From Amoebophrya sp. A120 (Eukaryota > Protista > Dinoflagellata): a DNA stretch of 64,000 nucleotides. A program made the translations under genes and the position numbers. Numbering within the stretch: position 1 is the stretch's first letter; each line of letters begins with the position of its first letter. This document shows, piece after piece, positions 1-64,000 of this stretch. The notes beneath the pieces were generated by a model. It made no database searches. It was given only the letters and a program-made list of their open reading frames with translations, and was not told where the DNA came from. The stretch lies in NCBI GenBank assembly GCA_905178155.1, contig CAJINV010000008.1, positions 1 to 64,000 of the forward strand, written 5' to 3'.

Positions 1-139
1 CGTAGTTTGTCATGCAGAATAGGCAACACCTAGAAGCTCAGAAACTTGGCATGCTGAGCCAGCAATTGTGGCCTCCTGTCCTCATGATACGCAACACAGC
101 ATCACAAGTTTCCAGACCCAGACACTTTTACATTTGATA
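1..139. mobile_element. Introner family A, right end only (truncated by window)
   Basis: Ends ttccagacccagacacttttacatttgata, the same terminus as the elements at 7054-7318 and 55163-55431; contains ttgtcatgc and gcatcacaa motifs. Confidence 0.85.
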
Positions 140-1329
140 CACCGTGACCAGGAAGTCGAAGCGCTTCGAGACCACGAGGCGCTGCATGAGCGAAATGTCC
201 TTCCGGCCCCGCAGGGCGCGTCGCTCTTTCACCAAGTTGTTGGCCGCGGGGTTCAGTGCATCGATCTTCTGCAGCCGCTCGTCGCGATATGACAGTGCAC
301 AACTCCCCCTCCCCCTCGTCGTTTGTATTGCATGGCGTGTAGGTGTAATACAAGCGCCAGCAAGAATGCAGGTTTTGCATGACGAATTTCCACAAGATTG
401 TAGTACTATTTGGGCTGCCACCAGAGCCTGAACCTGTCATGCAAACAGTGCCAAGAGGCAAAGGGTGAGTTTGGTCTTTTGCATGACAAGTGAGGGGGAG
501 GGGGAGTTGTGCACTGTCATATGCGAAGTTTCCGTGCCTTTTCCTTGATGGTTTTCGCAGCCCGCTTGGCGGCCATGGCACTCGCCATGGACATGCCCGC
601 TGAGTTGCTCGCCGTGGAGTCCAGGCGGGAGGGAGCTAAATTAGGGATAGTGCCAGAAGATTGAAAGTGCACTAGTGCGGATTTTGGTTTCGCGGGGGAA
701 GCGTCTTGACCTTGTCCGGCCGGGTTCGCAGTCGCCGTCGCGGTTGTGTTCGTCGCTGCAGGAGACGAAGGAGATGGATCAGTCGTATCAGCATCCGTTA
801 CAGCTGCGGACCTTCCATCACCATCAGAGAGGGCCGAAGCGCCTGATGACGTAGTGCCCTTTAATATACTCGGCTTTATTGGTGAATAATCACCTGCTGT
901 ACCACTAACAGTAGAATTCGCTTCCGCTTTGACCGATCCAGTAGCAGTACTGGGCTCCCCTCCAAGATTGGTCTTTGCTATTTCCCCAGACGGGGGAGAA
1001 GGCTCTGGTGGTGCTTTTCTTGGTACAACTATCGAATTAGAATTGGTCTTTACCGCAGGAGGGGATCCACTCGTCGCATCGGGAGCATTTGCAGACGGAG
1101 CCGGTCCTTTGTTATTGTTAGCACCGCCCTTTGGAGCAGGTATCCTCCCACTTTCAAACGACGCAAGTGGCGGCATGTTGGCCTTTTTGTTGTCAGGTGC
1201 AGCATTTCTTTGCTTGGAGCTGCCGCTACCATCGCCTTCCAAGAATTGCTTCGAGCTGCTATCGCCCGTTCTTGTCTGGTAAGCCTCGGGGGCTTTCTTG
1301 GATGTGGAATCGCCTGCGCTCTGCGTCAT
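1..1329 (-). CDS. 5' part of a probable ion-transport (voltage-gated channel-like) protein; runs off the window
   Basis: ORF 517-1329 (low-complexity N-terminus, ...KEKARKLR) joins in frame to DERLQKIDALNP...MQRLVVSKRFDFLVTV (287-140) after removing element 288-521 plus one repeat. LVVSKRFDFLVT resembles the pre-S1/S1 start of ion-transport domains; that resemblance is the only support for the product call. Confidence 0.5.
288..521. mobile_element. Introner family B (234 bp)
   Basis: Perfect 30-bp TIR tatgacagtgcacaactccccctccccctc; flanks cgcga/tgcga (4/5); removal restores frame; homologous to 51588-51807. Confidence 0.93.
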
Positions 1330-2763
1330 TTTCGGACAATATCACTGGCCTTGTGTTGCTGTTGAAGTAGGTACAACACTTGTCGGACAACTTCGACTAC
1401 CTCACTGCGGTCCGAGCGTCGACGCCATTCTGTGGTTGTGGCATCAAGAACGGCAGATAACCAACCCACATGGGCAAAATTATGCTAATGTACTTGTCGT
1501 CGCCGTGAACCACAACAACATGAATGGGCTAAACTACCTACTAAATAAAAGTTGCTCACGGATACCGATACGGAACGTAGACTAGGTAATAAAGTAGTCA
1601 CATGTTGTGGTAGAGCGAGAGGCAGATGGGGAATATGATATCGTATGGGGTCATTTGTAAATTCACATTCAGGAGGTAGGCCTGTAAAAAGGACGACGCA
1701 CGCAACCATGAGTAGAAAGAGTTTGATGGTTCTTGGAAAGTCTTCGCAATGTGTTCGAAAGTAGAACGAACGACGAGATGAGATGTCAGCTGCACGCTGG
1801 CTGAACGGACGTGCTGGTTTGTACGATGTCCTGGCGCGCAGGCACACTAGGCGATATAACGGGAACTTGTGTGCGAAGATGGACGACCGACGGCACACAT
1901 TTGATGCACCGAAGGCTTCTTTATTGAGAAGCAGTACGATCGCCGATGAGTTGTACGACAGTGTATAGCGTTTGTAGTTCGACGTCGAAAGTTAAGTAAT
2001 GCCAGCACACCAGTTCTTGTTGCAGTAGGTGGCAGCCGCAGCAGGAACGAACCGAAAACTCGATTTATCATTTTGGAGACTTGGTTGCACTTTCGTTCTT
2101 TGACAAAGTAAGCATCGCTACCGAGGGGAGCGTGGAAAATTATCATCCACGAGAACCGAAAAAGCAAAAAATCTTGCAAACATCTGAGATGCATCGAGCT
2201 GAGTGGCTGATGTATATCTACCTATGTTCCACAGACACATCATGACAGGATCGGATACTTCTTCTACTTATGCGAACAGATCTAATCTTCATCTGCATCG
2301 CAGCAGATAGTCCACTTAACCATAGACTCTTTTTGGTGTGGTTTGTCACTGCGCAGAAAACAGAATCTGCGAATGCTAAAAATGGACGCGTCTCTTGATG
2401 TGAAATACACGTCAAGATGAATTGTCCTAACAGCGCTGGAAATTAACACAAAAGGAATCAAGGCAACCTCGATATGGCACACTCTGGACCACGTAGGTTC
2501 GAGGCTATCCCTTTTCCTGTTCTGAAAAACGAAAAAAGCTCTGTCCACTAGTTGATATGCAAACAGGTGGCAGTAGAAAGTAGCGCGAAACGAGTTTCAA
2601 TAAACGAAGGCAGGCACCTCAAATGCAAACGTATAGACCACAACAAATGCGTTTAAAAAAGTATGTGAATGACATGGAGTAAGTACGCAAACTGCTGGGG
2701 GCTGTTAGTGCTATCGGTGTGGATCACCTAAGTCTACTTTAACTTTTTCATCAACTGGTGCTT

Positions 2764-5406
2764 CTACATCTTGCGCCGTTTTGCGTCTGGCGGCTGCAGC
2801 GAAGAAGCAGGTGTGACATTTTGCGAGGCAGCTTCTCTTGGAGACGAGGCGGATCCTGCCAGTTGTAGCGCAGGCATGACAGGAAAAGTCGCCCCGGCGT
2901 CCCCGCTGTTGCTCGTTTTCGGTGGCTATGCGATGCAAATATCACTCCGTCACTCCGGGTTGTTAGGATTCTCGTTGAAAAGAAACACTTGATCATGACA
3001 ATAAGAAAGCGGAAGCGCTCATGCAGTTGTCATAATTGGACGTTCAAGCACGGGATTATGGTTTGATCATGTTCATGTTGCATTTTTGAATTTTCAGCGA
3101 AAAAAACATCAAGAATGAAATAACGTCCGCATGATATTAAAGTTGATTCGCTTTCGAGAATGACGGAGGTAATATTGTTTGCGTTCGATAGAGGCATGCT
3201 GGGCGAGTGGTGGCTCCTGCGGCGGACATCGGGGGAGTGCAGCGACTCGGTGGCGTGCTGCCGCCGCATGTGCGGTGAGGATATGCCGCACATCTTCTCC
3301 GGCTGTAAAATTTCGTCCACCTGGGACTTGTTCAGAAATCCCTTCTCCACCACGACTTCGCCGACAGCCCGGTTTTCCTTCAGCGCCGTCTTCGCCACCA
3401 GGGAGGCGTTCTTGTAGCCGATGGTGGGCAGCAGGGACGTGACGATCCCGATGGAGTTGTGCACCAGCTCCCGGCAGCGGTCCTCGTTGGCGCCGATGCC
3501 GTCCACACACCGGAGGCGCAGCGTGTCCATGCCCTTGCTGAGCACCTGCATCATCATGAAGATGGAGTGTATGATCACGGGTTCGAACACGTTCAGCTCG
3601 AGCTGCCCGGCCTCGGACGCCATCACCACCGTGTTGTCCATGCCAATCACCTGGAACGAGCACATGCTCATCACCTCCGGGATCACCGGGTTCACCTTGC
3701 CCGGCATGATGCTGCTCCCGGGCGCCATGTCCGGGAGGTGGATTTCGTTGAAGCCGCACCGGGGCCCGGACGCGAGCAGCCGCAGGTCGTTGCAGATCTT
3801 GGAGATCTTGACCGCCACGCGGCGGAGGATCCCGCTGAAGAACAGCATGGCGCCCACGGAGCTGCTGGCCTCGATCAGGTCCGGGGCGAGCTGGATGGGG
3901 AGCCCGGTCACCCGCTTCAGCTCCTCGACGGCGGTCTCGCTGAATCGCGGGTCCGCGGCAATCTTCGTGCCGATCGCCGTGCCGCCCAGGTTGCAGAAGC
4001 AGAACCGGTCCACGCCCTTGGTGACCTCTTCCAAGTCGTACCCAATCGTCGTGGCGTAGCCGTTAAACTCCTGGCCCAGCGTCATCGGCACGGCGTCCTG
4101 CAGCTGGGTGCGGCCCATCTTCACGACGCTGCAAAATTCTTCGGCCTTGTTCAAAAAGGACTGCCGCAGCTGCTCCATGGACTTCACTAAATGCTTGTGC
4201 ATGTGGTGGATGGCAATCTTGGCGCTGGTTGGGTACGTGTCGTTGGTCGACTGGGCCTTGTTCACGTGGTCATTCGGGTGGCAGAACTGGTAGTCGCCCT
4301 TCTTCTTGCCCATGATTTCCAGGGCCCGGTTCGCAATCACCTCGTTGGCGTTCATGTTGGTGGACGTCCCGGCGCCGCCTTGCACCTATCCTGTGCAAAA
4401 GTATCGTACTCCTAGTCATTGCAGTCATGCATGACAAGTCTGGTTCGTTCCTTAGCTTATTCAGCATTACAAATTCCATTTTTCCTTCTGGAAAAATTTG
4501 TGATGCTATTTCTACTAGTACGATACTTTTGCAATGCATAGCACCATGTCTACCACGAAACTGTACCGCAGGTTCCGCATGATGTCCGCCTTCTCGGGCT
4601 CCTTCTCCTCGTACCGCTTATCCTGCAGAAAAGCACAACACCCAGCAATATTCAAAAATACTTATTTGCGATTTGCAGCTGTCTCAAGTGTGGTCACAAA
4701 GAATGGTCTCTTTTTGCCGGCTTTTCAAGAACGTGACGAATTTTATTTCAAGTCCTGGACTACTTGATGACTCCAGCTACAGGTCCGCATCTTTACACTC
4801 TCCATCTTTTATTTTAATTACAACAGTATGACCACAGAAATAAATTGCCTCGCTAGTGGCTCAGCATTGCAAGAAAAGGCTATCGGGACGGGAGAACAGC
4901 GAAACACAAATTCAATTTTTTCTGGTGTAGGAGTAGGTATGCTTTTCTCTAGGATAGTGGTCCGGGTCCTCGATGAGCTCGTCGCAGGCCTGCACGATCG
5001 CGACCATGATTTTTTTGTCAAGCCCACCGAGGCGATGGTTGGCCAGCGCACAGGACTTTTTCACCTGCGCAAATGCAGTGATAAACGAGGGGAACTGCCG
5101 CAGCAGCATACCGGTGATCTGGTAGTTATCCACCGCACGCAGGGTTTGCACGCCGTAGTAGGCGCCGACGGGCACTTCGCGCTCGCCGATCAGATCGCGC
5201 TCCAAGCGGGTCGGCCCCGTGATGGAGACCGGACACCCGCCGTGGCGCCCGTGACGCTGAAACGACAATCCTACACTCTCAGCCGCGGATCCGCCTGCCG
5301 ATACATTGCTGTGGCGGGCCGGGACGTTGTGGTCTACCGACAGGTGCTGGTGCGTTCGCGGCGGAGAGCCAGGCTTGGTCGGCTGGCCTGCGGGTGCGCT
5401 CGACAT
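2764..5406 (-). CDS. aspA: Aspartate ammonia-lyase (aspartase), 4 exons
   Basis: Motifs GEREVP..AYYGVQTLRA, VDMVQGGAGTSTNMNANEVIAN, HPNDHVNKAQSTND, KMGRTQLQDA, GSSIMPGKVNP. Exons ~5406-4957, ~4618-4545, 4385-~3191 and ~2925-2764. The last exon (...PPDAKRRKM*) is inferred from frame only. Confidence 0.92.
2927..3190. mobile_element. Decayed introner (264 bp) forming the last aspA intron
   Basis: Starts tatgcgatgcaaa, ends tttgcgttcgata; flanks gtggc/gaggc (4/5); residual catgacaa and ttgtcat motifs; removal gives in-frame SPSMPPKTSNS. Confidence 0.6.
4387..4540. mobile_element. Introner family C (154 bp)
   Basis: Ends tatcctgtgcaaaagtatcgtact ... agtacgatacttttgcaatgcata; perfect DR gcacc; removal gives VVDMVQGGAGTS. 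Can be excised as a GT-AG intron at 4544-4386. Confidence 0.95.
4619..4956. mobile_element. Older introner (338 bp, family E) with eroded TSD
   Basis: TIR tatcctgcagaaaagca / tgcttttctctaggata (15/17). Flanks ccgct/gtggt match only 2/5, but removing element+5 gives in-frame EDPDHYEEKEPEK. Confidence 0.75.
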
Positions 5407-6455
5407 GCTGATGTTCTTTTTTAGATAGTTTAGCAGTTGAAATCAATTCGGCGGCAAGCGCGATGCAAAAAGAAAAAGAAATGGATTTATTTACTATTTC
5501 CAGGAGGTTCTTTAGGTCTTCGGGAAAAGAAGATAGGTGGATCGCACAGATTATACAAGGAAAACTTTTATTGAAGATGAAATAGCGGTTGAGGCGAAAT
5601 TAAATAGCGAAGGATAATGACAAAAGGTGTTCGCTGCTAGGAAGAGCTCCACTAGGTAGAGTAAACTTTGAATGTTAGCAGCCGAAAATGATGCATGTTT
5701 CACATCAAGAGCAAACTGCAGAGAAGGGGGCATTAAAATGGCAGTGTGAACTTTCGATTTTCAAAACCGACAAGCACTATAGTACTTGCCTCTGGCAACC
5801 GATGTGAGCGCTCGTTATTTCCATTTCCTCATTTCGTGGACAAAACAGAAATTTTTTTTTTTACAAAAGCAGGGTCATAAATTTGCTTCAACAGGTTGAC
5901 TACATCGCTGGTATTAAAGTACGTAGATCTGTCTTTATTGAGTAGGCATGCAGGCAACGATGTGACCGAAGGCAAGGGAACCACCTGTGGTATCATCACC
6001 GATAATGAGGATGCTTTTAGTTTCATCTATATCGTTGTCGCGTCGATGGCACATCAGATACATACATCCTAGCTCTTGTAGTTTCCTATCGGAACAACTC
6101 AATGGGTTACAGGAGTGCAACCTCAAGTGTCTATCGCAAGGTGGCCGTTTTTCCGGCATTCCTTCCACATTCTTGTAAGTAATCTTTTATGTTGACATCG
6201 AGGAGGCACCGTCGTTATTGTTTCAGGAGTCTCAATTTCTAGGAAGGCAGGGGTTCTGCTACAGGAGCTGCCCTTGTACCGAAGTACTGCGGGTTGCAGC
6301 TCGAGTTTAGAATAAATGTGGGAATTCTACTTTTGTCCACCCTTCGTTTTTCCGCATTTGCGTTGCAGCTTTTCCAATAACAATATCTCCGTCTACTGCG
6401 ACTGTTCGGCTCCTGATTTTGTTGAAGAAACAGAAACACCTTTCGGTTGTTCCTA

Positions 6456-9283
6456 TTAAAGCTCCTCGTCCGAGTCTACGCTCGCTTCTCCACTTTTTTC
6501 TTCGTAACTTTCTTCATCTTGCTTCTGCTGCTCCTCCTCGTCGTCGCTTTCCGCTTCAGAGTCGGTGCCGTCGCCGTTTTGGGCCTTCTTATACTGCTCG
6601 TTCGCACGTCGCAAGTCCTCCTCCTCTTCTGAGTCCCGATCTAGATCCGTTCGTCGCGCCACGTATGCATTGCAAAAGCATCGCACTAGTAGAAATCGCA
6701 TTACAAATTCGGCCCGCATGAGAAATAGAATTTGTCATGCTGTTTCACCTTGGAATAGAGAATTGTAATGCATGATTGCGATTACTACAAATACGATACA
6801 GTAGTTGCACAGGCTACCACAGTTTCCTCATAAATTTCGCGCATGTTGTAGTTGTACCGTTTCTGGTATCCTGTGCAAAAGTACCGCATTCGTACTATAT
6901 CGCATTGATGCATTACAAATTTCCTTCTCAAGCTAAATGCGCATTAGAAATTCCACTTCTCATGATGAGGAAATCTGTCATGCGATTTATACTACTACGA
7001 TACTTGTGCAGTGCATATCTGGTACCGCCTCTTCATCAGTTCGCGCACGCTACTATCAAATGTAAAAGTGTCTGGGTCTGGAAGATTCTGAGAAATGTCA
7101 TGCATGTTTTGCATGACCCAGGATGTCTGTAATGCACGACCGCGCATCACAGATTTTGCGCTGGCTTCCTGATGGCTACTCCGCATGACAAATGCCCTCC
7201 CCGCGTAGCACAAAGTAGACTCCTCGTCTTGCTGGTCATGCAATACAGATTTTTCTAGAGTCCAAGGTTAGCATCACAAGTTCCAATCTTCCAGACCCAG
7301 ACATTTTTACATTTGATAGCTCCCCAAGACCCCCTCGTCGAAAAAGGTCACATCGTGAAACACCATGCGTATGGATTGCAAAAATGTCTGGGTCTGGAAG
7401 GATGCGAACTTGTGATGCGTGTTGCGGATCATACAAAAATCTGTGTTGCGTGACTTTCAAAAGGTCCCCATTTCTGGCCATTCTGAGAGGGCATTTCTCA
7501 TGCAGAATAGGCATCACCAAGGGGCTCCAGAACCTGTGATGCCAGGCCCTGCATTCCAGACTTGGCGGAGCTTGGAAAAACTGCATGACAAGTCTCGGAA
7601 TCTTCCAGACCCAGACATTTTTGCAATGCATAATGCGACTACCGTCCTCCCTCGGTGGCAGCGGCGTGCAAACCGTCTCGTTCGTCGGCAGGCTAGCCTT
7701 CGGCCGCGTTTTGGAGAGGTCCGGGATGGTGTCCAGGTTCTCCGCCCAATGAAAATCATCCTGCCGACTCCACCTTGTCGATACAATTACAAGTGCCTTA
7801 TAGAGGTTTTCAACACGACTGGCACACGCACAGACACACACACGTGCGGCATCGAGAAAGGTCATGATGCATGATCAGCAATTTTGTCCTGCGTGAGGAC
7901 TTGGCCATTTAAGTACGGTTTACAGAAGGTTTCTTTGTGTTTGTAGTTTCTCATGTGAAGATAGAAGAGTACAACTTACCAAACGTTGACCGCCAGATTG
8001 CGGGTTCCCCCAGAATTGACCTGGTGAAACCAGCCGTTGGGAATGAAGAGAATGTCGCCCTTGTACATCGTCAGCCGTTGCTTCGGCACGTGAAAAAATT
8101 TGGGGTGCTTTTTCAGGTTCACCCGATCTTGGTTGATCCTGGAGTAGCCCCCCTTGATCGCAATTTCGCGGGCAAACTTGGGGTCGATCAGCGTGACGAG
8201 CTTGCTGCCCTCCTGGAGCATGAGAAAGTTGTCGGCGTCATCTTGGTGCAGCACGGAGCTGGTGCCTCCGCTGGAGAACCAGATGGTCATCGACTGATAC
8301 AGGTTTTCCTCGCAAGCCAGCATTCTGGGGATTTCCACATCGCTCTGCAACCTCTCCTCCGCAGATAACTTCTTTTTCGATGAACTAGATTTGGCGGCTC
8401 TGGTTCTTTTGGAAGATTTGAGGTCGAGCATCTTGCGGTTGTGCAGCACAAATTCGGGCGGCGCGCCGTCCTTCGCCTTTTTCCCCTTCGGGCCCTTCAC
8501 CGCGAACGCTTTCATCAGCCCCGCAGGACTTTGGCCGAACTCCGGGACCGCCTCGGTGCCGATGATGGCATACAGATCCTCCACGTCCTTGCGTTTGATG
8601 AAGTCCTTGAACAGCATCTGTGCTCGGGGCCCGCCCCGGACCTCCGATTTGGATCGTTCCGCATTCACAACAATTTTGCCGATCTTTTTGTCCTTTGCAA
8701 AGTACTGGTCGGTCCACTTCTCCAAGAAGGGGTTGCGGAAGTTCGCGTTCCGGAACAGCACCGGCTGGTGGTGTCGGGCGTACTTCTCGTAAAATTCTGC
8801 CCAGTCGATTTCGCCTGATACCACCGGCACTGTGTTGGTCGTCGCGGGAAAGTCCGCCATTGGCGCCCCGTCTAGTTCGTGGAATTTCTTTTTACCGCCC
8901 GAGGATTTAGTATCCTCCTCATCGTCCTCATTCTCCTCCTCTATTGCCTCCGGGATCTTCTTCGTGCTGCTCGGGCGATCGTTTGAGTTTGTGGCTTTCT
9001 TCGATTTTTCTGCGTCACTGGTGGCACTTGCTGCCTTTTTGCCACCGCTATCCTTTTGCTTGTTCTGTTTCTTTTTCGCCTTTTTTTCACTTTTGGCTTG
9101 CTTCGCACTCTTTTTTTTCGCACCACTTTTTTTGCCGACAACTTCCAGGGTGGGAAGTTGCTCCTGTGATGTGCACAGCTCGTGAAATGGACGCAACAGA
9201 GACACGATCACGAACGAAGTAGCTACAGCACGAGTCACGAAGCCACCAGTCGCACGAGGCAAGTAGCTTGCCATGCCCGACAT
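6456..9283 (-). CDS. JmjC/cupin-8 domain 2-oxoglutarate oxygenase, probable secretory-pathway protein ending DEEL
   Basis: ORF 7976-9283 has a hydrophobic N-terminus, PVLFRN, SVLHQDDADN and GDILFIPNGWFHQV (HxD...H triad). A GT-AG intron (7979-7774) and four introners follow; the spliced tail reads NVWWSRQDDF...GSRMVFHDVTFFDEGVLGSVRELMKRRYQKRYNYNMREIYEETVARRTDLD...SDEEL*. Confidence 0.88.
6664..6816. mobile_element. Introner family C, reverse orientation, diverged (153 bp)
   Basis: Starts tatgcattgcaaaagcatcgcactag, ends tgcacaggcta (ATA end mutated to CTA); flanks ccacg/ccaca; removal restores frame. Confidence 0.85.
6867..7017. mobile_element. Introner family C (151 bp)
   Basis: tatcctgtgcaaaagtac ... 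gatacttgtgcagtgcata; perfect DR tctgg. Confidence 0.92.
7054..7318. mobile_element. Introner family A (265 bp)
   Basis: TIR tatcaaatgtaaaagtgtctgggtctggaagatt / aatcttccagacccagacatttttacatttgata; flanks gctac/gctcc. Confidence 0.94.
7370..7632. mobile_element. Introner family A variant with C-like tips (263 bp)
   Basis: tatggattgcaaaaatgtctgggtctggaag ... cttccagacccagacatttttgcaatgcata; perfect DR atgcg. Confidence 0.94.
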
Positions 9284-9983
9284 GATTTGGATTTGCCTGC
9301 AAAAAACGCCTTATATAGAGGATCTGGTTTCTGGTATTTTTAGTACTCTTTTCTCTGCTGCTTCCTATAATTCTCTGTTCAATGATGCAATGGGAAATCT
9401 GAACCTTCGCGTTCTCCTTGACATCTCGGGATCCTTGCACGAAGATAACGCTAGGAATGAATGAACACGTACTTAGTTGGAGGACACACTGGCCCCGTCT
9501 TCCACCTTGTTGCAACTCCAAGAACAAAACTCCGTGAACGAAGTGATCACTTAGAAGTACTGACGGCGGGACCTCTTCTGTGTCAACATATTATCGTTGG
9601 TACTTTACTATGTATCGTGGCATCTGTCTCGGCGACCGCGTGAAAGAAGCCGTGACTTTTGTCAGAAAAATCGTCACATGTTCGGCGGGGGACGGGGGCG
9701 TCTTCACCATTTATTCGATGCGAGAACACGTGGATCCCAGTAATAGCCCCTACTAGTTACTAGGTTCGCGCGCTGTCAAGATTCGCTGGGACATGCTGCA
9801 ACCACATAGTAGAGGTTGTCTTCATGGATATTGTCGCGGAATTTTTTTGTCGCTTGGTGTCGCAGCCAATCGTCGAGCAAAACGGAGCGAAGGCGCTTGC
9901 TTATGCTTTTCCTGTCGTGAGCAGAAAGTAGTTTCTTAGTAGAGGAACAGGGGTCTTCAACAGCTTTTCCTTTTCGCCGACCT

Positions 9984-11779
9984 CTACAAATCCGCATTTT
10001 TGCCTCGCGTATTGCTTTTGCCCACGTGGTCGTCTGATGATGTCTTGAGGTGGGTGCTTTCTCTACTTTCCTTGACAACAGAATCCGCAGCCTCTGCCCA
10101 GTGACTTGCTTCCTCTCCATCTTCTTCGTCGTCGGGAAACAGGCTAGTAGTCGTCCCTGAGCGGCCTGTGCTCGGGTTTTTTTTGCTGGCGTGGACTTCT
10201 TGTGTTCTGTTGCTCTGGTTTTCTGGATCCGAAGACGCTGGCACTTGTTCTCTCCTATCTGAAGATGATGCTGAGCTAGAACCACTTCTTATTTTCGCCG
10301 TTGAGGACGAAGAGGAACTTCCTGAAGCCGCAGCACTGGAAGCAGCACTACCGGCTGCTTGCTCCGCCTGCTCTGCGGCCTCCTCCATTTCGAGATCTTT
10401 GAGTTTCGGCAGCTGAAGGCGAGAGGAAGATTCGGGCGGGGCGATTTTGTTCACGCCCCAATCGATCAGCTCGTCCACCGGCCATCGCAAATCCTCAAGC
10501 TGGAAGCTGCTCCGGGACAACTCATTTCCTGCCGCGTAGAAGAGGAGCAAGAAGAGGGCCCTGATAGATCGATAAATTGAACGTCGTGCTGTACAAGTTC
10601 AAGTGAGTCTACAATTTCACCCGCTTCATGTAAAAATTCCTTCAGGCGACTTTATGGCATGTTGGAAACTAAAAAAATGTCTGATACACTACTAACAACC
10701 GTCGGTGTCGCAGAGCCAGAAGCAAGTGGTTGCTGATCGATGCTGATACAAAAGTATGTCCGACTGCGACAGGAAGATTTGGATCCAAACAAATCAAGAT
10801 CTGGTACCTGAGTATGAGAAAAGCCTCGTCGTCACAGGTTTTCGCGAGAAACCACAACGGACGATGAGCTTCGTACCACGGGAGAGAGTCATCGAACAGA
10901 TTTGGCATGAGCCAAAACTCGAAGCCAATAATCCAGAAGACCAGAAATAGCAGAATGCGTAACCAGCAGAAGACGATGAAACCGACGGAAACAAGGACGG
11001 CACCGTACCAAAGGAATAGCTTGATCCACATAGGCCATACCGGAAAAAGGATCACCATTATCACCGCAAAAACGATGAGAAACTGTAGTGATAGTTTGTG
11101 CTCTATGTGTAGTTTTATGGAATGATCATGAAAACGAATATCGGTATCATCGTCAAGGTCAATGATGAAGGCGGAAAAATGATAAGATGGATACGTAACA
11201 TGTCTAAGCGTTAATAGCTAGTCCTAGTTGTACTATCTTCAGCAAGACACCGAAATTAAAAAATGACAATGAGTAGCACTACTACCAAAACGAAATCGAT
11301 GACTGAGAAAAAAATACCGCGTATAGTCGGTGATAGGGGTCCGGCTTCTCGTAGTTAATGATGTAAAAGTCGTCCTTCCCGAACCAGCCTTCTGCTGTCC
11401 GCACGATGCGTTCTGGCCACTTCTTGGGTTTTGCTGTGGAGCCAAGCGCCTCGTACCGTGCTCGGCTTAGTATCCTGCTGAGCAGCAGCTTGTTCATGAT
11501 TTCTTCCGCCACTGCTGGCGTTATCACTGTCAGCTTGCGCTCCAGCAGCCGACCGAAAACGGCCAGGTAAACCGGGTGCTTCGCCCGGAGCTCTTCCATA
11601 GTGAAACAGTAGTCGCGGCCGCGAAAGTAGGTCACCTTTCTGCGCCCGAGCTCAGACGTTACTTTCACCCCCGTACTCAGGCCGGTTTTTCCGGTCGTGC
11701 GTACCCCGCCCTTGGCCCGGGACAGCAACGTCACCGCGTCTTTCACCGGTTCTGTCCATTCCGGTAATTCTTCCTCCAT
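9984..11779 (-). CDS. SEC62: Translocation protein Sec62, 3 exons
   Basis: Motifs VTYFRGRD, KPKKWP, ILFPVWPMWIKLFLWY, LRILLFLVFW, FWLMPNLFDD. In-frame GT-AG introns at 11317-11083 and 10807-10561. Confidence 0.9.
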
Positions 11780-12649
11780 GATTATCGAGCCAATATATAA
11801 CTTGGTTTTTATCGATTTATGCGTGAGGAGAGCAAACAACACTCAATGCGCTCTGGTGCACAACCACAATATCGCGCTGCTCAACAGAAATATTAATATG
11901 GTGCCAATACTCACGATAGGTCAATTTTCCAAGTGCGAGAGCGAGGGCCAGGGGCCAAAAAAAAAATGTGGAATGATCGGGTGGGAACAGGACTATTCCT
12001 AGAAAATTCCTTTGGAAAATGAAATCGTAATCGATCAAGAAATTATTTTTTTAGGACAAAAGTGAGGGATATATTATTGAGGATCAGTGACAGTGAGCTG
12101 CTGGGGTCGTTTTGGTCTTCAAGTGTAATCGCTGGAACCAAAAATTAAACGACCGAAAGAAGGGTGGAGCTGATTTCTTCTTGTGCGTGCAATGGCCATG
12201 ATCAGGATCTTCTCATCAGAAGGGCGAAGTCTCGGAAGGCGATGGAAAATAAGGCGTCACCAGCTTGGAGACAATTTTTGTTTGTTACTGACGCAAGAGC
12301 CTGCGCATATTTCGTGGCTTTGTCATCTTACACGTGCGATAGCGATCACGCAGGAAATTATGTCGGTCGTCAAAACACTAACCCCAAGCTAAGTATTCAA
12401 ATTATGTTGCTCCTGGCGGACGCGCGCTTCTGCTCGCAAAGCGTGCCGTGACATCTCAGATTTCGACTCTGCGGCGAATCTTCGTTGTAGGCGGTGCCGG
12501 ACAAAAGCATCTTTACTCCTCCCCTTCAACACCAGCAAACATGTTTACGAAAGCCATATTACACAACAAGATGTCAATCAGCAACCTGAGTACTAACTAC
12601 AGTACATTCTTCCATCCCGCGATGAAAGGGACACGACTCGCTTCGCTTC

Positions 12650-15600
12650 TTAGTCGTCTTCACCAGATTCCTTCTTTTGCCTCAAAATTTCGTCGTATTC
12701 CGAATGCGGGAGCGGCTGGTCGGGCACTGTTAGTGCGGACGTGAATTGCGGATTCATTTCATGCAGGGGGGGCGCAATGTTCTCCGGCCACGCCTCCATT
12801 TCGTCATCTAGGGCAGCGCCTTTCACCTGCACAGAGGTGCCACTTCCAGTGGACGGGGCGATGTGGTACGGTTGTTTCATCAGCCGCCGCGAAGGAGCGC
12901 TGGTGCCAAGAACGCCCCCCGCCGCCGTCCCGTTACTGGAGTTGGTGCTATTTGATTTTGACTCCGGGATCAGATAGCTCGGAGACTGTAGCGCTGGACT
13001 CCGGGCTGCGCTCGTCTTTAATATCACAGGACCACCAGGAGTAGCTCCTCCGGGGTCAAGTTGACGCTGATCTGTTTTTGATGAGGTAAAAACAGTACCA
13101 CCTCGTCCCTCGGTCGTAGTACCTTGATCAAGGTCGTTTGCGTTGCTCAATGTGCTGTCCAGTGCATTGGAATCAACGGGTCGTCGTTGATGTTCCGAGG
13201 TAGTGGTTTTTGCGTCAATCAAGGAAGGCGCAATTTCGTCCTCATCGACGTCAACGTCACCTGCACGACCAGAGCTTGAGTTTGCGGCACCTTGCGAAGC
13301 GGCACTAGTACCAGGCACTGTGCTATCAGAAGGTGCGGCTGTGGATCCTGAGGAAGAGAAGGCAGCTGATGTGGATGATGAGGATGACGAAGCGAACAGA
13401 AGGTCCCGCGACGCAGACGACGGGCTGGAAGATATTTGGCCGCGAATCGCAAGGAGGTCGGGCGCATGATCTTGGTCAATTTTTTCAAAATCAGACCCGG
13501 AGCTCTTGATTTCGATCTTGGCTTCCATTTTCGAGCGTTCGAAAACCTCCTCGATCACTTTGGCCTCCTCAGCATCGTCCTCTTCGTCTTCGTCTTCCAG
13601 AGCAGCATCCTCCCCACTCACACTGGATATGCGCGTGGTCAAGAATTGCTCCGCTTGTTCTTGCGCGGGCAGTTGCTGCTGTTGATCCGCGATTTTTTCG
13701 ATTGCCGGCGGCGCAGTCGGTGTAGTCGGTTTGTTCGCCGCTTGGTTCTGCTTGGTCGCCACGACAAGCGCGTCGGACAATTGCTCCGACTGTGCCCCCT
13801 CTTGTAGCTCGGCGGCGGCAATTTTTCTGGCACTGACGGCGTGTTCGGACACTTCTGTGTCTACTGCCGGAGTCGACATTGCGGATGCCGGAACCACGCC
13901 GATGTCGTCATTTTGCTCATCATCTTCTGCGGACGATGAAGAAGCGCCAGTACTGCTACCTACCCCGAGGAGCATTTTCTTCATCTCTTTACTCGCGGCT
14001 TCGACATCTGTCTCCAAAAGAAGGTCGGGCGCAGGGGGCGCTCCACCGCCCCGAGCGGCGTCCTCGTCCGCTTTCCTGGTAGGGAAATCGCCACCTTGTG
14101 ATGTCACCGCTGGCGTCGAAGCTACTTCCTGATTTTCGTCTACGCTACCTGGTGCCCCCGGTTGCTGGGTTGAAGCACTAGAGGACTGTTGCTCTTTGAT
14201 ATTACTCAGACTGCCTGTAGTACCGGTTGCTGTCCCAGCAGCTGCAAGAAGTGACGCGGTGCCACTCAAAGCTGTAGTTCCTGCGAGCGCGGCTTCTTGC
14301 CGACTGCTGATCGTGCTTCCGGTGGGGCTGTTGGTGCTGAAGTGTAGGCTTTCCGTGTCGCTGAATTCGTGGTCCTCATCCAAGAAGGTCGCGGTCGTGT
14401 GAGTGGGCGCGGTGGGGATGGGGAAGTTCAGAGCCCGCGCCACTTCGCGGTCACTCGAGTGCTGCAATGAGCGGCCCGCGGCCAGCAGTTTGCGGTGGTG
14501 GCAACACTTCCCGATGCCCGGCTTGAGGTGCGGACCGATCAGCAGCGCCCACTGCAGTCGCACGTGCCGCACCTTGTCCGCAGCGAGGTCGCCCAGATTC
14601 GTCAGAAAAAACGACACAAACCGGCGGCTGACAGTGTTGTCCCGGATCAGGGAGTCCACCATCTTCAGATAGGTGATGCGGTTCTGAAAGTTTCCGTCTT
14701 TGAAGGTTTTTCTCAGGTGATTCACGATGCGCTTCGTGCGGAGCGAGAAGTACTTGTTGTTGTAAAAATGATTCATCTTGTTCCCAGACTGTATCGCCGA
14801 ATGTAGTTGTCCGGTTGTAGTTGACGAGGATCCTTTGCCCGTTGGCGTGCTGCCGACGCTCATTGTGGTCGTTGCCATGGTGGTTCTGGGAGAGGGATCA
14901 AATTTGTTAGTCGCGATCATATTACCTCCGCCGCCTCCGCGAGAAGAGGACACCGATGCCGGAGAGTCGCCCGACGATATTGACGAGGCAGGGCCACCAG
15001 CGGTCATGTGATCCGATTCGCCGCTGCTACTCAGTTCGGCACTGATTTTCGACGGTGAGGGGGACGACGCATTGGCACCTCCTGGAATATTAACACCGCC
15101 CCCTCGGGTCGTCGACGAGGAAGTATGTTTTCGTGCCTCTTCGCAGACGGCCTTCAAAACCAGATGGGTGGCGGCTGCTGCTTTGGACCGAACGAGTGCG
15201 ACGCCGTCGTGTAGCAATTTGAGGTACGTGGGGAGCAAGTGAACGAACACCAAGTTGTGGTCGTGGGTGTATTTTTATCCTGTGCAAAAGCATCGTACTC
15301 GTATAAATGCAGGTCTCGTCTTGCATTACAAATCCTGTTCCCAAGGCAAATCTGCATTACAAATTTTATTTCTCATGCTGAGGAAATTTGTAATGCATTT
15401 ATACGAGTACGATACTTTTGCAGATCATAATTTTTCGCAGAGTGCCGGCAAGCTGACCGTGGCGATCAGGTGGCGCAGCCTCCAATTGTCCGTGGATGCC
15501 ATCATGTGCGAGAGGCCCATCAGATACTGCGGATGAACCTCAAACATGCCCACGTGCTTGGCGAGCCCGAGTTTCACGTCGTCGCGGTCCTGCGTGAACT

Positions 15601-18600
15601 TGCGAAACTGCTCTATCAGCTTTTCCTCCATGGAGCACGGCTTAATCTTATCTTGTCCCTGCAAGCTCGTCACTAGAACAAGTGCGTTTGGATTTGCCCG
15701 CTCGGCCGTTGCGATGAGGCCAGCGGTTGCGTTTGACGCCGCGGAAGTTAATGTTTGGCTGGTGCCGACTTCTAGGAGTGGTGGGACTATACCTTGCTCG
15801 ATATCACCCTCCACCATGACGTCAGGGTCCTGATCGGGCTCTGAGTCATCTATTTTTCCGTTTGCCTGCTTCGAAGATGACGAGGTACCCGCGTCATTTG
15901 TTTTGCAGCTGCTGATAGTTGCGTTACTTTCGTTCTCGTTGGTATTTGCAAGGTCGTTCTCGACGACGTTCTTCGCCTTGGTTGCAGCCTTGTCAGCACC
16001 GTCAGGACCTTTGCTTGTTCCATCATCGAGCTTCTTTTGGACGTTATGATCCTTGTCATGCTCGGCGGAACTGTCTCCGCCGTTTGCCGTTTGTCCTTGA
16101 CCACCGCCTCCACCGTGGACCAGCGCTAGTTTCTCGGCCTCGGTGTTGAAGCAACGTCCTATTTTCCACAACGAGCAGGCCACAGCCTGTCTTGTCCGCA
16201 ACTCTTTGGATTCGCATAGCGAGAAGAAAAAGCTCTGGAATTCGGCGTAGCGATCAGGTTTTAGGGGCAAAATGGCTTCCAGGACGGCGGAAAAGGTGAA
16301 CGCGAGGTGATAACGCACTTCGTTATGCTGTGCGTTGTTCGCGCCATTGGCCGGCCCGTGGCCTGCTGCAGAAGAGGTTGATGGACCCGTGGTACTTAGT
16401 GTTTCGAAATAATACCCGATCAGTTCGTCGGCCTCGTCAACCGCTTCCTTGCCACCAAACTTCTGTAGCGCGAACTGGTAAAAGAAGAAGTGTTAGTGTT
16501 TTTGAAAAATCGCGTCGCTTTGTTTCAAGTAGTCTTTACTACGAACAACTCCTCATTCACGAGCGCTCCTGTCCTGTTTGCGCAGCGAAGGCCTCCACAG
16601 GGATTACGCTTCGCAGCAACGCATGACTATGAAATAGTAGAATTTGATTTTGATGCACAGTTAAATGTAAACATAGTATTTTTACCAAGATGTAGCCCAT
16701 GTTCTGACACAGCGCGAGGTGCACCCAGCGATTCTGGTCGTTGTAGAGCCGCTTGGCGATGCGGATACACTCCGGGTATTTCTTGGAGGTTTCGATCATG
16801 AGGGGCAGCTGCTCGCTTCCACACCGGCGCACGGTGTAGTTCACGTCTTCGCAGAGACGTTCGAACGTTTCAAACAGGCGGCTGCCACAGAATTTCTCGC
16901 CGGCGCAGTGGGCCACGTCCTTCATGTTGAGCAGCACGGCCTTGCGCACCGCCGCCTTCTGATCCTCCCCGAGGGCGATCAACTGAATGGCACAGAACTC
17001 CACGCACAGCTCCTTCGTCAGAGTCGGCGCCAGGCCATTGAGGAGGAAGGCGGACATGGCCCGGGCCTCCTCGTCGCTGTCGTTGGAGAGGGAAAGGACG
17101 GTCCGCAGCGCGTAATCGGTCCGCTCCTGCAAGCGCAGGTGGGAACTCAGGACGAGGAGGGCCTCCGCGGCGTCCTGTCGGGTTTCCTTGTAGACGGGGT
17201 CGAGCAGCAGAGTTGGAAACACGGGCACCAGGGTGGCTAGTACGTAGGCGTATCCGACCTCGGGGTTGCTCTGAATCAGGAACCCGGCCAGATCGCCGAA
17301 CTGCAACAAAATCTGCTTCCGCACTTCCGCCTCGGCATCCCAGGCGAGCTTGGACAGGTAGGGCTGGATCAGGTGCTGGTACGCGGTTTCGCAGGACACC
17401 ATCTGGTAGCACAACGAGGTATATCAACTGCAAAAATGTCTGGGTCTGGAAGAATGCCAGACTTGTCATGCAGGTTTTCCATGACCCATGAGGTCTGGTA
17501 TGTGGGACGTAGCATGACAGATTCTGCGAGAGTTCTATCATGCCTATCCTGCATGAGAGTCTGCGTCTCGATTAGGGCTAAAGTGGACAGCTTTTGGTAA
17601 TCACGCAACACAGATTTTTACATGATTCCAATTTAGCATGACAAGTTGCTTTGATGTTCCAGACCCAGTCATATTTGCATTTGATAAGGTGATTTCCTTC
17701 CCGAACACGACCCTCTGGACCGCGAGCTGACTATGGAAGCGTCAGGATTGAAATCGACAAAGTTGAAATATTTTCTCATGCACAAACTGCAAGGCATGAG
17801 GTGCCTCTCTTGCACGGATGGCAAGTGAGGCCGACTGTCAGCCTGTTTGGGGTGTGCGGTAGAGCTGCCAAAGCAGCACTACAAAAGACGCCTTCTGTCC
17901 CTAAACAGCATGACAAACTGGATTGAGGCGGTGCCGAAATTTGTCATGCGCCGCCTGGGAATTGGGCTTCCAACTGGTATCGATTTTGTGCATGACAAAC
18001 TATTTCAACTTTGACGATTTCAATCCTGACGCTCCCATACTGACTGTTCGCAAAGTACCGGGCGCGTTCCAGCATCGCGGTCAGCATCTGCTCCTTCGTC
18101 TGGGGCTGGTCCTTCAGCTCGCCGCTGGTGGCCCCCCCAAGAGCCGAAGACGACCCCGAGTTGTTCGTCGATCCATGTTGATTTGTCGTGTTAGATGCAC
18201 CTCCTGCTCCATGATGATCAGAGGGCGAGGAACTAGTACCCTCGCCGTAAGAACCAGACAAGTTGCCTCCACCGCCACTGGGTGGTCCAGCACCTCCCCC
18301 TCCGAGGGACGACGTCTGGTGCAGCCCACTGCCGTTATTTCTACTGCTGCCGCTGCCGCCACTGATAGCCGAGAGGAAATTCGACGCGCCAGACGAGGTC
18401 GTCGCGGACGTCGTGCTTGACGAGAACAACCCGCTGAGTGGCGCGGGGAGTTGGAAGGAAGAGCTCGAAGAACTGCTAGTTAATGTGGTCCCACCCGCAT
18501 TGTACGAAGAGGATCTGTTGTGCGCGGAAGAGCTAGAGCCGCTTGACGGGGCGCTGCCGCCCGCGGTCCCGTTTCTGTTTTTCGTTCCCTTGTTGCTCGA

Positions 18601-18699
18601 TGGCACGGGGAGAAAATGGCCCCCACCGGCACGCACAGCACTCCCACTCGCGGAAGTTGGGTCTCTACTTCCGGAGGAACCACGCCCGAAAAGATTCAT
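12650..18699 (-). CDS. HEAT-repeat phosphatase regulatory subunit (PP4R1 / PP2A-A-like) with low-complexity termini
   Basis: HEAT motifs (LAWDAEAEVR, LSNDSDEEAR, LGEDQKAAVRKA, LCEDVNYTVR, DNWRLR, LAADKVRHVR). Joins: FANSQ|LAVQR, EITS|LCYQ, GYIL|FALQ (GT-AG intron 16685-16475) and CEK|YTHD. Confidence 0.8.
15276..15429. mobile_element. Introner family C (154 bp)
   Basis: tatcctgtgcaaaagcatcgtactcgtataaatgca ... tgcatttatacgagtacgatacttttgcagatcata; perfect DR atttt; removal restores frame. Confidence 0.94.
17422..17686. mobile_element. Introner family A (265 bp)
   Basis: tatcaactgcaaaaatgtctgggtctggaa ... ttccagacccagtcatatttgcatttgata; flanks aggta/aggtg. Confidence 0.92.
17732..18039. mobile_element. 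Introner family D (308 bp), single copy in window
   Basis: 39-bp TIR (37/39) tatggaagcgtcaggattgaaatcgacaaagttgaaata; perfect DR ctgac; internal gcatgacaa and ttgtcatgc motifs; removal restores frame. Confidence 0.92.
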
Positions 18700-20128
18700 C
18701 TGCTGAGCTCTTCAATTTTAAGAACGCAATTCTTGATCTTGTCCCATGTCCGTTCGACGAGTCCTCGCAGGAGTAGTGTGCTGTAGTTCTCAACAGCGTG
18801 AAGGAATGTTAGTGTTACTGCAAGCTAAATAAAATAAAAATACGTAAGTACTATCCAGACGGAGATGGATCATGGCCACTCGCGGCTTTAGTAATGGTGC
18901 ACTCAATTTCTTCGCACTCCTTCGGGTACCCGGATGTTCTTTCTCACAACAGAACTACACAGGGAAACAACTACATGTACATATAATAAAAATGACATGA
19001 AGGTGGAGAGCTAGAATCCTCACAAGCGCAGCGCCAAAATCACAGGGCAAAGATACAACGCTTGCCTCATTGTTGTTGTAGTAGAACAGGAGTAAAGAAG
19101 CCTCATCCACAGACAGAGAGAAGGCACCAGAGGAGGACGCTTTCGTGCATAGAGAGATGGCACAAGTATCCGATAGTACCAGCAGACCGAATAGGAACAC
19201 ATAAATATCCCTCCTCTATGTCCGACGTCCTTTTTTATTTTTTGTGCAACTGTACTTCTTACACATACACACCCAACTCAAACAGTAGACACACGCTCGT
19301 GCTAGCTCGAAGTTTCAATTTCTCGTCCGGTATCGGTTCTGCTTCTGATCATCAAGGAGGACGAAAATAAAGACGCAACTTTCTTTCATCTTCTAAAAAA
19401 TCGACAAAGTAGCACCGAAGGACACTCTTGGTTCCAGTACTATCCAAGATCTTCCCTAGTGTGAAAAGCAAACCTTGGTACACAGTGGGATGCATCACGA
19501 CTCTCCTCCTGGTGTTGTGCAACCAATACTTACATTTTTTCAACAGTACTTTATCAAGTGCGCTGCCCAGAAAAGGCCTGTAGCACAGCTACTTGCGAGA
19601 ATGTTCAGCGCACTTCTTTGGCTCCTGAATTCGTGGTGTCGAAAGTAGAAACTATATATCAACTTCCGTTCCCGTAGTTCTCGTCGGCAAAGTTGTAGTT
19701 CACTTCAACAAAAACAAAAAATTGGCTCTGAACTACCTTGTTCTAGCTTCTTCAATCCAATAAAGCTTTCGCGAGGACAGTCGACTTAGCATGTAGCACC
19801 TTGCGTGCTGGTGCTGTGCGTCACAGACGAGGGGAGCAGACCCGTTCATGTGCCTTCTACTGCAGTTTTTGATTTTCTCCACCTCTGGTGGTCCGGCAAA
19901 GGGTATGCACATGCGGCTACACCACATACGATTTTTATATACACAAAAGCTCAACGAGTCAACGTCATCAACTGTACTAGTACTAAGTGTAAACCTGATT
20001 GAAAAAGAAACTTAAAGAAGTAGTAATTGTCACAGTAGAAGCGCGATATGGAGTTCGGAACGAACAAGGTGCTGCAATTTTTGAAAATTGAATTGAAAAA
20101 GTCTTCACGCGTCGGATGCAGCTTTTCT

Positions 20129-20999
20129 TCATCTGCGTTGGCGCTTCGCCTCATGGCGGCCCGTGTCACCGTACTTCTGAAGATCCCGGGTGTCGTAGTC
20201 AAAAGTCTCGAATTTTCTGCCTTTGTACTCGTCTTTGTCTCTGCCGCCTCGGGTATCAAATGCAGATATGTCTGAGTCATCTGGAAGATTGCAAGATTTC
20301 TCATGCACATCTTGCATGATGCATGACGTCCGTGATGCATGTTGCCCTAGCATCACAGGTTTTGTGAGGGGTTCCTGATGCCTATACCGCATGAGAAATA
20401 CCTATATATTTATAATACCCCTCCGCGTACTAGCAAGAACTGCGCTCCTCTGGCTCCTCACGCAATACAGATTTTTGTTTTTCTTTTTGCAGCATCCAAA
20501 GGCAGCATTACAAGTTCCAACCTTCCAGACCCAGACATATTTGCATTTCATATGGGGCCCTGCTAGCTCCATCTTTAGGATGGCAGTAGTCGCGGTCATC
20601 GTAGGTCAGACGGCTTTCAGGTTTTGAAGCTGGTGGCGTGCGGTATTGGAACCGAGGCACCCACAGGGGAATAGCACAAAACCGATCGCCGCGGCGGTTC
20701 TTGGTCAAGTTGAACCGGACCCAGTCACCCTCCTTCAACCCGGTCGGTCGCAAGACCCGATCGTGAATGAAGACGTCTTCTAGGTTTTCGGTCTTGGGGC
20801 CTTTCGTGACTCGGAGGAAGCCGTTGTTGGACCAGTTCAGGACGCGGTTCACCTGACCTTCGAACACGCCCGGGGTTTTCGCGGAAGAAGTCCCGTCCTG
20901 GATCCCTTTCGGATCTCCTAACAACAGCCAGTCCGCCGTCTCCAGCCAGGAGGGACGCTCCGTGCTCGCCGCTCGCCAATACCCGTCGTTTTTTTCCAT
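20129..20999 (-). CDS. Cold-shock/OB-fold domain coding segment (own gene, or last exons of the upstream multi-domain gene)
   Basis: FEGQV...NNGFLRV...EDVFIHDRVL..TGLKEGDWVRFNL matches the CSD RNP1/RNP2-like pattern; continues in frame across element 20254-20552 to ...AKRQRR*. Confidence 0.7.
20254..20552. mobile_element. Introner family A (299 bp)
   Basis: tatcaaatgcagatatgtctgag ... ccagacccagacatatttgcatttcata; flanks tcggg/tgggg; removal restores frame. Confidence 0.9.
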
Positions 21000-21199
21000 A
21001 CCCGACCTGTGCTTGTTCTTGTTGTGCTTTGTCTTCACAATGGAATCAGATGTATGAAGAAGAAGCCACTTTTTTTGCACTTCCTCGACTTTAAGACTTT
21101 ATGTGAATTATGCACAAGTAGAACCTCGTCCTTTCTGTGTAGTAAGTGTAGCGATTTTAGTGCTACATACTTTATTGAGGAACCCGAAGAAATTTTAGT

Positions 21200-23470
21200 T
21201 TAGGTCTTTTTTTGAAGAATCAAATTATATGAGTACGGGGTCTTCAGTCCCTGCTTCGACTTGTCCGGTCGTTCGATCGGGATGCCTGCCGCTGGCCTCT
21301 TCATATTGACGTGGTCACGCGAGCTTCTTTCGGCGCCGAACCCCCGCTCGCGTTCTCGTTCCCGTTCCGCCCGACCGCCACCTCGTTCCCGTTCGTATTG
21401 CTCGATGGCTCTTGCTCCGAGATCGTCCGTGATGCGCACGCCCCGACCCTCTGCTATGAGGTCGTAGTTGTTTCTTTCCGTCTATGCACCCGCAAACATG
21501 TTAGGAAATGTTGAACAACTGAGAACGTCGGCAAACAGACGTCGGTGGCCTGGAGCCACAGCCATGCGCGCCGTATTCTTTTTTGTGCGCATTGCGCTTG
21601 CGCATGAATTGAAGGCAAGTCGCGTGTTTGCATGACGAAAAAGTAGACCCATTGCGTCAGAACCAGAGCAAGACCTCCAGTCAGGCCGAATAGGTAATAA
21701 ATATGTCAGCCGGAGGACGAGAAAAGCATCTCGATCTTAACAGTCCCCAGAACGTTATTCTTCCACACCCGAACACATTTGCATGTGATACATTCAGAGG
21801 AACCTCGCCCTTCTCCCGGCAACGAATCCAGAAAGGGGTGCTAATACCATTGCGCATCAGGCTTGCGTCTTCGTCCACACAGAAGGCCAGTTCGTCTGCT
21901 ACCCGAATGCCAGTAGTTCCGACGTCATCCTTCGACACAAAAGGGCCTCTATTGACGCAAAACTACTCCGAGTCAACTTACTTTTTCTGTACGCATGAAG
22001 ATCAACTCTATGGTCTTCTGTATCCGCTTTCGCAAAGGAAGGTGATGCAAGCCACCATGCAAAACCAGTGAAAGAATTTGAATTGACTCGAAGTAGTTGT
22101 ATATGTTTTCTGTGACATAATCCTCGTTAGTCATCGCGACACATTTCTTGGAAAACACGAAGCACGCCTGCGTCTTGCTTTTCTTGTAGACGTGTCCGAC
22201 AAAGTCGCCGAAACGCGGAATCCTGCCGCGCCCTTCCCATTTTTCCTGGAGTGAGTTGTAGTTGTGTCATTGAGTGTTAGTGTAGCGCAGTCAGCTTTGG
22301 TGAAGGGGCCCAAATTCGTATGGCCAAGCATTTTCATTCAACGTTTCTTGTTGCAAGAACCCACGGGCCAAGTGTCTGGAAACGCTGCGGCTGGAGCTGC
22401 CGCTGCTCGAACTCGATAAGAAAAAGTACTTAAAAAGTCGAAATTGCAGTCGTCGTCCACCGAAGCACAAGCTTGCTGTGGTTCCAGCTGTGAAAAGAGA
22501 CGCTATTTCCCCCCCCCCCGGTATTGGCTAATAACACACAACTTGAACTTTCTCTTTATTCTGACCCCGACGTCGTCCGATGAGCACTCTTGCGTTGCCC
22601 AACCTGCAGCAGGCGTCAGCTGCACTGGTACTAACACAGTGGCAAGCCAAGCTTGCTCAATACCAACTTGAAAAACAGAAAAACAAAACCCTCCATGGCT
22701 AAGCAGCCTGAACAAGCGCAAACGTGCTTTTCGTGCCTTTTGTAGGAGCGGCGCTTTTTGCTGTTGCATTGATACCCAAGCAACGGCATCATGATCCGCA
22801 CCAGCAATACCGGCATCTGGACGAGCAAGCAGCGACGTTACCAGGGGCAAGAACGTAAGTTGTACTGGCAGAATGCGTAAAGCCAAGCTGATCTGAAATG
22901 CATATGCATCATGAAAAGTACCGCTTCTCGGGTGCTCCAGCCGATTCTCCAAATGGGCTTTTTCGAGTCCGCCAGTTGCCAGCCCTCGCCATTGTGAAAA
23001 ATATTGACCGCCAGAATGTCCCCCGCCTTCAATTCGTACTTCGCCAGGGCTGTGTTTTCTACGAAGATCATGCGCTCCTTGGAAAAGGCATCCTGGGTTT
23101 CATCGAAGGCCTCCAAGTAGTTCTTTTTGCGCGGCGCTCGGTCGCGGGCTCCGCCGCGGCGGGCCCTTCCCGTCTCGTCCTCTTCGTCCGGGTCCTCTGC
23201 TGTCGGAGCAATCGCCTGATGGACTACCGTATGGTCCCCGTCTGGTGTTAAATGGTCTGACACGCGCCCAACGAGCACCGTCTCCGGGTCGCAGATCTTT
23301 GCTCTATCGTAGTCCGGCGCGTTTTCTTTTTCCTCGGCGAGCCGCAGCCGCTGTTTGCGGTTTTCCGATTGCAGCTTATAGTAGGCCGATTCCGCTGCTG
23401 GATGCCGATCAGTACCGCCAAGCTGTGGCTCTATCATCTCGAAAAACGTAATAGCTCGGCCCATTTTCAT
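21200..23470 (-). CDS. Exons of an uncharacterised protein with degenerate OB/CSD-like units
   Basis: ORFs 22838-23470 (IFVENTALAKYELKAGDILAVNIFHNGEG...KPIW), 21681-21938 (GIRVADELAFCV...STPFW) and 21200-21439 (RE-rich); exon joins not resolved. Confidence 0.5.
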
Positions 23471-23601
23471 TTAGCTAATATTCGAACGCGATCGCGAATA
23501 TAGAAGAAGAAGAAATACAAAACATGAAAAGACACTTTTGCACAACATTGCTCCGTTTACTTGTGTCTGCGTAAAAGAGTCGATATTTTTTCAGAGTACG
23601 T

Positions 23602-26198
23602 CTACGTTTCTAATATCGGGTGCTGAAGACGCTCACGCGTCGCACAAGATTCCAACAGGTCCATGAGAGTCACGAGTTCCAGACCACAGCAAGAGCAGCG
23701 ATATTTGGTGCCGACGGGGCAAGGAGCATCCGCTTCTCCTTGCGCCGTCCGTCCCCCTAGTAAAAATGGTGCGTTTATTATTTCAATGTGTATAATCACG
23801 ACCGAGTCCTGCCACGTTTTTCCACATGATAGGGCGCTCGATATGGTCGCTAGAAAAAACAGGCCGCTTCGACGGAGAGCGGCGCCGTCGCGCTGGGCCG
23901 CCTCGGGTATAGGTCAGGTCGCGGACCCGTTCGAGAGAAGCGTCTTTCTTATCATGGCGGTCTCGCCTGGCATCCCCGTAGTTCGCGGCTGCGTCTCTAC
24001 TGCTGCCCGCGTCTTCACGCCCGCTTTGGTGCAGCCTGAGGGGGCTCCTGCCTCTGTCTTCACGACCCCTGTCCCCACGGCTGCTGGCGTTGTCAACAAC
24101 ACTCGTGCTCTTAGCTGAGGCCGCACCCCCGGTAACATCACCGGCTGTGGTCTCTTTCCTGGTTGCCAAGAGATCTTGGTGATGGTGAAAAGCTTGTTGA
24201 CGATTCGAAACACTCATGGGGTGCTCCGCATACTGGGCCTTTCCCTTCGACGACTTCCCGCCTCCCTTCAGAGAGGATGGGTCATTGTACTGTCGAGCAT
24301 GCGGAACATACCCAGGCCGCTCTAGAGGCTTATCGTCGTCGTGAGTGTTCAGGCTAGTTCCGCCACGCGGTCGCGCGCCTCCGTCTTCATACCTTTCTGG
24401 GCGCTTAGATGGGGACCTCGGATTTCGCCGCTTATCCTTATGGTCGCGAGACAAGCCGTCATAGTACCTATCTGTTTGAGGAGCAGCTGCATAGCCGTTG
24501 CGGTCGCCTCGCCGGCGCTCCCGCGAGCTCCGGTCCGCCTCACGAGGAGCTTTGTCCGGCTTTGAAGTAGAGCCTGCCGTGCCAGATCGATCTTTTTCTT
24601 TATTTTCAGTAGACGAAGGCGGTGCATCTGCATTGAAATTGCTTGCATTGCCACTCGAGCCTCCTCCGCCAACATCATCCGTTTTGCTACCCTCCACTTT
24701 CTCCTTGATGACATTGTGTTTGGCAATAACCCCGTCAAGCATTGTAAGTTTGTCCGTCTCTGAAAGGTCCGCCCTACCCATAATGGCAGCCACCAAAACT
24801 GAAAGCTCTTGCGCCTTCGGTTTACCGTTTTCCACCTCGCTGCCAACATCGGGTTCGTGAGTTGTGGTTTCTGCTTTGCGGGGAATGTCACGAACCTTGG
24901 ATGGCCCCGGCTTTCGCGGGCCCCGATCCGGAATTTTACTGGGTTCCCGCCGGTGTCGAGGCGGGGGCCGCTCTAGTTCCCGTCGCTCGCGGTGAGCGCT
25001 ACCTGCATTTGTGCATTTTGCAGATTCGGACTAGACAGACGAGGAACACTATTCCTGTGTGTCTGATGCGATCATAAAGTTTCTGGATGAAGAGGGCATG
25101 AGCGACGATCCCGAAGGAAAAATTAAAGATGACGAGAGTGTTATAACGCATAAATGCTTTGTAGTAACTGTATGTAAGTGAATCTGAATACAAACAACTC
25201 ATTGGAGTGTGATAAGTACGTTGCTCGCGCTCTCGTGCCCTGCTCCTTTCTGCTTCGCGGTCTGGGTCCCTTTTCTTGTCGTTGTCTTTGTCTGGTCGAT
25301 CGCGATCCTTGTCGTACCGATCGCGATCCTTGTCGTACCGATCACGATCCTTGTCGTACCGATCGCGATCCTTGTGGTCGTCTCTGTCGCGGTCTTTGTC
25401 TTGCCGATCGCGGTCCTTGTGGCCCTCCCGGTCGCGGTCTTTGTTTTGCCGATCGCGCTCTTTGTTGTCTTGCCGATCTTCGCGCCGGTCCTTGTTGTGG
25501 TCTTCTCGGTGGTCAGCACGGTCTCTATAGTTTTGCCGGTCGCGGTTGTTGCGGTCATCTTGCCGCTCGCGGTCGCTATGGTCGTGCCGATCGCGGTCGT
25601 CATGGTGCCCTACTTGGTGATCGCGGTGGTCTTGGCGGTCGCGGTCTTTGTTGTAATCTTTATCTTGCCGATTCCGGTCCCTCTGATCTCGCCGATCGCG
25701 GTCCTTAATATGGTCGTACCGATCATCGCAGCTCTTGCGTTTCTCTTGCATATTACTTAGGGGCGGCTCGTCCTTCTCTGCCGTGGTATACAACGTATGG
25801 GTATGAGCATTTGTTGTATCAGCTGGAGCTGCAACAGCCTCGTTGTCTTCCTTACCTTCTAGCTCCAGCGCTTTTCTGAACAATGCGGCGCAGGATTTTT
25901 CGGGACTTGTCCCTTCGCAGAGCAGCCGCCATATCACCGGCGACGGTTCTTTGTTTTTCATGTTGTCCTGTTGCTCGCTGGAAGGGTCAGCGTCAAGCGG
26001 AAGCGAGATTGTTGGCAATTGAAAATCACTTCTGCTTGAAGTGATTAGATCGCCTCGCCTCACATCGTGCAGAAGTCTTGGCGTGATGTTTTGCAGGGAA
26101 ACTTTGTCCGTACAGCCCGGCCTCCAACCGTACGCTTGTTCGCTATCGGTGGGAAAGATCTTGGGGTCAGGAATAAAATCAATGCCGACCTCGTCCAA
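23602..26198 (-). CDS. Exons of an RD/RS-rich uncharacterised protein
   Basis: ORF 24999-26198 splices in frame to ORF 23783-24835 via a GT-AG intron at 25219-25003; probable next exon carries YRCSCCG (23602-23757). Confidence 0.65.
25297..25375. repeat. 21-bp coding tandem repeat (~3.7 copies) encoding DRYDKDR, within a longer degenerate RD repeat extending to ~25720
   Basis: Unit cgatcgcgatccttgtcgtac repeated with a single substitution. Confidence 0.85.
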
Positions 26199-27261
26199 CG
26201 TCTACGCTCCTCAACTCAGTCAAACATGGATAATTCGGACGATTGGCGCTGGTGTTGTGATATGCGAGTCGAGTGACTTTTTTTTATCCGCGTTGCGGAT
26301 TCAAGGGCCAACCGCAAGGATATCTGTGATACTGGGCTGCTTACCATGACATGCACCATACTAGTTTGTTGTATGTGAAATTCAAATTTCGAGACCCCGA
26401 CACATTCCCGGATGATACTCGCCGGCGAAACGTAGTATCTTGGTCACGTTTTCCATAGGAAGACAGAGCTTTTCCGGAAAAATCAATGGGCTGGGATCCT
26501 GTGGTTTTGATTTATTGGTCAACTCAACGACATAATTGTCGTGATGAAGGGAGTGAAGTAGTTGCTTCTTTCATCTTCGTTTCAAGCCAAGAAAGTAGAA
26601 GTAGGAGCCAAAAAACGGAAGCATTGATTTTCCCTACCAAGTCCAGCGTAATACCTCTCTTGTCCAATATCCAAGCAAATTTCCAAGTCAAATCAGCTTA
26701 ATTTTGCGGCCTTCATAGGTTATGTCAAGAATCAAAGTAGATATAGATGATGTAGTTGTATTTATTTTTCTGAACGACACGCCAACACCGGATTTCCAAA
26801 GTCATTGATGAAAAATCTGATTTGTCTGGAGTTTTGCCCACAGGATATATCGACCATCCAGATGTCAGCTTCCAAGTCGATCTCGTTTGTTTCACTGTTC
26901 TCCCAGAATCCGAAAGTATTGTAGAACTTCTTCTCGTCCTCGCCGTCGGTGTGCACCTCTCCCTCTGCAGTTGTTCCTGAGCTTGTTCCACCCGCGCCGC
27001 CTGAAAAGTAGGGAAAGGCGCTGCCCTTTTTCATTCCCTGCTTGTAGAAAGATTTTCCCGTTCCTTTTGCAGGGAAGCTATTGACAAGTAAAGCAGCGCA
27101 CAGCCCCACCGGGAGTGTAAGTCTACGTAGTTCATGAACATTAAATACCAACAAACAGTTGTAGACCAGGCAGAACCTGCAAAGACCTCGAGCTGTCTTC
27201 ATCGCGTTGCCACATGCATGAAGATGAAAATCCACGACTGCAATGCATCTGCATGTCCTGC

Positions 27262-28563
27262 TCAACATGAGCTGTTTTCCTTTTCTCCCTTTTCCTCGCA
27301 CGACAACCTGCGCGACGAGTGCATAATTACCTTGCCTCCTCCAGCAGTGAAACTGGCACTGCGAAGACGAGAAAGTTTTCTCCGATGATAGTGAACATTT
27401 TTCAAACTCATCGCTGTCGTTTGGTGATACCGCATAAGCTCCCTCAGTCGCAACTTCGCGTCGTTCAGTTGCGCATAGTCGAGGTAGTATATTTTTCCAC
27501 CGGTTTCGTACTCACCATTCACGTTGGGCTCTTCCAGCAGGTCATGCAGAACTAGCTTTGTGCACTCCGGGTCCATGGGGCTTTGCGTTGATACGACGCG
27601 AGCGAACACCAGATTGTGCGTCGGGACGCTTTCATACCAGAGTTGTGGCGTATCTTGCGCAGCATCTCCCGCAGCGTCGCGAGGGGACGGCACAGTCGGG
27701 AGGAAATCGAGTGCAGCCGACGAGGTGGAGGAGCAGGCTCCATTTATTGCGGCATTCGTCTCTACTTCTCCTGGCAACAGCGGCAGCTCTATTCCGTCTC
27801 GCTTCAGCTTCGCCGTTGCATTATCATCAACATTTTTAGCCTCCTGTGCGCCACCTATGGATTGGCCCTCGTCCGCTGAGGCTGAGCCGGGCACCCCTGC
27901 TTCTCCTTCTCCCTTGGAAGAAGACGCCGAGCAGGCACCGCCGTGGCCGAACGTAATGTCGCACGGGGAACTACCACCAAGAGCGGGAGGCAGCATGTCA
28001 GTCTTCTGGGTCAGGAAAGGATTATTGGACGCATTGCCGCTTAACATGGGGGGTCGCATGCTTGAAGCGGCGTTTGCAGCCGGTTCGCTGGTCGTGGGAA
28101 CTACCATGCTTGCGACTCCGTCGGTCGAAGATGTGCAGCTCGGTTCTCTAGAGGCGCTTGGTGTAGTAGGCGACGGCGCAGATGAGCAATCCAAGGGCGC
28201 TGCAGGAGGGACCACAGTCGAGATCGAGTTCTCGGAAGTCGTCTGTGCCGAAGTGCTGCGCTCTAGAACAACGCTGCAAGGGATGCCAGGTAGTTTCTCT
28301 GATGTCAAAGACACTTCAACTTCTTCTAGTGCTGCAGCAGCCTCGTTGCCGCCGTTGGTCAGATGCCGATGGAGGTGCGAGGAGGGGAGGTTGGCCGCTT
28401 TCGGAACGGCAGTCGCGGAGAGATCCACTAGCTTCGATTGCGAGCAAGAGCGGAGCGACGCAGAAAGCCCCGACGATGAGGACTTCGCAATAGGTTGGCC
28501 ACTTGTCAGAGTCTTTTTCTCGGAACAATCCGCCAGGGCCGAACTGTCTGTAATCGATATCAT
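27262..28563 (-). CDS. Uncharacterised Ser/Ala/Pro-rich protein or exon with a small globular C-terminal part
   Basis: 433-aa ORF whose composition matches other low-complexity exons in the window; no motif recognised. Confidence 0.55.
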   Translation of the reverse strand: MISITDSSALADCSEKKTLTSGQPIAKSSSSGLSASLRSCSQSKLVDLSATAVPKAANLPSSHLHRHLTNGGNEAAAALEEVEVSLTSEKLPGIPCSVVLERSTSAQTTSENSISTVVPPAAPLDCSSAPSPTTPSASREPSCTSSTDGVASMVVPTTSEPAANAASSMRPPMLSGNASNNPFLTQKTDMLPPALGGSSPCDITFGHGGACSASSSKGEGEAGVPGSASADEGQSIGGAQEAKNVDDNATAKLKRDGIELPLLPGEVETNAAINGACSSTSSAALDFLPTVPSPRDAAGDAAQDTPQLWYESVPTHNLVFARVVSTQSPMDPECTKLVLHDLLEEPNVNGEYETGGKIYYLDYAQLNDAKLRLRELMRYHQTTAMSLKNVHYHRRKLSRLRSASFTAGGGKVIMHSSRRLSCEEKGEKENSSC

Positions 28564-29465
28564 GGAATGAGCTATTCACGTTGACGTCGAGATCGAGAAG
28601 ATATTAGTTCCAAACAGGCTACTAACTAATGATAGCCAATGGGTCTTCTACTCTCCGGCTGCATTTATGCGAATATCGAAGAACAAGTGTAAGTGCATGC
28701 TCGACTAGAAGTGGTCCGACCTGTTGCCTGCGAAGAGCAAGGTTGTTCCTACATTGAAAAAAAAAATGGTTCCTCCACAGCTTTTGAATCACATTTCCAG
28801 TGTCATAAGTGGACTTTATACTCATTCACAATCGCAGCTCTTCAGTTTGTTTCAATGCCACAGACAGATGAAAGGGGAAATTATGCTAATTGAGGACACA
28901 CCAGCTCACACGCCTAGGTTTCAGCAGGGACGAAACAAATATAAGAACAGCGCGCTATTTCTATAAAGGTGTGATCATCGTCTTCTAAGGTTGCTATCAG
29001 TTCTCCTCGTTCACGTTCACTCCTCTTGTTTTTTACTACGTAGGGAAAATACTTGATCTGATCGAATTCCCTTGTCGTTGTCATTCTCACTAGTAACCAA
29101 TAGTTGATGTAAAAACAACCGCTGCCGCTGCAAAGAGAAAGACCGGAAAATACTTTTCAAGAGTTTGTTGGTGGGTGCTGCGAGGAGGCACCCTGAAAGG
29201 CGTGAACAGAAACGCAACAATGCGAGGTAAAGCACTGGGTTTGCTGCTCGTGACCACCACAGGCTTTACACAAATCCTCTTTCCTAATATTTATTTTCAA
29301 GGCGCCAGGTATCGACCCCAAATAAAATCCATCATCAACAGCACGCGCAGTGTTCTTCATTATAATTTCCTTGTGTTGATGATGTACAACTACAGTCGGT
29401 CTACAACTTTCTCTGCCAGACATGAATCCCGAAGTGTATTAAATCCACTTCAATACTCGGACTTG

Positions 29466-30343
29466 TTAGGTCGACGAGCTCTCATCTTCCTGTGGTATAA
29501 GGGTTCGGATCGTCACGGCGTGCCACTTTTTGATTTCCTCGCGTATGGGTTCCTGTACCATGCTATGCATTGCAAAAGTATCGCACTAGAATAAATTGCA
29601 TCACAAATTTTGGCAAAAAGAACAGTGGAATTTGTCATGCTGTTTTACCTTAGGAAGGAGATTCGTCATGCATAAATGCAATTTTTAGTACGACTACGAT
29701 ACTTTTGCACAGGATACATGCGCTCCCGCTGCAAGCGCGACTTGGAGTCGAACGCCCTGGATTCCACCACGATTTCGTAACTGGTGCCGCACCCACCGGA
29801 GCGGTCCGTCACCTGTACATTAACGGTCTCGGTTGGTGGTGACAGCTTCGCGGTGAAGTGTCGTGCGATCAGGTCACGCACGTGCTTTTCATACTCCGGC
29901 CCGGAGGACGGCGTGCTGGACGACGTAGATGACATGGTCCGTCGAGGTGTGCTGTGGTTCCTCGTCGCAAGGCCATGCGTGCTGTGGCACTGCGGCTGCA
30001 CGAAGCTGGTCGTGGTCGTGAAGAAAGACCTTGCAGCTGCACTTTCATTGTCTAAAAATACACAAGGCCGTGCTAGTACTCCACGAAGATGAACAAGTGG
30101 CCGCGCCGAGGAGACGGAACTACTAGCGGAGTAGACCATAGTGCTGGCAACTACAGGTGCAGCACATGCACTCCGGCGCACGGCGACTGATGATAACATT
30201 TGCGTACCACGGCCCTGGTTCCAAGTGCAGGTCGCAAGGGACTGCCGCAGAAGTTGGCTTCCGAGTTGTACAACTGTTCTGGCGGAGGTGGTACTGCGCG
30301 ACGCAAAGCTGCGCCGCTGCGAAACGAGAAACACAGAAGCCAT
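29466..30343 (-). CDS. BolA-family protein (BolA3-like) with probable mitochondrial transit peptide
   Basis: VQVTDRSGGCGTSYEIVVESRAF..KSRLQRERM|VQEPIREEIKKWHAVTIRT after removing element 29564-29716; R/S/T-rich, acid-poor N-terminus. Confidence 0.88.
29564..29716. mobile_element. Introner family C, reverse orientation (153 bp)
   Basis: tatgcattgcaaaagtatcg ... cgatacttttgcacaggata; perfect DR catgc. Confidence 0.95.
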
Positions 30344-32458
30344 GGGTTTTCTTTCGTAGACAATAAATACTACCTATGCAGCCTGTTGTAGTCTTTTTTT
30401 ACATATGCTGTTTTCAGGATAACTGCTGGTTTGGTAAGTAGGTGCATTCAGGAGTACGAGTATCTACCAAGCTCATGAAGCTGCTAAACTGCTGGGAACA
30501 ACTTCGCTCGATGAAGACTTGGGCGGCGAGCATCAAGTAATGAATTTACTCAAACACGGACGACTGTATTCATTGGAAGTGAAGGAAAGCGAACTCATAC
30601 ATATGCACAACATGCGCTTCTTGAGCAATGGAATAGACGTCGTAAGAGCTAGACTTTTCAAATTCAAATAAAAACACAAGCATTGTGAAGTGACAAGCTG
30701 AGGAACAGAATCTTCACAGGCACGACGTTGGAAGGGTCGTGTGCTGTAGCCCGTGCAACAACTACCTAGGGCGTTGGACCACGATGCGCAGCACTTCTAT
30801 TTCTAGCCGCGTTGCTTTAGCTTTGTTTTTATGAATTTTCTTGCTTTTTTTTGTTTTTTTCACGTTTTTGAGTTTGGAAAATGTAGTAAGTCTCTGCCCG
30901 TAATTGTCGTTGTAGGGGACCCCTTCTAGGATAGGGAGCTAGTTCGGCCCATCTGAATACCGAGACAACATCAATAAACGAATGACAAATGATCGGATCG
31001 GCTTCACTCGGGAATCTAGAAAGGGTTGCAGCTGCCGTGTGTGTAAAATTTGTAGCGTTTTTTCATTTATTTTCGCCGTATTTACAACTTCCATAAACCG
31101 CTCGCTGCCCTCCGCTACCCTTCAAGCCGACATCGAATTCAGTCCGATTAATGGATAATGGGCAGCTTTTTATTTTTCGCAGAAACCAAAAAAGGAATAG
31201 CATAGAAAGAATGAAAAGGCTATCAATCGTCCATGGATGGTGCGGAAAACAAAAAAGCCAAAACAAAACGGGTCTTCGATTTGGTGTAGAAGTTCTTGAT
31301 TTCTTGCAAGAAGATATTTTTCGCAGTAGTTGTTGTATGTTCTTGTTGGTACTAGCACAACTATCTGAAATAAATGTTTTGTCCTCGACTTCTAACTTTG
31401 CTCACCGATCTTGGTAGTAAGTTGTTACCAACTCGGCCCTGCTGCTGCTCGCGCAGCTCGTTGGTGATTTTTTTCTACGATCGGAGCATCTCAATAGGGG
31501 TGTGCGCAGTTGTGTGAGTGTCGTGGTCGTAGAAGCAATGAAATCAATTTTTGTAGTGCTAGTGAAGCGAAACAGGTCTTGCAAAGTTCTGTTTACGCTA
31601 TTTCTGGCTTTGTCTGAAAGCTTGTCCTTCTTCTTGCGGCGTGATTCGTCGTATTTCCTAAATGGCATAGGCATTCGCATTTATTTCTAGGAAAAAAAAG
31701 CATTTGCATTTCACACACCACCTCCGCATTGTCTTATTGGAGATTCGAAGCCCCCACCGTACGTACCATGAACGCAACAGCACGTCACGACCAAAAAATT
31801 TGCCGTCAACATCTCCGTCTGCTTCGGCCCCCTTTAAAAAATCTACATTCTTTGTAAAAATTTGGGTAGGAATGCTGTTGACCAAAAACGAGTCCTCCGA
31901 GTGGACGTCGGCTCGCTTGCGGCCAATTACCTGCCAGGTGGACTTCTGAGCGAAGACAGAGAGATTTTCGCTTCATCTTCCAATGAAAGTTGTGAAACCA
32001 GAATACAACAAATGCCCACACATGTGGGAACACGAATATCATAGGTCCAAAAAAAATACCTTGTTCGACGATGGCAAAAAAAGCAACAACAGAGCAGACA
32101 CGGTAGAATAATCGAGGTCGATGAACAAGACAGTCCAAAAATATTGTAAGTAAGTTGTTTTGAGCAGCGAGAATTGATACTAGTATTCCAAAGTATCTCT
32201 TGACTTAGCACCGAGGTATAGTAATATCGCATCCTGTCCGCTCAAATCACCCTCGGCCTTGGTGCAGATTTTAGTATAAACAGATAATTTAGAAGAGATA
32301 CGTTCACTGCGAGGTTCATTTTATTTATTTTTCCAAAATATTTAATATGATCTAAAACTGTCGAGCAAGTAGATGAAATATACAAGCGAGCTCCTGCTAC
32401 TTAGCCAGCTGCGTCATCAAAAGATGACTGCCACGACGTTGACTGCTCGTCAGTATTT

Positions 32459-35400
32459 CTAGTATCCCTCACCGCCGCCCCGATTGTTGTTGTTGTGATT
32501 CCGCCCACCTCCTCGTCCTCCGTAGTTGTTTCTGTTGTTGTTATTGCCGCTTCGGTTATTGTTGTTTCTGTTCCTTCCACCGCCCCCGCCTCCGCCACTT
32601 CCACCACCCTTGCCCTTGCCCTTTGCGCCACCGCGATTGTTATGTCCACCGCCATTATTGCCCCAGTTGTTATGATTGTTGTTCCCGCCACCACCTGCAT
32701 AGCCCTATGCATTGAAAATATGTCTGGAGGTTCTGGAATGTTCGTGCATGGTTTGTTCCGAATGTTGATGAACGAACTGCAAAAATACCCAGCTGACTAT
32801 AGCAATGAGCGCCTGCGTTATGCTTATGCGTATAATCAATGCCACATGTTGTAGTTGACACCCTGCGTTTTTGCAGAAAAAAATGAATACGATGGTGCCC
32901 TTATTTCTTACGTTATCTGTGGACGATCGCAAACTCTCCAGTCTTGTTGTTTTAGACAAGCATGTGCATGACAAAAGGCTTCGCAACCTTCCAGGAAGGC
33001 TCAGACACATTTGCAAATGTGATAAGCCTCCGTGATTTCCGCCACCTCCGCCCCAATTGTTGTTACGGTAATTATTTCCGTTATTTCCCTTTCCGCCTCC
33101 AGTGCCACCCCAATTCCAAGAATTGCTGTACTGCTGTTGATAATTGTTGTTTCCCTTGCCGCCTCCCCCTCCTCCCGGTCCCCAGGAGGAGTTGTTGTTG
33201 CCATGATACTGCTGGTGCATCTGCTGCTGTTGCATGTTGTAGCCCGCCGCTTGCTGGTGACCTTGACTGCCATACTGGTGTCCGCCCATCTGCTGACTCA
33301 TCCAGTTCTGCATCATGTTTTGATTGCTAGTATCACCAGTGCTGCCCATCATCGCACCAGCAGGTCCGCCTCCCATCATGTCGAGTTCGTGCGAAGCCTT
33401 TCTCTGCTGCTGACTAAACGGATTGCCCGGCTGCTGAGCACTAGTACCAGGAGCTGTGGTTGTGCCAGGGCCCGGTGCGCCAGCGCCGAAAAGCTGGGAG
33501 CCAATCGTAGTTGGCTTGTTGTTCATCGGTTCGCCCCAATGGTCCTTGTTCTTCACCTTGTCCTTGTTCCCGCGCATCAAGGAGTCGTTGCTGTTTTTCC
33601 GATCCGCCGGCTGTGCTTGCTTCGGAAGTTGCTGAAGTCCCGGAGTCGGGCCTGGCTGGACCCTGAGTTGTATTTTTTCACAATATTCATTCATGTCATT
33701 CTGTTTTCTCATTCAGCTTCAATATTTCCATGGATGTAGTTAAATCAGTCCTTGTCCTTGATGTGATCGTCTTCATCTTGAATAAACATCGATGCTACTT
33801 GGATGATCATTATCCTCATATTAAGGCAAGCTTGCAACTCCTAGAACATGCAGCGTCACTGAGCAATCAAAAGAACGGATCGGAAGTTTCGCTTGAAAAT
33901 TTATAGATACGCTTTGACTGTCGACGGATTTCCCGATTTATTCTCCACCGCGGAGTTTACTTCATCAATACTGCCCGTCTGTGCGGCTGCCGGAGCTGGT
34001 GGTGCCGTGCGTCCTGTGGGGGTGGTCGCCTCTACTTTTTTGTCTCCAGCACCAGTTGTCGCGGCGACATCCTCGCTCCCCAGTAGGGGCCCGCCGGGCT
34101 TCTTGGATCCTCCACCCGGAACTGCTTTAGCCTTACTGACCGCTTGGGCGACCGGTAGCTGCTCCTGTACTTTATTATGCTCGTCCGGCGACGATGCCGT
34201 GCTGTTCGTCCTTCCCAGCATCGGAGCGGCTGCGGAAACCTTTGCTGTGTGCTTCGGCACGTGCTTCGCGTGCGCAGGCGGCGAAGCCTTCGGGTGTTCC
34301 ACTACTGCAGCTGTCGACGTCGTGCAGGTCGTGATTTTGCCATCCTTATTCAAGTCCGGAGTCGTCAACGGTGGAATATTTTTGTCTACTGGTTGTTTTC
34401 CAACGGAAGATTTCGATTTATCCTCCTCCGGAAGCTTGGTGAGGGTAGAAGAGGTGGCTGGAAGGTTCGAGACAAGTTGTCCACCACCTTTCGCTTGAAT
34501 TTGATTACCCGACTCCGAGTCTGCGCCTGGAAATTTCGCTTTCTCTTTGTTCTCCAACACATCCACAGGTGCCGCAGAAGTACTACCCACTTTAATATTT
34601 TCAGCACCGGTAGAAGAAGTTGTACCAGACTGTAGCTTCTTCTCCGTCAGAGCTGTATTAAGCTTGATGTCCTGCTTCTCGTTTGCATCATCTGTTTTCG
34701 ATGTCACGGCGGGTGAAGCGGCTGCCGTCGCGCCGGCTTTCGCTGCTCTGCTGCTTGGGAGGGGAGCCAAACCTCCTCCAAACGCCATTTTCATGGGCGG
34801 GACCACGTACGCAGCTCGTTGTACAGGATTTACCTGCGGTGTCTGGATGTTCGCCCAGTGCTGTTCTTCGTCCTCGAGTTTCGTAGCATCCGACTTTTCG
34901 GCCATATTACAGGGCTTCGCAAGACTGGAAAGACAAAGGCTACCGCTCTTCGAAGCAGCGGCCGCAGCCATGTTGGTCGTGCCTGCTGGTTTCTTACTCG
35001 CGCTCTTCATCAGCGTTTTGGTCCTCGTTGATGTTCCGAGTAGTTGCTTCGCCTGCTCGCCGTCCTGGGTGGAGGTGGTAGTCGTGCTGTCAAGGGTAAC
35101 TGTAGTAGTTTTCGCTTTTTCATCGTCCTTGTCTGCGGAAGGTTTGTCCTCGATGGTATTCTCGTTACTTCCGGGTTGCTCCGTATGGGTTACGGGCTTC
35201 TTCGGAGGTGGGGGCGTACGAACAGACGCAAAGGCCCCTTGATCATTCTGCTTGTTCGTTGGGGCCCCGCCCGTGCTCGGCTTCGCGCCGAAGACTGCTT
35301 GCTCCTTTGAAGATTCCGCTTTGGCATTTTTCTCGTTGCTCCTGGCGGCAGGGGCAGTGCTCGTTGCACCAGCGCTGGAAATAACCTGAGGGACAGGAAG

Positions 35401-38400
35401 GGGCTCGGGATTCTCGATCACCGTTTTACCGTCAGGGACCAAAGGCGCTTCCGGTTCTTTCGAAGCCGCAGCCGGGGCGATTCGTGTGTCTTTCTTGTCT
35501 TCACCAGTACAACTAGCTGCCCGGGGCGCAGGTCCTGCGGAAGTAGATTGTAGTTCCGCTACAGCAGCAGCCTTTTTCGCCTGCGACTCCACCTGAGCAA
35601 CCGCCTCTGCAGTTCCGACTTCCTTCTTCGCCGCCACGGGTACTGCGAATGGAGCAAGTCCAGTTGCACCACTAGTACTTGGGGACTTTTTCTCTTCTTG
35701 ATGCTGCTTATCTTGGTCCTCTTGGGTTTTCTTGACTACTGGTTGAAGCGCATTTGGCTTTGCTTCTGCAGGCTGTACTCCTTTTTTGGTGATCTCGCTG
35801 TTCAAGGCACTATGAAGTGCAGACGGTGATGGCAGCTTCTGCTTGTCGATCGCACCTGTCTGCAGCAGCTGAGGGCCTTGTTGAACAGGACCCGCTGCCA
35901 TCAGCGGCGCTGGCGCAACTGCTTTTGATCGTTGTCCTCCTTGCAGCACCTGCTCCTTCTGTAGTTTATTCTGTTGTTCGGTTATTTTCGCTGCGTTGAG
36001 ATTCTTGACTGCGGAAGCTGCAACGCACGCTCCAGAAGTCGCTGCGGCACTGACTGTCATCTTCGCAGTGAGTCCGGCTTTATTTTCACCGGGAGCAGGC
36101 GCCGGACCAAAGACAGGTGCAGGTGACGGACCCTCCACGACAGGCGCAGGTGCCGTGGCAACTACCCCAGGAGCGGGAGGCGCCGGAACGACCATTGGAC
36201 CAGCCGCGTTTATTCCAGTCTTGCCTTTTCCGCCAATGCCAATAGACGCGCTAACAAGGTTGACTCTGTTGCCAACGGAAACCAAAGGGCGGGCACTAGT
36301 CGATGCAGCAGGTGCGAGTATGGGTTTTTTTCCTGCGGAGCCGGCGTTTTTGCTCGAGATAAATTGGTCAGAGGAATCGTCGTCGCTCGAAGAAGAACCC
36401 GACGCACTATGCAAAAGAAAAAACCGCAGACGCGGCACTGCGACTTTCATGTTGGAAGAGCTAGAGCACTTCGCTGAAGCTGCATCATCGGGAGCTGCAT
36501 AATTCGAAAAAAATACAGTAGCAGAGAGAGTGACAGCTGCAGTTCTCCTCCTTCACCGGTATAAAAAATGTAAACATGCGGCGCCTTACTGTTGCATGAA
36601 CTCGTTACAGAATCTTGTGGGATCATTACAGAATCCAAAGCAGTTGTAGCAGAACTAGTAGAACTGCCATAATTTTTCTATAACTAGCTCCTGCCCATAT
36701 GCTCATGCGAAGCAGCCGCGGTGCATTGTCCACGGTAATCACAAAGGGTGTTTGCTGCCATATGAGTCGCTACCGGAATTCTCCGCATTCTGTGGCTGTG
36801 GGCCTTGAATCAGAGCCGGAGCTTGTTTTTGTGGCGGTCCTTGTTCGGTGATCGGTGGCTGAGCAGGGATGGTTGCTTTTTGCGCAGCAGGTGCGGTCAC
36901 GCTGTTGTTCTGCCGAGTGCCAACTGCAGCTCGGGGGCCCAGTGGAGCTGCTTTAGCAAACTGTGGCTGGCCAATTCCGCCGGTTTGTTGGCCCCCGCCA
37001 ACCTGGGTCTTGTTCTGGGCCACCTGTTTCTGTGCGCCGGCAGCTTCACCGTCGCTTTCAGACGATGAAATCAAGTCCTCATCGCGGTCGGGATTGTCAT
37101 TTCGCGAGTCCCGGGCACGGTGCGATGTACTAGTTGGCAGGTTGGTGGAATTGCTCACCGCCGGATTATTTTTCGTCTCCTGGTGACCAGTCGAGGACGC
37201 CATTCCAGTATCGGTCTTCCCCGTGGAGCCGCGCCCAACAGGGGACCGCGATTTGTCATTTTGTTTTTGGTTGGTCTTGGCGGCGATTGGGGACCGCCCC
37301 CCTCCCTTTCGTTCGCGGGAGTCGGTGATGATGCGGGCCTTCCGATCGGCGCGCACGGATCGCGCTCGTGTCATCTGCCGCGGCGCATCTAGCCATTGCT
37401 TTCCGCTTCCCTTATTCATCAATGCGCCATCTTTCTTACTTCCCGGGACAAAAGCAGGCCGCTGGATAACGTCCGACCCAGCATCGGATCCCACCTGCTG
37501 TCCGTCTCCATCGCCTTTACTCAGACTGTTTGGGGACCCCCGCAACGTCTGCTGGCACTGCGCTCGGGTCCGCAGCGCTACCGCCCTGGTGCCGAAAGTA
37601 CAGCCATCAGCCCGCTCCTTATCCTTCCGTGCCTGTTGCGCGGCATGATCTTCCGAGGCTGAGCCAGAAGATCCCACTCGTGGCAACACCGGTGGTCCGA
37701 CGTGGGGATTTTGGTACTGCCCGGGCGCACCTCCACTGGCGGCGTTGGATTGGGTCTGTTGCGCAACATCAAGTCCTACATTTGCATCTTGCTGCGAAGC
37801 TGCGGTTGTAGTAGGAGCATGAATAGTACCACCTGTGGAAGTTGTAGCGCTTGTCGCCGGAAAAACGCGACTAGCACCAGCACCGACGGCGCTCTGTTGA
37901 TTCAAGGCAGCTGCTGCGGCGTCCATCGCTGCCTCGGCTTCTTTTCCATCGTCATCTGAGGACGAAGAATCGTCCGAAGACGAAGAACTGGACGACGAGC
38001 TGCCGTTTTCCTGCACTTTCTGTCCGCGGTCCTTGTTGCCTTCATCCGCCCCGACGGGGGCGCGTTCGCCAAAATTTCCCGGTCCTCGCGTTCCTGTGCC
38101 TTCTTTCGGCGATGCCCCACGACTTCTGCTTCCGCTTTCACCGACGGGGCTGTCCTTGGGGGACGACCCTTCGGCCCTGTCTTCTTCCTCGATAACGAAA
38201 GTCCGCACCGGCTTCCCATTTTTGTCGAGCCTGCCGTTGGAATTTTTACGAGGACCAACGTTGTTCCTGTCGGTCCCTGAGCGTCGACCACGACTTGTGC
38301 TCCGTCGTTTCGAACCGCGACCGTGAGAATCACTAGAACGATCACGAGAGAAGGCCGCATCTGGTGCTCGCCGTTGTTCACGCGAGTCCAACCGGGCACC

Positions 38401-41400
38401 GCGTTCTCCGCGCCTCTGCGCACCAGCCTTGACATTGTCACGCCCAGCACCTACGCGTCCAGGAGAAGACTTCCCATCTCGGCGGCGATCTCGCTCTCGA
38501 CTCATACGTTGTGGTCCACCGTCACGCTCCCGGTTAGAAGAAGTATTTTGATTGCTATTGAAGCGACCTCCACCTCTTCCAGGACGAGAATTGGACCTCT
38601 TCTTGTTCCTTGGACTCGCCGCGACGTCCCTCCCGCCCCCTCTGTGATCCTTGCGATGATCTCGTGCGCGGTTATTTTCACCGGGCGGGGGAGACTTTGA
38701 CTGAGTTCTTTGATTCATCATGCGATCACGAAAGCCGCCACGCGTTCCGTCATTGCGCATTTGTACACTGTTGTTGCGATTAAAAGTATTTTTGTGCTCC
38801 ATGTTGGTTCCTCCCCCCCGTCGATCCCGAGAGTCCGCTTTGTTGCGCTGGTCCTTTCGGCCGCCTCGATCGCGACCACCACGAGCATTTTGTGACAACA
38901 TGCCGTTTTGTTTATTCGCGCCCCGATCTCGGGACGAAGTAGCGCGCGGACTGCGGCTCCGGCTGCGCCGCGGCGGGGCGGCCAAGGTTTTACGACGTCC
39001 ACCTCCGCCATAGTTATTGCTCATTCCACCTCCACCGAGAGTTTTACGCCGGTTGCCGCCACGGCCGCGAGGAAAACTGTCATCCCGGTCGGATTGCTGT
39101 TCCCTGGACCTATTACGCTGGTTCCGAGCCTCGTTACTCAGGCTTCGCTGTCCAAACCGCCGACGCGGCGAGGCGTCGCGGCGTTGCTGGTGGTGCGCGC
39201 CGCCGTGGTTCATCTTCTTGCCCCGCTGTTGTACCCCGGAAGCAGAGTATCACAGAGACAAAACCATTTATATATCACAAAAAACTATGCGGGAAATCAA
39301 TCTGTCATCGGCCGCCGCCGCGGCGACCCGATCGTGGGCCGTTTCTGGTGTGGTCGTGCAGGGGCGGCTTATTTCAGCACTGTGTTATGATATTGTAGAC
39401 TTACAGTTACATCACTTAGAGTTAGATTTGCCTTTGCATAATTTACAAATGTGATTTTAGGTTTTTTCTGTTGGGTACAAAGTTGCGTTGGTTTTGACCA
39501 CGCTGGTGTTGTAAAGCGTTGTTGCGGCCCCGCGGGGGCCCTCGGCCAAAACTGGCTCCTCCAAAGGGTCGCGGAATCACGCTTGCCTCGGCCTCGCCAA
39601 AGTCTTGGCTGATGCCGAGACTGCTGCTCCGACTGTGGTGGTCATCTTCGTCTTCATCGTCCTCCCGGTGTTCATCGTCGTCAGATCTCCGTTGTTCTTC
39701 TCCACCTTCCCGGCTATCATCGTCGTCGCTGTGCTGGCCCCCGCCCCCGCGCCGGTCATGATCCTTCTCGAAATCCACTTTTCGCACCTTGTTCCGGCGC
39801 TTGGCGCCGTCGGTACTTTCCGCCCCGTAGTAGTCTTGCACCGAAGGAGAAGATTCCCCCCTGCCTGCAGGAGAGGACCGCTTGTTTTTCGCATCAAACG
39901 GAGAAAAGTGGGCTGCCGAATGTCTCCTCTTGTTCATATTCTTATCGCGGTCCGCGTCCGAGTGCGAGCTGTGGCGGTCCTTGCTTGTACCGACGACTAT
40001 CTGCACTTTCTTCTTTGTCCCGTTGCCCAAATTTTTGGCCTCAACATCGGAAGATTCAGTGTCGTTGTTGTTGGTCCTGCTCCTCCTTGGGAAAGGCGAC
40101 CCGCACCTCCGATTGTTCTGCTGTTCACCTTGATCATGTCCCTCTGCCGCACGCTGATTTTCCGGCTTCCTCAGAATGCTGGTTTTATTCTTTGCGCCCC
40201 CACTGCGGTCATCAAGATGATTTACTTCATCTTCATCATCTTTCTTGTCCTCGTCGTGCTCACTTTCCTCGGAAGAGGAGAGACTTTGATTCTCGCTTGA
40301 ATTATCCTCAGAAGCAGAGCGGTTCGCGTCATCTTGTTCTGGCGCCTCCTTCTTGTTCTGTTCCTCGTCTACGTGGTCATCCTCATCCTTCGCGTCGGCC
40401 AGCGCAGGCTGATCGACCGGCGCTGAAGATTCGGCGGCCTTTTTTGCTGAGCCCGCGATCTCTTGGGCATTCTCTTGAACGACCTCCTGAGCAGCTTCCT
40501 TATCCTTTTTCGTCTTCTGCGCTGCGTCATCATCCTCGGCGCCGGATGGGCCGGCGCTTTCCTCAACGTTGGTCTGTTTTGTAGTAGTCTTCGCGACTCC
40601 ATCTACCACGGACGAATGCGGAGGAGTTACCGTCACAGGACTGTTTAGAGTTGTTTATTTTTGTGTATTCGCTGCCAATGGAATTTATTTTCATTAGATT
40701 CTTCGAAATCAAAATGTTAAAAGTCATGAAATAGAAATCGATTCTCTGTGGCATTGCCTAAGTACTTCGTTGCAGCAACCAGAGACACCAAGAAAAATTT
40801 TTTTACACGAGAATCCACTTCCGACGTAATGATGCAAATCCAAAAACAAAATGTTTTCTTGAAATTGAACAAAAGAGCTGTAGCTGGCTTTGGTTTTTGA
40901 AAGATCTGCTGAATATTGAAATTGAAGATAGACTCAAAATAATGAAAACGAACCTGCTCTGTTGGATTTGCGCGGCCGTGTGTTTTTTGTTCGCAGATGC
41001 TGCCGGCTCTGCTTGTTCCGCAACGCCGACGCTTTCCTGCTTCTGCTTGTTCTGAACAAGAACCTCCTCGTGGGGCGCTTCAGATAACAAGACTGGAGTG
41101 ATAAATTGCGTGGCCGCAAGGGACGTCGAGCCTGTACTCGCTGCAGCAGCAACCGGGATCGGAGCTCCGGAAGCAGGAGTGCCTGCAGTCGAAGAAGCCA
41201 ACACCGGGTGAAAAGTGGACGATAACTGCGCAACTGGCGTGGCCGCCGTAGTACTCGAGGAACAAGCTGCCGCGCCACCGACTACACCTAGTTGATGTAC
41301 ACTTTGGTGCTGGGTTGTAGTAGTTTGCTGCAACTCTACCTTCAACAGCTCGTCGATCACCGCGACTCGTTGGTTACCCAACGAAATTTTCTGGTCCTTG

Positions 41401-41504
41401 AGTTCCTCGAGAAACTTAATTTTCTGGTCCTTGAGTTCCTCGAGAAACTTGTCCTGCGAATTGATCGCGAGCAGCTTCTGCTCCAACAATTTTTTCACGT
41501 CCAT
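32459..41504 (-). CDS. Giant low-complexity protein (probably one multi-exon gene) with RS/RGG segments and a G/N/Q-rich C-terminus
   Basis: Collinear ORFs 40803-41504, 39443-40636, 36739-39213, 33901-36450 and 32705-33712. In-frame GT-AG intron at 40953-40641; final exon YAGGGGNNN...GEGY* follows element 32706-33024. Middle joins not resolved. Confidence 0.6.
32706..33024. mobile_element. Diverged family-A-like introner (319 bp)
   Basis: tatgcattgaaaatatgtctgg ... tcagacacatttgcaaatgtgata; flanks agccc/agcct; removal gives NHGGYAGG. Confidence 0.85.
41385..41450. repeat. Perfect 33-bp tandem duplication (KFLEELKDQKI x2)
   Basis: aattttctggtccttgagttcctcgagaaactt occurs twice in tandem. Confidence 0.9.
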
Positions 41505-42644
41505 CTTGTCCTCCTATCTTTATCTATACCCAATACACGACTGGCACAGAGTTGTTGTCAACAACCGTTCAGTATTGAAAGACGACCGATGAAACAAGAA
41601 AACTTTTATAACATGTTTACAGATTGTATTCACGAAAACCAAAAGTAGGCCGAATACAACTTCTTTCTACTTCAATGTGTACAATAACTACTGGAGAGCC
41701 AACACATTTAGGTCAACATCAAGATCAACGGTTGTTCAACAGAAAATAAGACTCTTGCGGATGCAAAATTCTCAGCCCTACATTTTTTTGCTTTGAACAT
41801 GATAAAAGTTTGGTTCATCGTTTGTTGTTCAGATACAGGCTCGTTACTCTTCAGATTTCGACATTATTGAAAAAATTGGGTGAAAAGTTCGTATTACGGA
41901 CGAGTAGGGAGGTAAAACATACACCGGTCTTCATTAGAGCACATCCAGAAAATCGAAATCATGTCGAATGACGGCGGCAACATGTAGATGTTCCATGTTC
42001 GACTGAAGAACTAGGGAAAAGCTTCTTCGTGATTGTTTGTGTTTTAGTTTTGCGTCATCATGTAGGTACTAGCTACGATAGATTTGTTAGTCGGTGGAAG
42101 TGGATCATATCTTACCAACCAAACATCATGACGTGTCTTCTTTTCGTCTTTGAGGGGAACAAAGTTACGATGTTTACGAGGACTCGGTCGAAGTTAGCTC
42201 AGGCAATCTACTGCCCAACCATCTGAAGCAGTGCATTTTTTTTTTATATTTCTACGTCCCAAGATGCTGACGCAGTGTTGCCTGTATCCAATTACGCTTG
42301 TGTACATTTGTTTGAAAAGAGCTGCAGCATGTACTTCTTATTCTTCGTTCTGGGTGGATGACTTTCTCATAGCATGGCCATGGCTAGCCCTAGCGAACGC
42401 GATCGTGCGAATGCGATGTTGCATAGCAGGAGCCAGCTAGCATAGCCACAATGTACTTATTTTCTCTAGAGCACTTAAGTGGGTAACTTCAACTTGAGGG
42501 AATAAGTGGTAAGACCAAAAACAAAAATTATGCGTAGGGTAGACGCCCTTTATCTTTATGCCTGCTAGATCGATTCTTCACCGAAACAAGAATAACAATG
42601 TGAAATCACAAGAACTACTGGTTCGACTTTTTTAGATTTGGATC

Positions 42645-43886
42645 CTACAAGACGCTCTTGCTGGGAAGAAACGAGAATGCCACGGCTCCGATGAGATGCG
42701 CAAGAATAAGAAAAACTACCATAATGCTCGGGGTACGAGCTAACCCACTGGTTCTAACCGCACTGCTGACGTCATGGCCCGGGACTTGTTTGGACTCGAG
42801 GGCCTCCTGTTCCATCTTTTTGGTCTGCTCGCAGCAGGCCGCTGAACAGCTTGTCGACGTCGAGGAAGCAAAATCTAAAGTTGGGGAAGTGGATGAAGAT
42901 GATGCTCCTCCGCCTCCTGTGTTCACACCCGACGAGGAAGTTGATGCACCACCGCCCACTTCCCCTCTGTTTGCTGTCACACCATTCTCTTCTTCGGGGT
43001 AGCAGGTCACGGAGTAGAAGCGATTGTACGCCGCTCGGCGGCAACCGAGGTCCTCCTTTCCGGTGTGCCGCGATGCCGTCGCCGCGTTTTTTCCGCCGCA
43101 GTCCACGGTGTCGGGGTAGTAAGTGTACCAGGCGTGCGTGAGTCCACAAGTGGTGAGCTTCTTCGAGGACTTCATGGTCTCCGGAAAACAGGTGTCGTCG
43201 ATCCTACCTCGCGCCTCCACCGTGGTCGGAACGCGGCAGTTTGCGTCGAAAAACTCCCGGTAGACCCAGCTCCCCCGCAGCAGCACGGGTTCCAAGCCGC
43301 CGTGCTGCTCTGCGCCGTTGTGCAGGTGGTCGGCGGAGGGATGGGTTTTCTCCTTTTCTCGCTCCTCCAACTGCTTCCAGGTTGCGCACTGGCAGATCGC
43401 ATCGTCCGTAAAGCGAAATTCGTACGCGCACCCGCGGCTGCGGCCGTCGGCGGCGCACGAGTTCGCGAGATCGTCGTAGGCGTCGGTGCAATGGAGGCCG
43501 AAGGAGTGACAAAAATCGTTGCAGGTGTGGGCCACGGTCGCCGAATAGGCCCACTTCGACACCGCGCGGCAGTTCCCGCAGTAGATCTTGGCTCGCTCGC
43601 TGCCGAAGAGGTCCGCAGTGCACTCGGTGACGTTCAGTTTTGCCGGTGTAGTCGTGCTCGTGGTCGGCGTGGTGATCTCGAGCGGGCCTTTAAGCGGGTA
43701 TGCTGCGCCACCAGCACCAGCAGCTGTTCCCGCGGACGTGGACGACGCGCTGGCTGACGGGCCGCCACCTCCGGCACTGCCCCCCGAGACAAAATGAAGG
43801 AAGCGAGCGTGGTCAGGACGGAGCGCGGCTGCGGTAAAAAGCGCCCGCAATACCGACGAAGAACGGGGCGAGCGGATCTTCACCAT
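42645..43886 (-). CDS. Cys-rich secreted/surface protein with hydrophobic C-terminus
   Basis: Intronless 413-aa ORF; signal-like N-terminus; 8-Cys module CGNC...TCNDFCHSFGLHC...DDAICQC; second Cys-rich region; terminal hydrophobic segment. Confidence 0.75.
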   Translation of the reverse strand: MVKIRSPRSSSVLRALFTAAALRPDHARFLHFVSGGSAGGGGPSASASSTSAGTAAGAGGAAYPLKGPLEITTPTTSTTTPAKLNVTECTADLFGSERAKIYCGNCRAVSKWAYSATVAHTCNDFCHSFGLHCTDAYDDLANSCAADGRSRGCAYEFRFTDDAICQCATWKQLEEREKEKTHPSADHLHNGAEQHGGLEPVLLRGSWVYREFFDANCRVPTTVEARGRIDDTCFPETMKSSKKLTTCGLTHAWYTYYPDTVDCGGKNAATASRHTGKEDLGCRRAAYNRFYSVTCYPEEENGVTANRGEVGGGASTSSSGVNTGGGGASSSSTSPTLDFASSTSTSCSAACCEQTKKMEQEALESKQVPGHDVSSAVRTSGLARTPSIMVVFLILAHLIGAVAFSFLPSKSVL

Positions 43887-45597
43887 AGTAAAAAACTTCG
43901 ACTCTGCGATATCGTTCCTCCTACATCTACTTTACCAACATCACCAACAAGCAAAAAGTAACCGATTATAATTGACTATCTCTATCTCTATGTTGACACG
44001 TGCAACGCTTCTTGTTGATGTTTCATCCTGCAAGCTCTTTCCTTACGAAGTCGTGTTCTTTACCGTGCTTCAAGAACTTCCTGAGGAGGGGGATTTTGAT
44101 GGTCTGGTGGTCCATGACCATGTAGGTACTAGGGCTACAAGTCGGGCGCGGGTGTATACTTACTAACTTGATGTTCGTCGGGGTTGGTGGTGGTCCTACA
44201 TACTCTACACATATGGGTCCTGCGAAAATGATATCTGAGACTACATTGGCTGGACGATGTTGCTCCGCTAGGTGCGAGATGGAGAAAAAAAACAGAATAC
44301 GAAGGACAAGCATGTAGTTTCGTTTGTTTCTTCTTCTTCAGGTTGTGATGAAGTTGAGCAAAAAACGAGGTGGACGACCGACGATTGGCTGGACACGATT
44401 TGTGATTCGCGCTTCACGTCGCACGACATCCTCTGCATACATCGTGTACGACACGTATCGATTTTGAAACGTCCGCGCTGCGGGCACGATGCTGAAAAAA
44501 ATGTATCTGTATGATGCATGCGCACTCACGTTTTTCTTTTATTTGTTTGGACTAATCATATGGAGCAATTCGAGGTTTTTCTCATGGAACTAAAGGAACG
44601 AACACTGAAGGGACCGGGCGCTGAAGTTGTTTTATTTTGTCTTTCCTTTTTCATTTTGTTGTTATCCTGTCAATCCAGCGTTTGCCTTCTGATTGGGTGC
44701 GACACGACCGTCATCAATTGCAATTCGTATTCGAAATAAAACCGCGATAGAGAATACAATCAATGTAAATGTTTGAAGAGCGAAGAAGTTTGGCCGGGGT
44801 TCTTGTCTGAGATGTTTCAGTGTGCTGTGCATGTGGTATACTAACTAGGTTTACTTTACTGCATGTGCTGCTTCTAGATAGTGCGCCGAGCTCGAAGCTA
44901 GATGGACGTGCCTTGATCTATCTCTTGTCAAGTACTATCGCTGCGCGATCTGTAGCAGCTGCGCTCCTTGCACACGCAAGGGGAAGATCTTCCATAGTTT
45001 GCGCAGGAGGCGATGTGTGTCAACACAAGTCAATTGATGTGGCTCAAGGTTTACTTCGCTAAATTTTTTATTGATCGCGTTAATATCAATTGTGCCTAAA
45101 AACTTCTAAAAAAACTGCCATTGGTATTTACAAACGATCCCCATGGAAAAAATGCATGTGAGTATCTGTCCCTTTCTTGTAGATTTACGTTATGATCTAT
45201 GAAGAATCTTCTGCAAGAAGTGAAGATACAATACTGCTTAAGCGTGATCTACTGCGCTCCATCGCGTAGTTGCTCCTATACAAAGCACTAAGTTCCACAA
45301 ATTTATTCAGATGACTATGGTATAAAAGTGAATCTAGCGGCGCTTCTACGCCCCGCATTCTAAACATGGTGTTCTAAGCCAACAATCAATGATTGGACAA
45401 TCAGATTCTCGCAAACGAGCTCGCGGCGCCTTCTTCCGACAAACCTCCAACTTGCTCATCTGCTGCTCGGGAGGGAGCAATAACTGCTCTGACCTCGTCG
45501 TCAACCATGGCATCATTGCTGCCAAATACGTCGCCAAGACGGTAAGAAGTAGCAGTGCTGGGGCTTGATGTGAGAGCGTTGTGTCGTCCTCGTCCTC

Positions 45598-47268
45598 CTA
45601 GTCATACTCCGCTCGCACCACAGATTTGTCAACCGGTTCTCTGCTACGAAAGGGGATGATCAGCCTTGGTTTTTTGTTGATCCTCCCAACTGCATCTTGA
45701 TCTTCGCACCGATCTTTCTCGCTTGCCTTGCACGCTGACGCTGTGTTCGTCCCTTCTTGCGCAGTTTCTTCCAGTGGCGGCGCGGCAGTTGCAGCGCGCT
45801 TGCGACAAAAGCTGGCATCCGCATCCCGCTTTATCTTCGCGGACGTGAGATAGAGATCGGCAACTTCTGGTGCATTTTTAGGTTGACCAGCAGTCCCCTT
45901 CGCTTCAATACCGTGTGACAGGAGTGTACTAGTACTAGATGCTCCAGCCGAGTCAGCTTCTTTCCTGTACGAATTTTCTAGCGCGGGTCTCTCCAGCGCC
46001 GCAACTACACTTTTGCTTTTGCTAACTGGGGCAGCGGCCGCGGTAGTTCGGCTTGCAGACTTAGATTGCGAATAAATAAGTGATCGGACGATGTGACATA
46101 CGCTTTTGTCCTTGTCGTCCACTTCGGCAGCGGCTCGAGTGGCAGTTTGTACAGCAGCGACTTCTGGTGCGGGAAACGAATTGAATTCCGCGTTTGCTTC
46201 ATCACTTTCGTCATTATCTAGGCCACCAGCTTCTCCACGAGCTGATATGCGATCTTCGTGCACGAGCGTGCCGACGCCGACTACAGGAGCGTCTGCTGCG
46301 AAAGGATTACTGCCAGGTCGCTGACGCTGTAAAGCCTTTCCGCACAGGTCGCGGGCCGCCACCTTTTGAAGTAGACCCGTTTCCGATGGCAGTGAACGCT
46401 GCGCCAGCTGCTCGTGGCTACGTTGTGGGCACGATCCGCCCGACTGGCTTCTTTGTGCGCTTTCGACATTCTGGGTCCCGCGGATATTGTCCTCTCCCTC
46501 TGCGTCGTCGTTTACTTCATCCAGCTGCGATGGTGTTTGAAGTCCAGTATGACAGCAGGCCTTCGTGTTTTCTTGTCGTCGTTCCCCTCCCGAGCTGCCG
46601 TGAAGATTCTGTTCGCCCCCGCCTATTTCTAGTCCGCGAAACCAGGGGTCTACTTGCACGTCCAGCTCTGATATCTCCACATCGTCACCGCTCTGCCTGC
46701 TGCTCAGCCTATGATCACCTGCAGCAGAATGGTCTTTTTGCGTGTCTTTGAAAAGTCCGGACTTATCTTCCGCCTCAACCTCAAACCCTTGTCCACCTCG
46801 TCCCAAGACCCGGGAGAATATGTCGTTTTGCAGCGCGGTAATGAGTTTCGCCACTGTAATTGGTATCTCGGGTATTTCTGTCTCCACGATAGTTTGCAAC
46901 TCAATCAGACGAGACTCCTGCTGGGCGACAAGCTTCTCCAGATCCTCCTTCTCCCTTTTCAGTTCGTCAAGCTTGTGCTTGTTGCTTGTTCGATTCTTTT
47001 GCTCGAGGTCCAAGGTTTTGTCCCGCAAAGTCGCAACTTCTTGGCGCAGAGCAGCGTTGTCCTGCTCCATGCGCTTTTCCCTCTGCTTGCGAGCTTCTTC
47101 CAGCTTTCTCTGCAGCGCTGCCACCTCATCATCAGCATCCTCATCAGGGAAGTTTCGGCCTAAAGTATCAACAGCGTCCCCGAATAAGGGGTCTTCTCCG
47201 ATGGACGGCAACACAACTCCAGGCTCCTCCTCTTCCCGATGATCACCCTGCTGTACATACGCGGTCAT
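45598..47268 (-). CDS. Hypothetical coiled-coil protein
   Basis: 556-aa ORF with an E/K/L/Q heptad-rich N-terminal region. Confidence 0.7.
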   Translation of the reverse strand: MTAYVQQGDHREEEEPGVVLPSIGEDPLFGDAVDTLGRNFPDEDADDEVAALQRKLEEARKQREKRMEQDNAALRQEVATLRDKTLDLEQKNRTSNKHKLDELKREKEDLEKLVAQQESRLIELQTIVETEIPEIPITVAKLITALQNDIFSRVLGRGGQGFEVEAEDKSGLFKDTQKDHSAAGDHRLSSRQSGDDVEISELDVQVDPWFRGLEIGGGEQNLHGSSGGERRQENTKACCHTGLQTPSQLDEVNDDAEGEDNIRGTQNVESAQRSQSGGSCPQRSHEQLAQRSLPSETGLLQKVAARDLCGKALQRQRPGSNPFAADAPVVGVGTLVHEDRISARGEAGGLDNDESDEANAEFNSFPAPEVAAVQTATRAAAEVDDKDKSVCHIVRSLIYSQSKSASRTTAAAAPVSKSKSVVAALERPALENSYRKEADSAGASSTSTLLSHGIEAKGTAGQPKNAPEVADLYLTSAKIKRDADASFCRKRAATAAPPLEETAQEGTNTASACKASEKDRCEDQDAVGRINKKPRLIIPFRSREPVDKSVVRAEYD

Positions 47269-48523
47269 GTTTCGCTGCTTGCTAAGATCAAATACATGAC
47301 TGCTGACATCGAGGATGCCCCTCTTGGTAAATGCTTATAAAGTGAAGCTGGAGATGAAGATGTTGAACAAGCACAGGGGACGCAGCGAGCTGGACCTACA
47401 ATTCATTATACATCTAGTTGTGACGCTGCGGTGCTGGTACAGCAAAAGATTGATATATTTATCTTGGGTGAAACCGTCGCTGATGCATGAGTGTCTAAGA
47501 CACTCATGCATCATTAATCACTGAAGATGATCAACGACCAAATGAAGATCGAGGATCTTGAGAGAGGTTCGTTTGGCCCCCTCGTTAGTATCCTGATCTG
47601 CCGTAGGTACTGCTTGAACGTGGCGACGAAGATAGAGCAAATCCAAATCGTCCATGGACCAACAACTGGAAAACCTTTTGATCGAGGTCGAGCAACTTCT
47701 TTCTGATCTTGCATACTTAACAACAATCGGACTCCTGATTTCTAACTTTTGAATTTGTCCAGCCGGACGAGGAGGAGCCAAAAAAAGTAAAAGGGCAAAG
47801 CTTGTTTGTCGTGTACTTAAGTACTTCCTAGAAGTAGCAGATGGTGTTGGTGCAAGAATCTTAGTGTTAGTTGAGAACAAGTCGTGGGCGTGGCAATCAC
47901 GCGTCCACATTGCTGCAGGCTTTATTTTGCCGAAGCGGATTGCTTTAGTTTTATCTTCTTCATCAAAGTGCTTACTTCTACGTCGGAAAAAATCAACCAC
48001 CGTGACGACCCGGCACATTTGTCAAGAAAGAGGTTGTTCGGTGCGGCATGTGTGGCGCTAGCACAAGGCTATCAGAAGTTCACGCCCACGAGTCGTGAGT
48101 GTGAACCTCTGATGACACCCATTGTCGTCGCCAAACACTTCAGGCAAATAGAAATGGTTGAAGATGTAGATGATGAGAAGTGTCCAATCGAAAGGAAAAC
48201 TCAAATCGAGCGTAAAACAAGTTGTGAGACAGTCGAAGCAGTAAAAAATACTTGGTATATCAACTGCGTGGCTTTCGTGAAGTCATATCAAAATGTACTG
48301 GATAACATCACAGAATGGAACGTCGGCAGGAATTCTGGTGAGCTGATCCGCGCGCTGAAAGAAAAATCGCAATTGCAATTATCGAAGTGACAGCAGCCCC
48401 AGCGCATCAGCTTCAGTCTGTGCACGCAACGACAAGAACCACCATGACGTCGACCAAGAAGCCATGTGTTCATCCGCTCGCGGCACCCGTGGTCTACTAC
48501 TGCTCTTTTCTTGCAATAATTTC

Positions 48524-51500
48524 TTAATGGAGCCGTTTGTCGAAAGGATCGTGTGGGTTCATCTTTTTCTTCTGAAATTTCGAGAGCGCTCCGCCCATTC
48601 CCTTGTGGATGCCCTTCTTTTCTTCCTCCGCCTCGAACGCGGCGTAGAGGCGTTCGGTTCGCTCCTTGGCGGCCTGCTCCCGCGTGGCCCGTGCGTCTTT
48701 GATTTCCTCCTCCTTGAGCTTCTCGAGGCGCTCCTTGTCTGCGGTACTGAGGAACCCGGGAACGTGGTACGTGTCCTCCACCACTTCCTCGTCCTCGTCG
48801 TCCAAGTCGGCCAGATCGATTTCCTCATCACCGAGAATGCGGGGTCGCTTCTTGTTGGCGGCCTTGTCCCCGGTCGCTTTCTTGTTCGCGGCCTCGCCTG
48901 CCGCTGTTCCAGTCGTGTTGAGGCCCGCACTGATTTCGGCCTTCTTGGAAATGACGCCGGTGCGGCTCTGCAGCAGACTGCTGCCCACGGCGTCCTCGTA
49001 GTAGCCCAAGCCCTTGATTCCCGTCTTGAACACGTAGCCGAGCTTGCTGCCGCCGAAAGTGTCGCACGGCTCGAAGAAGGCGTCGCGCTCCCGCTGGTTC
49101 ACGCCCAGCTCCTCCAGCAGTTTGTTGCGCTTCTGCAGGAAGGCCGCCGTCTCCGGGTTGCTGAGCCCGGCGTTCGCGAGGCTCTGCTGCTGGAGCAGCT
49201 TCTGCTGCTGCGCCGCTTGCTCGGCGTTCTCCATGGCCTGCTCCGCCTCCGCCATCGGGTTGAGAGAGACTTTGTCCTTCAGCTCGTCCAGTTGGCTTGT
49301 AATATCCGGCGCGTTGAAGTGGACCTGCGGAAATTGCAATTTTTTGATCTAGTGATTTCATTAGAAAAACATAAATAAAGACAAACTCCATACTGTAACG
49401 GTCCTCAGGCTCGTCGGGCAATAGACGAGGACTACGAGGAGTTTCTACTCCAGGGGCAAGGATTTGAAACTTTAATGTAGTTCCCGCCCAAATCTTGTTA
49501 GTCATTGCTGAGAAGGAGAGCTCAGACCGGCGCAAAAAAGAAACACAACGATATAATTCTCCAGCATCAACCACGTCGGCAAGAAGATCATACCTGTGCG
49601 TACGCAGCCTCGACGGAGCGTTGGATTCTTCGCATTTCCTTGAAGGTCTCGGCGTTGCCGTGTCGCATCTCGAACGTCTGCCATATTTCCCAGAATTTCG
49701 GGTACTTGCGCGGGTCGCAGTATTGAGAAATGTGCTCGTAGATGACGCGTGCCCGAGCAAGCTCTCCGAACGAGTTTTCCAGTTCGGCAAACAACAATCC
49801 AAAATGAATCAGGCCATCGCCCTCTGGAAGAGTATCTACAGCAGCTTTGAGCACATTCCTGCAATTGTTTTTGAAGACGTATCGTGATCAGGTACATAAT
49901 ATCATTCATTGTGAACAACGAAAAAGCTCGCCTTATCATGTCGTGTGCGAGGGTGAGGTGAAGGTGGCGCGGACAAACAAAAAACAGCGTGTTGAGGCGA
50001 TCGCGATCGTGAAAATAATTAGACAACATTAAGCTTTCATCTTGCCAACGCCTGTCGTGAAAGAAAAACAGATATCTTGTTCATAAATCTTCTGCAACAA
50101 AAAAAAATGGCGGTATCGTTGAAACAATGCGCTGTACCTGGCCACATCGCCGCCCTTGATTTCTCCCGTTCGGACTAAGAGCAGCGTCCACATCTTCAAT
50201 TGCGCGGAGGGGTCCTTGTGCACCGCCTCGCACGCCTGTTGGTAGATGGAGAGGGCCTTCTTGGCGAGCCCGTACCGCTCCTCGAGCTTTCCGTAGAGCA
50301 CGTGCAGGCGCATCTGCATTATTTCGCTGCTAGAGCAGGCCTTGATCGCTTCTTCGAACAGGTCGCGACTGCGCTCCAGCTTCTTCGCCTTGTAGCGCGT
50401 GACGAACTTGCGCAGGTAGAAGAGCCACAGGTCGAAACAGTGCGGCTGCTTGAAGAGCGTCACGCCCTTCTCGTAAACCTTGAACGCCTGCTCGAAGTAC
50501 TTGCGATCTTCCAGGTAGTGCGCGAAGTTGATGATGACCTGCGGCGTCGCGATTTTCAGGTCGATCATCTTTTCGTAGGTGGCCTTCGTCGTTTCGAACG
50601 TGCCAAAATTCTCCTCCAGGTCCAACGCCAAGTACCACAGCTTTTTCGATCGCACCGACTTCATGCGCGCAATGTTCGTCGCCCGCTCCTGCCGGTCGGT
50701 GGGCTGCGTGATGCTCGCGCGGGCCAGGTTCAGGGCCTCTTGAAAGTTGTCGTGCCGCAGCTCCATCTCGATCCACTCGCACCAAATGCTAGCGAGGTCG
50801 TCGGCGTGGGCAAAGTGTACCTTCACCGCCTCCTGGAAAAGGTCCCGCACATTCAGAGACAGGTCCCCCTCGTCCTGCTCTTCGAAAAACCGGGCAAACT
50901 GGACCCACAGATCCTGGATCTTGCCTGTGCGTTGCGATAGTGGGAAGTTTGTTTTCAACATATTTTTGCCGGAACTTCGATAATTCCGATGTAGAAGTTA
51001 TAGGTATCGGCAGCCTCATCATCATACTCAGAGATACAGAACAAGATCATGCGTGATCAACATAGGTGGCGCTAGCGTAGCGCTGCTATGGGTGCCATGA
51101 GTGGAATGCATTGATGGTAACGCTGCAAAATAAAACACGATGTACATCAGCGAGCTCGACGTTCGATACCAGATCCAGATTGGATGCAAACAATACGTAG
51201 AAACAAAAAAACGCGAAGTTGGAAGTTTGTTTGTTGATGTTGTACTTGTACACGGCGCAAAAAACTATACAAGTCCAAATTGTAACATGAACAGTTCTTC
51301 TTTTACCTATGCACTTCTTCGGATCGATGGCAGCTACGGCTTCTTTGTAGGTCTGCACGACCATTTCGAGGTTGTCGCGTTCCTTGTAGATTTCCACTCG
51401 TTTGAGCCACTCCGCGACCACGTGCGGATTCTGGCGCAGCAAAACCGAGTTCAACAGCAGGGGGCGGTTGTCCATTAGATCTTCGAGGATGGCGAACTGG

Positions 51501-53150
51501 AGCTCTTCGCCGACCTTGTCCCGCTCATCAACGACTTCCAACCAGTCGGTGAGAAAAACCTCGTAGGACTCATAGACCAGTGCAAAATATAACAATGCAC
51601 AACTCCCCCTCCCCCTCATTTGTATAGCATGAACGGCAATACAAGCATCAGCAAGGATGCTGGTCTTGCATGACAAATTTGCACTGGAGTATAGTCTGTG
51701 CTATTTGGGCTACCAGAACTTGTCATGCAAACAATGCCAAGAGGCAAAGGGTGATTTGGATACTTTGCATGACAAATGAGGAGGAGGGGGAGTTGTGCAC
51801 TGTCATACAAAATCGTGGGCCGTCACAATGGTCTCGATGGCCTCCTGGTAAATCGCCCGGGCCTTATCAAACCAGGCGAGCCGAATGAAATGGTCCGCCA
51901 GACAAATCCAGAGCCTACCCACCTGATAATATTGGAAAGATTTTTACGTATGGACACTCATCTTTTCATCTGCATCGAAAAATTTTCGCACTAGGGTCTG
52001 ATGTATTTGGGAAAAGGTGTGGTAGGAATAGGTTTTCACCACGCGACAAAGAATGTGCAAAAAAGAAGAACAGATAAAAAGACCCCGCAAGGCCATTCAT
52101 GTACCTCGTCGGTGAATTTCCCGATTCCCTGGCGGATGATGGGTTCAATTTTTATCGACCGGATTTCTCGGGGGTGTTTTGAGATGAGCTCGCAGAGGTC
52201 GAGCCAGAGCTGGTGGCGGGACTTGCCGTTGATGCTGACAAAGTCCTCGTCGTTCAGAATCTCGACCATTTTCACGGCTGCTTCGTCGTAGATTTCCTGT
52301 CGAAGGAGGTAGGCGATAAAGGTCTCCACGTGGCTGGGCTCCAACATCAAGTAGCGGCGGAAGAGCGTGAGACAGGTCTTCTGGGGGATGACCGCGTGTT
52401 TGTACTTGGTCCCGCCCACCCAGGGAATACCAATGTTCCATACCCGGTGATGCTGCTGGATCGGGAGGGTGCGAAGCGCCCCGTCGATGGCACGGCGGGT
52501 TTGCGTCACGCGCCGCTGCTGGATTAGAAACTCGAGGTAGTCGAGCCAGATGCGCGGCATCTTGTGCATGAAGATCAAACACCGGTCGTAGATCGCGTTC
52601 ACCTCCGCGTAGGCCTCGTCGGAAATCGGGTCGAAATTCTTGTTCCCATAGTGTGCCTGCTCGATCTTTCGTCGTTCGTCCAGCGACTTCCTTCGCTCTA
52701 GCAAATATCTGCGCCACAGCTTGTACGACATCGGCAGTGTCTGATAATTAATGTGTTGGACTCATTTCATACATGTCGTGAATTGAACAAAACTTCTGCA
52801 GTGTCCTCGTCCTGACCACATCGACGCCAATCAGGTGATGATGTGTAGTAAAATCATTCACTATGTCTTAACTTTGGATCACCAGGAACAACATCAGCAT
52901 CAGGGATGAAAAGTATAAAGATCTAAAAGTAGATAAACATGTAAACTTTCATTCTCACCTTCAGCGCCCGTTCGTACATCAAGTATCGCAGTGCGGGATC
53001 GGTCTTCTTGATCGTGTCGATGTACGTGATCCACACCCTAGGCCGGTAGGGATCCAGCGTCAACTCCTCTTCCAGTGTGTCATTGAGCACCGAACTGAGG
53101 TCGTGCAACACACTGTTGGACGCGGAGGAGCCACCGTTCTGCATCGACAT
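48524..53150 (-). CDS. SYF1: Pre-mRNA splicing factor SYF1/XAB2 (HAT repeats), ~7 exons
   Basis: YERALK|TLPMSYKLW, MHKMPRIWLDY, LPIQQHHRVW, LLNSVLLRQNPHVVAEWLKRV, DDLASIWCEWIEMELRH, DLKIATPQVIINFA, KKLERSRDLFE, FEMRHGNAETFKEMRRIQRSV; GT-AG introns plus one introner. Confidence 0.95.
51588..51807. mobile_element. Introner family B (220 bp) in SYF1
   Basis: tataacaatgcacaactccccctcc ... ggagggggagttgtgcactgtcata; perfect DR caaaa; removal gives VTAHDFALVYESY. Confidence 0.94.
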
Positions 53151-54374
53151 TTTGCAAGGAAGAATGTTGCTCCTGCTCCGTGAGTCGAGTGCGAGTCGTC
53201 GCAAAAATAAGGTCGTACTAGAAGACACTGCTTTGCCAACTTCTAAGAATGTGACTACGAGTAACACTAGAACTTAGTCACCTACTTGGCCGCAGAAAGT
53301 GAAAGTCGTCCGGCAACAACGTAAAGATATTTACATGGTTGCTTCGCCTTTGCTAGTAGTAGAAGTACGCTAGCCACAGGACATCAACCAAGAGATATTG
53401 CCCAAATGTCGTGGTGGAAAGATGTAGATGTCATAAACCTAATGCTGATGGTCGCCGTCGCGTAGAAATATAACTGTCGGTGTCGCCTGGAATGCAATTA
53501 CAGATCATGAAATCAAAGGAGAGAAAACACGGATCACATATCTATGGAAAAATAAAATTAAGCACGCTTAGTACAGGATCGCTTCCGGTGCATTCGTGAG
53601 TCTCAAAAAAAAAAATGAACTGATCTACATCCTCATATGTGTTGAACCAGTTGCAATTGTTGTAGAGCCATTTTTATCGACTATTGATGGGGACGAGCAA
53701 TAGTCATCCGCGAAGGATCTTTAGCAGGAAACAACGATCGCAAGTTTATTGCTTCTGCGCAGTGAATATTGAATGATCGCGAAGGAGACTAATAGAGGAA
53801 AAATGCGCCATCGTTTGCAGCTACAGAACTCCAGTATTTAACTCGCTGAGATTGCGACAATGACTGGCTCACGCACAAGTAGGTACCAAAGCACGATGTC
53901 ATCAGCGGTGAATCATCGTGTGCACTGCGTGCAATTCCGAGTTAGTGGTTCAAGACCAAGAGTGCATCAAGTATGCAATCCTTTTCGTACAAACAAAACA
54001 TGTATTTCAGGCATTGATATTAAGTAGCTTCTGCGTTCTCATGCGCGATCCATGTGAAAAACATTTTCATTTACATTTTGTACATGAGCTGAGAGACCAC
54101 GGGCAGCCTTTTCGCAATTTTCTTTTCATTTCATAAAAACTTAGAATAAATCTGCAAAGAGGAGGAGCAGCAAGCGTCCGCGTTGCGTTCATCGTCATTT
54201 ATTCGACCAGCAGTTGCTTCGTAGTATTAAGAATTATATCACGAGAAAAAAGCACCTCTCCTCGAGAATCACGTTGTCCAAGAGGGTTCGATAGCATCTT
54301 TCCCTTTGTCGTCGAGCTTTTTTTTATCTCGTAGTGCTATTTATTGCATCTTCTGGCGGTCCTCTCCTCGGCGA

Positions 54375-55824
54375 CTACAGGATGATCTCATCCTGAAACG
54401 CGGCTTCAGAAACACCAGGCCGCAACAGTGACGGCGCGGGATTTTCTGCTTTTCCTTGCTTGTAGCTACTGTCAATATTGCCGGCCAACATTTTTTCGCT
54501 CTGCGCTCCTCGGCTCGGATTTGGTTCAGTTCCCACAGGCTGCTCCACCTCAGCACCATTGAGGACAGGTGGTGTTTTGCGGCAGCAGCTGCGCATCGCG
54601 TTGTCCGAGTCGTAGGGACAACACTTCTCTTTCGTCTTGGGGGACCCGGGCCAATCTTCGCAATACGGGGTGGCTGGCGCCTTCGCGAAGAGATCCGGGG
54701 AAATGTCGCCGATGTAGTGCGTGTCGCCAAAACCGCCGACGTAGTGGATTTTCTCGACGGATGTCGTCCAAAACGTAAAGTTGTGAGATGTCATGTGCTC
54801 CCACTGCCGCGCGTCGGGGTGCTTGGCGAAGAAACAGTCGGACACGCGCTGGTACTCGCGTCGCTCCGCTGGCGAGTCAGCGCCAAACCGCGCCCCAGGT
54901 TTTGCTCGCCCGAGAAAAGTGACGCTGTGCAGCGTCATTGGGTCGATGGCTGTGTCGTTGGCGTTGGGCGCTCGCACATGGAACGACACGTGGTTCTTGT
55001 AGTGCAGCACCGCGTCCAAGGTGGCCTCCAGTGGGCTCGAAAAGATCCATATGTCCTGCTGGTTGGCGCAATCTGCCGCGATTTGCTCCACCTGCCCGAA
55101 CGGAAAATCTTGGTACTGCGGGTCCCGGTAGTAGCGCACCATCATGGTTGCGAAACCCTGCTTATCAAATGTAAAAATGTCTGGGTCTGGACGAATGCAA
55201 CTTGTGATGCTATTTTTGGAATCCAAAGAAAATCTGTATTGCATGAGCAACAAGAGGCGTCCAGTTTTTGCTCCGCGGAGAGGGGATTTCTCATGCGGGA
55301 TAGGCATCAAGATGCCCGCAAAAAATCTGTGATGCTACGGCATGCATCACAGACATCATTGGTCATGGTCATGGAAAATATGCATGACAAATCTAGAAAT
55401 CTTCCAGACCCAGACACTTTTACATTTGATACTGCTGCCCGAGTAGCTGCTTCGCCAGCGACGCGGCCTGGTACTCCGTCGGGATAGTCTGAATATCTGT
55501 AGGGGAGCTGGTGCTCCTACTGTCACGTCTCCCTGCTTCAGGATCTTCATCGCTGTTACGAGGCAAGAGCAGATCCTTGTGGTCTGACTGGGAGCGACGT
55601 CGAAGAAGCTCAACATCAAACTTCTGATGATCTTCGAGACCTGCCACATAATCCGTGTAGCTTTCCTTGGAGCTGCTGCTTCTTCTTGCAACCTCAGTTT
55701 TCGGATTTGCCGTTCTTTCCGCAGCAAAACACATTCGTGAAAACCAGCGGCCGTCGTGGGCGAATAGGAGAAAGACCAGCTGGATCTTGCTTCGTCTTCG
55801 AAGGACAGAGCGATTTCTCATCAT
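54375..55824 (-). CDS. CREG-like / pyridoxamine-phosphate-oxidase-like split-barrel protein, secreted-type
   Basis: FPFG, CFFAKHPDARQW..SHNFTFW...IHYVGGFG; ORFs 55420-55824 and 54375-55310 join as LLGQQGFAT across element 55163-55431. Confidence 0.82.
55163..55431. mobile_element. Introner family A (269 bp)
   Basis: 29-bp TIR (28/29) tatcaaatgtaaaaatgtctgggtctgga; perfect DR ctgct. Confidence 0.95.
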
Positions 55825-56579
55825 AATGGAGTTTTGTGACTACTAATGATTGATCATGTACCACATTCACCTTCTACTTCTAGTTCTAGGTAGTATAACG
55901 ACCACGAGCAACTGCAACATGCACACGTCTAAAAAATGGCACAGACGTGCTATCCAGGCGAAAAACAGTAGCGAGCTGCAGCTGCTCGCCTGGTGGTTTC
56001 ACCATGATACATACTTTGAGTTCCTTGAAGGCATACAGTCCAGATCGAGCAGTGTTAGATCCTTTTTATTATGGTGAGGACGTACGTATATACTTATTTA
56101 CAATTTGGCTATAGCTAGTACTATGCCGGTTAAGATGAACGAGACCAGGACCCATACCCATTTCGCGCACGGTTGAGGATGTCCGATGGTAGGAATAAAC
56201 AGGAGAGTGCTAATGACGCATGTTGCCCCCCGTGGATACACTCTCGCTATGGCGCGTGGAAAGTTGGAAAAAACATCTCTCTGTAGAACTATGCCATGCA
56301 TCACAGCAATTCCACCCCCTGTTTTCAAGGCTACTTACAACGTCAGCCGCCCCTTGCAGAACAAAATGTCCTTCTCTACAGCTGTCATTATTGCTGCTTT
56401 GCACCAATATTTTGGTCGAACAGGTGGAGGTGGAGCAACAGAGCAAGCTTTCTACGCTCTTTACTGAAGATTAGCGCGCGAAATGTCGACCGATCAAGTA
56501 CAAGTAGAATTGCGTCTTGCTACTCTGTCAGTCTCAGCCAGAGCCAGTCAAAAACAGGTTCAAACAGAAATGACTCGAT

Positions 56580-58706
56580 TCAAAATGGCTTTGCGACTGC
56601 CCCTCCGACTTGCGAGTAGAGAATGGCTCCCACGACTGCCACACCTCCCAGGCCTCCCGCAATCATTGTTGTCGACGGCCCGCCTTCGGAGCCGTCGCTT
56701 TTTTCCGCCTCCTCATCTTCCGATCTGGCAGCGGCGTCTTCAGTGGCATTCGACGTAGCGTTTTCTCGTCCCGCGGTCGAATTCTTGTCCTCATCTCCGG
56801 ATGGAGGTACCGCTGTACCTGCAGGAGCGTTGGTACTGGTGCAGTCGTCCCCCGTCAATCCGGTGCAGCTCTCCTCTTCCTGGGTTGCCTCTGTTAACGC
56901 GTTTCCAGAAGGGCACTCTTCGTCCCCCGTGGCACAGTCGTTGCTTTGTTGTATGATGGCCCGACTGCGCCGCCGCACCCCGTCTTCGCAGCCACTTGAC
57001 GAACAGCTAGTCCATTCCGCCCATTGGTCGTATTGGCAGACCAGCTTTATGTCGTTGCAGTCGCAATGCCTTTCGTTTTCTTCGATCAGGTTCGCAGTCT
57101 TTTCCTGCCATCCCCCGCTGCTGTAGGTTCGAGTGGAGCACTCATGGTTCTCCACGGTTCGAGTGCGCCTATACTTCTGCTTCCCATACGCGCAGTTCTT
57201 CACGCAGTTATTCCCATGCTTCGTCCAACCCGTCCAACCGCTCACTTTGAACCAGTCTGTGCACGGCGGAGAATAGTCGTACCCGTTGTAACCGCCGTAA
57301 CCGCCGTACGGCGGATCCTTCTTCTGCTTGTTCCTCACGTTCATACCGCTCTCGGCAAGAGCGAACGCCGCCGCCGCGCTGGTGCAGTCGTCGCTGCTGC
57401 AAGCGTGGTATACGTATCCACTATTACTGATGGTCTGAATCTGTTTCCAGGACCCAGCTATTGCGCCAGTCAGATGGCAGTAGGTTGATGATTTGCGGCC
57501 TGCGAGATCACTATCAATGCTCGACGTTTCCCGCTCGCTGCGACCAGCGTCCTCCCTGTCAACAGCCTTTTCGTCGTCGAGATGGGCTAGACTGGACGTT
57601 GAGGATGTACTGTTTTTGAGAAAACCTGTGCTGCTGCTGCGTCGGGAAGACGGATCAGAAAAAACTACGGCAAAGTTTCTGGGTTTTGTTCTCTTCTTCT
57701 TCTTCTTCCGCTCGCTTGTCGCGGAAACAGCTGCAGCTCCTCCAGTTGCTGTGTCGTCGTCGCGAAATTCTGTATCCGTATCTCGAGGATGTTCTTTATT
57801 TTTTCGTTTGCGCGTTCTGCTCTCCTTCTGTTGCTGTTCATCATGCATGCGCCACGACTCTTCACCCCTTGGCCTTGATGCACCGACACCGACAGTGCCT
57901 CTTGGGCGTTCATCGGCTTTTTTTTTTGCGGCAGTCGTCTGTTTTTCTGCATTTTCGGGACCGCTGTCGAACCGACCGGATCCGGAATCGCCGAGGTGGA
58001 GCTCCTCGCCCGGCCTTGGAATCGCCGTCGTTGTTGCGACTTCTTTGTGTCCGAGAGTAGCATTCGAGTGCGCGGCTTCGCCGATCCCCTCATCTTCAAT
58101 GCGAATGTCTCCATGATGTTCTCTCCGCACGAGTGACGCAAGAGTTGTCTCCGTTTTCTGGTGAACCTGCGCGAGCGGTGCCCCGTCCGCATCTGCCTTT
58201 GGACCGTGATGCTGCTGCGTGCTCCTGCTTTCACCTGCGCCATTGTGATCAGCGCTTTTTGGTGCTGTTCCACCAGACCAGGAACCAGAAGTAAAAGTAT
58301 GAGGTCCTCCTGCTCGCTCGTTTTCTTCGTGTTCTTGCCTATTTCCCGCTAGTGCAGCTTCACCGGTGTCGAGAAACATTTCAATTTTCGAGGACGTTGC
58401 TGACGAGGAAGTTGAGCGCACTGCTTCGCTTTCATGTTCGCGCCGGACCATCGCAGGACGCAAGGTGTGCTCGGTGCGATTTCTACTTTCGGTGGCCGCG
58501 TTTCCATCACCCTTCTCCTGGCTGGCAGAAGCGAGTGCGAGAACCTGTTCAAGAACGCTGAAGAGCGATTTCTTGTGGCCGAGAAAGAGGAGCGCTGTTT
58601 TTCTACAAGGTCGCGATAGCCGCAGACGGCCGTAGACGCCGGCTCCGCCCCGATGCCAGCGAAGCCGAGTTTTGGACGGGGCACCGGAGCTCGTCGCGAA
58701 CATCAT
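56580..58706 (-). CDS. Thrombospondin type-1 repeat membrane protein (adhesin-like)
   Basis: WTGWT...CVKNCAYGKQKYRRTR and QWAEWTSCSSSGCEDGVRRRSR, followed by TM-like IAGGLGGVAVVGAILY; start codon and tail uncertain. Confidence 0.8.
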   Translation of the reverse strand: MMFATSSGAPSKTRLRWHRGGAGVYGRLRLSRPCRKTALLFLGHKKSLFSVLEQVLALASASQEKGDGNAATESRNRTEHTLRPAMVRREHESEAVRSTSSSATSSKIEMFLDTGEAALAGNRQEHEENERAGGPHTFTSGSWSGGTAPKSADHNGAGESRSTQQHHGPKADADGAPLAQVHQKTETTLASLVRREHHGDIRIEDEGIGEAAHSNATLGHKEVATTTAIPRPGEELHLGDSGSGRFDSGPENAEKQTTAAKKKADERPRGTVGVGASRPRGEESWRMHDEQQQKESRTRKRKNKEHPRDTDTEFRDDDTATGGAAAVSATSERKKKKKRTKPRNFAVVFSDPSSRRSSSTGFLKNSTSSTSSLAHLDDEKAVDREDAGRSERETSSIDSDLAGRKSSTYCHLTGAIAGSWKQIQTISNSGYVYHACSSDDCTSAAAAFALAESGMNVRNKQKKDPPYGGYGGYNGYDYSPPCTDWFKVSGWTGWTKHGNNCVKNCAYGKQKYRRTRTVENHECSTRTYSSGGWQEKTANLIEENERHCDCNDIKLVCQYDQWAEWTSCSSSGCEDGVRRRSRAIIQQSNDCATGDEECPSGNALTEATQEEESCTGLTGDDCTSTNAPAGTAVPPSGDEDKNSTAGRENATSNATEDAAARSEDEEAEKSDGSEGGPSTTMIAGGLGGVAVVGAILYSQVGGAVAKPF

Positions 58707-60988
58707 AGTACGTCCACGAGTCTTTACTACAGATGCAGATCTTTTTGCTTCCTCGTCGACCAGCACGATGGTGATGGAATGCTTCGGTGTTAACGTTTCA
58801 GCACTTCTGTTGAATCTGAATGTGAAATTCCGAGCCTTGTTCGAATTCACATTCAAAATCTAAATGTGAATTCGAACTACAAGGCTTTCTCTACGTACAC
58901 TTTCATATACTACGTGTGCGAGCAAGACCAGGACACTCACACTCCTTGAACGAGAAAGTTACTTACGTACAACTGCAAGCAGATGCAGATGTACAGGAAG
59001 TAGTTCGCCAAACCTATTCACGAACTCACCCTGGCCCACTCTCGTCATTTGATAACGGATGCCCACCAGCTCCAGCAGAAATTTGATAATGGACGTCTTG
59101 CAGCTCAACGCTCGAATTTTTCAAAAGCAAGCGGAAATATTTAATATTATCCCTTCGCGACATTGAGCTTCGCCCACAGTCACGTCAGTGATGCTTCGAG
59201 CTTGTTCAGCTCATGTGAGCCTCGCTCTGAGTAGCTTGAAGTAGTGCGTCCTGGCTTTTGCGAAATGGTCTGGCAAAGAATGTTCGTGCATTAAGAAAAA
59301 CTAGAACCAAAAACACGAACACTAACGATGACTCGGGTCTAACAGCACTGCTCATTCTCATGCACCTTTATGGTCCCAAGTCCCACTGCAGAATCGTCGG
59401 CTGCGCTGATCCCGCCGGAACCAGGAACCTTCCCTGCGACAACAAATGTGATCATATGTGACAGTCAGAGTACATGCTTGGTGTTGACGTCGAAGAAGGT
59501 GAAGGGCTATCGACGTAATGGAGTGCATAAGAGCGTTCACCTTCACACAAGACTCACTAATAAAGGGAAATGAGTATCTGTTCCCTCGGTGTTCGTCAAT
59601 CTGTCGGGGTGATTGCAGCGGGAATCTTTACTCGTAACCACCTGCTGTAGAACTTTTTTCCTGTGCAAGGATTTTAGTCAAGTGCGTCAGCGCTCGGTCT
59701 GCACGGACGGCCATGGAGTGAGACGCGTGGAAAAGACGCAGGGGCGGAAGCAGCTCCCCCAGAACTACTCGGACCCCCTCAAAGGGGTAGGTGCTCGGCA
59801 ATCCCAGCGCGGCATCCCGCCACAAGAACATCTGTCTCTTACAAAATTATGGCAGGCAAATGGACCATCGTAAAGGTAGTCGCATACTACAGCTGTTGAG
59901 ATTCTATCTATTTCTGCCGGCCCCAAGAGCGGTGCGCTAGTATTTCAAATTCAAGTGCCGAAATGTTACCAAATATGGCCGCCGGGGCGGAGGTAGTGAG
60001 GCCGTGGGCGCTTTCTTGCCGGCCGTCGCTGTGCTTTTTCTGGGCTCGCCATACCGCCGGGAGTAATGTTATGTCGCACGGTGTGGCGGCAGGTGAAAAA
60101 ACATAACATATTTTTGGTAAATTTCCGAAATTCCCTTAAGAAAGCCAGCCCCGATGCTATGGAGCCGATCCGGGCGCCGCGGGGGGCGCCCAGAAAGCGA
60201 AGAAAAATCGGGGCCGTAGCATGCGGATTGGCTTCGCGCGTCCGGCGCGCTTTTCCTTTTTTGCGTTTTTATTTTTCGCGCCGGCGCTTTTTGCAAAGCT
60301 TCCCCCGATTAGAAACCGGCGAAAAGGCGGCCGCTTTCGCGGCCGCCCAAAATGCTCCGAAATCGAGGCCGTGCCATGCGGTTTCGCTGTTCTGGCTTTA
60401 GACGCGTTTTTTCTGGGCGCCCTTTTGGGCGCCCCAAATCGCCAGAATCCCAAGCGGCGGGCGCCTCAGAAAGGCGCCCCCTTTGCCGGCTCCCCTGCGT
60501 CGTTTTATCAATCGGCGACCGATAGAATCCGAAGGCGATTCGTTGACGGCAAAGCAAAACAGGATGGCACGACTCAAGTCTTTTCGTGCGGAAAAACACG
60601 AAGCACCATTACAAACTGCCGGTCGTTTTTGACACTTCATGGCAAGAAAACTGCCCGGTTAGAACCGTTCGGTGACCTCACTACATATAATTCGAACATG
60701 CTCTCCTGAGATTGAAGGTGAATGGCTATCATGCATAACAAAAGGCCAGCGCCAGCGCCAGCGCGTGGCTTCATAAAACCATGTGCTTGGGAACAGCAAT
60801 CTTCCTACATCGTGACTCAAGCATCATCGCGGAAATACCATACTTAGTTCCAGTCGCTGAACGAAACAGGCCATAGATCATGTCGGTCCACATAAAAACG
60901 TAACGCCAACTCAACTGTCAATTTTTTTACGTCATCTAAGAATTAGGTAGGTATTTGCCTGCAATAACGTTTCAAACTTCTGCAAGAG

Positions 60989-62026
60989 TTAGACCAGAAA
61001 ATCGGACGAAGTACATGTTTTTTTGCGCATCCCCGTGCAATGGGGGTCGCTGGCGGAAAGAAGTTGGGGGGCGCGAAGGCGCGACCGCGTTCCGGGCTGC
61101 TTTACCCCGTAAAAATTAGCCTCCGGCATTGCGGCGGGGCGGCCGGGGCCGGGAAGGGTCGGCCGGACATAGATAGGAAGGCGACGGCACACAGCCAGCA
61201 CTTCGCCACCCGCCCCCGCGCGAGACTCAAGTCGGGGATGCACAGCCGACGCGGCGTGCATCCCGGGGCCCCAACTCGAAGCCCGTCCGGGGCCGGAAAA
61301 GCTTTTGCTTTGGCTGCGGCCGGGCGCGCCCTTCCCCATCCGGGGTCCCGGCCGGCGGGTGAATTGCACGCCCCTTGAAAGGCGTGCGCGCCCTCCCCCC
61401 TTTCCGGGGGGGGGAAAAGCGGGGGCCGAATTGGCCCAATTCGCCCCCCTTTTGGAGGGGGGGTAAAATGTGCCCGGTTCTGGGCCATTTTGCCCCCCCC
61501 TGTAGCATCGGGGGAAGGCCATTTTCTGCCCCCCCTAAAAAAGGGGGCAGAATTGCCCCAATTCTGCCCCCTTTTTACCCCCCCCCCCCGAGGGGGGGCG
61601 CGCGCGCCTCTCGGGCCCCCCCCATCATTATCCCCAACTTGGGGGGCGTTGGCTTGGGCCGAAGCAGGCCCAACCCACGGGGCGCGCGCTCTACTGCTTC
61701 GGAGGCCGGCCCCTCCTGTACGGCAAACAGGCCCATGCGCTTCCGGCAGAAAACATGGCGGCGGCGCACCGCCCCGACAGGGACAGGCCCGGGGGGAAGC
61801 CGCTTGGCGGGGCGGCGCTTCTCGCTCTTGGCGGGCTTCGAGGCCGGGAGGCCGCCCCGGCTCTCTTTGACAAGCCACAACGCCCGAGCCGCTGCATGGC
61901 GCAGCGAGGTCCTCGGGCCGGGTGTGTTGCGAGGGCATCCCGCCGCCCTCAAAGCGAAACGAAAGTGGCCCGCCATGCCAGCGGGTGCGCGAAAAAGTAT
62001 GTACTTCGTCCGATTTTCTGGTCTAA
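60989..62026. mobile_element. Non-autonomous GC-rich TIR element (1038 bp)
   Basis: Perfect 28-bp TIR ttagaccagaaaatcggacgaagtacat; perfect 5-bp TSD aagag (60984-60988 and 62027-62031); no credible ORF. Confidence 0.9.
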
Positions 62027-62126
62027 AAGAGCGTAATGCTCAACGTCAACAGATATTGTATTCGCATAGCCATGTATCAAAGAGAAAGGCGGCACATCAT
62101 CCCGTCAATTTGTCTTGACGTGGTTA

Positions 62127-63107
62127 CTAGACTATGCGCATCTCTTTGTTCTCTATGCATAGAGATGGGCACGAGCGGCAAGCGGAACAAGAAGGCTGCG
62201 GTGCAATCTGGTGTGACATGGTTTTTTTCATTCTTCGTCGTGTAGTGTCCGTTTGTGTAGTCAATATGGATATGCCTTTTGCGGTTTCTTTTCTCTTTGA
62301 TACCGTATGGCGAGAAAGGTCACTGAGCAACTGGCGCTCTTCGGGGTCGATTTTCCCTTCGGAATTAGACTGGCGCAGCACCAGTTCGCTCGGGGTGGAT
62401 TCTTCCCGGCTACGAGCCTTCTCCTCGTTTCCACCTTCCCTCTTGTCCTCATTATTCTGATTTTTATCAAAGATCCGCTTTTTTACCACGCTGACAGACG
62501 GCTGCGCGCCGTGTTGCGATATTCTGGATGGCGTGGAGCGTGCCTCGTCTTTGTTCAGGATAGCAGTGGCGAGCAAGAGAATCTGCTGCGTCTCGGTCAA
62601 CATATTTTTAGCCGCGTTGTTTGTGTCTACGGGAAGACGCGCCGCCGCGTCCGTTTCATGGGCGGCCGTGCCAGAAATTCCAAGATGCCCAAGCCCGTCC
62701 TGATTGGAGCCTGTCATGAGAGCGGCTTGTTGTGGTCTTCCCTGCGCTGCCATTGGCGGACAGAGCCCGAGCGTTCTGACCAGCTTGTCCGATACACGGC
62801 GCACCAGCCGCCGCTCGAGAGAACTTTCCGCGCCGCGAGTTACTTCCATTCGCCAGGGGTTCAGATGTCGCATACACTGGATCTTTTTGGACCTTAGAAA
62901 GCTGTTTACGCGATACCGGGTTAGCGCCATATTCTTATCGCCGCAAAAGTGAAGATGCTCGACGGTGCTCCTGCCCTGCCCCTGATTGTGTGACTCTTGC
63001 TGGAGCTGCTGCTCATCTGTAGAGATTCGAGCTTCGCCTCCAGCAATACCATCTTTATTTCGATTTTGATTTTCAGTTGATGTTGAACAAACTCGCTGTC
63101 GCTTCAC
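62127..63107 (-). CDS. Exon of an uncharacterised protein
   Basis: 326-aa ORF just downstream of a TTGCAG acceptor-like site; possible further exons near 59630-59840. Confidence 0.5.
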   Translation of the reverse strand: MKRQRVCSTSTENQNRNKDGIAGGEARISTDEQQLQQESHNQGQGRSTVEHLHFCGDKNMALTRYRVNSFLRSKKIQCMRHLNPWRMEVTRGAESSLERRLVRRVSDKLVRTLGLCPPMAAQGRPQQAALMTGSNQDGLGHLGISGTAAHETDAAARLPVDTNNAAKNMLTETQQILLLATAILNKDEARSTPSRISQHGAQPSVSVVKKRIFDKNQNNEDKREGGNEEKARSREESTPSELVLRQSNSEGKIDPEERQLLSDLSRHTVSKRKETAKGISILTTQTDTTRRRMKKTMSHQIAPQPSCSACRSCPSLCIENKEMRIV

Positions 63108-63129
63108 ACTGCAAGTTGTGCGCTTGTAA

Positions 63130-64000
63130 GAAACACGCCAAGCAGGTTTCCTTGGAGAAAACTAACCGAGAGGGGCCCTGGCTTCTTCCCCCCCATACGA
63201 TTTCCCTAAAGAAAAAAAAACCGGGCCCACCCCTCCCCACATCCCCAAATCGGCGGCCTTTCCCTGGGTGCCCAGCTAGGTAGCGCGCGGGGCCAGCGGC
63301 CTGCCCCTGCAAAGGCACACACCGGGCCGCCTACCATCAACGCAGTGCGGTAGGTGTCGCCGGCCAAGGTCGCACGCGACAGCTGCGGCGCGCGAAGCTT
63401 CTACATCCTGAGCCCGGCGGCCGGGCCGGCCGGGCTTCAACAGCCCTGCTCGTTACCCGCAAAAACCTGCACAATCTTGCGCCGGACCCTCCGCCCGCCA
63501 CAGTTCTTCGCCCCTTCGTTCTTCGCCACAGAAACAAAGAAAGGAACAGCGGCAAGGCCAGCACACTGCCTTCTTACAGAGGCAACCCCGCTGAAGGTAG
63601 GTCCCAACCTGTCAGAGCAGGCACTGAACCGCCGGGGCGGCGGAAATGCAGGGGCAGACGGGGCGCCTGCAATGCTTCGAACCGGGCTGCGGACAAGACG
63701 CCGGCGCGCCTGCGACAAAACGAAAGCGGGCACAGATAGGCCCGACGCAAGTGTGGCGCTGCGGCACTTCGCGTCCATATATGCAAGGGGTGGCCGGCAA
63801 AGGGATAAGGGGCAAACGGGCGGCGCCCGAACGTCAACGCCAGCCGCGGCCCGCATTGCGCGCCACAAAAATGCGCCAAATACGGCAGCGGGCGCCGCGT
63901 CTCGAGGAAGCTGCTTTGCGATGGCCCGGCTCGGCGCCTTGTGTGCCCCTCTTCCCTGCAACCACAATGAGGGGCGCCGGCGTTGTGGGAATTGCCTCCG
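63130..64000. repeat. GC-rich non-coding tract, probably repeat/TE-derived, truncated by the window
   Basis: Abrupt shift to high GC with homopolymer runs, similar in texture to 60989-62026; boundaries not defined. Confidence 0.4.

What the first reader, a model, noticed from the sequence alone, without database searches (positions are those of the whole stretch)
1..55431. Multi-family introner system: TAT...ATA inverted-repeat elements with 5-bp target duplications that act as introns
Seen: 17 elements (<1-139, 288, 2927, 4387, 4619, 6664, 6867, 7054, 7370, 15276, 17422, 17732, 20254, 29564, 32706, 51588, 55163). They carry TIRs and TAT/ATA tips (6664 ends CTA). Of the 16 complete ones, 8 have perfect 5-bp flanking repeats, 7 match 4/5 and one is eroded. 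All lie inside coding sequence, and element+5 removal restores the frame, often through conserved motifs (aspA, BolA, SYF1, CREG). Known: inverted-repeat introners with non-canonical boundaries are reported in Amoebophrya, so the phenomenon itself is not new. Inference: one rule (TAT tips, 5-bp TSD) across about five TIR families points to a single mobilising machinery. It does not match Tc1/mariner (TA), piggyBac (TTAA), hAT (8 bp), Mutator (9-10 bp) or Transib (5 bp, but CAC tips).
Basis: partly seen in the sequence, partly recalled or inferred. Interest (0 to 1): 0.92.

Follow-up and report, generated by a model that had tools for sequence, protein, structure and literature searches.

The report
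Transposon introns with fixed splice geometry
Genes of the marine parasite Amoebophrya are interrupted by small hairpin-ended mobile elements that were already reported as unusual introns; three of them are missing from transcript assemblies here, and the data suggest one simple cutting rule (one base before the element, four bases after it) that is likely applied by a modified spliceosome, which would make their unexplained splicing directly testable.

Summary
Observation confirmed: all 17 elements are present with the stated flanks (8 perfect, 7 at 4/5, 1 eroded, 1 cut by the window edge), plus three missed ones. The window is Amoebophrya sp. A120 (aspA exon 100% identical), whose TAT-starting inverted-repeat introners are published (PMC7789003); one family is listed with a 5-bp TSD and TA ends (PMC12130899). 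So the system is known. Added here: transcript contigs lack element+5 at three aspA sites. A related lineage gave 386 elements: 285 have exact 5-bp duplications, no other length exceeds control, and there is no target preference. The one unambiguous junction cuts 1 nt before TAT and 4 nt after ATA. Families occur in both orientations. Among 237 oriented copies the first T is never lost at the 5' end (0 versus 8 at the 3' end), and 6 of 7 damaged 5' tips have G before them. I infer a spliceosome reading N-UAU as donor and measuring the acceptor from the hairpin (about 0.55). No transposase was found; an integrase-type (IS3EU/GingerRoot-like) enzyme is the best guess. The scan noted similar hairpin introns in other dinoflagellates.

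The parts
1..139 (.). right end of a family-0 element, cut by the window edge
   Evidence: aligns to ends of 7054 and 55163
288..521 (-). element, family 5; TSD 4/5 (mismatch at position 5 in transcript direction)
2927..3190 (-). element in aspA 3' part; spliced intron 2922-3190 or 2923-3191 (269 nt = 264+5)
   Evidence: joint 2921->3191 in X1 and X4
4387..4540 (-). element in aspA, family 1; 159 nt skipped (154+5), cut can slide within the perfect TSD
   Evidence: joint 4381->4541; gap-free against homologues
4619..4956 (-). element in aspA with eroded TSD (2/5); intron 4615-4957 (343 nt): 1 nt before TAT, 4 nt after ATA
   Evidence: record 8 coordinates; only this register gives P0001
6664..6816 (-). 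family-1 element, 5' tip TAG preceded by G; TSD 4/5
6867..7017 (-). family-1 element; TSD 5/5
7054..7318 (-). family-0 element; TSD 4/5
7370..7632 (-). family-0 element; TSD 5/5
15276..15429 (-). family-1 element in HEAT-repeat gene region; TSD 5/5
17422..17686 (-). family-0 element in HEAT-repeat gene; TSD 4/5
17732..18039 (-). family-6 element in HEAT-repeat gene; TSD 5/5
20254..20552 (-). family-0 element; TSD 4/5
23432..23831 (-). additional older element (TSD 2/5), frame restored only at +5
26144..26417 (-). additional element (TSD 4/5, weak TIR), frame restored at +5
29564..29716 (-). family-1 element in BolA-like gene; TSD 5/5
32706..33024 (-). singleton element with family-0-like ends; TSD 4/5
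39248..39477 (-). additional element (TSD 4/5), 5' tip TAC preceded by G, joins ORFs of 392 and 834 codons at +5
51588..51807 (-). family-5 element in SYF1; TSD 5/5
55163..55431 (-). family-0 element in CREG-like gene; TSD 5/5
62075..62302 (-). possible further element (TSD 3/5); frame test inconclusive
2767..5406 (-). aspartate ammonia-lyase gene carrying three elements; spliced product equals the public A120 protein P0001 (623 aa)

Best explanation
These are the Amoebophrya A120 introners: non-coding DNA-transposon derivatives with TAT...ATA inverted ends and 5-bp target duplications, three of which are missing from transcript contigs together with exactly five flanking bases, and which are likely removed by a modified major spliceosome that would take the last duplicated base plus TAT as its donor and would place the acceptor four bases beyond the hairpin, whatever the sequence there. 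Shown: ends, 5-bp duplication, no target preference, occurrence in both orientations, excision of element+5 at three sites, exact -1/+4 cut at one site. Inferred: (a) that the -1/+4 register is general (about 0.75); (b) that the spliceosome does the cut, because the element's T-A-T occupies donor positions +2 to +4 and matches the host's canonical donors GTA(T), the +2 T is not lost at 5' ends, and a G at +1 accompanies damaged 5' tips (about 0.55); (c) that the acceptor is measured from the paired ends, since no AG or other sequence is favoured there (about 0.55); (d) that copies are moved in trans by one integrase-type DDE transposase lineage close to IS3EU/GingerRoot but with a 5-bp stagger (about 0.5). 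Because the cut removes element+5, insertion of a 5-bp-TSD element anywhere in a gene, in either orientation, would be silent at the protein level, which would explain the mass spread.
For:: contigs of X1 and X4 skip 269, 159 and 343 nt at the aspA elements; contigs of X7 run through 2927 and 4619 unbroken. At 4619 (TSD 2/5) the join is 4614->4958; of six registers only this one reproduces the public protein P0001; exact 5-bp match in 285 of 386 elements, lengths 2-4 and 6-10 at control level; reading frames on both sides require a 5 (mod 3) gap in 57 of 60 confidently scored elements (of 228 testable); in RPB1 of the relative, +5 gives the best alignment to an orthologue in 6 of 6 elements (+2 and +8 open gaps); both orientations (family 0, 45:41; family 1, 12:9; family 3, 11:12); +1 base G74/A64/C52/T47 and all 16 terminal dinucleotides at the 3' cut; outermost T lost in 0 of 237 5' ends versus 8 of 237 3' ends (Fisher p=0.007); 6 of 7 damaged 5' tips follow a G against 74 of 237 overall (p=0.005), and both window cases (6664, 39248) do too; 8 of 8 canonical RPB1 introns start GTA, 5 of 8 GTAT. 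Published: all nine top A120 splice motifs begin N-T and all nine A25 motifs begin TT, A25 ends starting TTA; GT and AT far outnumber GC and GA starts in the large A120 families (fam3: 998, 647, 191, 212 of 3852); spliceosome proteins, U2, U4, U5, U6 present and U1 not detected in A120.
Against: Only one junction fixes the register from RNA; 2927 allows two registers and 4387 six. The junction tables were truncated, so 9 of the 12 elements in the laid 20 kb are neither shown nor refuted; the runs are only guessed to be RNA, come from one study, and P0001 probably rests on similar data. The 2021 paper states that splice sites are variable relative to the hairpin, and I could not see its logos. 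Tip statistics are post hoc, small, and depend on a strand call from a coding model; among less confidently oriented copies three damaged 5' tips follow C, C or A, and 6 of 15 damaged 3' tips also abut the equivalent of a G. No G-U versus A-C asymmetry in the stems overall (224:216), so selection on RNA pairing is not shown, and the 4619 element folds no better than shuffles (z -0.9; others -2.5 and -6.8). No branch point was identified. No transposase was found.
Confidence: 0.58

Rival explanations
1. The same fixed geometry is read by a non-spliceosomal, hairpin-guided nuclease/ligase system, as proposed for Euglena nonconventional introns (3-nt 5' and 5-6-nt 3' overhangs, circular excised RNA).
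For: No constraint at +1 or at the 3' dinucleotide; orientation independence; U1 not detected; Euglena parallel with asymmetric overhangs.
Against: The one-sided conservation of the first T and the G at +1 before damaged tips mirror the host's GTA(T) donors; published A25 ends also put T at +2 and A at +3; 15% of canonical A120 introns share the IR/DR layout.
Confidence: 0.25
2. The cut floats within the duplication (as the 2021 paper describes), guided by identity of the two 5-mers, and the exact cut at 4619 is one case among several.
For: Published text: IRs lie 1-5 nt from the splice sites, border position unknown; only one junction is exact here.
Against: 4619 has a 2/5 duplication yet loses exactly element+5; sliding inside perfect duplications is expected from aligners; N-T starts dominate published tables; G enrichment sits precisely at -1 of TAT.
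Confidence: 0.12
3. Mobilisation is by several unrelated transposases; uniform TAT tips and 5-bp duplications reflect survival, because only such elements are spliced without changing the protein.
For: A -1/+4 cut is neutral only for 5-bp duplications; A120 also has other introner types (fam65: GG/CC ends, 8-9 bp); interiors of the families do not align.
Against: Families share more than the tip: TAT-N5-G-N-AAAA ends (matrix) and an internal GCAT[GCT]ACA motif in 15 of 15 multi-copy families, 14.8 per kb against 1.4 per kb outside, mostly 30-50 nt from an end.
Confidence: 0.25
4. The elements are ordinary MITE insertions that inactivate genes and are not spliced.
For: Some contigs of the RNA-like runs hold element sequence.
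Against: Junction contigs; six copies in RPB1 and three in aspA with intact reading frames after removal; published RNA-supported intron sets.
Confidence: 0.02

Closest known systems
Amoebophrya sp. A120 introner elements (Farhat et al. 2021, PMC7789003)
   Same: Same strain; IR families starting TAT then about 7 variable bases then AAA; direct repeats of 3-5 nt with a 5-bp example; non-canonical borders; about 240 nt; no internal transposase.
   Different: The paper gives variable repeat length and variable or unknown splice position and calls families strain-specific; here the duplication is uniformly 5 bp, the cut appears fixed at -1/+4, and families are shared with a sister lineage (84% identity at four-fold sites of one gene).
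A120 introner family 38 (Gozashti et al. 2025, PMC12130899)
   Same: Dataset S2 note '5-bp TSD, TA/TA Termini'; TIR DNA element acting as intron.
   Different: About 810 bp with Copia/Gypsy integrase-like homology; the 5-bp/TA rule is given for that one family, while automated calls for other A120 rows range from 2 to 6 bp or none (51 of 58 rows seen). I could not compare its sequence with these elements.
IS3EU/GingerRoot DNA transposons (PMC10045372, PMC6839031)
   Same: TA..TA termini, terminal inverted repeats, no nucleotide-specific target.
   Different: TSD usually 6 bp (7-8 rarely) against 5 here; transposase not seen here.
Ginger2/TDD
   Same: 4-5 bp TSD according to PMC10045372 (PMC6839031 says 6).
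   Different: Termini TG..CA, not TA..TA.
Euglena nonconventional introns (PMC12501133)
   Same: Inverted-repeat ends, direct repeats, MITE-like origin, splice sites at fixed asymmetric distance from the paired motif, coexistence with GT-AG introns.
   Different: Code N3CDG / CH'GN5-6|R with a purine after the cut; here N-TAT / ATA-N4 with no base preference after the cut; unrelated lineage.
Polarella/Symbiodinium and Aureococcus introners (bioRxiv 10.1101/2020.10.14.339549)
   Same: TIR transposon introns, some in either orientation, splice sites drawn from the TSD.
   Different: Those need G-starting donors and AG acceptors, so their target sites are constrained; here neither is required.

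Membership tests
Amoebophrya A120 introner elements | host is A120 | tested here: met
   396 of 396 residues identical to the A120 protein; whole 623-aa protein reproduced
Amoebophrya A120 introner elements | IR starting TAT, about 7 variable bases, then AAA | tested here: met
Amoebophrya A120 introner elements | 3-5 nt direct repeat at the borders | tested here: met
   5 bp:
Amoebophrya A120 introner elements | removed from RNA with non-GT-AG borders | tested here: met
   three aspA junctions (CT..CG at 4619); other elements not seen in the truncated tables
Amoebophrya A120 introner elements | repeated in the genome | tested here: met
   element-confined excess of DNA contigs
IS3EU/GingerRoot | TA..TA termini | tested here: met
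IS3EU/GingerRoot | 6-bp TSD | tested here: not met
   0 of 386 exact 6-mers, 285 exact 5-mers
IS3EU/GingerRoot | integrase-related DDE transposase | not testable with these tools
   no genome held; no transposase family in 17 ORFs of two long copies or in the 131 longest of 463 ORFs of the loci
Ginger2/TDD | TG..CA termini | tested here: not met
   TAT..ATA in 356 of 389 copies, one change in 33
Ginger2/TDD | 4-5 bp TSD | tested here: met
U2-type spliceosomal intron | G at +1 | tested here: not met
   74 of 237; C at the exact junction 4619
U2-type spliceosomal intron | U at +2 conserved | tested here: met
   0 of 237 lost at 5' versus 8 of 237 at 3' ends; assumes the -1 register
U2-type spliceosomal intron | AG acceptor | tested here: not met
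   19 of 237
U2-type spliceosomal intron | branch point and lariat | not testable with these tools
   no usable raw reads of this strain (X11 covers no host gene)
Euglena-type nonconventional intron | N3CDG / CH'GN5-6|R code | tested here: not met
   ends are N-TAT / ATA-N4
Euglena-type nonconventional intron | pairing of ends needed for splicing | tested here: inconclusive
   G-U 224 versus A-C 216 overall; 141 versus 108 at stem positions 11-25, p=0.04 uncorrected

The most novel reading that the evidence does not exclude
Amoebophrya A120 and its sister lineage run a spliceosome with a second code: donor N-UAU (only +2 U fixed, G at +1 optional), no AG, acceptor measured four bases from the transposon hairpin; this code is matched to an undescribed TA-ended, 5-bp-stagger integrase-type transposon group, so that any insertion in either orientation is an immediately perfect intron. 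The published chaos of splice motifs then reduces to one geometric rule, and strain A25 (TTA ends) uses the same +2 U/+3 A donor.
Probability: 0.45. Interest if true: 0.82.

Novelty: already known. Interest (0 to 1): 0.5.

Why it matters
The elements themselves are published, but how more than 60% of Amoebophrya introns are cut without a splice consensus is left open in the 2021 paper and the 2024 review. A fixed -1/+4 rule with a retained +2 U gives a precise prediction for tens of thousands of junctions, would correct gene models, separates spliceosomal from non-spliceosomal mechanisms by simple tests, and explains why a transposon could spread through essential genes such as RPB1 without damage. 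The uniform TAT/5-bp signature also defines what the missing transposase's substrates look like.

Tried and rejected
No host genome was held and the metagenome records could not be searched by family, so no genome-wide transposase search. A second read-laying did not return data, so the informative junctions at 288, 6664, 7054 and 17422 stay untested. Protein searches for a public model of the gene at 288 found nothing. No element end in viral contigs (one pattern). No Rfam match in the window. Longer copies (457-1148 bp) have unique inserts, ORFs under 151 aa and no transposase family; long-range end pairs look like chance pairs of separate copies. G-U/A-C test: no overall asymmetry. Selection towards GT or AG in the duplications: not seen. 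Horizontal transfer between the two lineages: not needed, best cross-lineage element identity 0.73-0.91 against 0.84 at four-fold sites of one gene. DNA-level empty sites: the only orthologous stretch found (L053, window 39756-41079) holds no element in either lineage. Candidates 48186-48518, 53543-54135 and 60727-60936 were rejected (poor duplication or no frame gain). GCAT[GCT]ACA as a branch point: position and orientation differ between families, so not supported.
Full report
Observation. An unbiased inverted-repeat scan and a TAT/ATA scan recover the listed elements; 6664 ends at 6816 with CTA and 32706 ends at 33024. Of 16 complete elements, 8 have identical flanking 5-mers, 7 match 4/5 and one matches 2/5. 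Removal of element+5 leaves an open minus-strand frame at all 16, though at 2927, 20254 and 32706 other lengths do too. A profile scan adds three elements that restore long frames at +5 and one doubtful case.

Host. The aspA exon 3198-4385 is 100% identical to a protein named Amoebophrya sp. A120, and the spliced gene reproduces that 623-aa protein. Farhat et al. 2021 (PMC7789003; seen: abstract, passages, sections 10, 11, 16, supplement legends and part 3 of 5; figures and logos not visible) describe A120 introners with IR motifs starting TAT, 3-5 nt direct repeats, 1,954 families, variable or unknown splice positions, no U1 snRNA detected and no transposase in A120. Gozashti et al. 2025 (PMC12130899; seen: passages, section 6, SI legends, 51 of 58 A120 rows of Dataset S2) list family 38 as TIR DNA with '5-bp TSD, TA/TA termini' and integrase-like homology, while other rows have automated TSD calls of 2-6 bp or none. 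The system is therefore known.

RNA. Four runs were laid on 1-20000. Contigs of X1 and X4 (guessed RNA, one study, two samples) skip 2922-3190 (264+5) and 4382-4540 (154+5); record coordinates (74 letters between 4381 and 4958) give a third skip, 4615-4957 (338+5). Contigs of X7 run unbroken through the 2927 and 4619 elements. The tables were cut (1050 joints not shown), so 9 of the 12 elements in that stretch are untested. At 4619 the duplication has decayed, so the cut is exact: on the transcript the intron begins one base before TAT and ends four bases after ATA; 2927 allows this register or one more. Only this register reproduces P0001, which is probably not independent of RNA data. The same contigs imply two ordinary GT-AG introns at 11317-11083 and 10807-10561 (inner borders inferred from lengths).

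Larger sample. One end motif retrieved 145 loci (598 kb with overlaps) from a single metagenome assembly. It is a sister lineage: one shared gene has 79% amino-acid and 84% four-fold-site identity, and its RPB1 is 86% identical to the best database hit, with alveolates behind. Family 0 was the bait and is over-represented. Of 386 TAT..ATA elements found without using flanks, 285 have an exact 5-bp duplication and 47 a 4/5 match; lengths 2-4 and 6-10 are at control level. The 348 elements with good duplications (16 from the window) form 33 clusters, 15 with several members. Target sites show no base preference beyond coding composition. A coding model scored 228 elements; among 60 with confident frames on both sides 57 need a 5 (mod 3) gap (83 of 93 at the loosest, 39 of 40 at a stricter threshold). 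Six elements in RPB1, one of 972 bp, align best to the orthologue at +5, with gaps at +2 or +8: a protein-level empty site. Elements lie in coding-like sequence more often than random points (70% of 311 against 40% of 400), but one sits inside a canonical intron.

Splice signal. A tip-tolerant search gave 389 copies, 33 with one changed tip base; 383 could be scored and 237 oriented. Families occur in both orientations, so the signal is symmetric. The base before TAT is G 74, A 64, C 52, T 47, and the last two intron bases take all 16 values (AG 19). The outermost T is changed at 0 of 237 5' ends and 8 of 237 3' ends (p=0.007); of 7 damaged 5' tips 6 follow G (p=0.005), as do both window cases. 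Against this: the tests are post hoc; three poorly oriented copies with damaged 5' tips follow C, C or A; two first-T changes that might be 5' both read G-C; 6 of 15 damaged 3' tips also abut the equivalent of G. Canonical introns of RPB1 start GTA in 8 of 8 and GTAT in 5 of 8 (borders read by eye next to the best-scoring cuts). Thus the element's TAT supplies donor positions +2 to +4. Published tables fit: all top A120 motifs start N-T, all top A25 motifs start TT with ends TTA, and GT/AT starts far exceed GC/GA. Stem wobble pairs show no overall strand bias (224 G-U, 216 A-C), and folding of the three RNA-verified introns ranges from z -6.8 to -0.9, so a need for pairing is not shown. That U2-type introns use GU, AG and a branch point is recalled knowledge.

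Mechanism. Most likely a transposase supplied in trans inserts the element with a 5-bp stagger at any sequence; a modified spliceosome then cuts one base before TAT and four after ATA, restoring the original message. The acceptor is inferred to be measured from the paired ends because no sequence is favoured there and a decayed duplication does not shift it. The closest functional parallel is the Euglena nonconventional intron code (PMC12501133; seen: passages, Discussion), which is the main rival mechanism; Polarella and Symbiodinium introners need G-donors and AG (bioRxiv 2020.10.14.339549, passages).

Mobiliser. TA..TA ends match IS3EU/GingerRoot, whose TSD is 6 bp; 4-5 bp matches Ginger2, whose ends are TG..CA (PMC10045372, PMC6839031; passages). 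Membership in either fails one tested feature. All 15 multi-copy families share an internal GCAT[GCT]ACA motif (14.8 against 1.4 per kb), favouring common origin, but no transposase was found in two long copies or in the 131 longest of 463 ORFs, and survival bias remains a rival.

Novelty. Seven literature searches and the 2024 review (PMC11282704, section 6) showed no statement of a fixed register or a +2 U rule for Amoebophrya; subscription papers and the figures of the 2021 paper were not visible and may show part of it. Earlier scan notes report similar hairpin introns in other dinoflagellates (not checked). Verdict: a known system, correctly seen, with a testable refinement; interest 0.5.

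Noticed in passing
window 40644-40956 against L053:4307/4308: A canonical GT-AG intron in the window is absent from the orthologous gene of the sister lineage (junction after CAG): canonical intron gain or loss between close lineages.
   Followed up: partly
all element families; e.g. window 7054-7318: Internal motif GCAT[GCT]ACA repeated 1-4 times per element, often 30-50 nt from an end, in either orientation; possibly subterminal transposase sites.
   Followed up: partly
L059:6790-7761, L069:7549-8696, L040:3862-4492, L060:10903-11398, L039:571-1051, L022:6314-6770: Longer family members carrying unique inserts of about 150-870 bp; the 972-bp one sits in a conserved RPB1 motif.
   Followed up: partly
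L059:8306-8545: An element nested inside a canonical GT-AG intron of RPB1.
   Followed up: no
window 60140-60710 and L059:1944-2320: A different GC-rich repeat (about 70% identical) shared by both lineages; in L059 it lies in an RPB1 intron between two copies of a ~60-bp direct repeat.
   Followed up: no
window 61270-61850: GC-rich, strongly palindromic stretch with runs of C and G, no Pfam or Rfam match.
   Followed up: no
run X11 on window 7054-7318 and 17597-17647: Raw RNA reads under the same species label match family-0 ends at what looks like one transcript but none of the window's genes: perhaps another strain sharing the family.
   Followed up: no
whole window: All element-bearing genes lie on the minus strand, in line with the published unidirectional gene blocks.
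   Followed up: no
L053:6001-6262 and 6743-7031: Two neighbouring elements share the same 5-mer target, suggesting a local duplication or repeated exon sequence.
   Followed up: no

Follow-up and report, generated by a model that had tools for sequence, protein, structure and literature searches.

A conserved, regularly spaced internal motif as a likely DNA site for introner mobilisation in Amoebophrya sp. A120

Introners in the window

The window analysed here, 64,000 nucleotides of Amoebophrya sp. A120 (positions 1 to 64,000 of contig CAJINV010000008.1), carries a SYF1 gene, an exon of which is 100% identical to the A120 protein and 78% to that of A25, a lyase-family (aspartase/fumarase-like) gene, and a series of introners and older related elements. 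These contain exact copies of a 9-bp word, GCAT[GCT]ACAA, here called the strict motif. The features are listed below, with no strand assigned to the elements and motif strands given in brackets; pairs are pairs of motif copies. RNA joints come from assembled contigs presumed to be RNA (two samples of one study).

1–139, family A introner, right part, cut by the window edge; motifs at 7 (−) and 99 (+); an RNA contig piece ends loose at 140
288–521, family C introner; duplication CGCGA/TGCGA; end-facing motifs 35 and 32 bp from the tips; RNA joint 283>523
2927–3190, old TAT..ATA element with decayed motif (best 8/9); RNA joint 2921>3191
4387–4540, family B introner in the lyase-family gene; duplication GCACC; motifs at 4429 (+), 4464 (+) and 4498 (−); RNA joint 4381>4541
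4619–4956, old TAT..ATA element with no strict motif and a decayed duplication; RNA joint 4614>4958
6664–6816, family B introner; 31-bp pair 6732/6763; RNA joint 6658>6817
6867–7017, family B introner, opposite orientation; duplication TCTGG; 31-bp pair 6910/6941; RNA joint 6861>7018
7054–7318, family A introner; pairs 7095/7127 and 7240/7271; end-facing motifs 41 and 39 bp from the tips; RNA joint 7048>7319
7370–7632, family A introner; duplication ATGCG; pair 7410/7441; end-facing motifs 40 and 41 bp from the tips; RNA joint 7364>7633
15276–15429, family B introner; duplication ATTTT; pair 15323/15354; RNA joint 15270>15430
16053–16061, minus strand, lone strict motif outside elements, a count compatible with chance expectation
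17422–17686, family A introner; pair 17605/17636; end-facing motifs 41 and 42 bp from the tips; no RNA joint, low cover
17732–18039, family D introner; duplication CTGAC; pairs 17773/17805 and 17876/17908; end-facing motifs 41 bp from both tips; no RNA joint listed
20254–20552, family A introner; RNA contig pieces end at 20248
29564–29716, family B introner; duplication CATGC; pair 29632/29663
32706–33023, old A-like element; single surviving motif at 32966
51588–51807, family C introner in the SYF1 gene; duplication CAAAA; pair 51636/51668; the deposited SYF1 protein P0001 skips the stretch between 51809 and 51586
55163–55431, family A introner; duplication CTGCT; pair 55202/55234; end-facing motifs 39 and 41 bp from the tips

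Counts beyond the window come from a second assembly, represented by 141 loci (L001–L141) merged to 126 pieces of 694 kb in total. One clear stretch of this assembly matches unique window sequence at 81–85% identity, from which we infer a related strain. The loci were retrieved by an exact family A terminal inverted repeat (TIR) pattern that did not include the motif, so that family A and the conservation of its TIR are inflated. Window and loci together gave 477 elements in 13 families, in whose numbering A, B, C and D are families 0, 1, 5 and 6.

All 26 family-consensus ends begin with TAT, and A occupies positions 11–15 in 18–24 of them; the ends diverge mainly from about position 16 onward. 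Duplications of 5 bp are made by all 13 families, with an exact 5-mer in 344 of 473 elements, and for 14 window elements they are exact in eight, 4/5 in five and 3/5 in one. The earlier note had spoken of unrelated TIRs, which is too strong because the TAT ends and the 5-bp duplications, together with the A-rich positions, are common to all families. Families are 109–322 bp long with no coding capacity seen, and no target preference was seen among element insertions. Summed contig depth reached 1e4–1e5 over element bins versus 25–50 elsewhere (run X1), which reflects genome-wide repetition rather than copy number. In their TAT-starting inverted repeats with an A run, short direct repeats and genome-wide repetition, the elements agree with the A120 introners of Farhat et al. 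2021 (PMC7789003), who report about 29,850 repeated introns, direct repeats of 5 bp (Fig. S19 legend) and, as here, splice sites offset from the inverted repeats (by 1–5 nt in the Fig. S23 legend).

An internal motif common to all families

The strict motif has 32 exact matches in the window, 20 on the plus and 12 on the minus strand, compared with about 1.9 expected from a Markov model. Elements contain 31 of these within 3,997 bp (7.8/kb), whereas the 57,772 bp of unique DNA contain one (0.017/kb) and the 2,231 bp of other repeats none. The recurrence in families A, B, C and D in both orientations, which the earlier note had described by eye, is thus borne out by exact counting, with nine of its ten coordinates exact and the tenth moved from about 4497 to 4498; the scarcity in flanking DNA likewise holds, with a single match in the other 60 kb. 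In the second assembly the density is 8.4/kb in elements versus 0.18/kb, and across elements 1,002 motif matches compare with 46 expected from a third-order Markov model of the elements themselves, far above background. It is the only 4.4-gapped 9-mer present in all 13 family consensus interiors, where it takes the degenerate form GCA(T/A)NACA(A/G) with position 5 as a free base. Three RNA-confirmed GT-AG introns have no strict motif (matrix scores 9.3, none and 7.5, which are weak), and viral contigs scanned with a TIR-plus-motif pattern gave no matches.

Spacing and position of the motif

Same-strand motif copies 31–33 bp apart occur in 12 of the 13 families. Among 77 consensus sites there are 21 such pairs, against a null mean of 2.9 and maximum of 11 in 5,000 permutations, and with the strict pattern and family A excluded, 59 of 96 pairs within 70 bp have this spacing. 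By eye the spacers inside the 21 pairs share no sequence. An additional class at 46–49 bp lies half a turn out of phase, and inverted copies are also spaced by 15–18 and 33–34 nt. Length constraint within pairs is modest: deviations of at least 2 within families affect 51 of 506 copies inside pairs versus 132 of 739 (p 0.065).

End-facing copies lie mostly 31–32, 40–43 or 51–54 bp from the element tip. These offsets phase at 10.5 bp (R 0.75, p 4.5e-4), a value that rests on 13 non-independent offsets, becomes p 0.025 with the period scanned, and has R flat from 10 to 11 bp. Left-end offsets of family 4 are 54 (15 copies) or 43 (8 copies); those at the right end of family A are 39–40 or 32, a step of 7–8 bp. 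As exceptions, family B has an out-of-phase offset of 35, and family 10 has no end-facing site. The motif is a short repeated word inside the ends and positioned relative to them, as subterminal repeats are, and it does show positional constraint.

Conservation of the motif

Tree-based rates were obtained from 430 copies of eight families and scaled to the spacer rate. The motif core evolves at 0.20 on internal and 0.44 on terminal branches, whereas position 5 stands at 1.15 and 0.99; TIR positions 10–30 (0.31 and 0.59) show a pattern like that of the core. Constraint after insertion is possible, because the core rate stays at 0.44 on terminal branches and rises neither on long ones (0.40) nor where the duplication has decayed (0.46 vs 0.43).

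This raises the possibility that a host protein acting on inserted copies, in silencing, chromatin or transcript handling, maintains the motif independently of transposition. The core holds at 0.40–0.47 of the spacer rate on every class of terminal branch, strand neutrality and helical spacing would suit any double-stranded DNA site, and PMC6631176 describes alveolate ApiAP2 factors that recognise tandem arrays and an octamer of similar appearance, TGCATGCA. However, internal branches, which represent the lineages that spread, are under twice the constraint, and most sites are gone from the old copies at 2927, 4619 and 32706. The motif is also nearly absent from unique DNA, and as an enriched word TGCATGCA was rejected, with two occurrences in 119 kb of elements versus 13 in 566 kb of unique DNA. 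We consider this explanation unlikely.

Splicing of the elements

Ten RNA joints over nine elements, none of them listed for family D, each remove the element plus 5 nt. All fit a ruler of 1 nt before TAT and 4 nt after ATA (−1/+4), a rule settled by the element at 4619–4956, and removal takes place at noncanonical sites without GT-AG.

The genome is reported to be without U1 (PMC7789003), and here such splicing could call for an RNA signal or pairing element that aids removal of these introns, and the earlier note had proposed both a splicing helper and extended internal pairing. Inverted copies 15–18 and 33–34 nt apart could fold into hairpins, and position 5 matches more often than expected (0.51 vs 0.30 and 0.56 vs 0.31) in two of the 13 near inverted pairs, each from family A and each including a weak site. 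Over all pairs, however, matching is near expectation (0.46 vs 0.42 for the 13 near pairs, 0.27 vs 0.30 for four terminal ones), and in transcript orientation G-U does not exceed A-C (53 vs 45, p 0.48). Transcripts carry the motif without strand bias (658 vs 691, strand inferred for 296 of 477 elements); family 2, with all six consensus sites on one strand, has 14 sense and 14 antisense insertions; and the elements at 2927–3190 and 4619–4956, which have no strict motif, are spliced exactly in 4/4 runs. The evidence opposes an RNA role for the motif, since strand bias and overall compensatory pairing are absent and motif-decayed elements are spliced exactly. Neither proposal is upheld, and we regard a function in RNA as highly improbable.

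Within the TIR, a G-U excess is borderline at positions 17–26 (70 vs 48, p 0.053) and absent at 4–16, and end-to-end covariation at positions 4–9 is clear in family 3 only. The position of duplication mismatches in transcript orientation gave no signal either way (50 elements).

Candidate mobilisers

A long-TIR search and a crude residue-pattern scan of 0.76 Mb found no transposase or autonomous element; the scan gave 28 matches, none convincing by eye, and reading frames in the window at 58.9–64 kb and at locus L055 contain nothing transposase-like by eye. Longer TAT elements were considered as autonomous partners and rejected, as those inspected carry unrelated inserts or merge two elements. 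PMC7789003 likewise reports that no transposase was found in A120.

A described candidate is A120 family 38 (Gozashti et al. 2025, PMC12130899), classed as Ginger with '5-bp TSD, TA/TA Termini' (file 8, row 580). It resembles the present families, by description rather than by sequence, in its 5-bp duplication, TA termini and TIRs, but is about 810 bp long compared with 109–322 bp, and its reading frames with Copia/Gypsy similarity indicate a candidate enzyme class. Ginger2/TDD elements also have TIRs and are moved by an integrase-related enzyme, but Ginger termini are TGTNR whereas all ends here are TAT, and Ginger2 favours RTATAY targets where we see no preference (PMC2836005). Ginger duplications are 4 bp, and the 5 bp found here agree with TDD-4/5 only (PMC2836005).

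Discussion

We propose that the motif is a double-stranded DNA site for a candidate protein needed for introner mobilisation, a reading to which we assign a probability of about 65%. It draws on the spacing of the pairs, the phasing to the ends, and the conserved core around a free middle base. Two protein subunits would occupy the same helical face with three turns between them, and the end-facing site would hold them in phase with the enzyme at the TAT tip, which would help to pair the ends of a 110–320 bp element. The paired ends, acting through the ruler, would determine splicing independently of the motif. Of the binding site for a common transposase suggested in the earlier note, the link to mobilisation is therefore favoured by sequence patterns, whereas a transposase as the binder was not found in the DNA searched. 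We lean slightly towards the shared DNA-binding part of an integrase-like (Ginger/Copia-like) transposase over a co-opted host factor.

The alternative that the families descend from one ancestor with repeated units, the motif being a functionless leftover or a product of mutation bias, is strongly disfavoured: it would account for the shared TAT ends and duplications, for the four of 78 motif-masked family pairs that align above shuffles (z 3.1–5.2, A–B among them) and for a motif with TG/CA steps in CpG-poor (0.61), TpG-rich (1.47) elements, but 74 pairs do not align, the core changes five times slower than spacer while the embedded position 5 keeps the spacer rate, and the match count far exceeds the Markov expectation. 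Common descent of the families is itself probable, yet leaves selective retention of the motif unexplained.

The hAT duplication is 8 bp, and the 5 bp observed here does not fit hAT. Like the motif, the subterminal repeats of the hAT element Hermes are short internal words found in either orientation; a second DNA-binding domain of the Hermes transposase binds them separately from the TIR (PMC10368747). They are AAGT-type, unevenly placed at the two ends and known from one element, whereas the present motif is a gapped 9-bp word with fixed three-turn spacing, common to families whose TIR bodies differ. IS607 has helically phased 9-bp direct repeats 20–60 bp inside its end that nucleate a paired-end complex (PMC6188088). 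Unlike the introners, which are spliced and have three-turn spacing, it has a serine enzyme, one-turn spacing, and neither TIRs nor duplications.

The introners themselves are already known, and the conserved internal motif is an addition to them. The text of PMC7789003 describes ends and direct repeats only, so that the internal motif, the 31–33 bp pairs and the end phasing are new relative to it; 'gcat' has no match in its main text and the three 9-mers none in its supplement text. We found no description of the motif in the literature, although Figures S19–S25 of that paper, external family consensus files and subscription papers could contain it. Of the 58 A120 rows in file 8 of PMC12130899 most are 'Unknown' and none mentions an internal motif, the passages of PMC11282704 on Amoebophrya treat TSDs and TIRs only, and the available part of the Roy et al. 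preprint (10.1101/2020.10.14.339549) leaves Amoebophrya unmentioned. Papers containing the bare 9-mer, among the matches listed, are all unrelated as judged by title.

In conclusion, the motif appears tied to spreading and the paired ends to splicing, which separates the two jobs. It is conceivable, though on balance doubtful, that one machine reading only the TAT tip and the phased pairs moves all TAT introners of A120, with the TIR body mostly a sequence-free splicing stem and the binder possibly a host protein. In that case mobility and splicing would be encoded in separate parts of a 110–320 bp element, and the many TIR families would be accounted for despite matching transposases not having been found in the genome. 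A word of fixed geometry, present in every family examined, provides a bait for the mobiliser protein and a marker for autonomous partners and decayed copies.

Motif enrichment within introner elements

An exon of SYF1 lies on the minus strand of the window at 50143-50922. It shares 100% identity with a protein labelled Amoebophrya sp. A120 and 78% with A25. The repeats in the window are the known introner elements of A120, described in PMC7789003 as short inserts with inverted repeats at both ends starting TAT. We delimited 13 complete copies of families A-D, three old degenerate copies, and one copy truncated by the window edge. In contig run X1, summed contig depth was 1e4-1e5 in element bins versus 25-50 elsewhere. 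A decayed family A-like end at 21790 (segment 21480-21790) carries one weak motif, and its opposite end was not located. At 12/12 tested element positions (window 1-55431) the inferred host strand was minus, in keeping with reports of co-oriented gene blocks in Amoebophrya. Several single-base differences at 2067-9113, mostly T in the window, recur in both DNA and RNA contigs; they are probably assembly errors of the window.

An exact family A terminal inverted repeat (TIR) pattern, ending before the first motif, identified at least 141 loci in a second assembly; the loci listed merge to 694 kb. This assembly was treated as a related strain because one locus stretch is 81-85% identical to unique window sequence. 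The window and the listed loci gave 477 elements in 33 clusters. Family analyses used the 13 largest clusters as 13 families (2-202 members, 456 elements); the remaining pair and 19 singletons were set aside. Of the 473 elements with flanks, 344 have an exact 5-bp duplication; such duplications are present in all 13 families, and insertion sites of these 473 elements showed no target preference. At L019/L020, L035, L036, and L056-L058, several introners of 370-970 bp contain unrelated inserts between intact ends and duplications, one insert type being a AAGAAAATC-type tandem array.

The 9-bp motif GCAT[GCT]ACAA occurs 32 times in the window, 31 times in 3,997 bp of elements and once in 57,772 bp of unique DNA, against a chance expectation of about 1.9 over the whole window. 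The earlier note's observation that the motif recurs in elements and is scarce in flanking DNA is thereby borne out, and its coordinates were correct to at most 1 base. Across the window and the second-assembly loci, strict motif density is 8.4/kb in elements versus 0.18/kb in unique DNA. Many unique-DNA matches are probably decayed elements, because 47/90 are accompanied by a further degenerate site no more than 120 bp away, compared with 18% in background. The free middle base, position 5, is G in 730, C in 345, T in 274, and A in 18 cases; a matrix from 77 consensus sites reads G C A (T/a) (G/t/c) A C A (A/g), and AT often comes next. In a matrix-free search, GCAT.ACAA was the only 4.4-gapped 9-mer in 13/13 consensus interiors, the runner-up, an overlapping word, occurring in 10.

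The window also contains two other GC-rich stretches. An element of 1,038 bp at 60989-62026 lacks the motif; it has 20/20 inverted ends that begin TTAGA, and its 5-bp duplication is AAGAG. PMC7789003 describes A25 families as starting with TTA followed by two purines, a type of start present here in A120. The segment at 59967-60687 recurs in L055 (82% over 734 bp) and in merged L056-L058 (71% over 287 bp); no TAT ends were recognised on it.

Spacing of the motif

Same-strand consensus sites lie 31-33 bp apart in 21 cases from 12/13 families (permutation mean 2.9, maximum 11 in 5,000). At the copy level, the strict pattern gives this spacing in 62/145 pairs within 70 bp, or 59/96 without family A. 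By eye, the 22-24 bp between paired motifs have no common sequence. Within families, spacer length is just modestly more fixed in such pairs (51/506 vs 132/739, p 0.065). Further recurrent spacings are 15-18, 33-34, and 46-49 bp.

The first end-facing site lies 31, 31, 31, 32, 32, 35, 40, 41, 41.5, 42, 43, 51.5, or 54 bp from the tip, the outermost TAT. These offsets follow a 10.5-bp period with R 0.75 and p 4.5e-4, or p 0.025 if the period is scanned, though families are not independent. In family 4 left ends the site lies at 54 bp in 15 copies and 43 bp in 8; family A right ends have 39-40 bp (114) or 32 bp (43), a step that is not a full turn.

This geometry suggests a site on double-stranded DNA for a candidate protein. 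Two subunits would sit three helical turns apart on the same DNA face, the outermost one phased to the tip. The TIR body varies by family and the motif does not, which makes a host factor a serious alternative to a shared transposase domain as the binder. A long-TIR search and a crude residue-pattern scan of the window and loci (0.76 Mb) found no autonomous element.

Selection on the motif

Substitution rates were estimated from trees of 430 copies in eight families. Relative to spacer, the core positions of the motif changed at 0.20 on internal and 0.44 on terminal branches, and position 5 at 1.15 and 0.99. Alignment artefact is thus controlled internally, since position 5, within the motif, changes at the spacer rate. 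TIR positions 10-30 changed at 0.31 and 0.59, family A conservation being inflated by the TIR-based locus search, and positions 4-9 at about 1.1. In loci L001-L141, TIR 1-3 and 10-30 are conserved and 4-9 change at the spacer rate, a tip-plus-binding-region pattern in which TAT was required by the search.

That the core is constrained more tightly on internal branches is consistent with selection at transposition. A simple form of this idea is countered by the terminal core ratio, which is no higher on long branches (0.40) and no higher in copies whose duplications have decayed (0.46 vs 0.43). Because terminal branches include unsampled parent lineages, terminal core rates are silent on whether the motif functions in inserted copies. 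After masking of motifs and TIRs, 4/78 family pairs align above shuffles; remote common descent of the families is likely, but does not account for motif retention.

Splicing and a possible RNA role

Transcript evidence came from four contig runs, from two samples of one study, taken as RNA by guess. At window 1-20000 these contain 10 joints across nine elements and three GT-AG introns. Each element joint omits the element plus 5 nt, exactly one duplication's length beyond it. The sole offset fitting 10/10 joints (window 283-15430) places the cuts 1 nt before TAT and 4 nt after ATA, in agreement with the Fig. S23 legend of PMC7789003; applied as a ruler, it gives a 615-codon frame at 2790-5406. 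No joint is listed for the family A element at 17422 or the family D element at 17732, where cover is low. In one contig of one run, X6, joint 6659>7019 removes two family B elements together with the 45-nt exon separating them, and it does so at the outer ends of the pair with the same offsets. This is in-frame exon skipping through alternative end pairing, and because the outer ends of two neighbouring elements are used, paired ends appear to set splice sites.

An RNA role of the motif is unlikely. Old elements at 2927-3190 and 4619-4956 have no strict motif, yet are removed in 4/4 runs. For 296/477 elements the host strand could be inferred from codon use; among these, motif strand bias is absent (658 vs 691), and family 2 has 14 copies sense and 14 antisense although its six consensus sites all point in one direction. 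Position-5 matching in inverted motif pairs shows no overall excess (0.46 vs 0.42; terminal pairs 0.27 vs 0.30), the exceptions being two inverted pairs, both in family A, and motif pairs show no excess of G-U over A-C (53 vs 45). These results speak against the splicing-helper or internal-pairing role suggested in the earlier note. Two adjacent family B copies, oppositely oriented, are each spliced out.

The word enriched in elements is not the apicomplexan AP2 octamer.

Relation to known systems and conclusion

Earlier publications already cover the elements with their ends, duplications, and offset splice sites. In the literature searched and the text and supplements of PMC7789003 and PMC12130899, with figures, external consensus files, and subscription papers outside this scope, we found no description of the internal motif or spacing rule. 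Subterminal repeats in Hermes (PMC10368747) and phased 9-bp motifs in IS607 elements (PMC6188088) work similarly to the role proposed here, but the A120 elements are members of neither group. A120 family 38, classed in PMC12130899 as Ginger-like with Copia/Gypsy similarity, resembles the families here in its 5-bp duplication and TA termini; A120 TAT elements lack the Ginger TGTNR terminus.

In conclusion, the earlier interpretation is supported in part: positional and selective constraint fits a protein-binding site tied to mobilisation, and the splicing and strand data go against its RNA component. The motif is a real, selected, and geometrically ordered signal in each of the 13 introner families examined, and we assign a probability of roughly two in three to its serving mobilisation at the level of DNA. 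A motif-bound protein would then aid in assembling the ends of so short an element and in pairing them.

What the first reader, a model, noticed from the sequence alone, without database searches (positions are those of the whole stretch)
288..55436. Frame-preserving excision is mostly incompatible with GT-AG
Sliding the junction through the 5-bp repeat gave a GT-AG pair only for the 4387 element among those I tested (ATG|GTGC...ATAG|GTG). At 17732, 29564, 51588 and 55163 the in-register options are pairs such as GT-TA, TC-AG, GT-CA, TA-AG, GT-AT or GT-TT. Ordinary GT-AG introns occur in the same genes (JmjC, PP4R1-like, SYF1). This suggests either two removal routes or a spliceosome whose site choice is guided by structure. 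The 4/5 TSD mismatches are natural markers for locating the true junction.
Basis: partly seen in the sequence, partly recalled or inferred. Interest (0 to 1): 0.82.

Follow-up and report, generated by a model that had tools for sequence, protein, structure and literature searches.

The report
Hairpin-measured splicing of transposon introns
In the marine parasite Amoebophrya, short transposon-like inserts are missing from transcript-type sequences without the usual GT-AG signals, and the junctions that can be placed all fit one position, one base before and four bases after the insert's matching ends, so pairing of those ends likely acts as the ruler for splicing.

Summary
The window is Amoebophrya sp. 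A120. The inserts are the published TAT…ATA introner elements (PMC7789003), whose non-canonical borders that paper left unplaced. In detail: 1 of 23 elements here allows scar-free GT-AG, which is chance level (3.9% each). Contigs of two probable RNA runs show exact removal of element plus one repeat at 9 of 11 elements laid. A public protein model shows the same at 7 more. Decayed repeats place the junction: all 12 informative junctions fit 1 nt before TAT and 4 nt after ATA; only three exclude 0/5. Canonical GT-AG (+3 nt) or GC-AG options are unused at 3 of 3 sites checked. Two inverted neighbours are also joined across their better-pairing outer ends, skipping a 45-nt exon. One route, not two, explains the elements, and the GT-AG at 4387 needs no separate route. 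Whether the catalyst is a relaxed spliceosome (0.45) or a separate enzyme (0.35) is untested. No DNA control was laid, and 17422, 17732, 29564, 32706, 51588, 55163 and 62075 have no junction data.

The parts
284..522 (-). intron at 1/4 register; element 288-521, repeat 4/5; ends AT-GC
   Evidence: joint 283>523 in X3, at least 1 nt before TAT
2923..3191 (-). intron; element 2927-3190, repeat 4/5; ends CT-CA; aspartate ammonia-lyase gene
   Evidence: joint 2921>3191 in X1 and X3, 0-1 nt before TAT; P0001
4383..4541 (-). intron; element 4387-4540, perfect repeat; CT-TG at 1/4, GT-AG at 4/1, not distinguishable
   Evidence: joint 4381>4541 in X1 and X3
4615..4957 (-). intron; element 4619-4956, repeat 2/5; ends CT-CG; the one junction with no sliding room
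   Evidence: joint 4614>4958 in X1 and X3; only 1/4 gives the Gln of P0001
6660..6817 (-). intron; element 6664-6816, 5' end decayed to TAG; JmjC/cupin gene
   Evidence: joint 6658>6817 in X3
6818..6862 (-). 45-nt exon, skipped in frame when the outer ends 7017 and 6664 are joined
   Evidence: joint 6659>7019 in X1; duplex energies
6863..7018 (-). intron; element 6867-7017, perfect repeat
   Evidence: joint 6861>7018 in X3
7050..7319 (-). intron; element 7054-7318, repeat 4/5
   Evidence: joint 7048>7319 in X1 and X3
7366..7633 (-). intron; element 7370-7632, perfect repeat
   Evidence: joint 7364>7633 in X1 and X3
7774..7979 (-). canonical GT-AG intron in the same gene
   Evidence: joint 15270>15430 in X1 and X3
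17418..17687 (-). predicted intron; element 17422-17686, repeat 4/5
   Evidence: sequence only; no joint
17728..18040 (-). predicted intron; element 17732-18039; GT-AG (+3 nt) option available
   Evidence: no joint; homologs favour the scar-free length 97 to 6, 47 ties, of 150
20250..20553 (-). intron; element 20254-20552, repeat 4/5
   Evidence: P0121 allows 0-1 nt before TAT
21479..21791 (-). intron; element 21483-21790, repeat 3/5; GT-AG (+3 nt) option unused
   Evidence: P0121, 0-1 nt
21946..22120 (-). intron; decayed element 21950-22119, repeat 1/5, no significant end duplex
   Evidence: P0121, 0-1 nt; fold
23428..23832 (-). intron; element 23432-23831, repeat 2/5; GC-AG option at 4/1 unused
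   Evidence: P0121, at most 3 nt before TAT
26140..26418 (-). intron; element 26144-26417, repeat 4/5; GT-AG (+3 nt) option unused
   Evidence: P0121, 279 nt removed
26664..26848 (-). intron; element 26668-26847, repeat 1/5, followed by a 9-nt exon and a canonical intron (26499-26654)
   Evidence: P0121, 0-1 nt
27075..27391 (-). intron; decayed element 27079-27390, repeat 1/5, no significant end duplex
   Evidence: P0121, 0-1 nt; fold
29560..29717 (-). predicted intron; element 29564-29716 in a BolA gene; GT-AG (+3 nt) option available
   Evidence: sequence; BolA match upstream; junction untested
32702..33025 (-). predicted intron; element 32706-33024, repeat 4/5
   Evidence: sequence only
51584..51808 (-). 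predicted intron; element 51588-51807 in SYF1
   Evidence: sequence; Pfam HAT_Syf1_M on both sides
55159..55432 (-). predicted intron; element 55163-55431, upstream of a CREG beta-barrel domain
   Evidence: sequence; Pfam
62071..62303 (-). predicted intron; element 62075-62302, repeat 3/5
   Evidence: sequence only

Best explanation
These TAT…ATA elements of Amoebophrya A120 are removed from transcript-type sequences together with exactly one 5-nt repeat and without GT-AG, at junctions that all fit 1 nt before TAT and 4 nt after ATA, likely because their paired ends serve as a ruler for a spliceosome that likely no longer needs G+1 or the final AG. Steps: (1) a MITE-like element inserts and duplicates 5 nt (duplication shown; transposition inferred). 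(2) In pre-mRNA the two ends pair (predicted). (3) The cut sites are counted from the TAT/ATA tips, so the intron reads N-UAU…AUA-NNNN and any fresh insertion restores the original mRNA (fit shown at 12 informative junctions; generality inferred, about 0.8). (4) Catalysis is by the host U2-type spliceosome, which would still read U+2/A+3 as in its canonical GTA donors (inferred, untested). The confidence below is for the whole chain.
For: Removal: 9 of 11 elements in 150-20140 show a joint of exactly element+5 nt in X1 and/or X3. The 1/4 model reproduces public protein P0001 letter for letter, 623 aa. P0121 has 11 introns: 4 GT-AG and 7 TAT…ATA elements, all element+5; three of the seven were found from the protein's junctions, not by a repeat search. 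Register: 4619 has no sliding room and is 1/4 in both runs; 288 and the composite joint exclude 0; 2927 and five annotated sites exclude 2 or more. Chance that all 12 include 1 under a uniform register is 2.4e-5 (1.4e-4 allowing any common register); for the 6 contig joints alone 0.009 (0.05). Canonical options are unused at 21483, 26144 and 23432; an AG 1 nt past ATA is unused at 2927. Pairing: the outer ends 7017+6664 pair better (-26.6 kcal/mol) than either own pair (-18.7, -14.6) and are joined in X1 at a compatible register across non-repeated flanks; in two other neighbour pairs the own ends win and only own joints were seen. Seven of 9 degenerate or imperfect elements keep an end duplex at z -3 to -4.3; 0 of 6 canonical introns do. 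Spliceosome link: 7 of 7 canonical donors start GTA and 6 have a pyrimidine at +4, like N-TAT. In Table S4 of PMC7789003 all 9 predominant A120 motifs have T at +2 and all 9 A25 motifs start TT. Spliceosomal proteins are nearly complete while U1 snRNA was not detected. GT-AG-compatible repeats are mildly enriched, 13 of 96 against 6.7.
Against: No call touches the catalyst. Terminal bases look free: G at +1 in 8 of 23 (P 0.20), AG at the end in 2 of 23, 49 different end pairs among 96 copies. The tunicate paper says splicing depends on a conserved first/last base pair. A stem over the donor would need opening (own knowledge). Only three junctions exclude register 0/5; the annotated sites resolve amino acids only and allow 0 or 1. 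21950 and 27079 lack a significant end duplex (z -1.1, +1.0) yet fit the geometry. The whole-region fold favours cross-pairing of 7054 with 7370, while only their own joints were seen. PMC7789003 calls the sites variable relative to the hairpin, and 8 of its 9 A120 motifs also have A at -2, which a 1/1 register or aligner bias would give too. X1 and X3 are one study, assembled contigs, RNA by guess; no DNA run was laid; independence from the annotation cannot be assumed.
Confidence: 0.45

Rival explanations
1. Same 1/4 ruler, but a separate non-spliceosomal machine (structure-reading endonuclease plus ligase, as proposed for euglenid nonconventional introns) removes the elements; the spliceosome handles only GT-AG introns.
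For: Free terminal bases; canonical options ignored; joining follows the best-pairing ends. Euglena precedent of fixed spacers from a terminal stem, with authors favouring non-spliceosomal factors and citing circular excised introns.
Against: U+2/A+3 shared with canonical donors, in both strains despite different repeats; near-canonical classes lead Table S4; mild excess of GT-AG-compatible repeats; no candidate enzyme was looked for, as no genome is held.
Confidence: 0.35
2. Two or more routes with a variable register: elements with usable GT-AG (such as 4387, or G|TAT…ATA|G with one extra codon) go the canonical way, and the rest are cut at varying positions within the repeat.
For: 4387 is compatible with GT-AG; PMC7789003 reports IR/DR organisation in 15% of canonical A120 introns and variable positions; 13 of 96 against 6.7; 17732 and 29564 lack transcript data.
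Against: Canonical options unused at 3 of 3 testable sites; 12 of 12 informative junctions share one register; 1 of 23 is chance level.
Confidence: 0.12
3. The joints are not RNA splicing: reverse-transcriptase template switching across hairpins, or elements absent or excised at DNA level in the sequenced cells.
For: Hairpin plus direct repeat is the classic substrate for template switching (own knowledge); contigs only; no DNA control laid.
Against: 4619 has zero sliding homology yet is joined identically in both runs on the main contig; reading frames need removal; canonical introns are skipped in the same runs; runs X6 and X7 hold 0.89-0.90 of the words of 3200-9000, above the 0.69 that lie outside introns, while X1-X4 hold 0.58-0.60; PMC7789003 validated non-canonical introns with RNA-seq.
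Confidence: 0.08

Closest known systems
Amoebophrya A120 introner elements (Farhat et al. 2021, PMC7789003)
   Same: Same organism, TAT-started inverted repeats with an A run, 3-5 nt direct repeats, non-canonical borders, mixed with canonical introns in one gene. These are those elements.
   Different: The paper leaves the border position unknown and calls it variable relative to the hairpin; here one 1/4 register fits all informative junctions, and cross-pairing of neighbours skips an exon.
Euglenid nonconventional introns (PMC12501133; review PMC11282704)
   Same: No GT-AG, paired ends, fixed spacers between stem and junction, proposed MITE origin, coexistence with canonical introns.
   Different: Spacers 3 and 5-6 nt around CDG/CH'G and a purine at exon +1 in Euglena; here 1 and 4 nt around TAT/ATA and a purine in only 13 of 23. 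Unrelated lineage; circular products not tested here.
Fritillaria (tunicate) non-canonical introns (PMC13326754)
   Same: Transposon-derived introns without GT-AG; the precedent for a spliceosome adapted to them (U2AF paralogs, snRNA m6A).
   Different: There the ends follow preferred dinucleotides and about half fit the first/last base-pair geometry; here the terminal bases appear free.
Canonical-ended TIR introners of Micromonas and Aureococcus (as described in PMC7789003)
   Same: TIR elements with direct repeats that create introns.
   Different: Those described for Aureococcus carry canonical splice motifs; these do not need them.

Membership tests
Amoebophrya A120 introner elements | found in A120 | tested here: met
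   P0001 and P0121, 100% identity, named A120 by the source
Amoebophrya A120 introner elements | inverted repeat starting TAT, about 7 variable nt, then an A run | tested here: met
   TAT at 22 of 23 5' ends and 23 of 23 3' ends; A is the commonest base at 11-14; most were found by searching for TAT/ATA
Amoebophrya A120 introner elements | 3-5 nt direct repeat overlapping the border; non-canonical splice sites | tested here: met
Amoebophrya A120 introner elements | repeated families | tested here: met
MITE / TIR DNA transposon | terminal inverted repeats and constant target duplication | tested here: met
   86 of 96 complete copies have a perfect 5-nt repeat
MITE / TIR DNA transposon | cognate autonomous transposase | not testable with these tools
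   no genome held; PMC7789003 found none in A120
U2-type spliceosomal intron | GT/GC-AG ends | tested here: not met
   0 of 23 at the 1/4 register; 1 of 23 GT-AG at any scar-free register
U2-type spliceosomal intron | U+2, A+3 of the donor | tested here: met
   23 of 23 at the 1/4 register; follows from the repeat consensus
U2-type spliceosomal intron | branch point, lariat, snRNP dependence | not testable with these tools
   no raw reads of this strain mapped; no Rfam hit in the window
U12-type intron | AT-AC ends and U11/U12 machinery | tested here: not met
   no AT-AC at any scar-free register in 20 elements; minor snRNAs reported absent
Euglenid nonconventional intron | paired ends at a fixed distance from the junctions | tested here: met
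   two decayed elements lack a significant end duplex
Euglenid nonconventional intron | N3-CDG … CH'G-N5-6 | purine code | tested here: not met
   N1-TAT … ATA-N4; purine at exon +1 in 13 of 23
Euglenid nonconventional intron | excised as full-length circles | not testable with these tools
   needs raw RNA reads or bench work

The most novel reading that the evidence does not exclude
Amoebophrya runs a second, non-spliceosomal mRNA splicing machine that reads no terminal dinucleotide, measures 1 and 4 nt from a paired TAT/ATA tip, makes any insertion of its 5-bp-duplicating transposons harmless, and yields alternative exons when neighbouring elements pair crosswise; it would be convergent with Euglena in an unrelated lineage.
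Probability: 0.3. Interest if true: 0.9.

Novelty: new variant of a known kind. Interest (0 to 1): 0.62.

Why it matters
The border position and mechanism were left open for a class that makes up a large share of A120 introns (65% non-canonical, 68% of those introner elements). A fixed 1/4 register turns that into a precise rule. It explains why insertion is harmless at any site, lets gene models be corrected at perfect repeats, predicts the exact ends of the excised RNA for lariat or circle tests, and predicts exon skipping from the orientation of neighbouring elements. Either catalyst would be unusual: a spliceosome indifferent to both terminal dinucleotides, or a second splicing enzyme.

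Tried and rejected
No whole genome is held, so U1/U5/U6 variants and transposases could not be examined; Rfam finds 0 families in the window. Raw-read runs X10 and X11 gave 16 and 3 partial matches and no joints; X2, X4-X9 and X12 were never laid, and no reads were laid beyond 20140. BolA test at 29564 failed: no homologs returned, and the downstream exon had no PDB or Pfam hit. SYF1 profile positions across 51588 were inconclusive. Homologs of the ammonia-lyase do not discriminate registers at 4619, which lies in a variable loop. The representative search did not return the A120 HEAT protein; homologs show only the ancestral length at 17732, not what the cell does. A loose repeat scan at score 9 or more is at noise level (60 hits against 35-54 in shuffles), so weak candidates were dropped unless a joint, a protein model, a family-type end or a 3/5 or better repeat backed them; 62075, 32706 and the other predicted introns rest on sequence alone. 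Strand calls for the 96 outside copies were right in 18 of 22 window controls, so strand-free counts are given too. A branch point at an A of ATA was considered; the seven canonical introns show no visible branch consensus to compare with, so it is not claimed. A G+1 or AG preference was not significant in the window. Two joints inside elements (7406>7599, 17457>17534; one contig each, short sides) were set aside as probable matches from other copies. Two look-ups of earlier findings returned nothing.
Full report
What the window is. An exon at 3192-4382 is 100% identical to a protein labelled Amoebophrya sp. A120, and so is one at 23834-24997. All host genes examined lie on the minus strand. 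The inserts match the introner elements of PMC7789003: inverted repeats starting TAT, direct repeats of 3-5 nt, non-canonical borders. Of that paper I read the outline, sections 10, 11, 12, 16, 25 and 36, search passages, and part 3 of 5 of the supplement plus passages of part 2. Its figures are not held, so Fig. 3 and Figs S19-S23, which plot repeat positions against splice sites, may show more than their legends say.

The observation. I list 23 elements. Write k for the number of bases before TAT that leave with the intron; scar-free removal then takes 5-k bases after ATA. That is what geometry gives: a random repeat allows it in 3.9% of cases. 96 were complete distinct elements, 86 with a perfect 5-nt repeat; 7 allow GT-AG on the called strand and 13 on either strand, against 6.7 expected from flanking 5-mers (P 0.0125). 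So most elements cannot use GT-AG, with at most a mild excess that can.

What transcripts show. I laid 4 of the 12 listed runs on 150-20140. X10 and X11 do not map. X1 and X3, contigs guessed to be RNA and from one study, gave 15 joints: 3 canonical introns, 9 single elements, 1 composite, and 2 inside elements. Every element joint removes exactly element+5 nt. 17422 and 17732 gave no joint; depth beside them is near zero. No reads were laid beyond 20140 and no DNA run was laid.

The register. 4619, with a repeat decayed to 2/5, has no sliding room: k=1, ends CT-CG, in both runs. 288 needs k of at least 1; 2927 at most 1; 6664 at most 4; 7054 at most 3; the composite 1 or 2. Splicing all three ammonia-lyase elements at 1/4 reproduces P0001 exactly. 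Protein model P0121 spans 28563-20132 with 11 introns, 4 canonical and 7 elements, all element+5. 20254, 21483, 21950, 26668 and 27079 allow k of 0 or 1; 23432 at most 3; 26144 is silent. Three of these (21950, 26668, 27079) surfaced from the protein's junctions and still had TAT and ATA at the expected distances. All 12 informative junctions include k=1; the chance under a uniform register is 1.4e-4 after allowing any common value, and 0.05 for the six contig joints alone. Only three junctions exclude k=0. The annotation was built from transcript alignments that allow non-canonical sites, and I do not count it as independent of the laid runs.

Canonical options. GT-AG with three extra bases is unused at 21483 and 26144, and GC-AG at 23432. 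At 17732 the extra residue would fall in a conserved motif: 97 of 150 homologs score better without it, 6 with it, 47 tie; this shows the ancestral length only. 29564, 51588 and 55163 remain untested. One route therefore covers all tested elements, including 4387.

Structure. Elements 6664 and 6867 are one family in opposite orientation. Their outer ends pair better (-26.6 kcal/mol) than either own pair (-18.7, -14.6), and X1 joins the outer ends, dropping a 45-nt exon in frame, while X3 keeps it. For 7054/7370 and 4387/4619 the own ends win and only own joints appear. Against this, the whole-region fold prefers cross-pairing of 7054 with 7370; that skip would shift the frame. Seven of 9 imperfect elements keep a significant end duplex and 0 of 6 canonical introns have one, but 21950 and 27079 do not. 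Pairing is thus the likely guide, with the TAT and A-run motifs possibly read as sequence too.

Catalyst (inferred). At 1/4 the intron starts N-T-A-T. All seven canonical donors here start GTA. Table S4 lists T at +2 in all nine predominant A120 motifs and TT in all nine A25 motifs, whose repeats start TTA. The spliceosome is nearly complete but U1 snRNA was not detected, whereas a strain with canonical introns has U1 (PMC12005148, passages). This favours a relaxed spliceosome (0.45). The terminal bases, however, look free, unlike the tunicate case (PMC13326754, abstract and section 30) and like Euglena, where fixed spacers from a stem were shown genetically and non-spliceosomal factors are proposed (PMC12501133, abstract, sections 8 and 12). 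A separate enzyme gets 0.35.

Novelty. The elements are known. I found no statement of a fixed register in five searches (other hits seen as listings only) or in passages of PMC12130899, PMC12005148, PMC11282704 and PMC12621601. Subscription journals and theses are outside the library.

Verdict. Observation confirmed; interpretation partly supported; known elements with an apparently unreported splice-site rule. Interest 0.62.

Noticed in passing
window 26655-26663: A 9-nt exon sits between an element and a canonical intron in protein model P0121.
   Followed up: yes
window 6818-6862: In-frame skipping of a 45-nt exon in X1 but not X3, by cross-joining two inverted elements; the skipped donor has TAG in place of TAT.
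   Followed up: partly
window 7774-7979, 10561-10807, 11083-11317, 21007-21236, 22246-22921, 25003-25219, 26499-26654: Canonical donors share only GTA plus mostly a pyrimidine; 3' ends are mostly A/C-rich with no pyrimidine tract.
   Followed up: partly
window 60989-62026: About 1 kb GC-rich insert (69%) with 63-nt inverted ends that do not start TAT and with inner palindromes.
   Followed up: no
window 59848-60966: Longer TAT…ATA candidate (1119 nt, repeat 2/5) with a GC-rich core next to the insert above.
   Followed up: no
window 7268-7318: Raw reads of run X10 match only this repeat end, with other flanks, so that sample carries unspliced copies of the family at other sites.
   Followed up: no
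window 49468-53273: The gene for splicing factor SYF1 itself carries an element at 51588.
   Followed up: partly
window 20556-21005: P0121 ends in a Rho RNA-binding/cold-shock-like domain (Pfam 3.1e-06).
   Followed up: no
L072, L056: Two outside copies with near-intact ends but repeats matching 0/5 and 2/5; they may be cross-paired neighbours or old insertions.
   Followed up: no

Follow-up and report, generated by a model that had tools for sequence, protein, structure and literature searches.

Non-canonical introners are known from Amoebophrya sp. A120, where such elements number about 30,000 (Farhat 2021, PMC7789003). As described there, direct repeats of 3-5 nt lie at the exon-intron borders, and the nine predominant non-canonical motifs of Table S4 all start with N-T. 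According to the legend of Fig. 3, where splicing takes place with respect to the hairpin is variable or not known. The same paper reports that U1 snRNA was not found and that nearly all other spliceosome parts were. Its text uses the word 'orientation' four times, each time for genes, and does not discuss the orientation of the elements. Introner classes of Polarella glacialis and Aureococcus anophagefferens make introns in either orientation (Roy et al., 10.1101/2020.10.14.339549), and a both-orientation result of Huff et al. (2016) is cited in the same work. Neither the orientation of the A120 elements nor the register of the cut was found in the literature searched.

The window analysed here is a stretch of 64,000 nt from an A120 contig (CAJINV010000008.1). 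Its inverted-repeat elements are the published introners and were already known, an identity that the original prediction for this DNA missed. They come from the same organism and share with the published elements the ends of TAT + 7 nt + AAA, the 5-bp direct repeats, the predicted hairpin, the non-canonical ends and the co-oriented genes. In these respects, there is no difference in kind from the description in PMC7789003.

Family C copies and their insertion sites

Five copies of a single family, designated C, are hosted by minus-strand coding frames in the window (Table 1). They are 151-154 nt long, have inverted ends of the form TAT...ATA and are flanked by a target duplication of 5 bp. 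The original prediction gave their coordinates and start motifs correctly: on the plus strand the copies at 4387-4540, 6867-7017 and 15276-15429 begin TATCCTGTGC, and the flipped copies at 6664-6816 and 29564-29716 begin TATGCATTGC. Its view that these are two orientations of one element, three copies lying one way and two the opposite way, was also borne out, as the reverse complements of the flipped copies align with the other three over their full length. The five-copy alignment has 81 invariant columns out of 172 and a mean column identity of 80%. The target duplication is exact in four of the five copies, with one mismatch at 6664, and all carry the terminal inverted repeat of introners (TAT, 7 variable nt and at least three A; 8-20 nt), degenerate in one arm at 6664.

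Elsewhere, 71 distinct copies were found, which makes family C a repeated family. An exact 5-bp duplication flanks 54 of 74 other family C matches, whose termini are fixed by the search pattern, and none has an exact duplication of 4, 6, 7 or 8 bp. Being short, non-coding and numerous, with terminal inverted repeats (TIRs) and target duplications, the elements are MITEs. The one longer TIR element of the window has no Pfam match. If retained, each of the five family C copies would place 2-9 stops in the coding frame, and the two flipped copies would also shift it (158 nt). The host frames, which had been described as intact, are intact only after removal.

Table 1. Inverted-repeat elements and host genes in the window; gene bounds are approximate.
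Feature	Position	Strand	Duplication, host and remarks
Family C introner, 154 nt	4387..4540	+	GCACC/GCACC; aspartase/fumarase family gene; antisense to reference in transcript
Family C introner, flipped, 153 nt	6664..6816	-	CCACG/CCACA; one arm degenerate; JmjC gene
Family C introner, 151 nt	6867..7017	+	TCTGG/TCTGG; JmjC gene; 50 nt from flipped 6664 copy
Family C introner, 154 nt	15276..15429	+	ATTTT/ATTTT; HEAT-repeat gene
Family C introner, flipped, 153 nt	29564..29716	-	CATGC/CATGC; splits BolA domain
TIR element, 264 nt	2927..3190		close to aspartase 3' end; no GT-AG
Older TIR element, 338 nt	4619..4956		aspartase gene; diverged duplication
Family B TIR element, 265 nt	7054..7318		JmjC gene
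Family B TIR element, 263 nt	7370..7632		JmjC gene; orientation opposite to 7054; GT-AG in no register
Family B TIR element, 265 nt	17422..17686		HEAT-repeat gene
TIR element of another family, 308 nt	17732..18039		HEAT-repeat gene
Family B-like TIR element, 299 nt	20254..20552		frame test ambiguous
Older TIR element, 400 nt	23432..23831		within long minus-strand frame; diverged duplication
TIR element, 220 nt	51588..51807		SYF1 gene; GY-AG absent within 12 nt
Family B TIR element, 269 nt	55163..55431		orientation as in 7370
Aspartase/fumarase family gene (Lyase_1, FumaraseC_C)	3030..5442	-	
JmjC/Cupin_8 protein gene	6460..9310	-	four TIR elements and one GT-AG intron (7774-7979)
HEAT-repeat protein gene	12650..18711	-	three TIR elements
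BolA-like protein gene	29469..30373	-	

RNA junctions and the register of the cut

Non-canonical removal is documented by three skips in RNA-like contigs, two of which lack any GT-AG reading. The contigs, X3 and X5, derive from two samples of one study, their RNA status being the guess of a tool. Both lack 4382-4540 (159 nt), and the 4387 copy is thereby skipped exactly, as the element plus 5 nt. Both also skip 2922-3190 (269 nt) and keep the upstream duplication copy of the 2927 element; this second junction has no GT-AG reading, its ends being CT..CA or TA..AC. The third skip, 4615-4957, was taken from the ends of contig pieces and not from a listed joint, and it ends CT..CG. It is unambiguous because the duplication of the 4619 element has diverged. 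A raw RNA run under the same species label (X10) gave 16 aligned reads, 15 of them aligned only partly.

On the sense strand, the 4619 element is cut out together with 1 nt on its 5' side and 4 nt on its 3' side. This register comes from one exact junction, read from the piece ends, and the second RNA junction is compatible with it. The cut is asymmetric about the hairpin at the first of these junctions, and may be so at the second, which means that the direction of the transcript is read even if that of the element is not. With the cut apparently fixed in this way relative to the stem, each removal would take a single target duplication with it, irrespective of sequence. The two duplication copies differ at position 4 or 5 in the elements at 288, 2927, 4619 and 20254. 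A symmetric cut 1 nt outside each end, which would add a codon invisible to a modulo-3 frame test, was rejected, as the three RNA skips and the A120 SYF1 protein show removal of the element plus 5 nt.

The original prediction had moved from orientation-independent removal to ends defined by the hairpin or by symmetric motifs. That step was too strong: introners of Polarella and Aureococcus work both ways with G[TCA]-AG, and two-way insertion alone therefore does not exclude ordinary splice sites. The argument against ordinary splicing is carried by the missing splice dinucleotides. GT-AG is possible at 2 of 74 junctions (chance expectation 3.7%) and GY-AG at 3 of 74 (chance 6.9%), so these are not canonical U2-type (GT/GC-AG) introners; among the window elements, GY-AG occurs within the duplication registers of 1 of 15. 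Additionally, no AG lies within 15 nt of the 3' end of the flipped 6664 copy. Along with the two RNA junctions without GT-AG, these results give partial support to the predicted symmetric ends without a strand-specific donor, branch point and acceptor.

Several candidate signals were considered and set aside. The 4387 copy can also be read as GT-AG, but a GT-AG built from the duplication and the terminal A fits this copy only, is at chance elsewhere, and at 2927 provides an AG that goes unused. A donor-like G at +5 of the sense end is unsupported (18 vs 28), and T at +2 and A at +3, present in 74 of 74, are built into the search pattern and are no evidence. Coding constraint on both duplication copies was also rejected, since 16 of 30 mismatches are synonymous, not significantly above the 42% that a single free copy would give (p 0.15; from 85 of 91 junctions). 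Eight of the nine motifs in Table S4 of PMC7789003 end A-N, unlike the copies analysed here, which counts against the mechanism preferred below.

Probable removal of flipped copies

Of the removal in either orientation that had been predicted, the RNA-like contigs directly document one side, the forward family C copy at 4387; no RNA junction of a flipped family C copy was seen in them. It is nevertheless very probable that flipped copies are removed like forward ones, as suggested by colinearity with a BolA homolog at 29564, depth arithmetic at 6664 and 68 further copies. In the comparison with BolA homolog P0001, the single relative found by homolog search, removal of the flipped 29564 element plus 5 nt fits without an indel and scores 230. 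The best GT-AG option at this site (155 nt) is in frame, leaves one extra residue and scores 219. The second BolA exon taken alone has no Pfam match. At 6664, the coverage of X5 ends at 6663-6664, and the length of the contig fits loss of all four JmjC elements.

The host strands of the 68 other family C copies are divided 35:33 (p 0.90). With the element plus 5 nt taken out, the frame is preserved in 23 of 35 copies of one orientation and 20 of 33 of the other, where chance predicts one third; this modulo-3 test is noisy, and it failed for one orientation at one setting (3 of 11, with 90-nt flanks and a threshold of 10). The same removal at the 51588 element of SYF1 is colinear with the A25 ortholog and agrees with the annotated A120 SYF1 protein, to which the exon is 98% identical.

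Mechanism, alternatives and known systems

The preferred reading, which we hold with evenly balanced confidence, is that A120 introners are non-autonomous inverted-repeat transposons, likely spliced out in either orientation, with ends set by the terminal hairpin. The same TAT-led motif at both ends is predicted to pair into this hairpin, which would set the cut sites; the intron would start 1 nt before the element and end 4 nt after it, its ends reading N-T...N-N, to which the N-T start of the Table S4 motifs conforms. Catalysis may fall to a modified spliceosome lacking U1, for which the U at intron position +2 would be the sole signal retained. Both ends of the element could supply that U, and the 3' site could be taken by distance from the stem. 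A bolder claim, offered only tentatively, is that A120 possesses a second splicing system, blind to splice dinucleotides and measuring from the hairpin. It would place its cuts 1 nt upstream and 4 nt downstream of any TAT...ATA transposon, whatever the orientation or the target sequence, and restore the gene exactly.

Hairpin-defined ends in both orientations might instead be processed by a nuclease and a ligase of their own, independent of the spliceosome, along the lines suggested for the nonconventional introns of euglenids. Such an enzyme is a possibility, if a somewhat doubtful one. It could do without a conserved donor G, an acceptor AG and an oriented branch site, and an acceptor-like TTTTGCACAG within the 4387 copy is passed over in RNA. 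The 1-nt/4-nt geometry would give a 3-nt 3' overhang, close to the N3 and N5-6 spacers of Euglena (PMC12501133); euglenid introns exit as circles (PMC11282704). However, the predominant A25 and A120 motifs have T as their second base, like GT introns; nearly all of the spliceosome is present, GT-AG introns occur in the same transcripts, and no candidate enzyme was found. A protein that bridges both ends might also read the symmetric motif (TAT + 7 nt + AAA) as sequence, RNA pairing being a by-product of the transposon. In favour of the hairpin, the predicted terminal stem has at least 10 of 20 terminal pairs in 25 of 25 and 16 of 18 copies of the two orientations, but positions 4, 6 and 7 of the family C arm are unpaired and the in-register stem at 6664 is poor (3 of 20 pairs), as such a protein would allow. 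G-U exceeds A-C on the sense strand by 64:29. In family C the unpaired columns are biased in the same way (16:6 and 70:52), and family B has no bias. The excess is thus not specific to stems and, with the family C termini fixed by the search pattern, does not establish selection on RNA pairing. Nonetheless, reading of the motif as sequence seems unlikely. The 3' arm on RNA is the complement of the 5' arm and not its repeat, which leaves a single protein no common sequence to recognise in the two, and families with different arms (288, 17732, 51588) act alike.

The two remaining alternatives question removal itself. Clean splicing of one orientation only, with flipped copies retained or cut at nearby cryptic GT-AG sites, would fit the finding of no flipped junction, the in-frame GT-AG option at 29564 and the orientation skew of family B (15:4 among called copies). 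Yet it is improbable given the unbiased strands of family C, the missing AG at 6664, and the coverage and length of X5. Still less credible, and largely refuted, is loss of the elements from DNA, whether IES-like or polymorphic, even though the TA at the ends of the inverted repeats and the exact removal of a single duplication copy are reminiscent of it. Depth is flat along the DNA-like contig X1 (41-94 in single-copy bins), which runs 26-29 nt into elements and contains neither listed skip. In X3 and X5, depth varies several hundredfold between genes and GT-AG introns are skipped too; moreover, RNA-seq validated such introns in PMC7789003.

Overall, these elements and the non-canonical way in which they are spliced were already in the literature, and the two rules proposed here would narrow the mode of splicing: orientation is irrelevant and the cut is apparently fixed relative to the stem. 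If both hold genome-wide, they would explain how about 30,000 elements could have entered exons with no need of splice signals, and they would supply a simple annotation rule for the A120 genome. A second splicing system, if real, would make exon insertion of TAT...ATA transposons nearly free.

The A120 elements resemble those of Polarella and Aureococcus, where introns arise on both strands from TIR elements flanked by target duplications. In those species, G[TCA]-AG arises from element ends and duplications and the target is constrained, whereas no such constraint applies to the A120 duplications and 7 of 74 junctions would allow G[TCA]-AG (chance 10%). The MITE-derived introns of Fritillaria borealis, as described in PMC11282704, likewise originate from TIRs and target duplications, lack GT-AG and are removed efficiently. 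In contrast, their dominant ends are AG-AC or AG-AT and a modified spliceosome has been shown, while in A120 three of the four terminal bases vary freely. Euglenid nonconventional introns also have paired inverted-repeat ends, no GT-AG, cuts at set distances and a longer 3' spacer, according to PMC12501133 and PMC11282704. Their rule, N3-CDG ... CH'G-N5-6 followed by a purine at the exon start, does not describe the A120 ends, which read N-TAT...ATA-N4 and have a purine after the 3' cut at only 45 of 74 junctions. Since the lineages are unrelated, the 3-nt 3' overhang of a second A120 splicing system would, if that system exists, be a convergent match to the geometry of Euglena nonconventional introns.

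Family C copies and other inverted-repeat elements

The elements of the window belong to an already known class, the introners of Amoebophrya sp. A120, and the original prediction's observation was real and correct. One SYF1 exon of the window shares 98% identity with a protein labelled Amoebophrya sp. A120 and 65% with that of A25. The A120 introners have inverted repeats composed of TAT, seven variable bases and at least three A, together with direct repeats of 3-5 nt and predicted hairpins (Farhat et al., 2021, PMC7789003). The window elements match every sequence feature published in the available text of that report. In the same source, 65% of RNA-supported A120 introns have non-canonical ends, no U1 snRNA was found in A120, and genes are arranged in co-oriented blocks.

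Five family C copies, 151-154 nt long, and 10 elements of other families were identified by scanning for inverted repeats that have TA ends and a duplication on either side. Two older terminal inverted repeat (TIR) elements with diverged duplications were added after the main scan; the detector found no elements in 30 shuffled loci. All five copies predicted originally were recovered, and the two described as flipped match the other three end to end as reverse complements. The hosts do lie on the minus strand, where all five copies break the frames of recognisable genes. The claim that these frames are intact holds only once the copies are removed: each copy, if retained, adds two to nine in-frame stops.

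Family B, a second TIR family, also occurs in both orientations. Among confidently called copies in the window and in the family C loci outside it (L001-L076), its orientation relative to the host is skewed 15:4, unlike that of family C; the skew may come from subfamily assignment. Four elements lie close together in one JmjC gene (6664-7632); they come from two families, both of which occur there in the two orientations, and the exons between them are only 35-51 nt long. Oppositely oriented neighbours in this gene (6664 with 7017, 7054 with 7632) could pair mutually.

Elements and other features of the window
Feature	Position	Remarks
Family B copy end	1-139	partial; truncated by window edge
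TIR element	2927-3190	aspartase gene
Family C, forward	4387	aspartase gene
Older TIR element	4619-4956	aspartase gene; duplication mismatched at 3/5 positions
Family C, flipped	6664-6816	JmjC gene
Family C, forward	6867	JmjC gene
Family B, second orientation	7054	JmjC gene
Family B, first orientation	7370	JmjC gene
Family C, forward	15276	HEAT-repeat gene
Family B, second orientation	17422	
Family B, second orientation	20254	
Partial or older TIR element	21484-21790	
Partial or older TIR element	23432-23831	
Tandem 21-nt repeats	25285-25715	code for D/R-rich low-complexity protein stretch; unrelated to introners
Family C, flipped	29564-29716	BolA-like gene
Non-canonical element	51588-51807	SYF1, itself a spliceosome (NTC) gene
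Family B, first orientation	55163	
Possible longer mobile element	60990-62025	1036 nt; perfect 16-nt inverted repeat starting TAG; no Pfam hits in open frames of 180-306 aa
Partial or older TIR element	62075-62302	

Junctions at individual copies

Evidence from sequencing runs came from 4 of 12 listed runs compared with window positions 1-19000. X3 and X5 are contigs, guessed to be RNA, of two samples from a single study; their depth varies by gene and GT-AG introns are skipped. X1, a DNA-like run, has flat depth, and its reads enter the elements by 26-29 nt. At 2498-2499, 6642, 8006 and 8410, X1 and one or more of the RNA-like runs depart from the window; these mismatches probably reflect assembly errors or alleles rather than editing.

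Skips were taken from the joints listed, 15 of 495. Both X3 and X5 contain a skip of 159 nt at the 4387 copy, ambiguous by 5 nt, and one of 269 nt at 2927-3190, ambiguous by 1 nt; the latter retains the upstream duplication copy and has intron ends CT..CA or TA..AC. A third skip, 4615-4957 with ends CT..CG, was derived from piece ends in both runs, in which the upstream exon ends at 4958 and is followed by a 74-nt middle exon. It comprises 1 nt, the element 4619-4956 and 4 nt, and cannot slide because its duplication copies differ at three positions. Since this element is still skipped in the main RNA-like contigs, identical duplication copies are not required for removal. An acceptor-like TTTTGCACAG closes the element on the minus strand, four bases inside the terminus, at 4387-4396, 6867-6876 and 15276-15285; the RNA junction of the 4387 copy leaves it unused.

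No flipped-copy junction was seen directly in the RNA-like contigs over 1-19000, among the 15 of 495 joints listed. Removal of the flipped 6664 copy has indirect evidence. One X5 contig depth, 15.5, recurs at 6642 and 8006-9113; given a bin mean of 7.91, coverage would stop at 6663-6664; and the length of a 1920-nt X5 record suits loss of all four JmjC elements better than keeping any one or two. Against removal, the X5 record is labelled '+' and places its first 1238 bases at 7978-9215, a poor fit to leftward continuation, and the adjoining bin is under-predicted (2.5 versus 3.7). The flipped 29564 site is spanned, with RLQRERMVQEPIR, by the sole BolA relative found (P0001, 71% identical). 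Against this relative, removal of the element plus 5 nt, one target-duplication copy (element+5), scores 230 and the best GT-AG options 219; one of these GT-AG options stays in frame, adds one residue and may be the one used. At 51588, both the A25 ortholog and the A120 annotation run colinear with the product of element+5 removal, and no GY-AG option lies within 12 nt.

Copies beyond the window

One pattern scan yielded 76 loci, all under one public assembly prefix and overlapping the window only in repeats. The duplications in 74 distinct matches are exact over 5 bp in 54 and carry one mismatch in 14. Dropping duplicates left 71 loci and dropping short flanks left 68, with host strand assigned by a coding model that had learned from genes of the window. 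Copy and host run in the same direction in 35 cases and in opposite directions in 33 (p 0.90). With 150-nt flanks, element+5 was the best of three frames, judged modulo 3 only, in 23/35 and 20/33 copies, respectively (p 9e-5 and 1e-3). This preference was kept in most other settings and failed once (3/11, one strand, 90-nt flanks, threshold 10); the window control gave 14/15, its elements overlapping the training set.

Splice dinucleotides were tested across all families in the loci: of 158 elements, 92 could be called confidently, and 74 were in the element+5 frame. GT-AG was achievable inside the duplication in 2/74 (3.7% expected by chance; 2 in the antisense control), G[TCA]-AG in 7/74 (10% by chance) and an AG end in 32/74 (antisense 34). 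The duplication bases at the 74 junctions resemble coding background.

Proposed mechanism and relation to known introners

A terminal stem is predicted on both strands of the elements, the degenerate 6664 copy excepted, with z as transcribed of -1.9 (29564) and -6.2 (4387). A putative transposase would place the element at practically any sequence, making a 5-bp duplication. Because the element ends are inverted copies, the pre-mRNA would present an identical 5' motif and stem in either orientation. Excision would then begin with the final base of the upstream duplication copy, run through the element and stop after the fourth base of the downstream copy, giving back the original sequence. Introns cut in this register are predicted to start N-T and to have free 3' ends. 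All nine predominant A120 motifs begin N-T, their placement within repeats being ambiguous (Table S4, PMC7789003); eight of the nine end A-N, whereas the copies here lack such ends.

Since the proposed cut is asymmetric about the stem, the machinery would have to read transcript direction. The catalyst may be a modified spliceosome keeping only the +2 U, a step to which we give about an even chance. Removal by a separate enzyme rather than the spliceosome is the less favoured reading and seems fairly unlikely.

In the literature searched, no statement of orientation independence or cut register for Amoebophrya was found, including the available text of PMC9860276, PMC12130899, PMC13326754, PMC12621601 and PMC11282704; subscription papers, the figures of PMC7789003 (Fig. 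3, S19-S25) and the dataset files of PMC12130899 may hold one. This analysis adds a count of orientations and, from few junctions, a candidate rule for the cut. In Euglena, hairpin-guided cutting at set spacings has been demonstrated (PMC12501133). The introners of Polarella and Aureococcus are known to create introns in either orientation, with near-canonical sites (10.1101/2020.10.14.339549).
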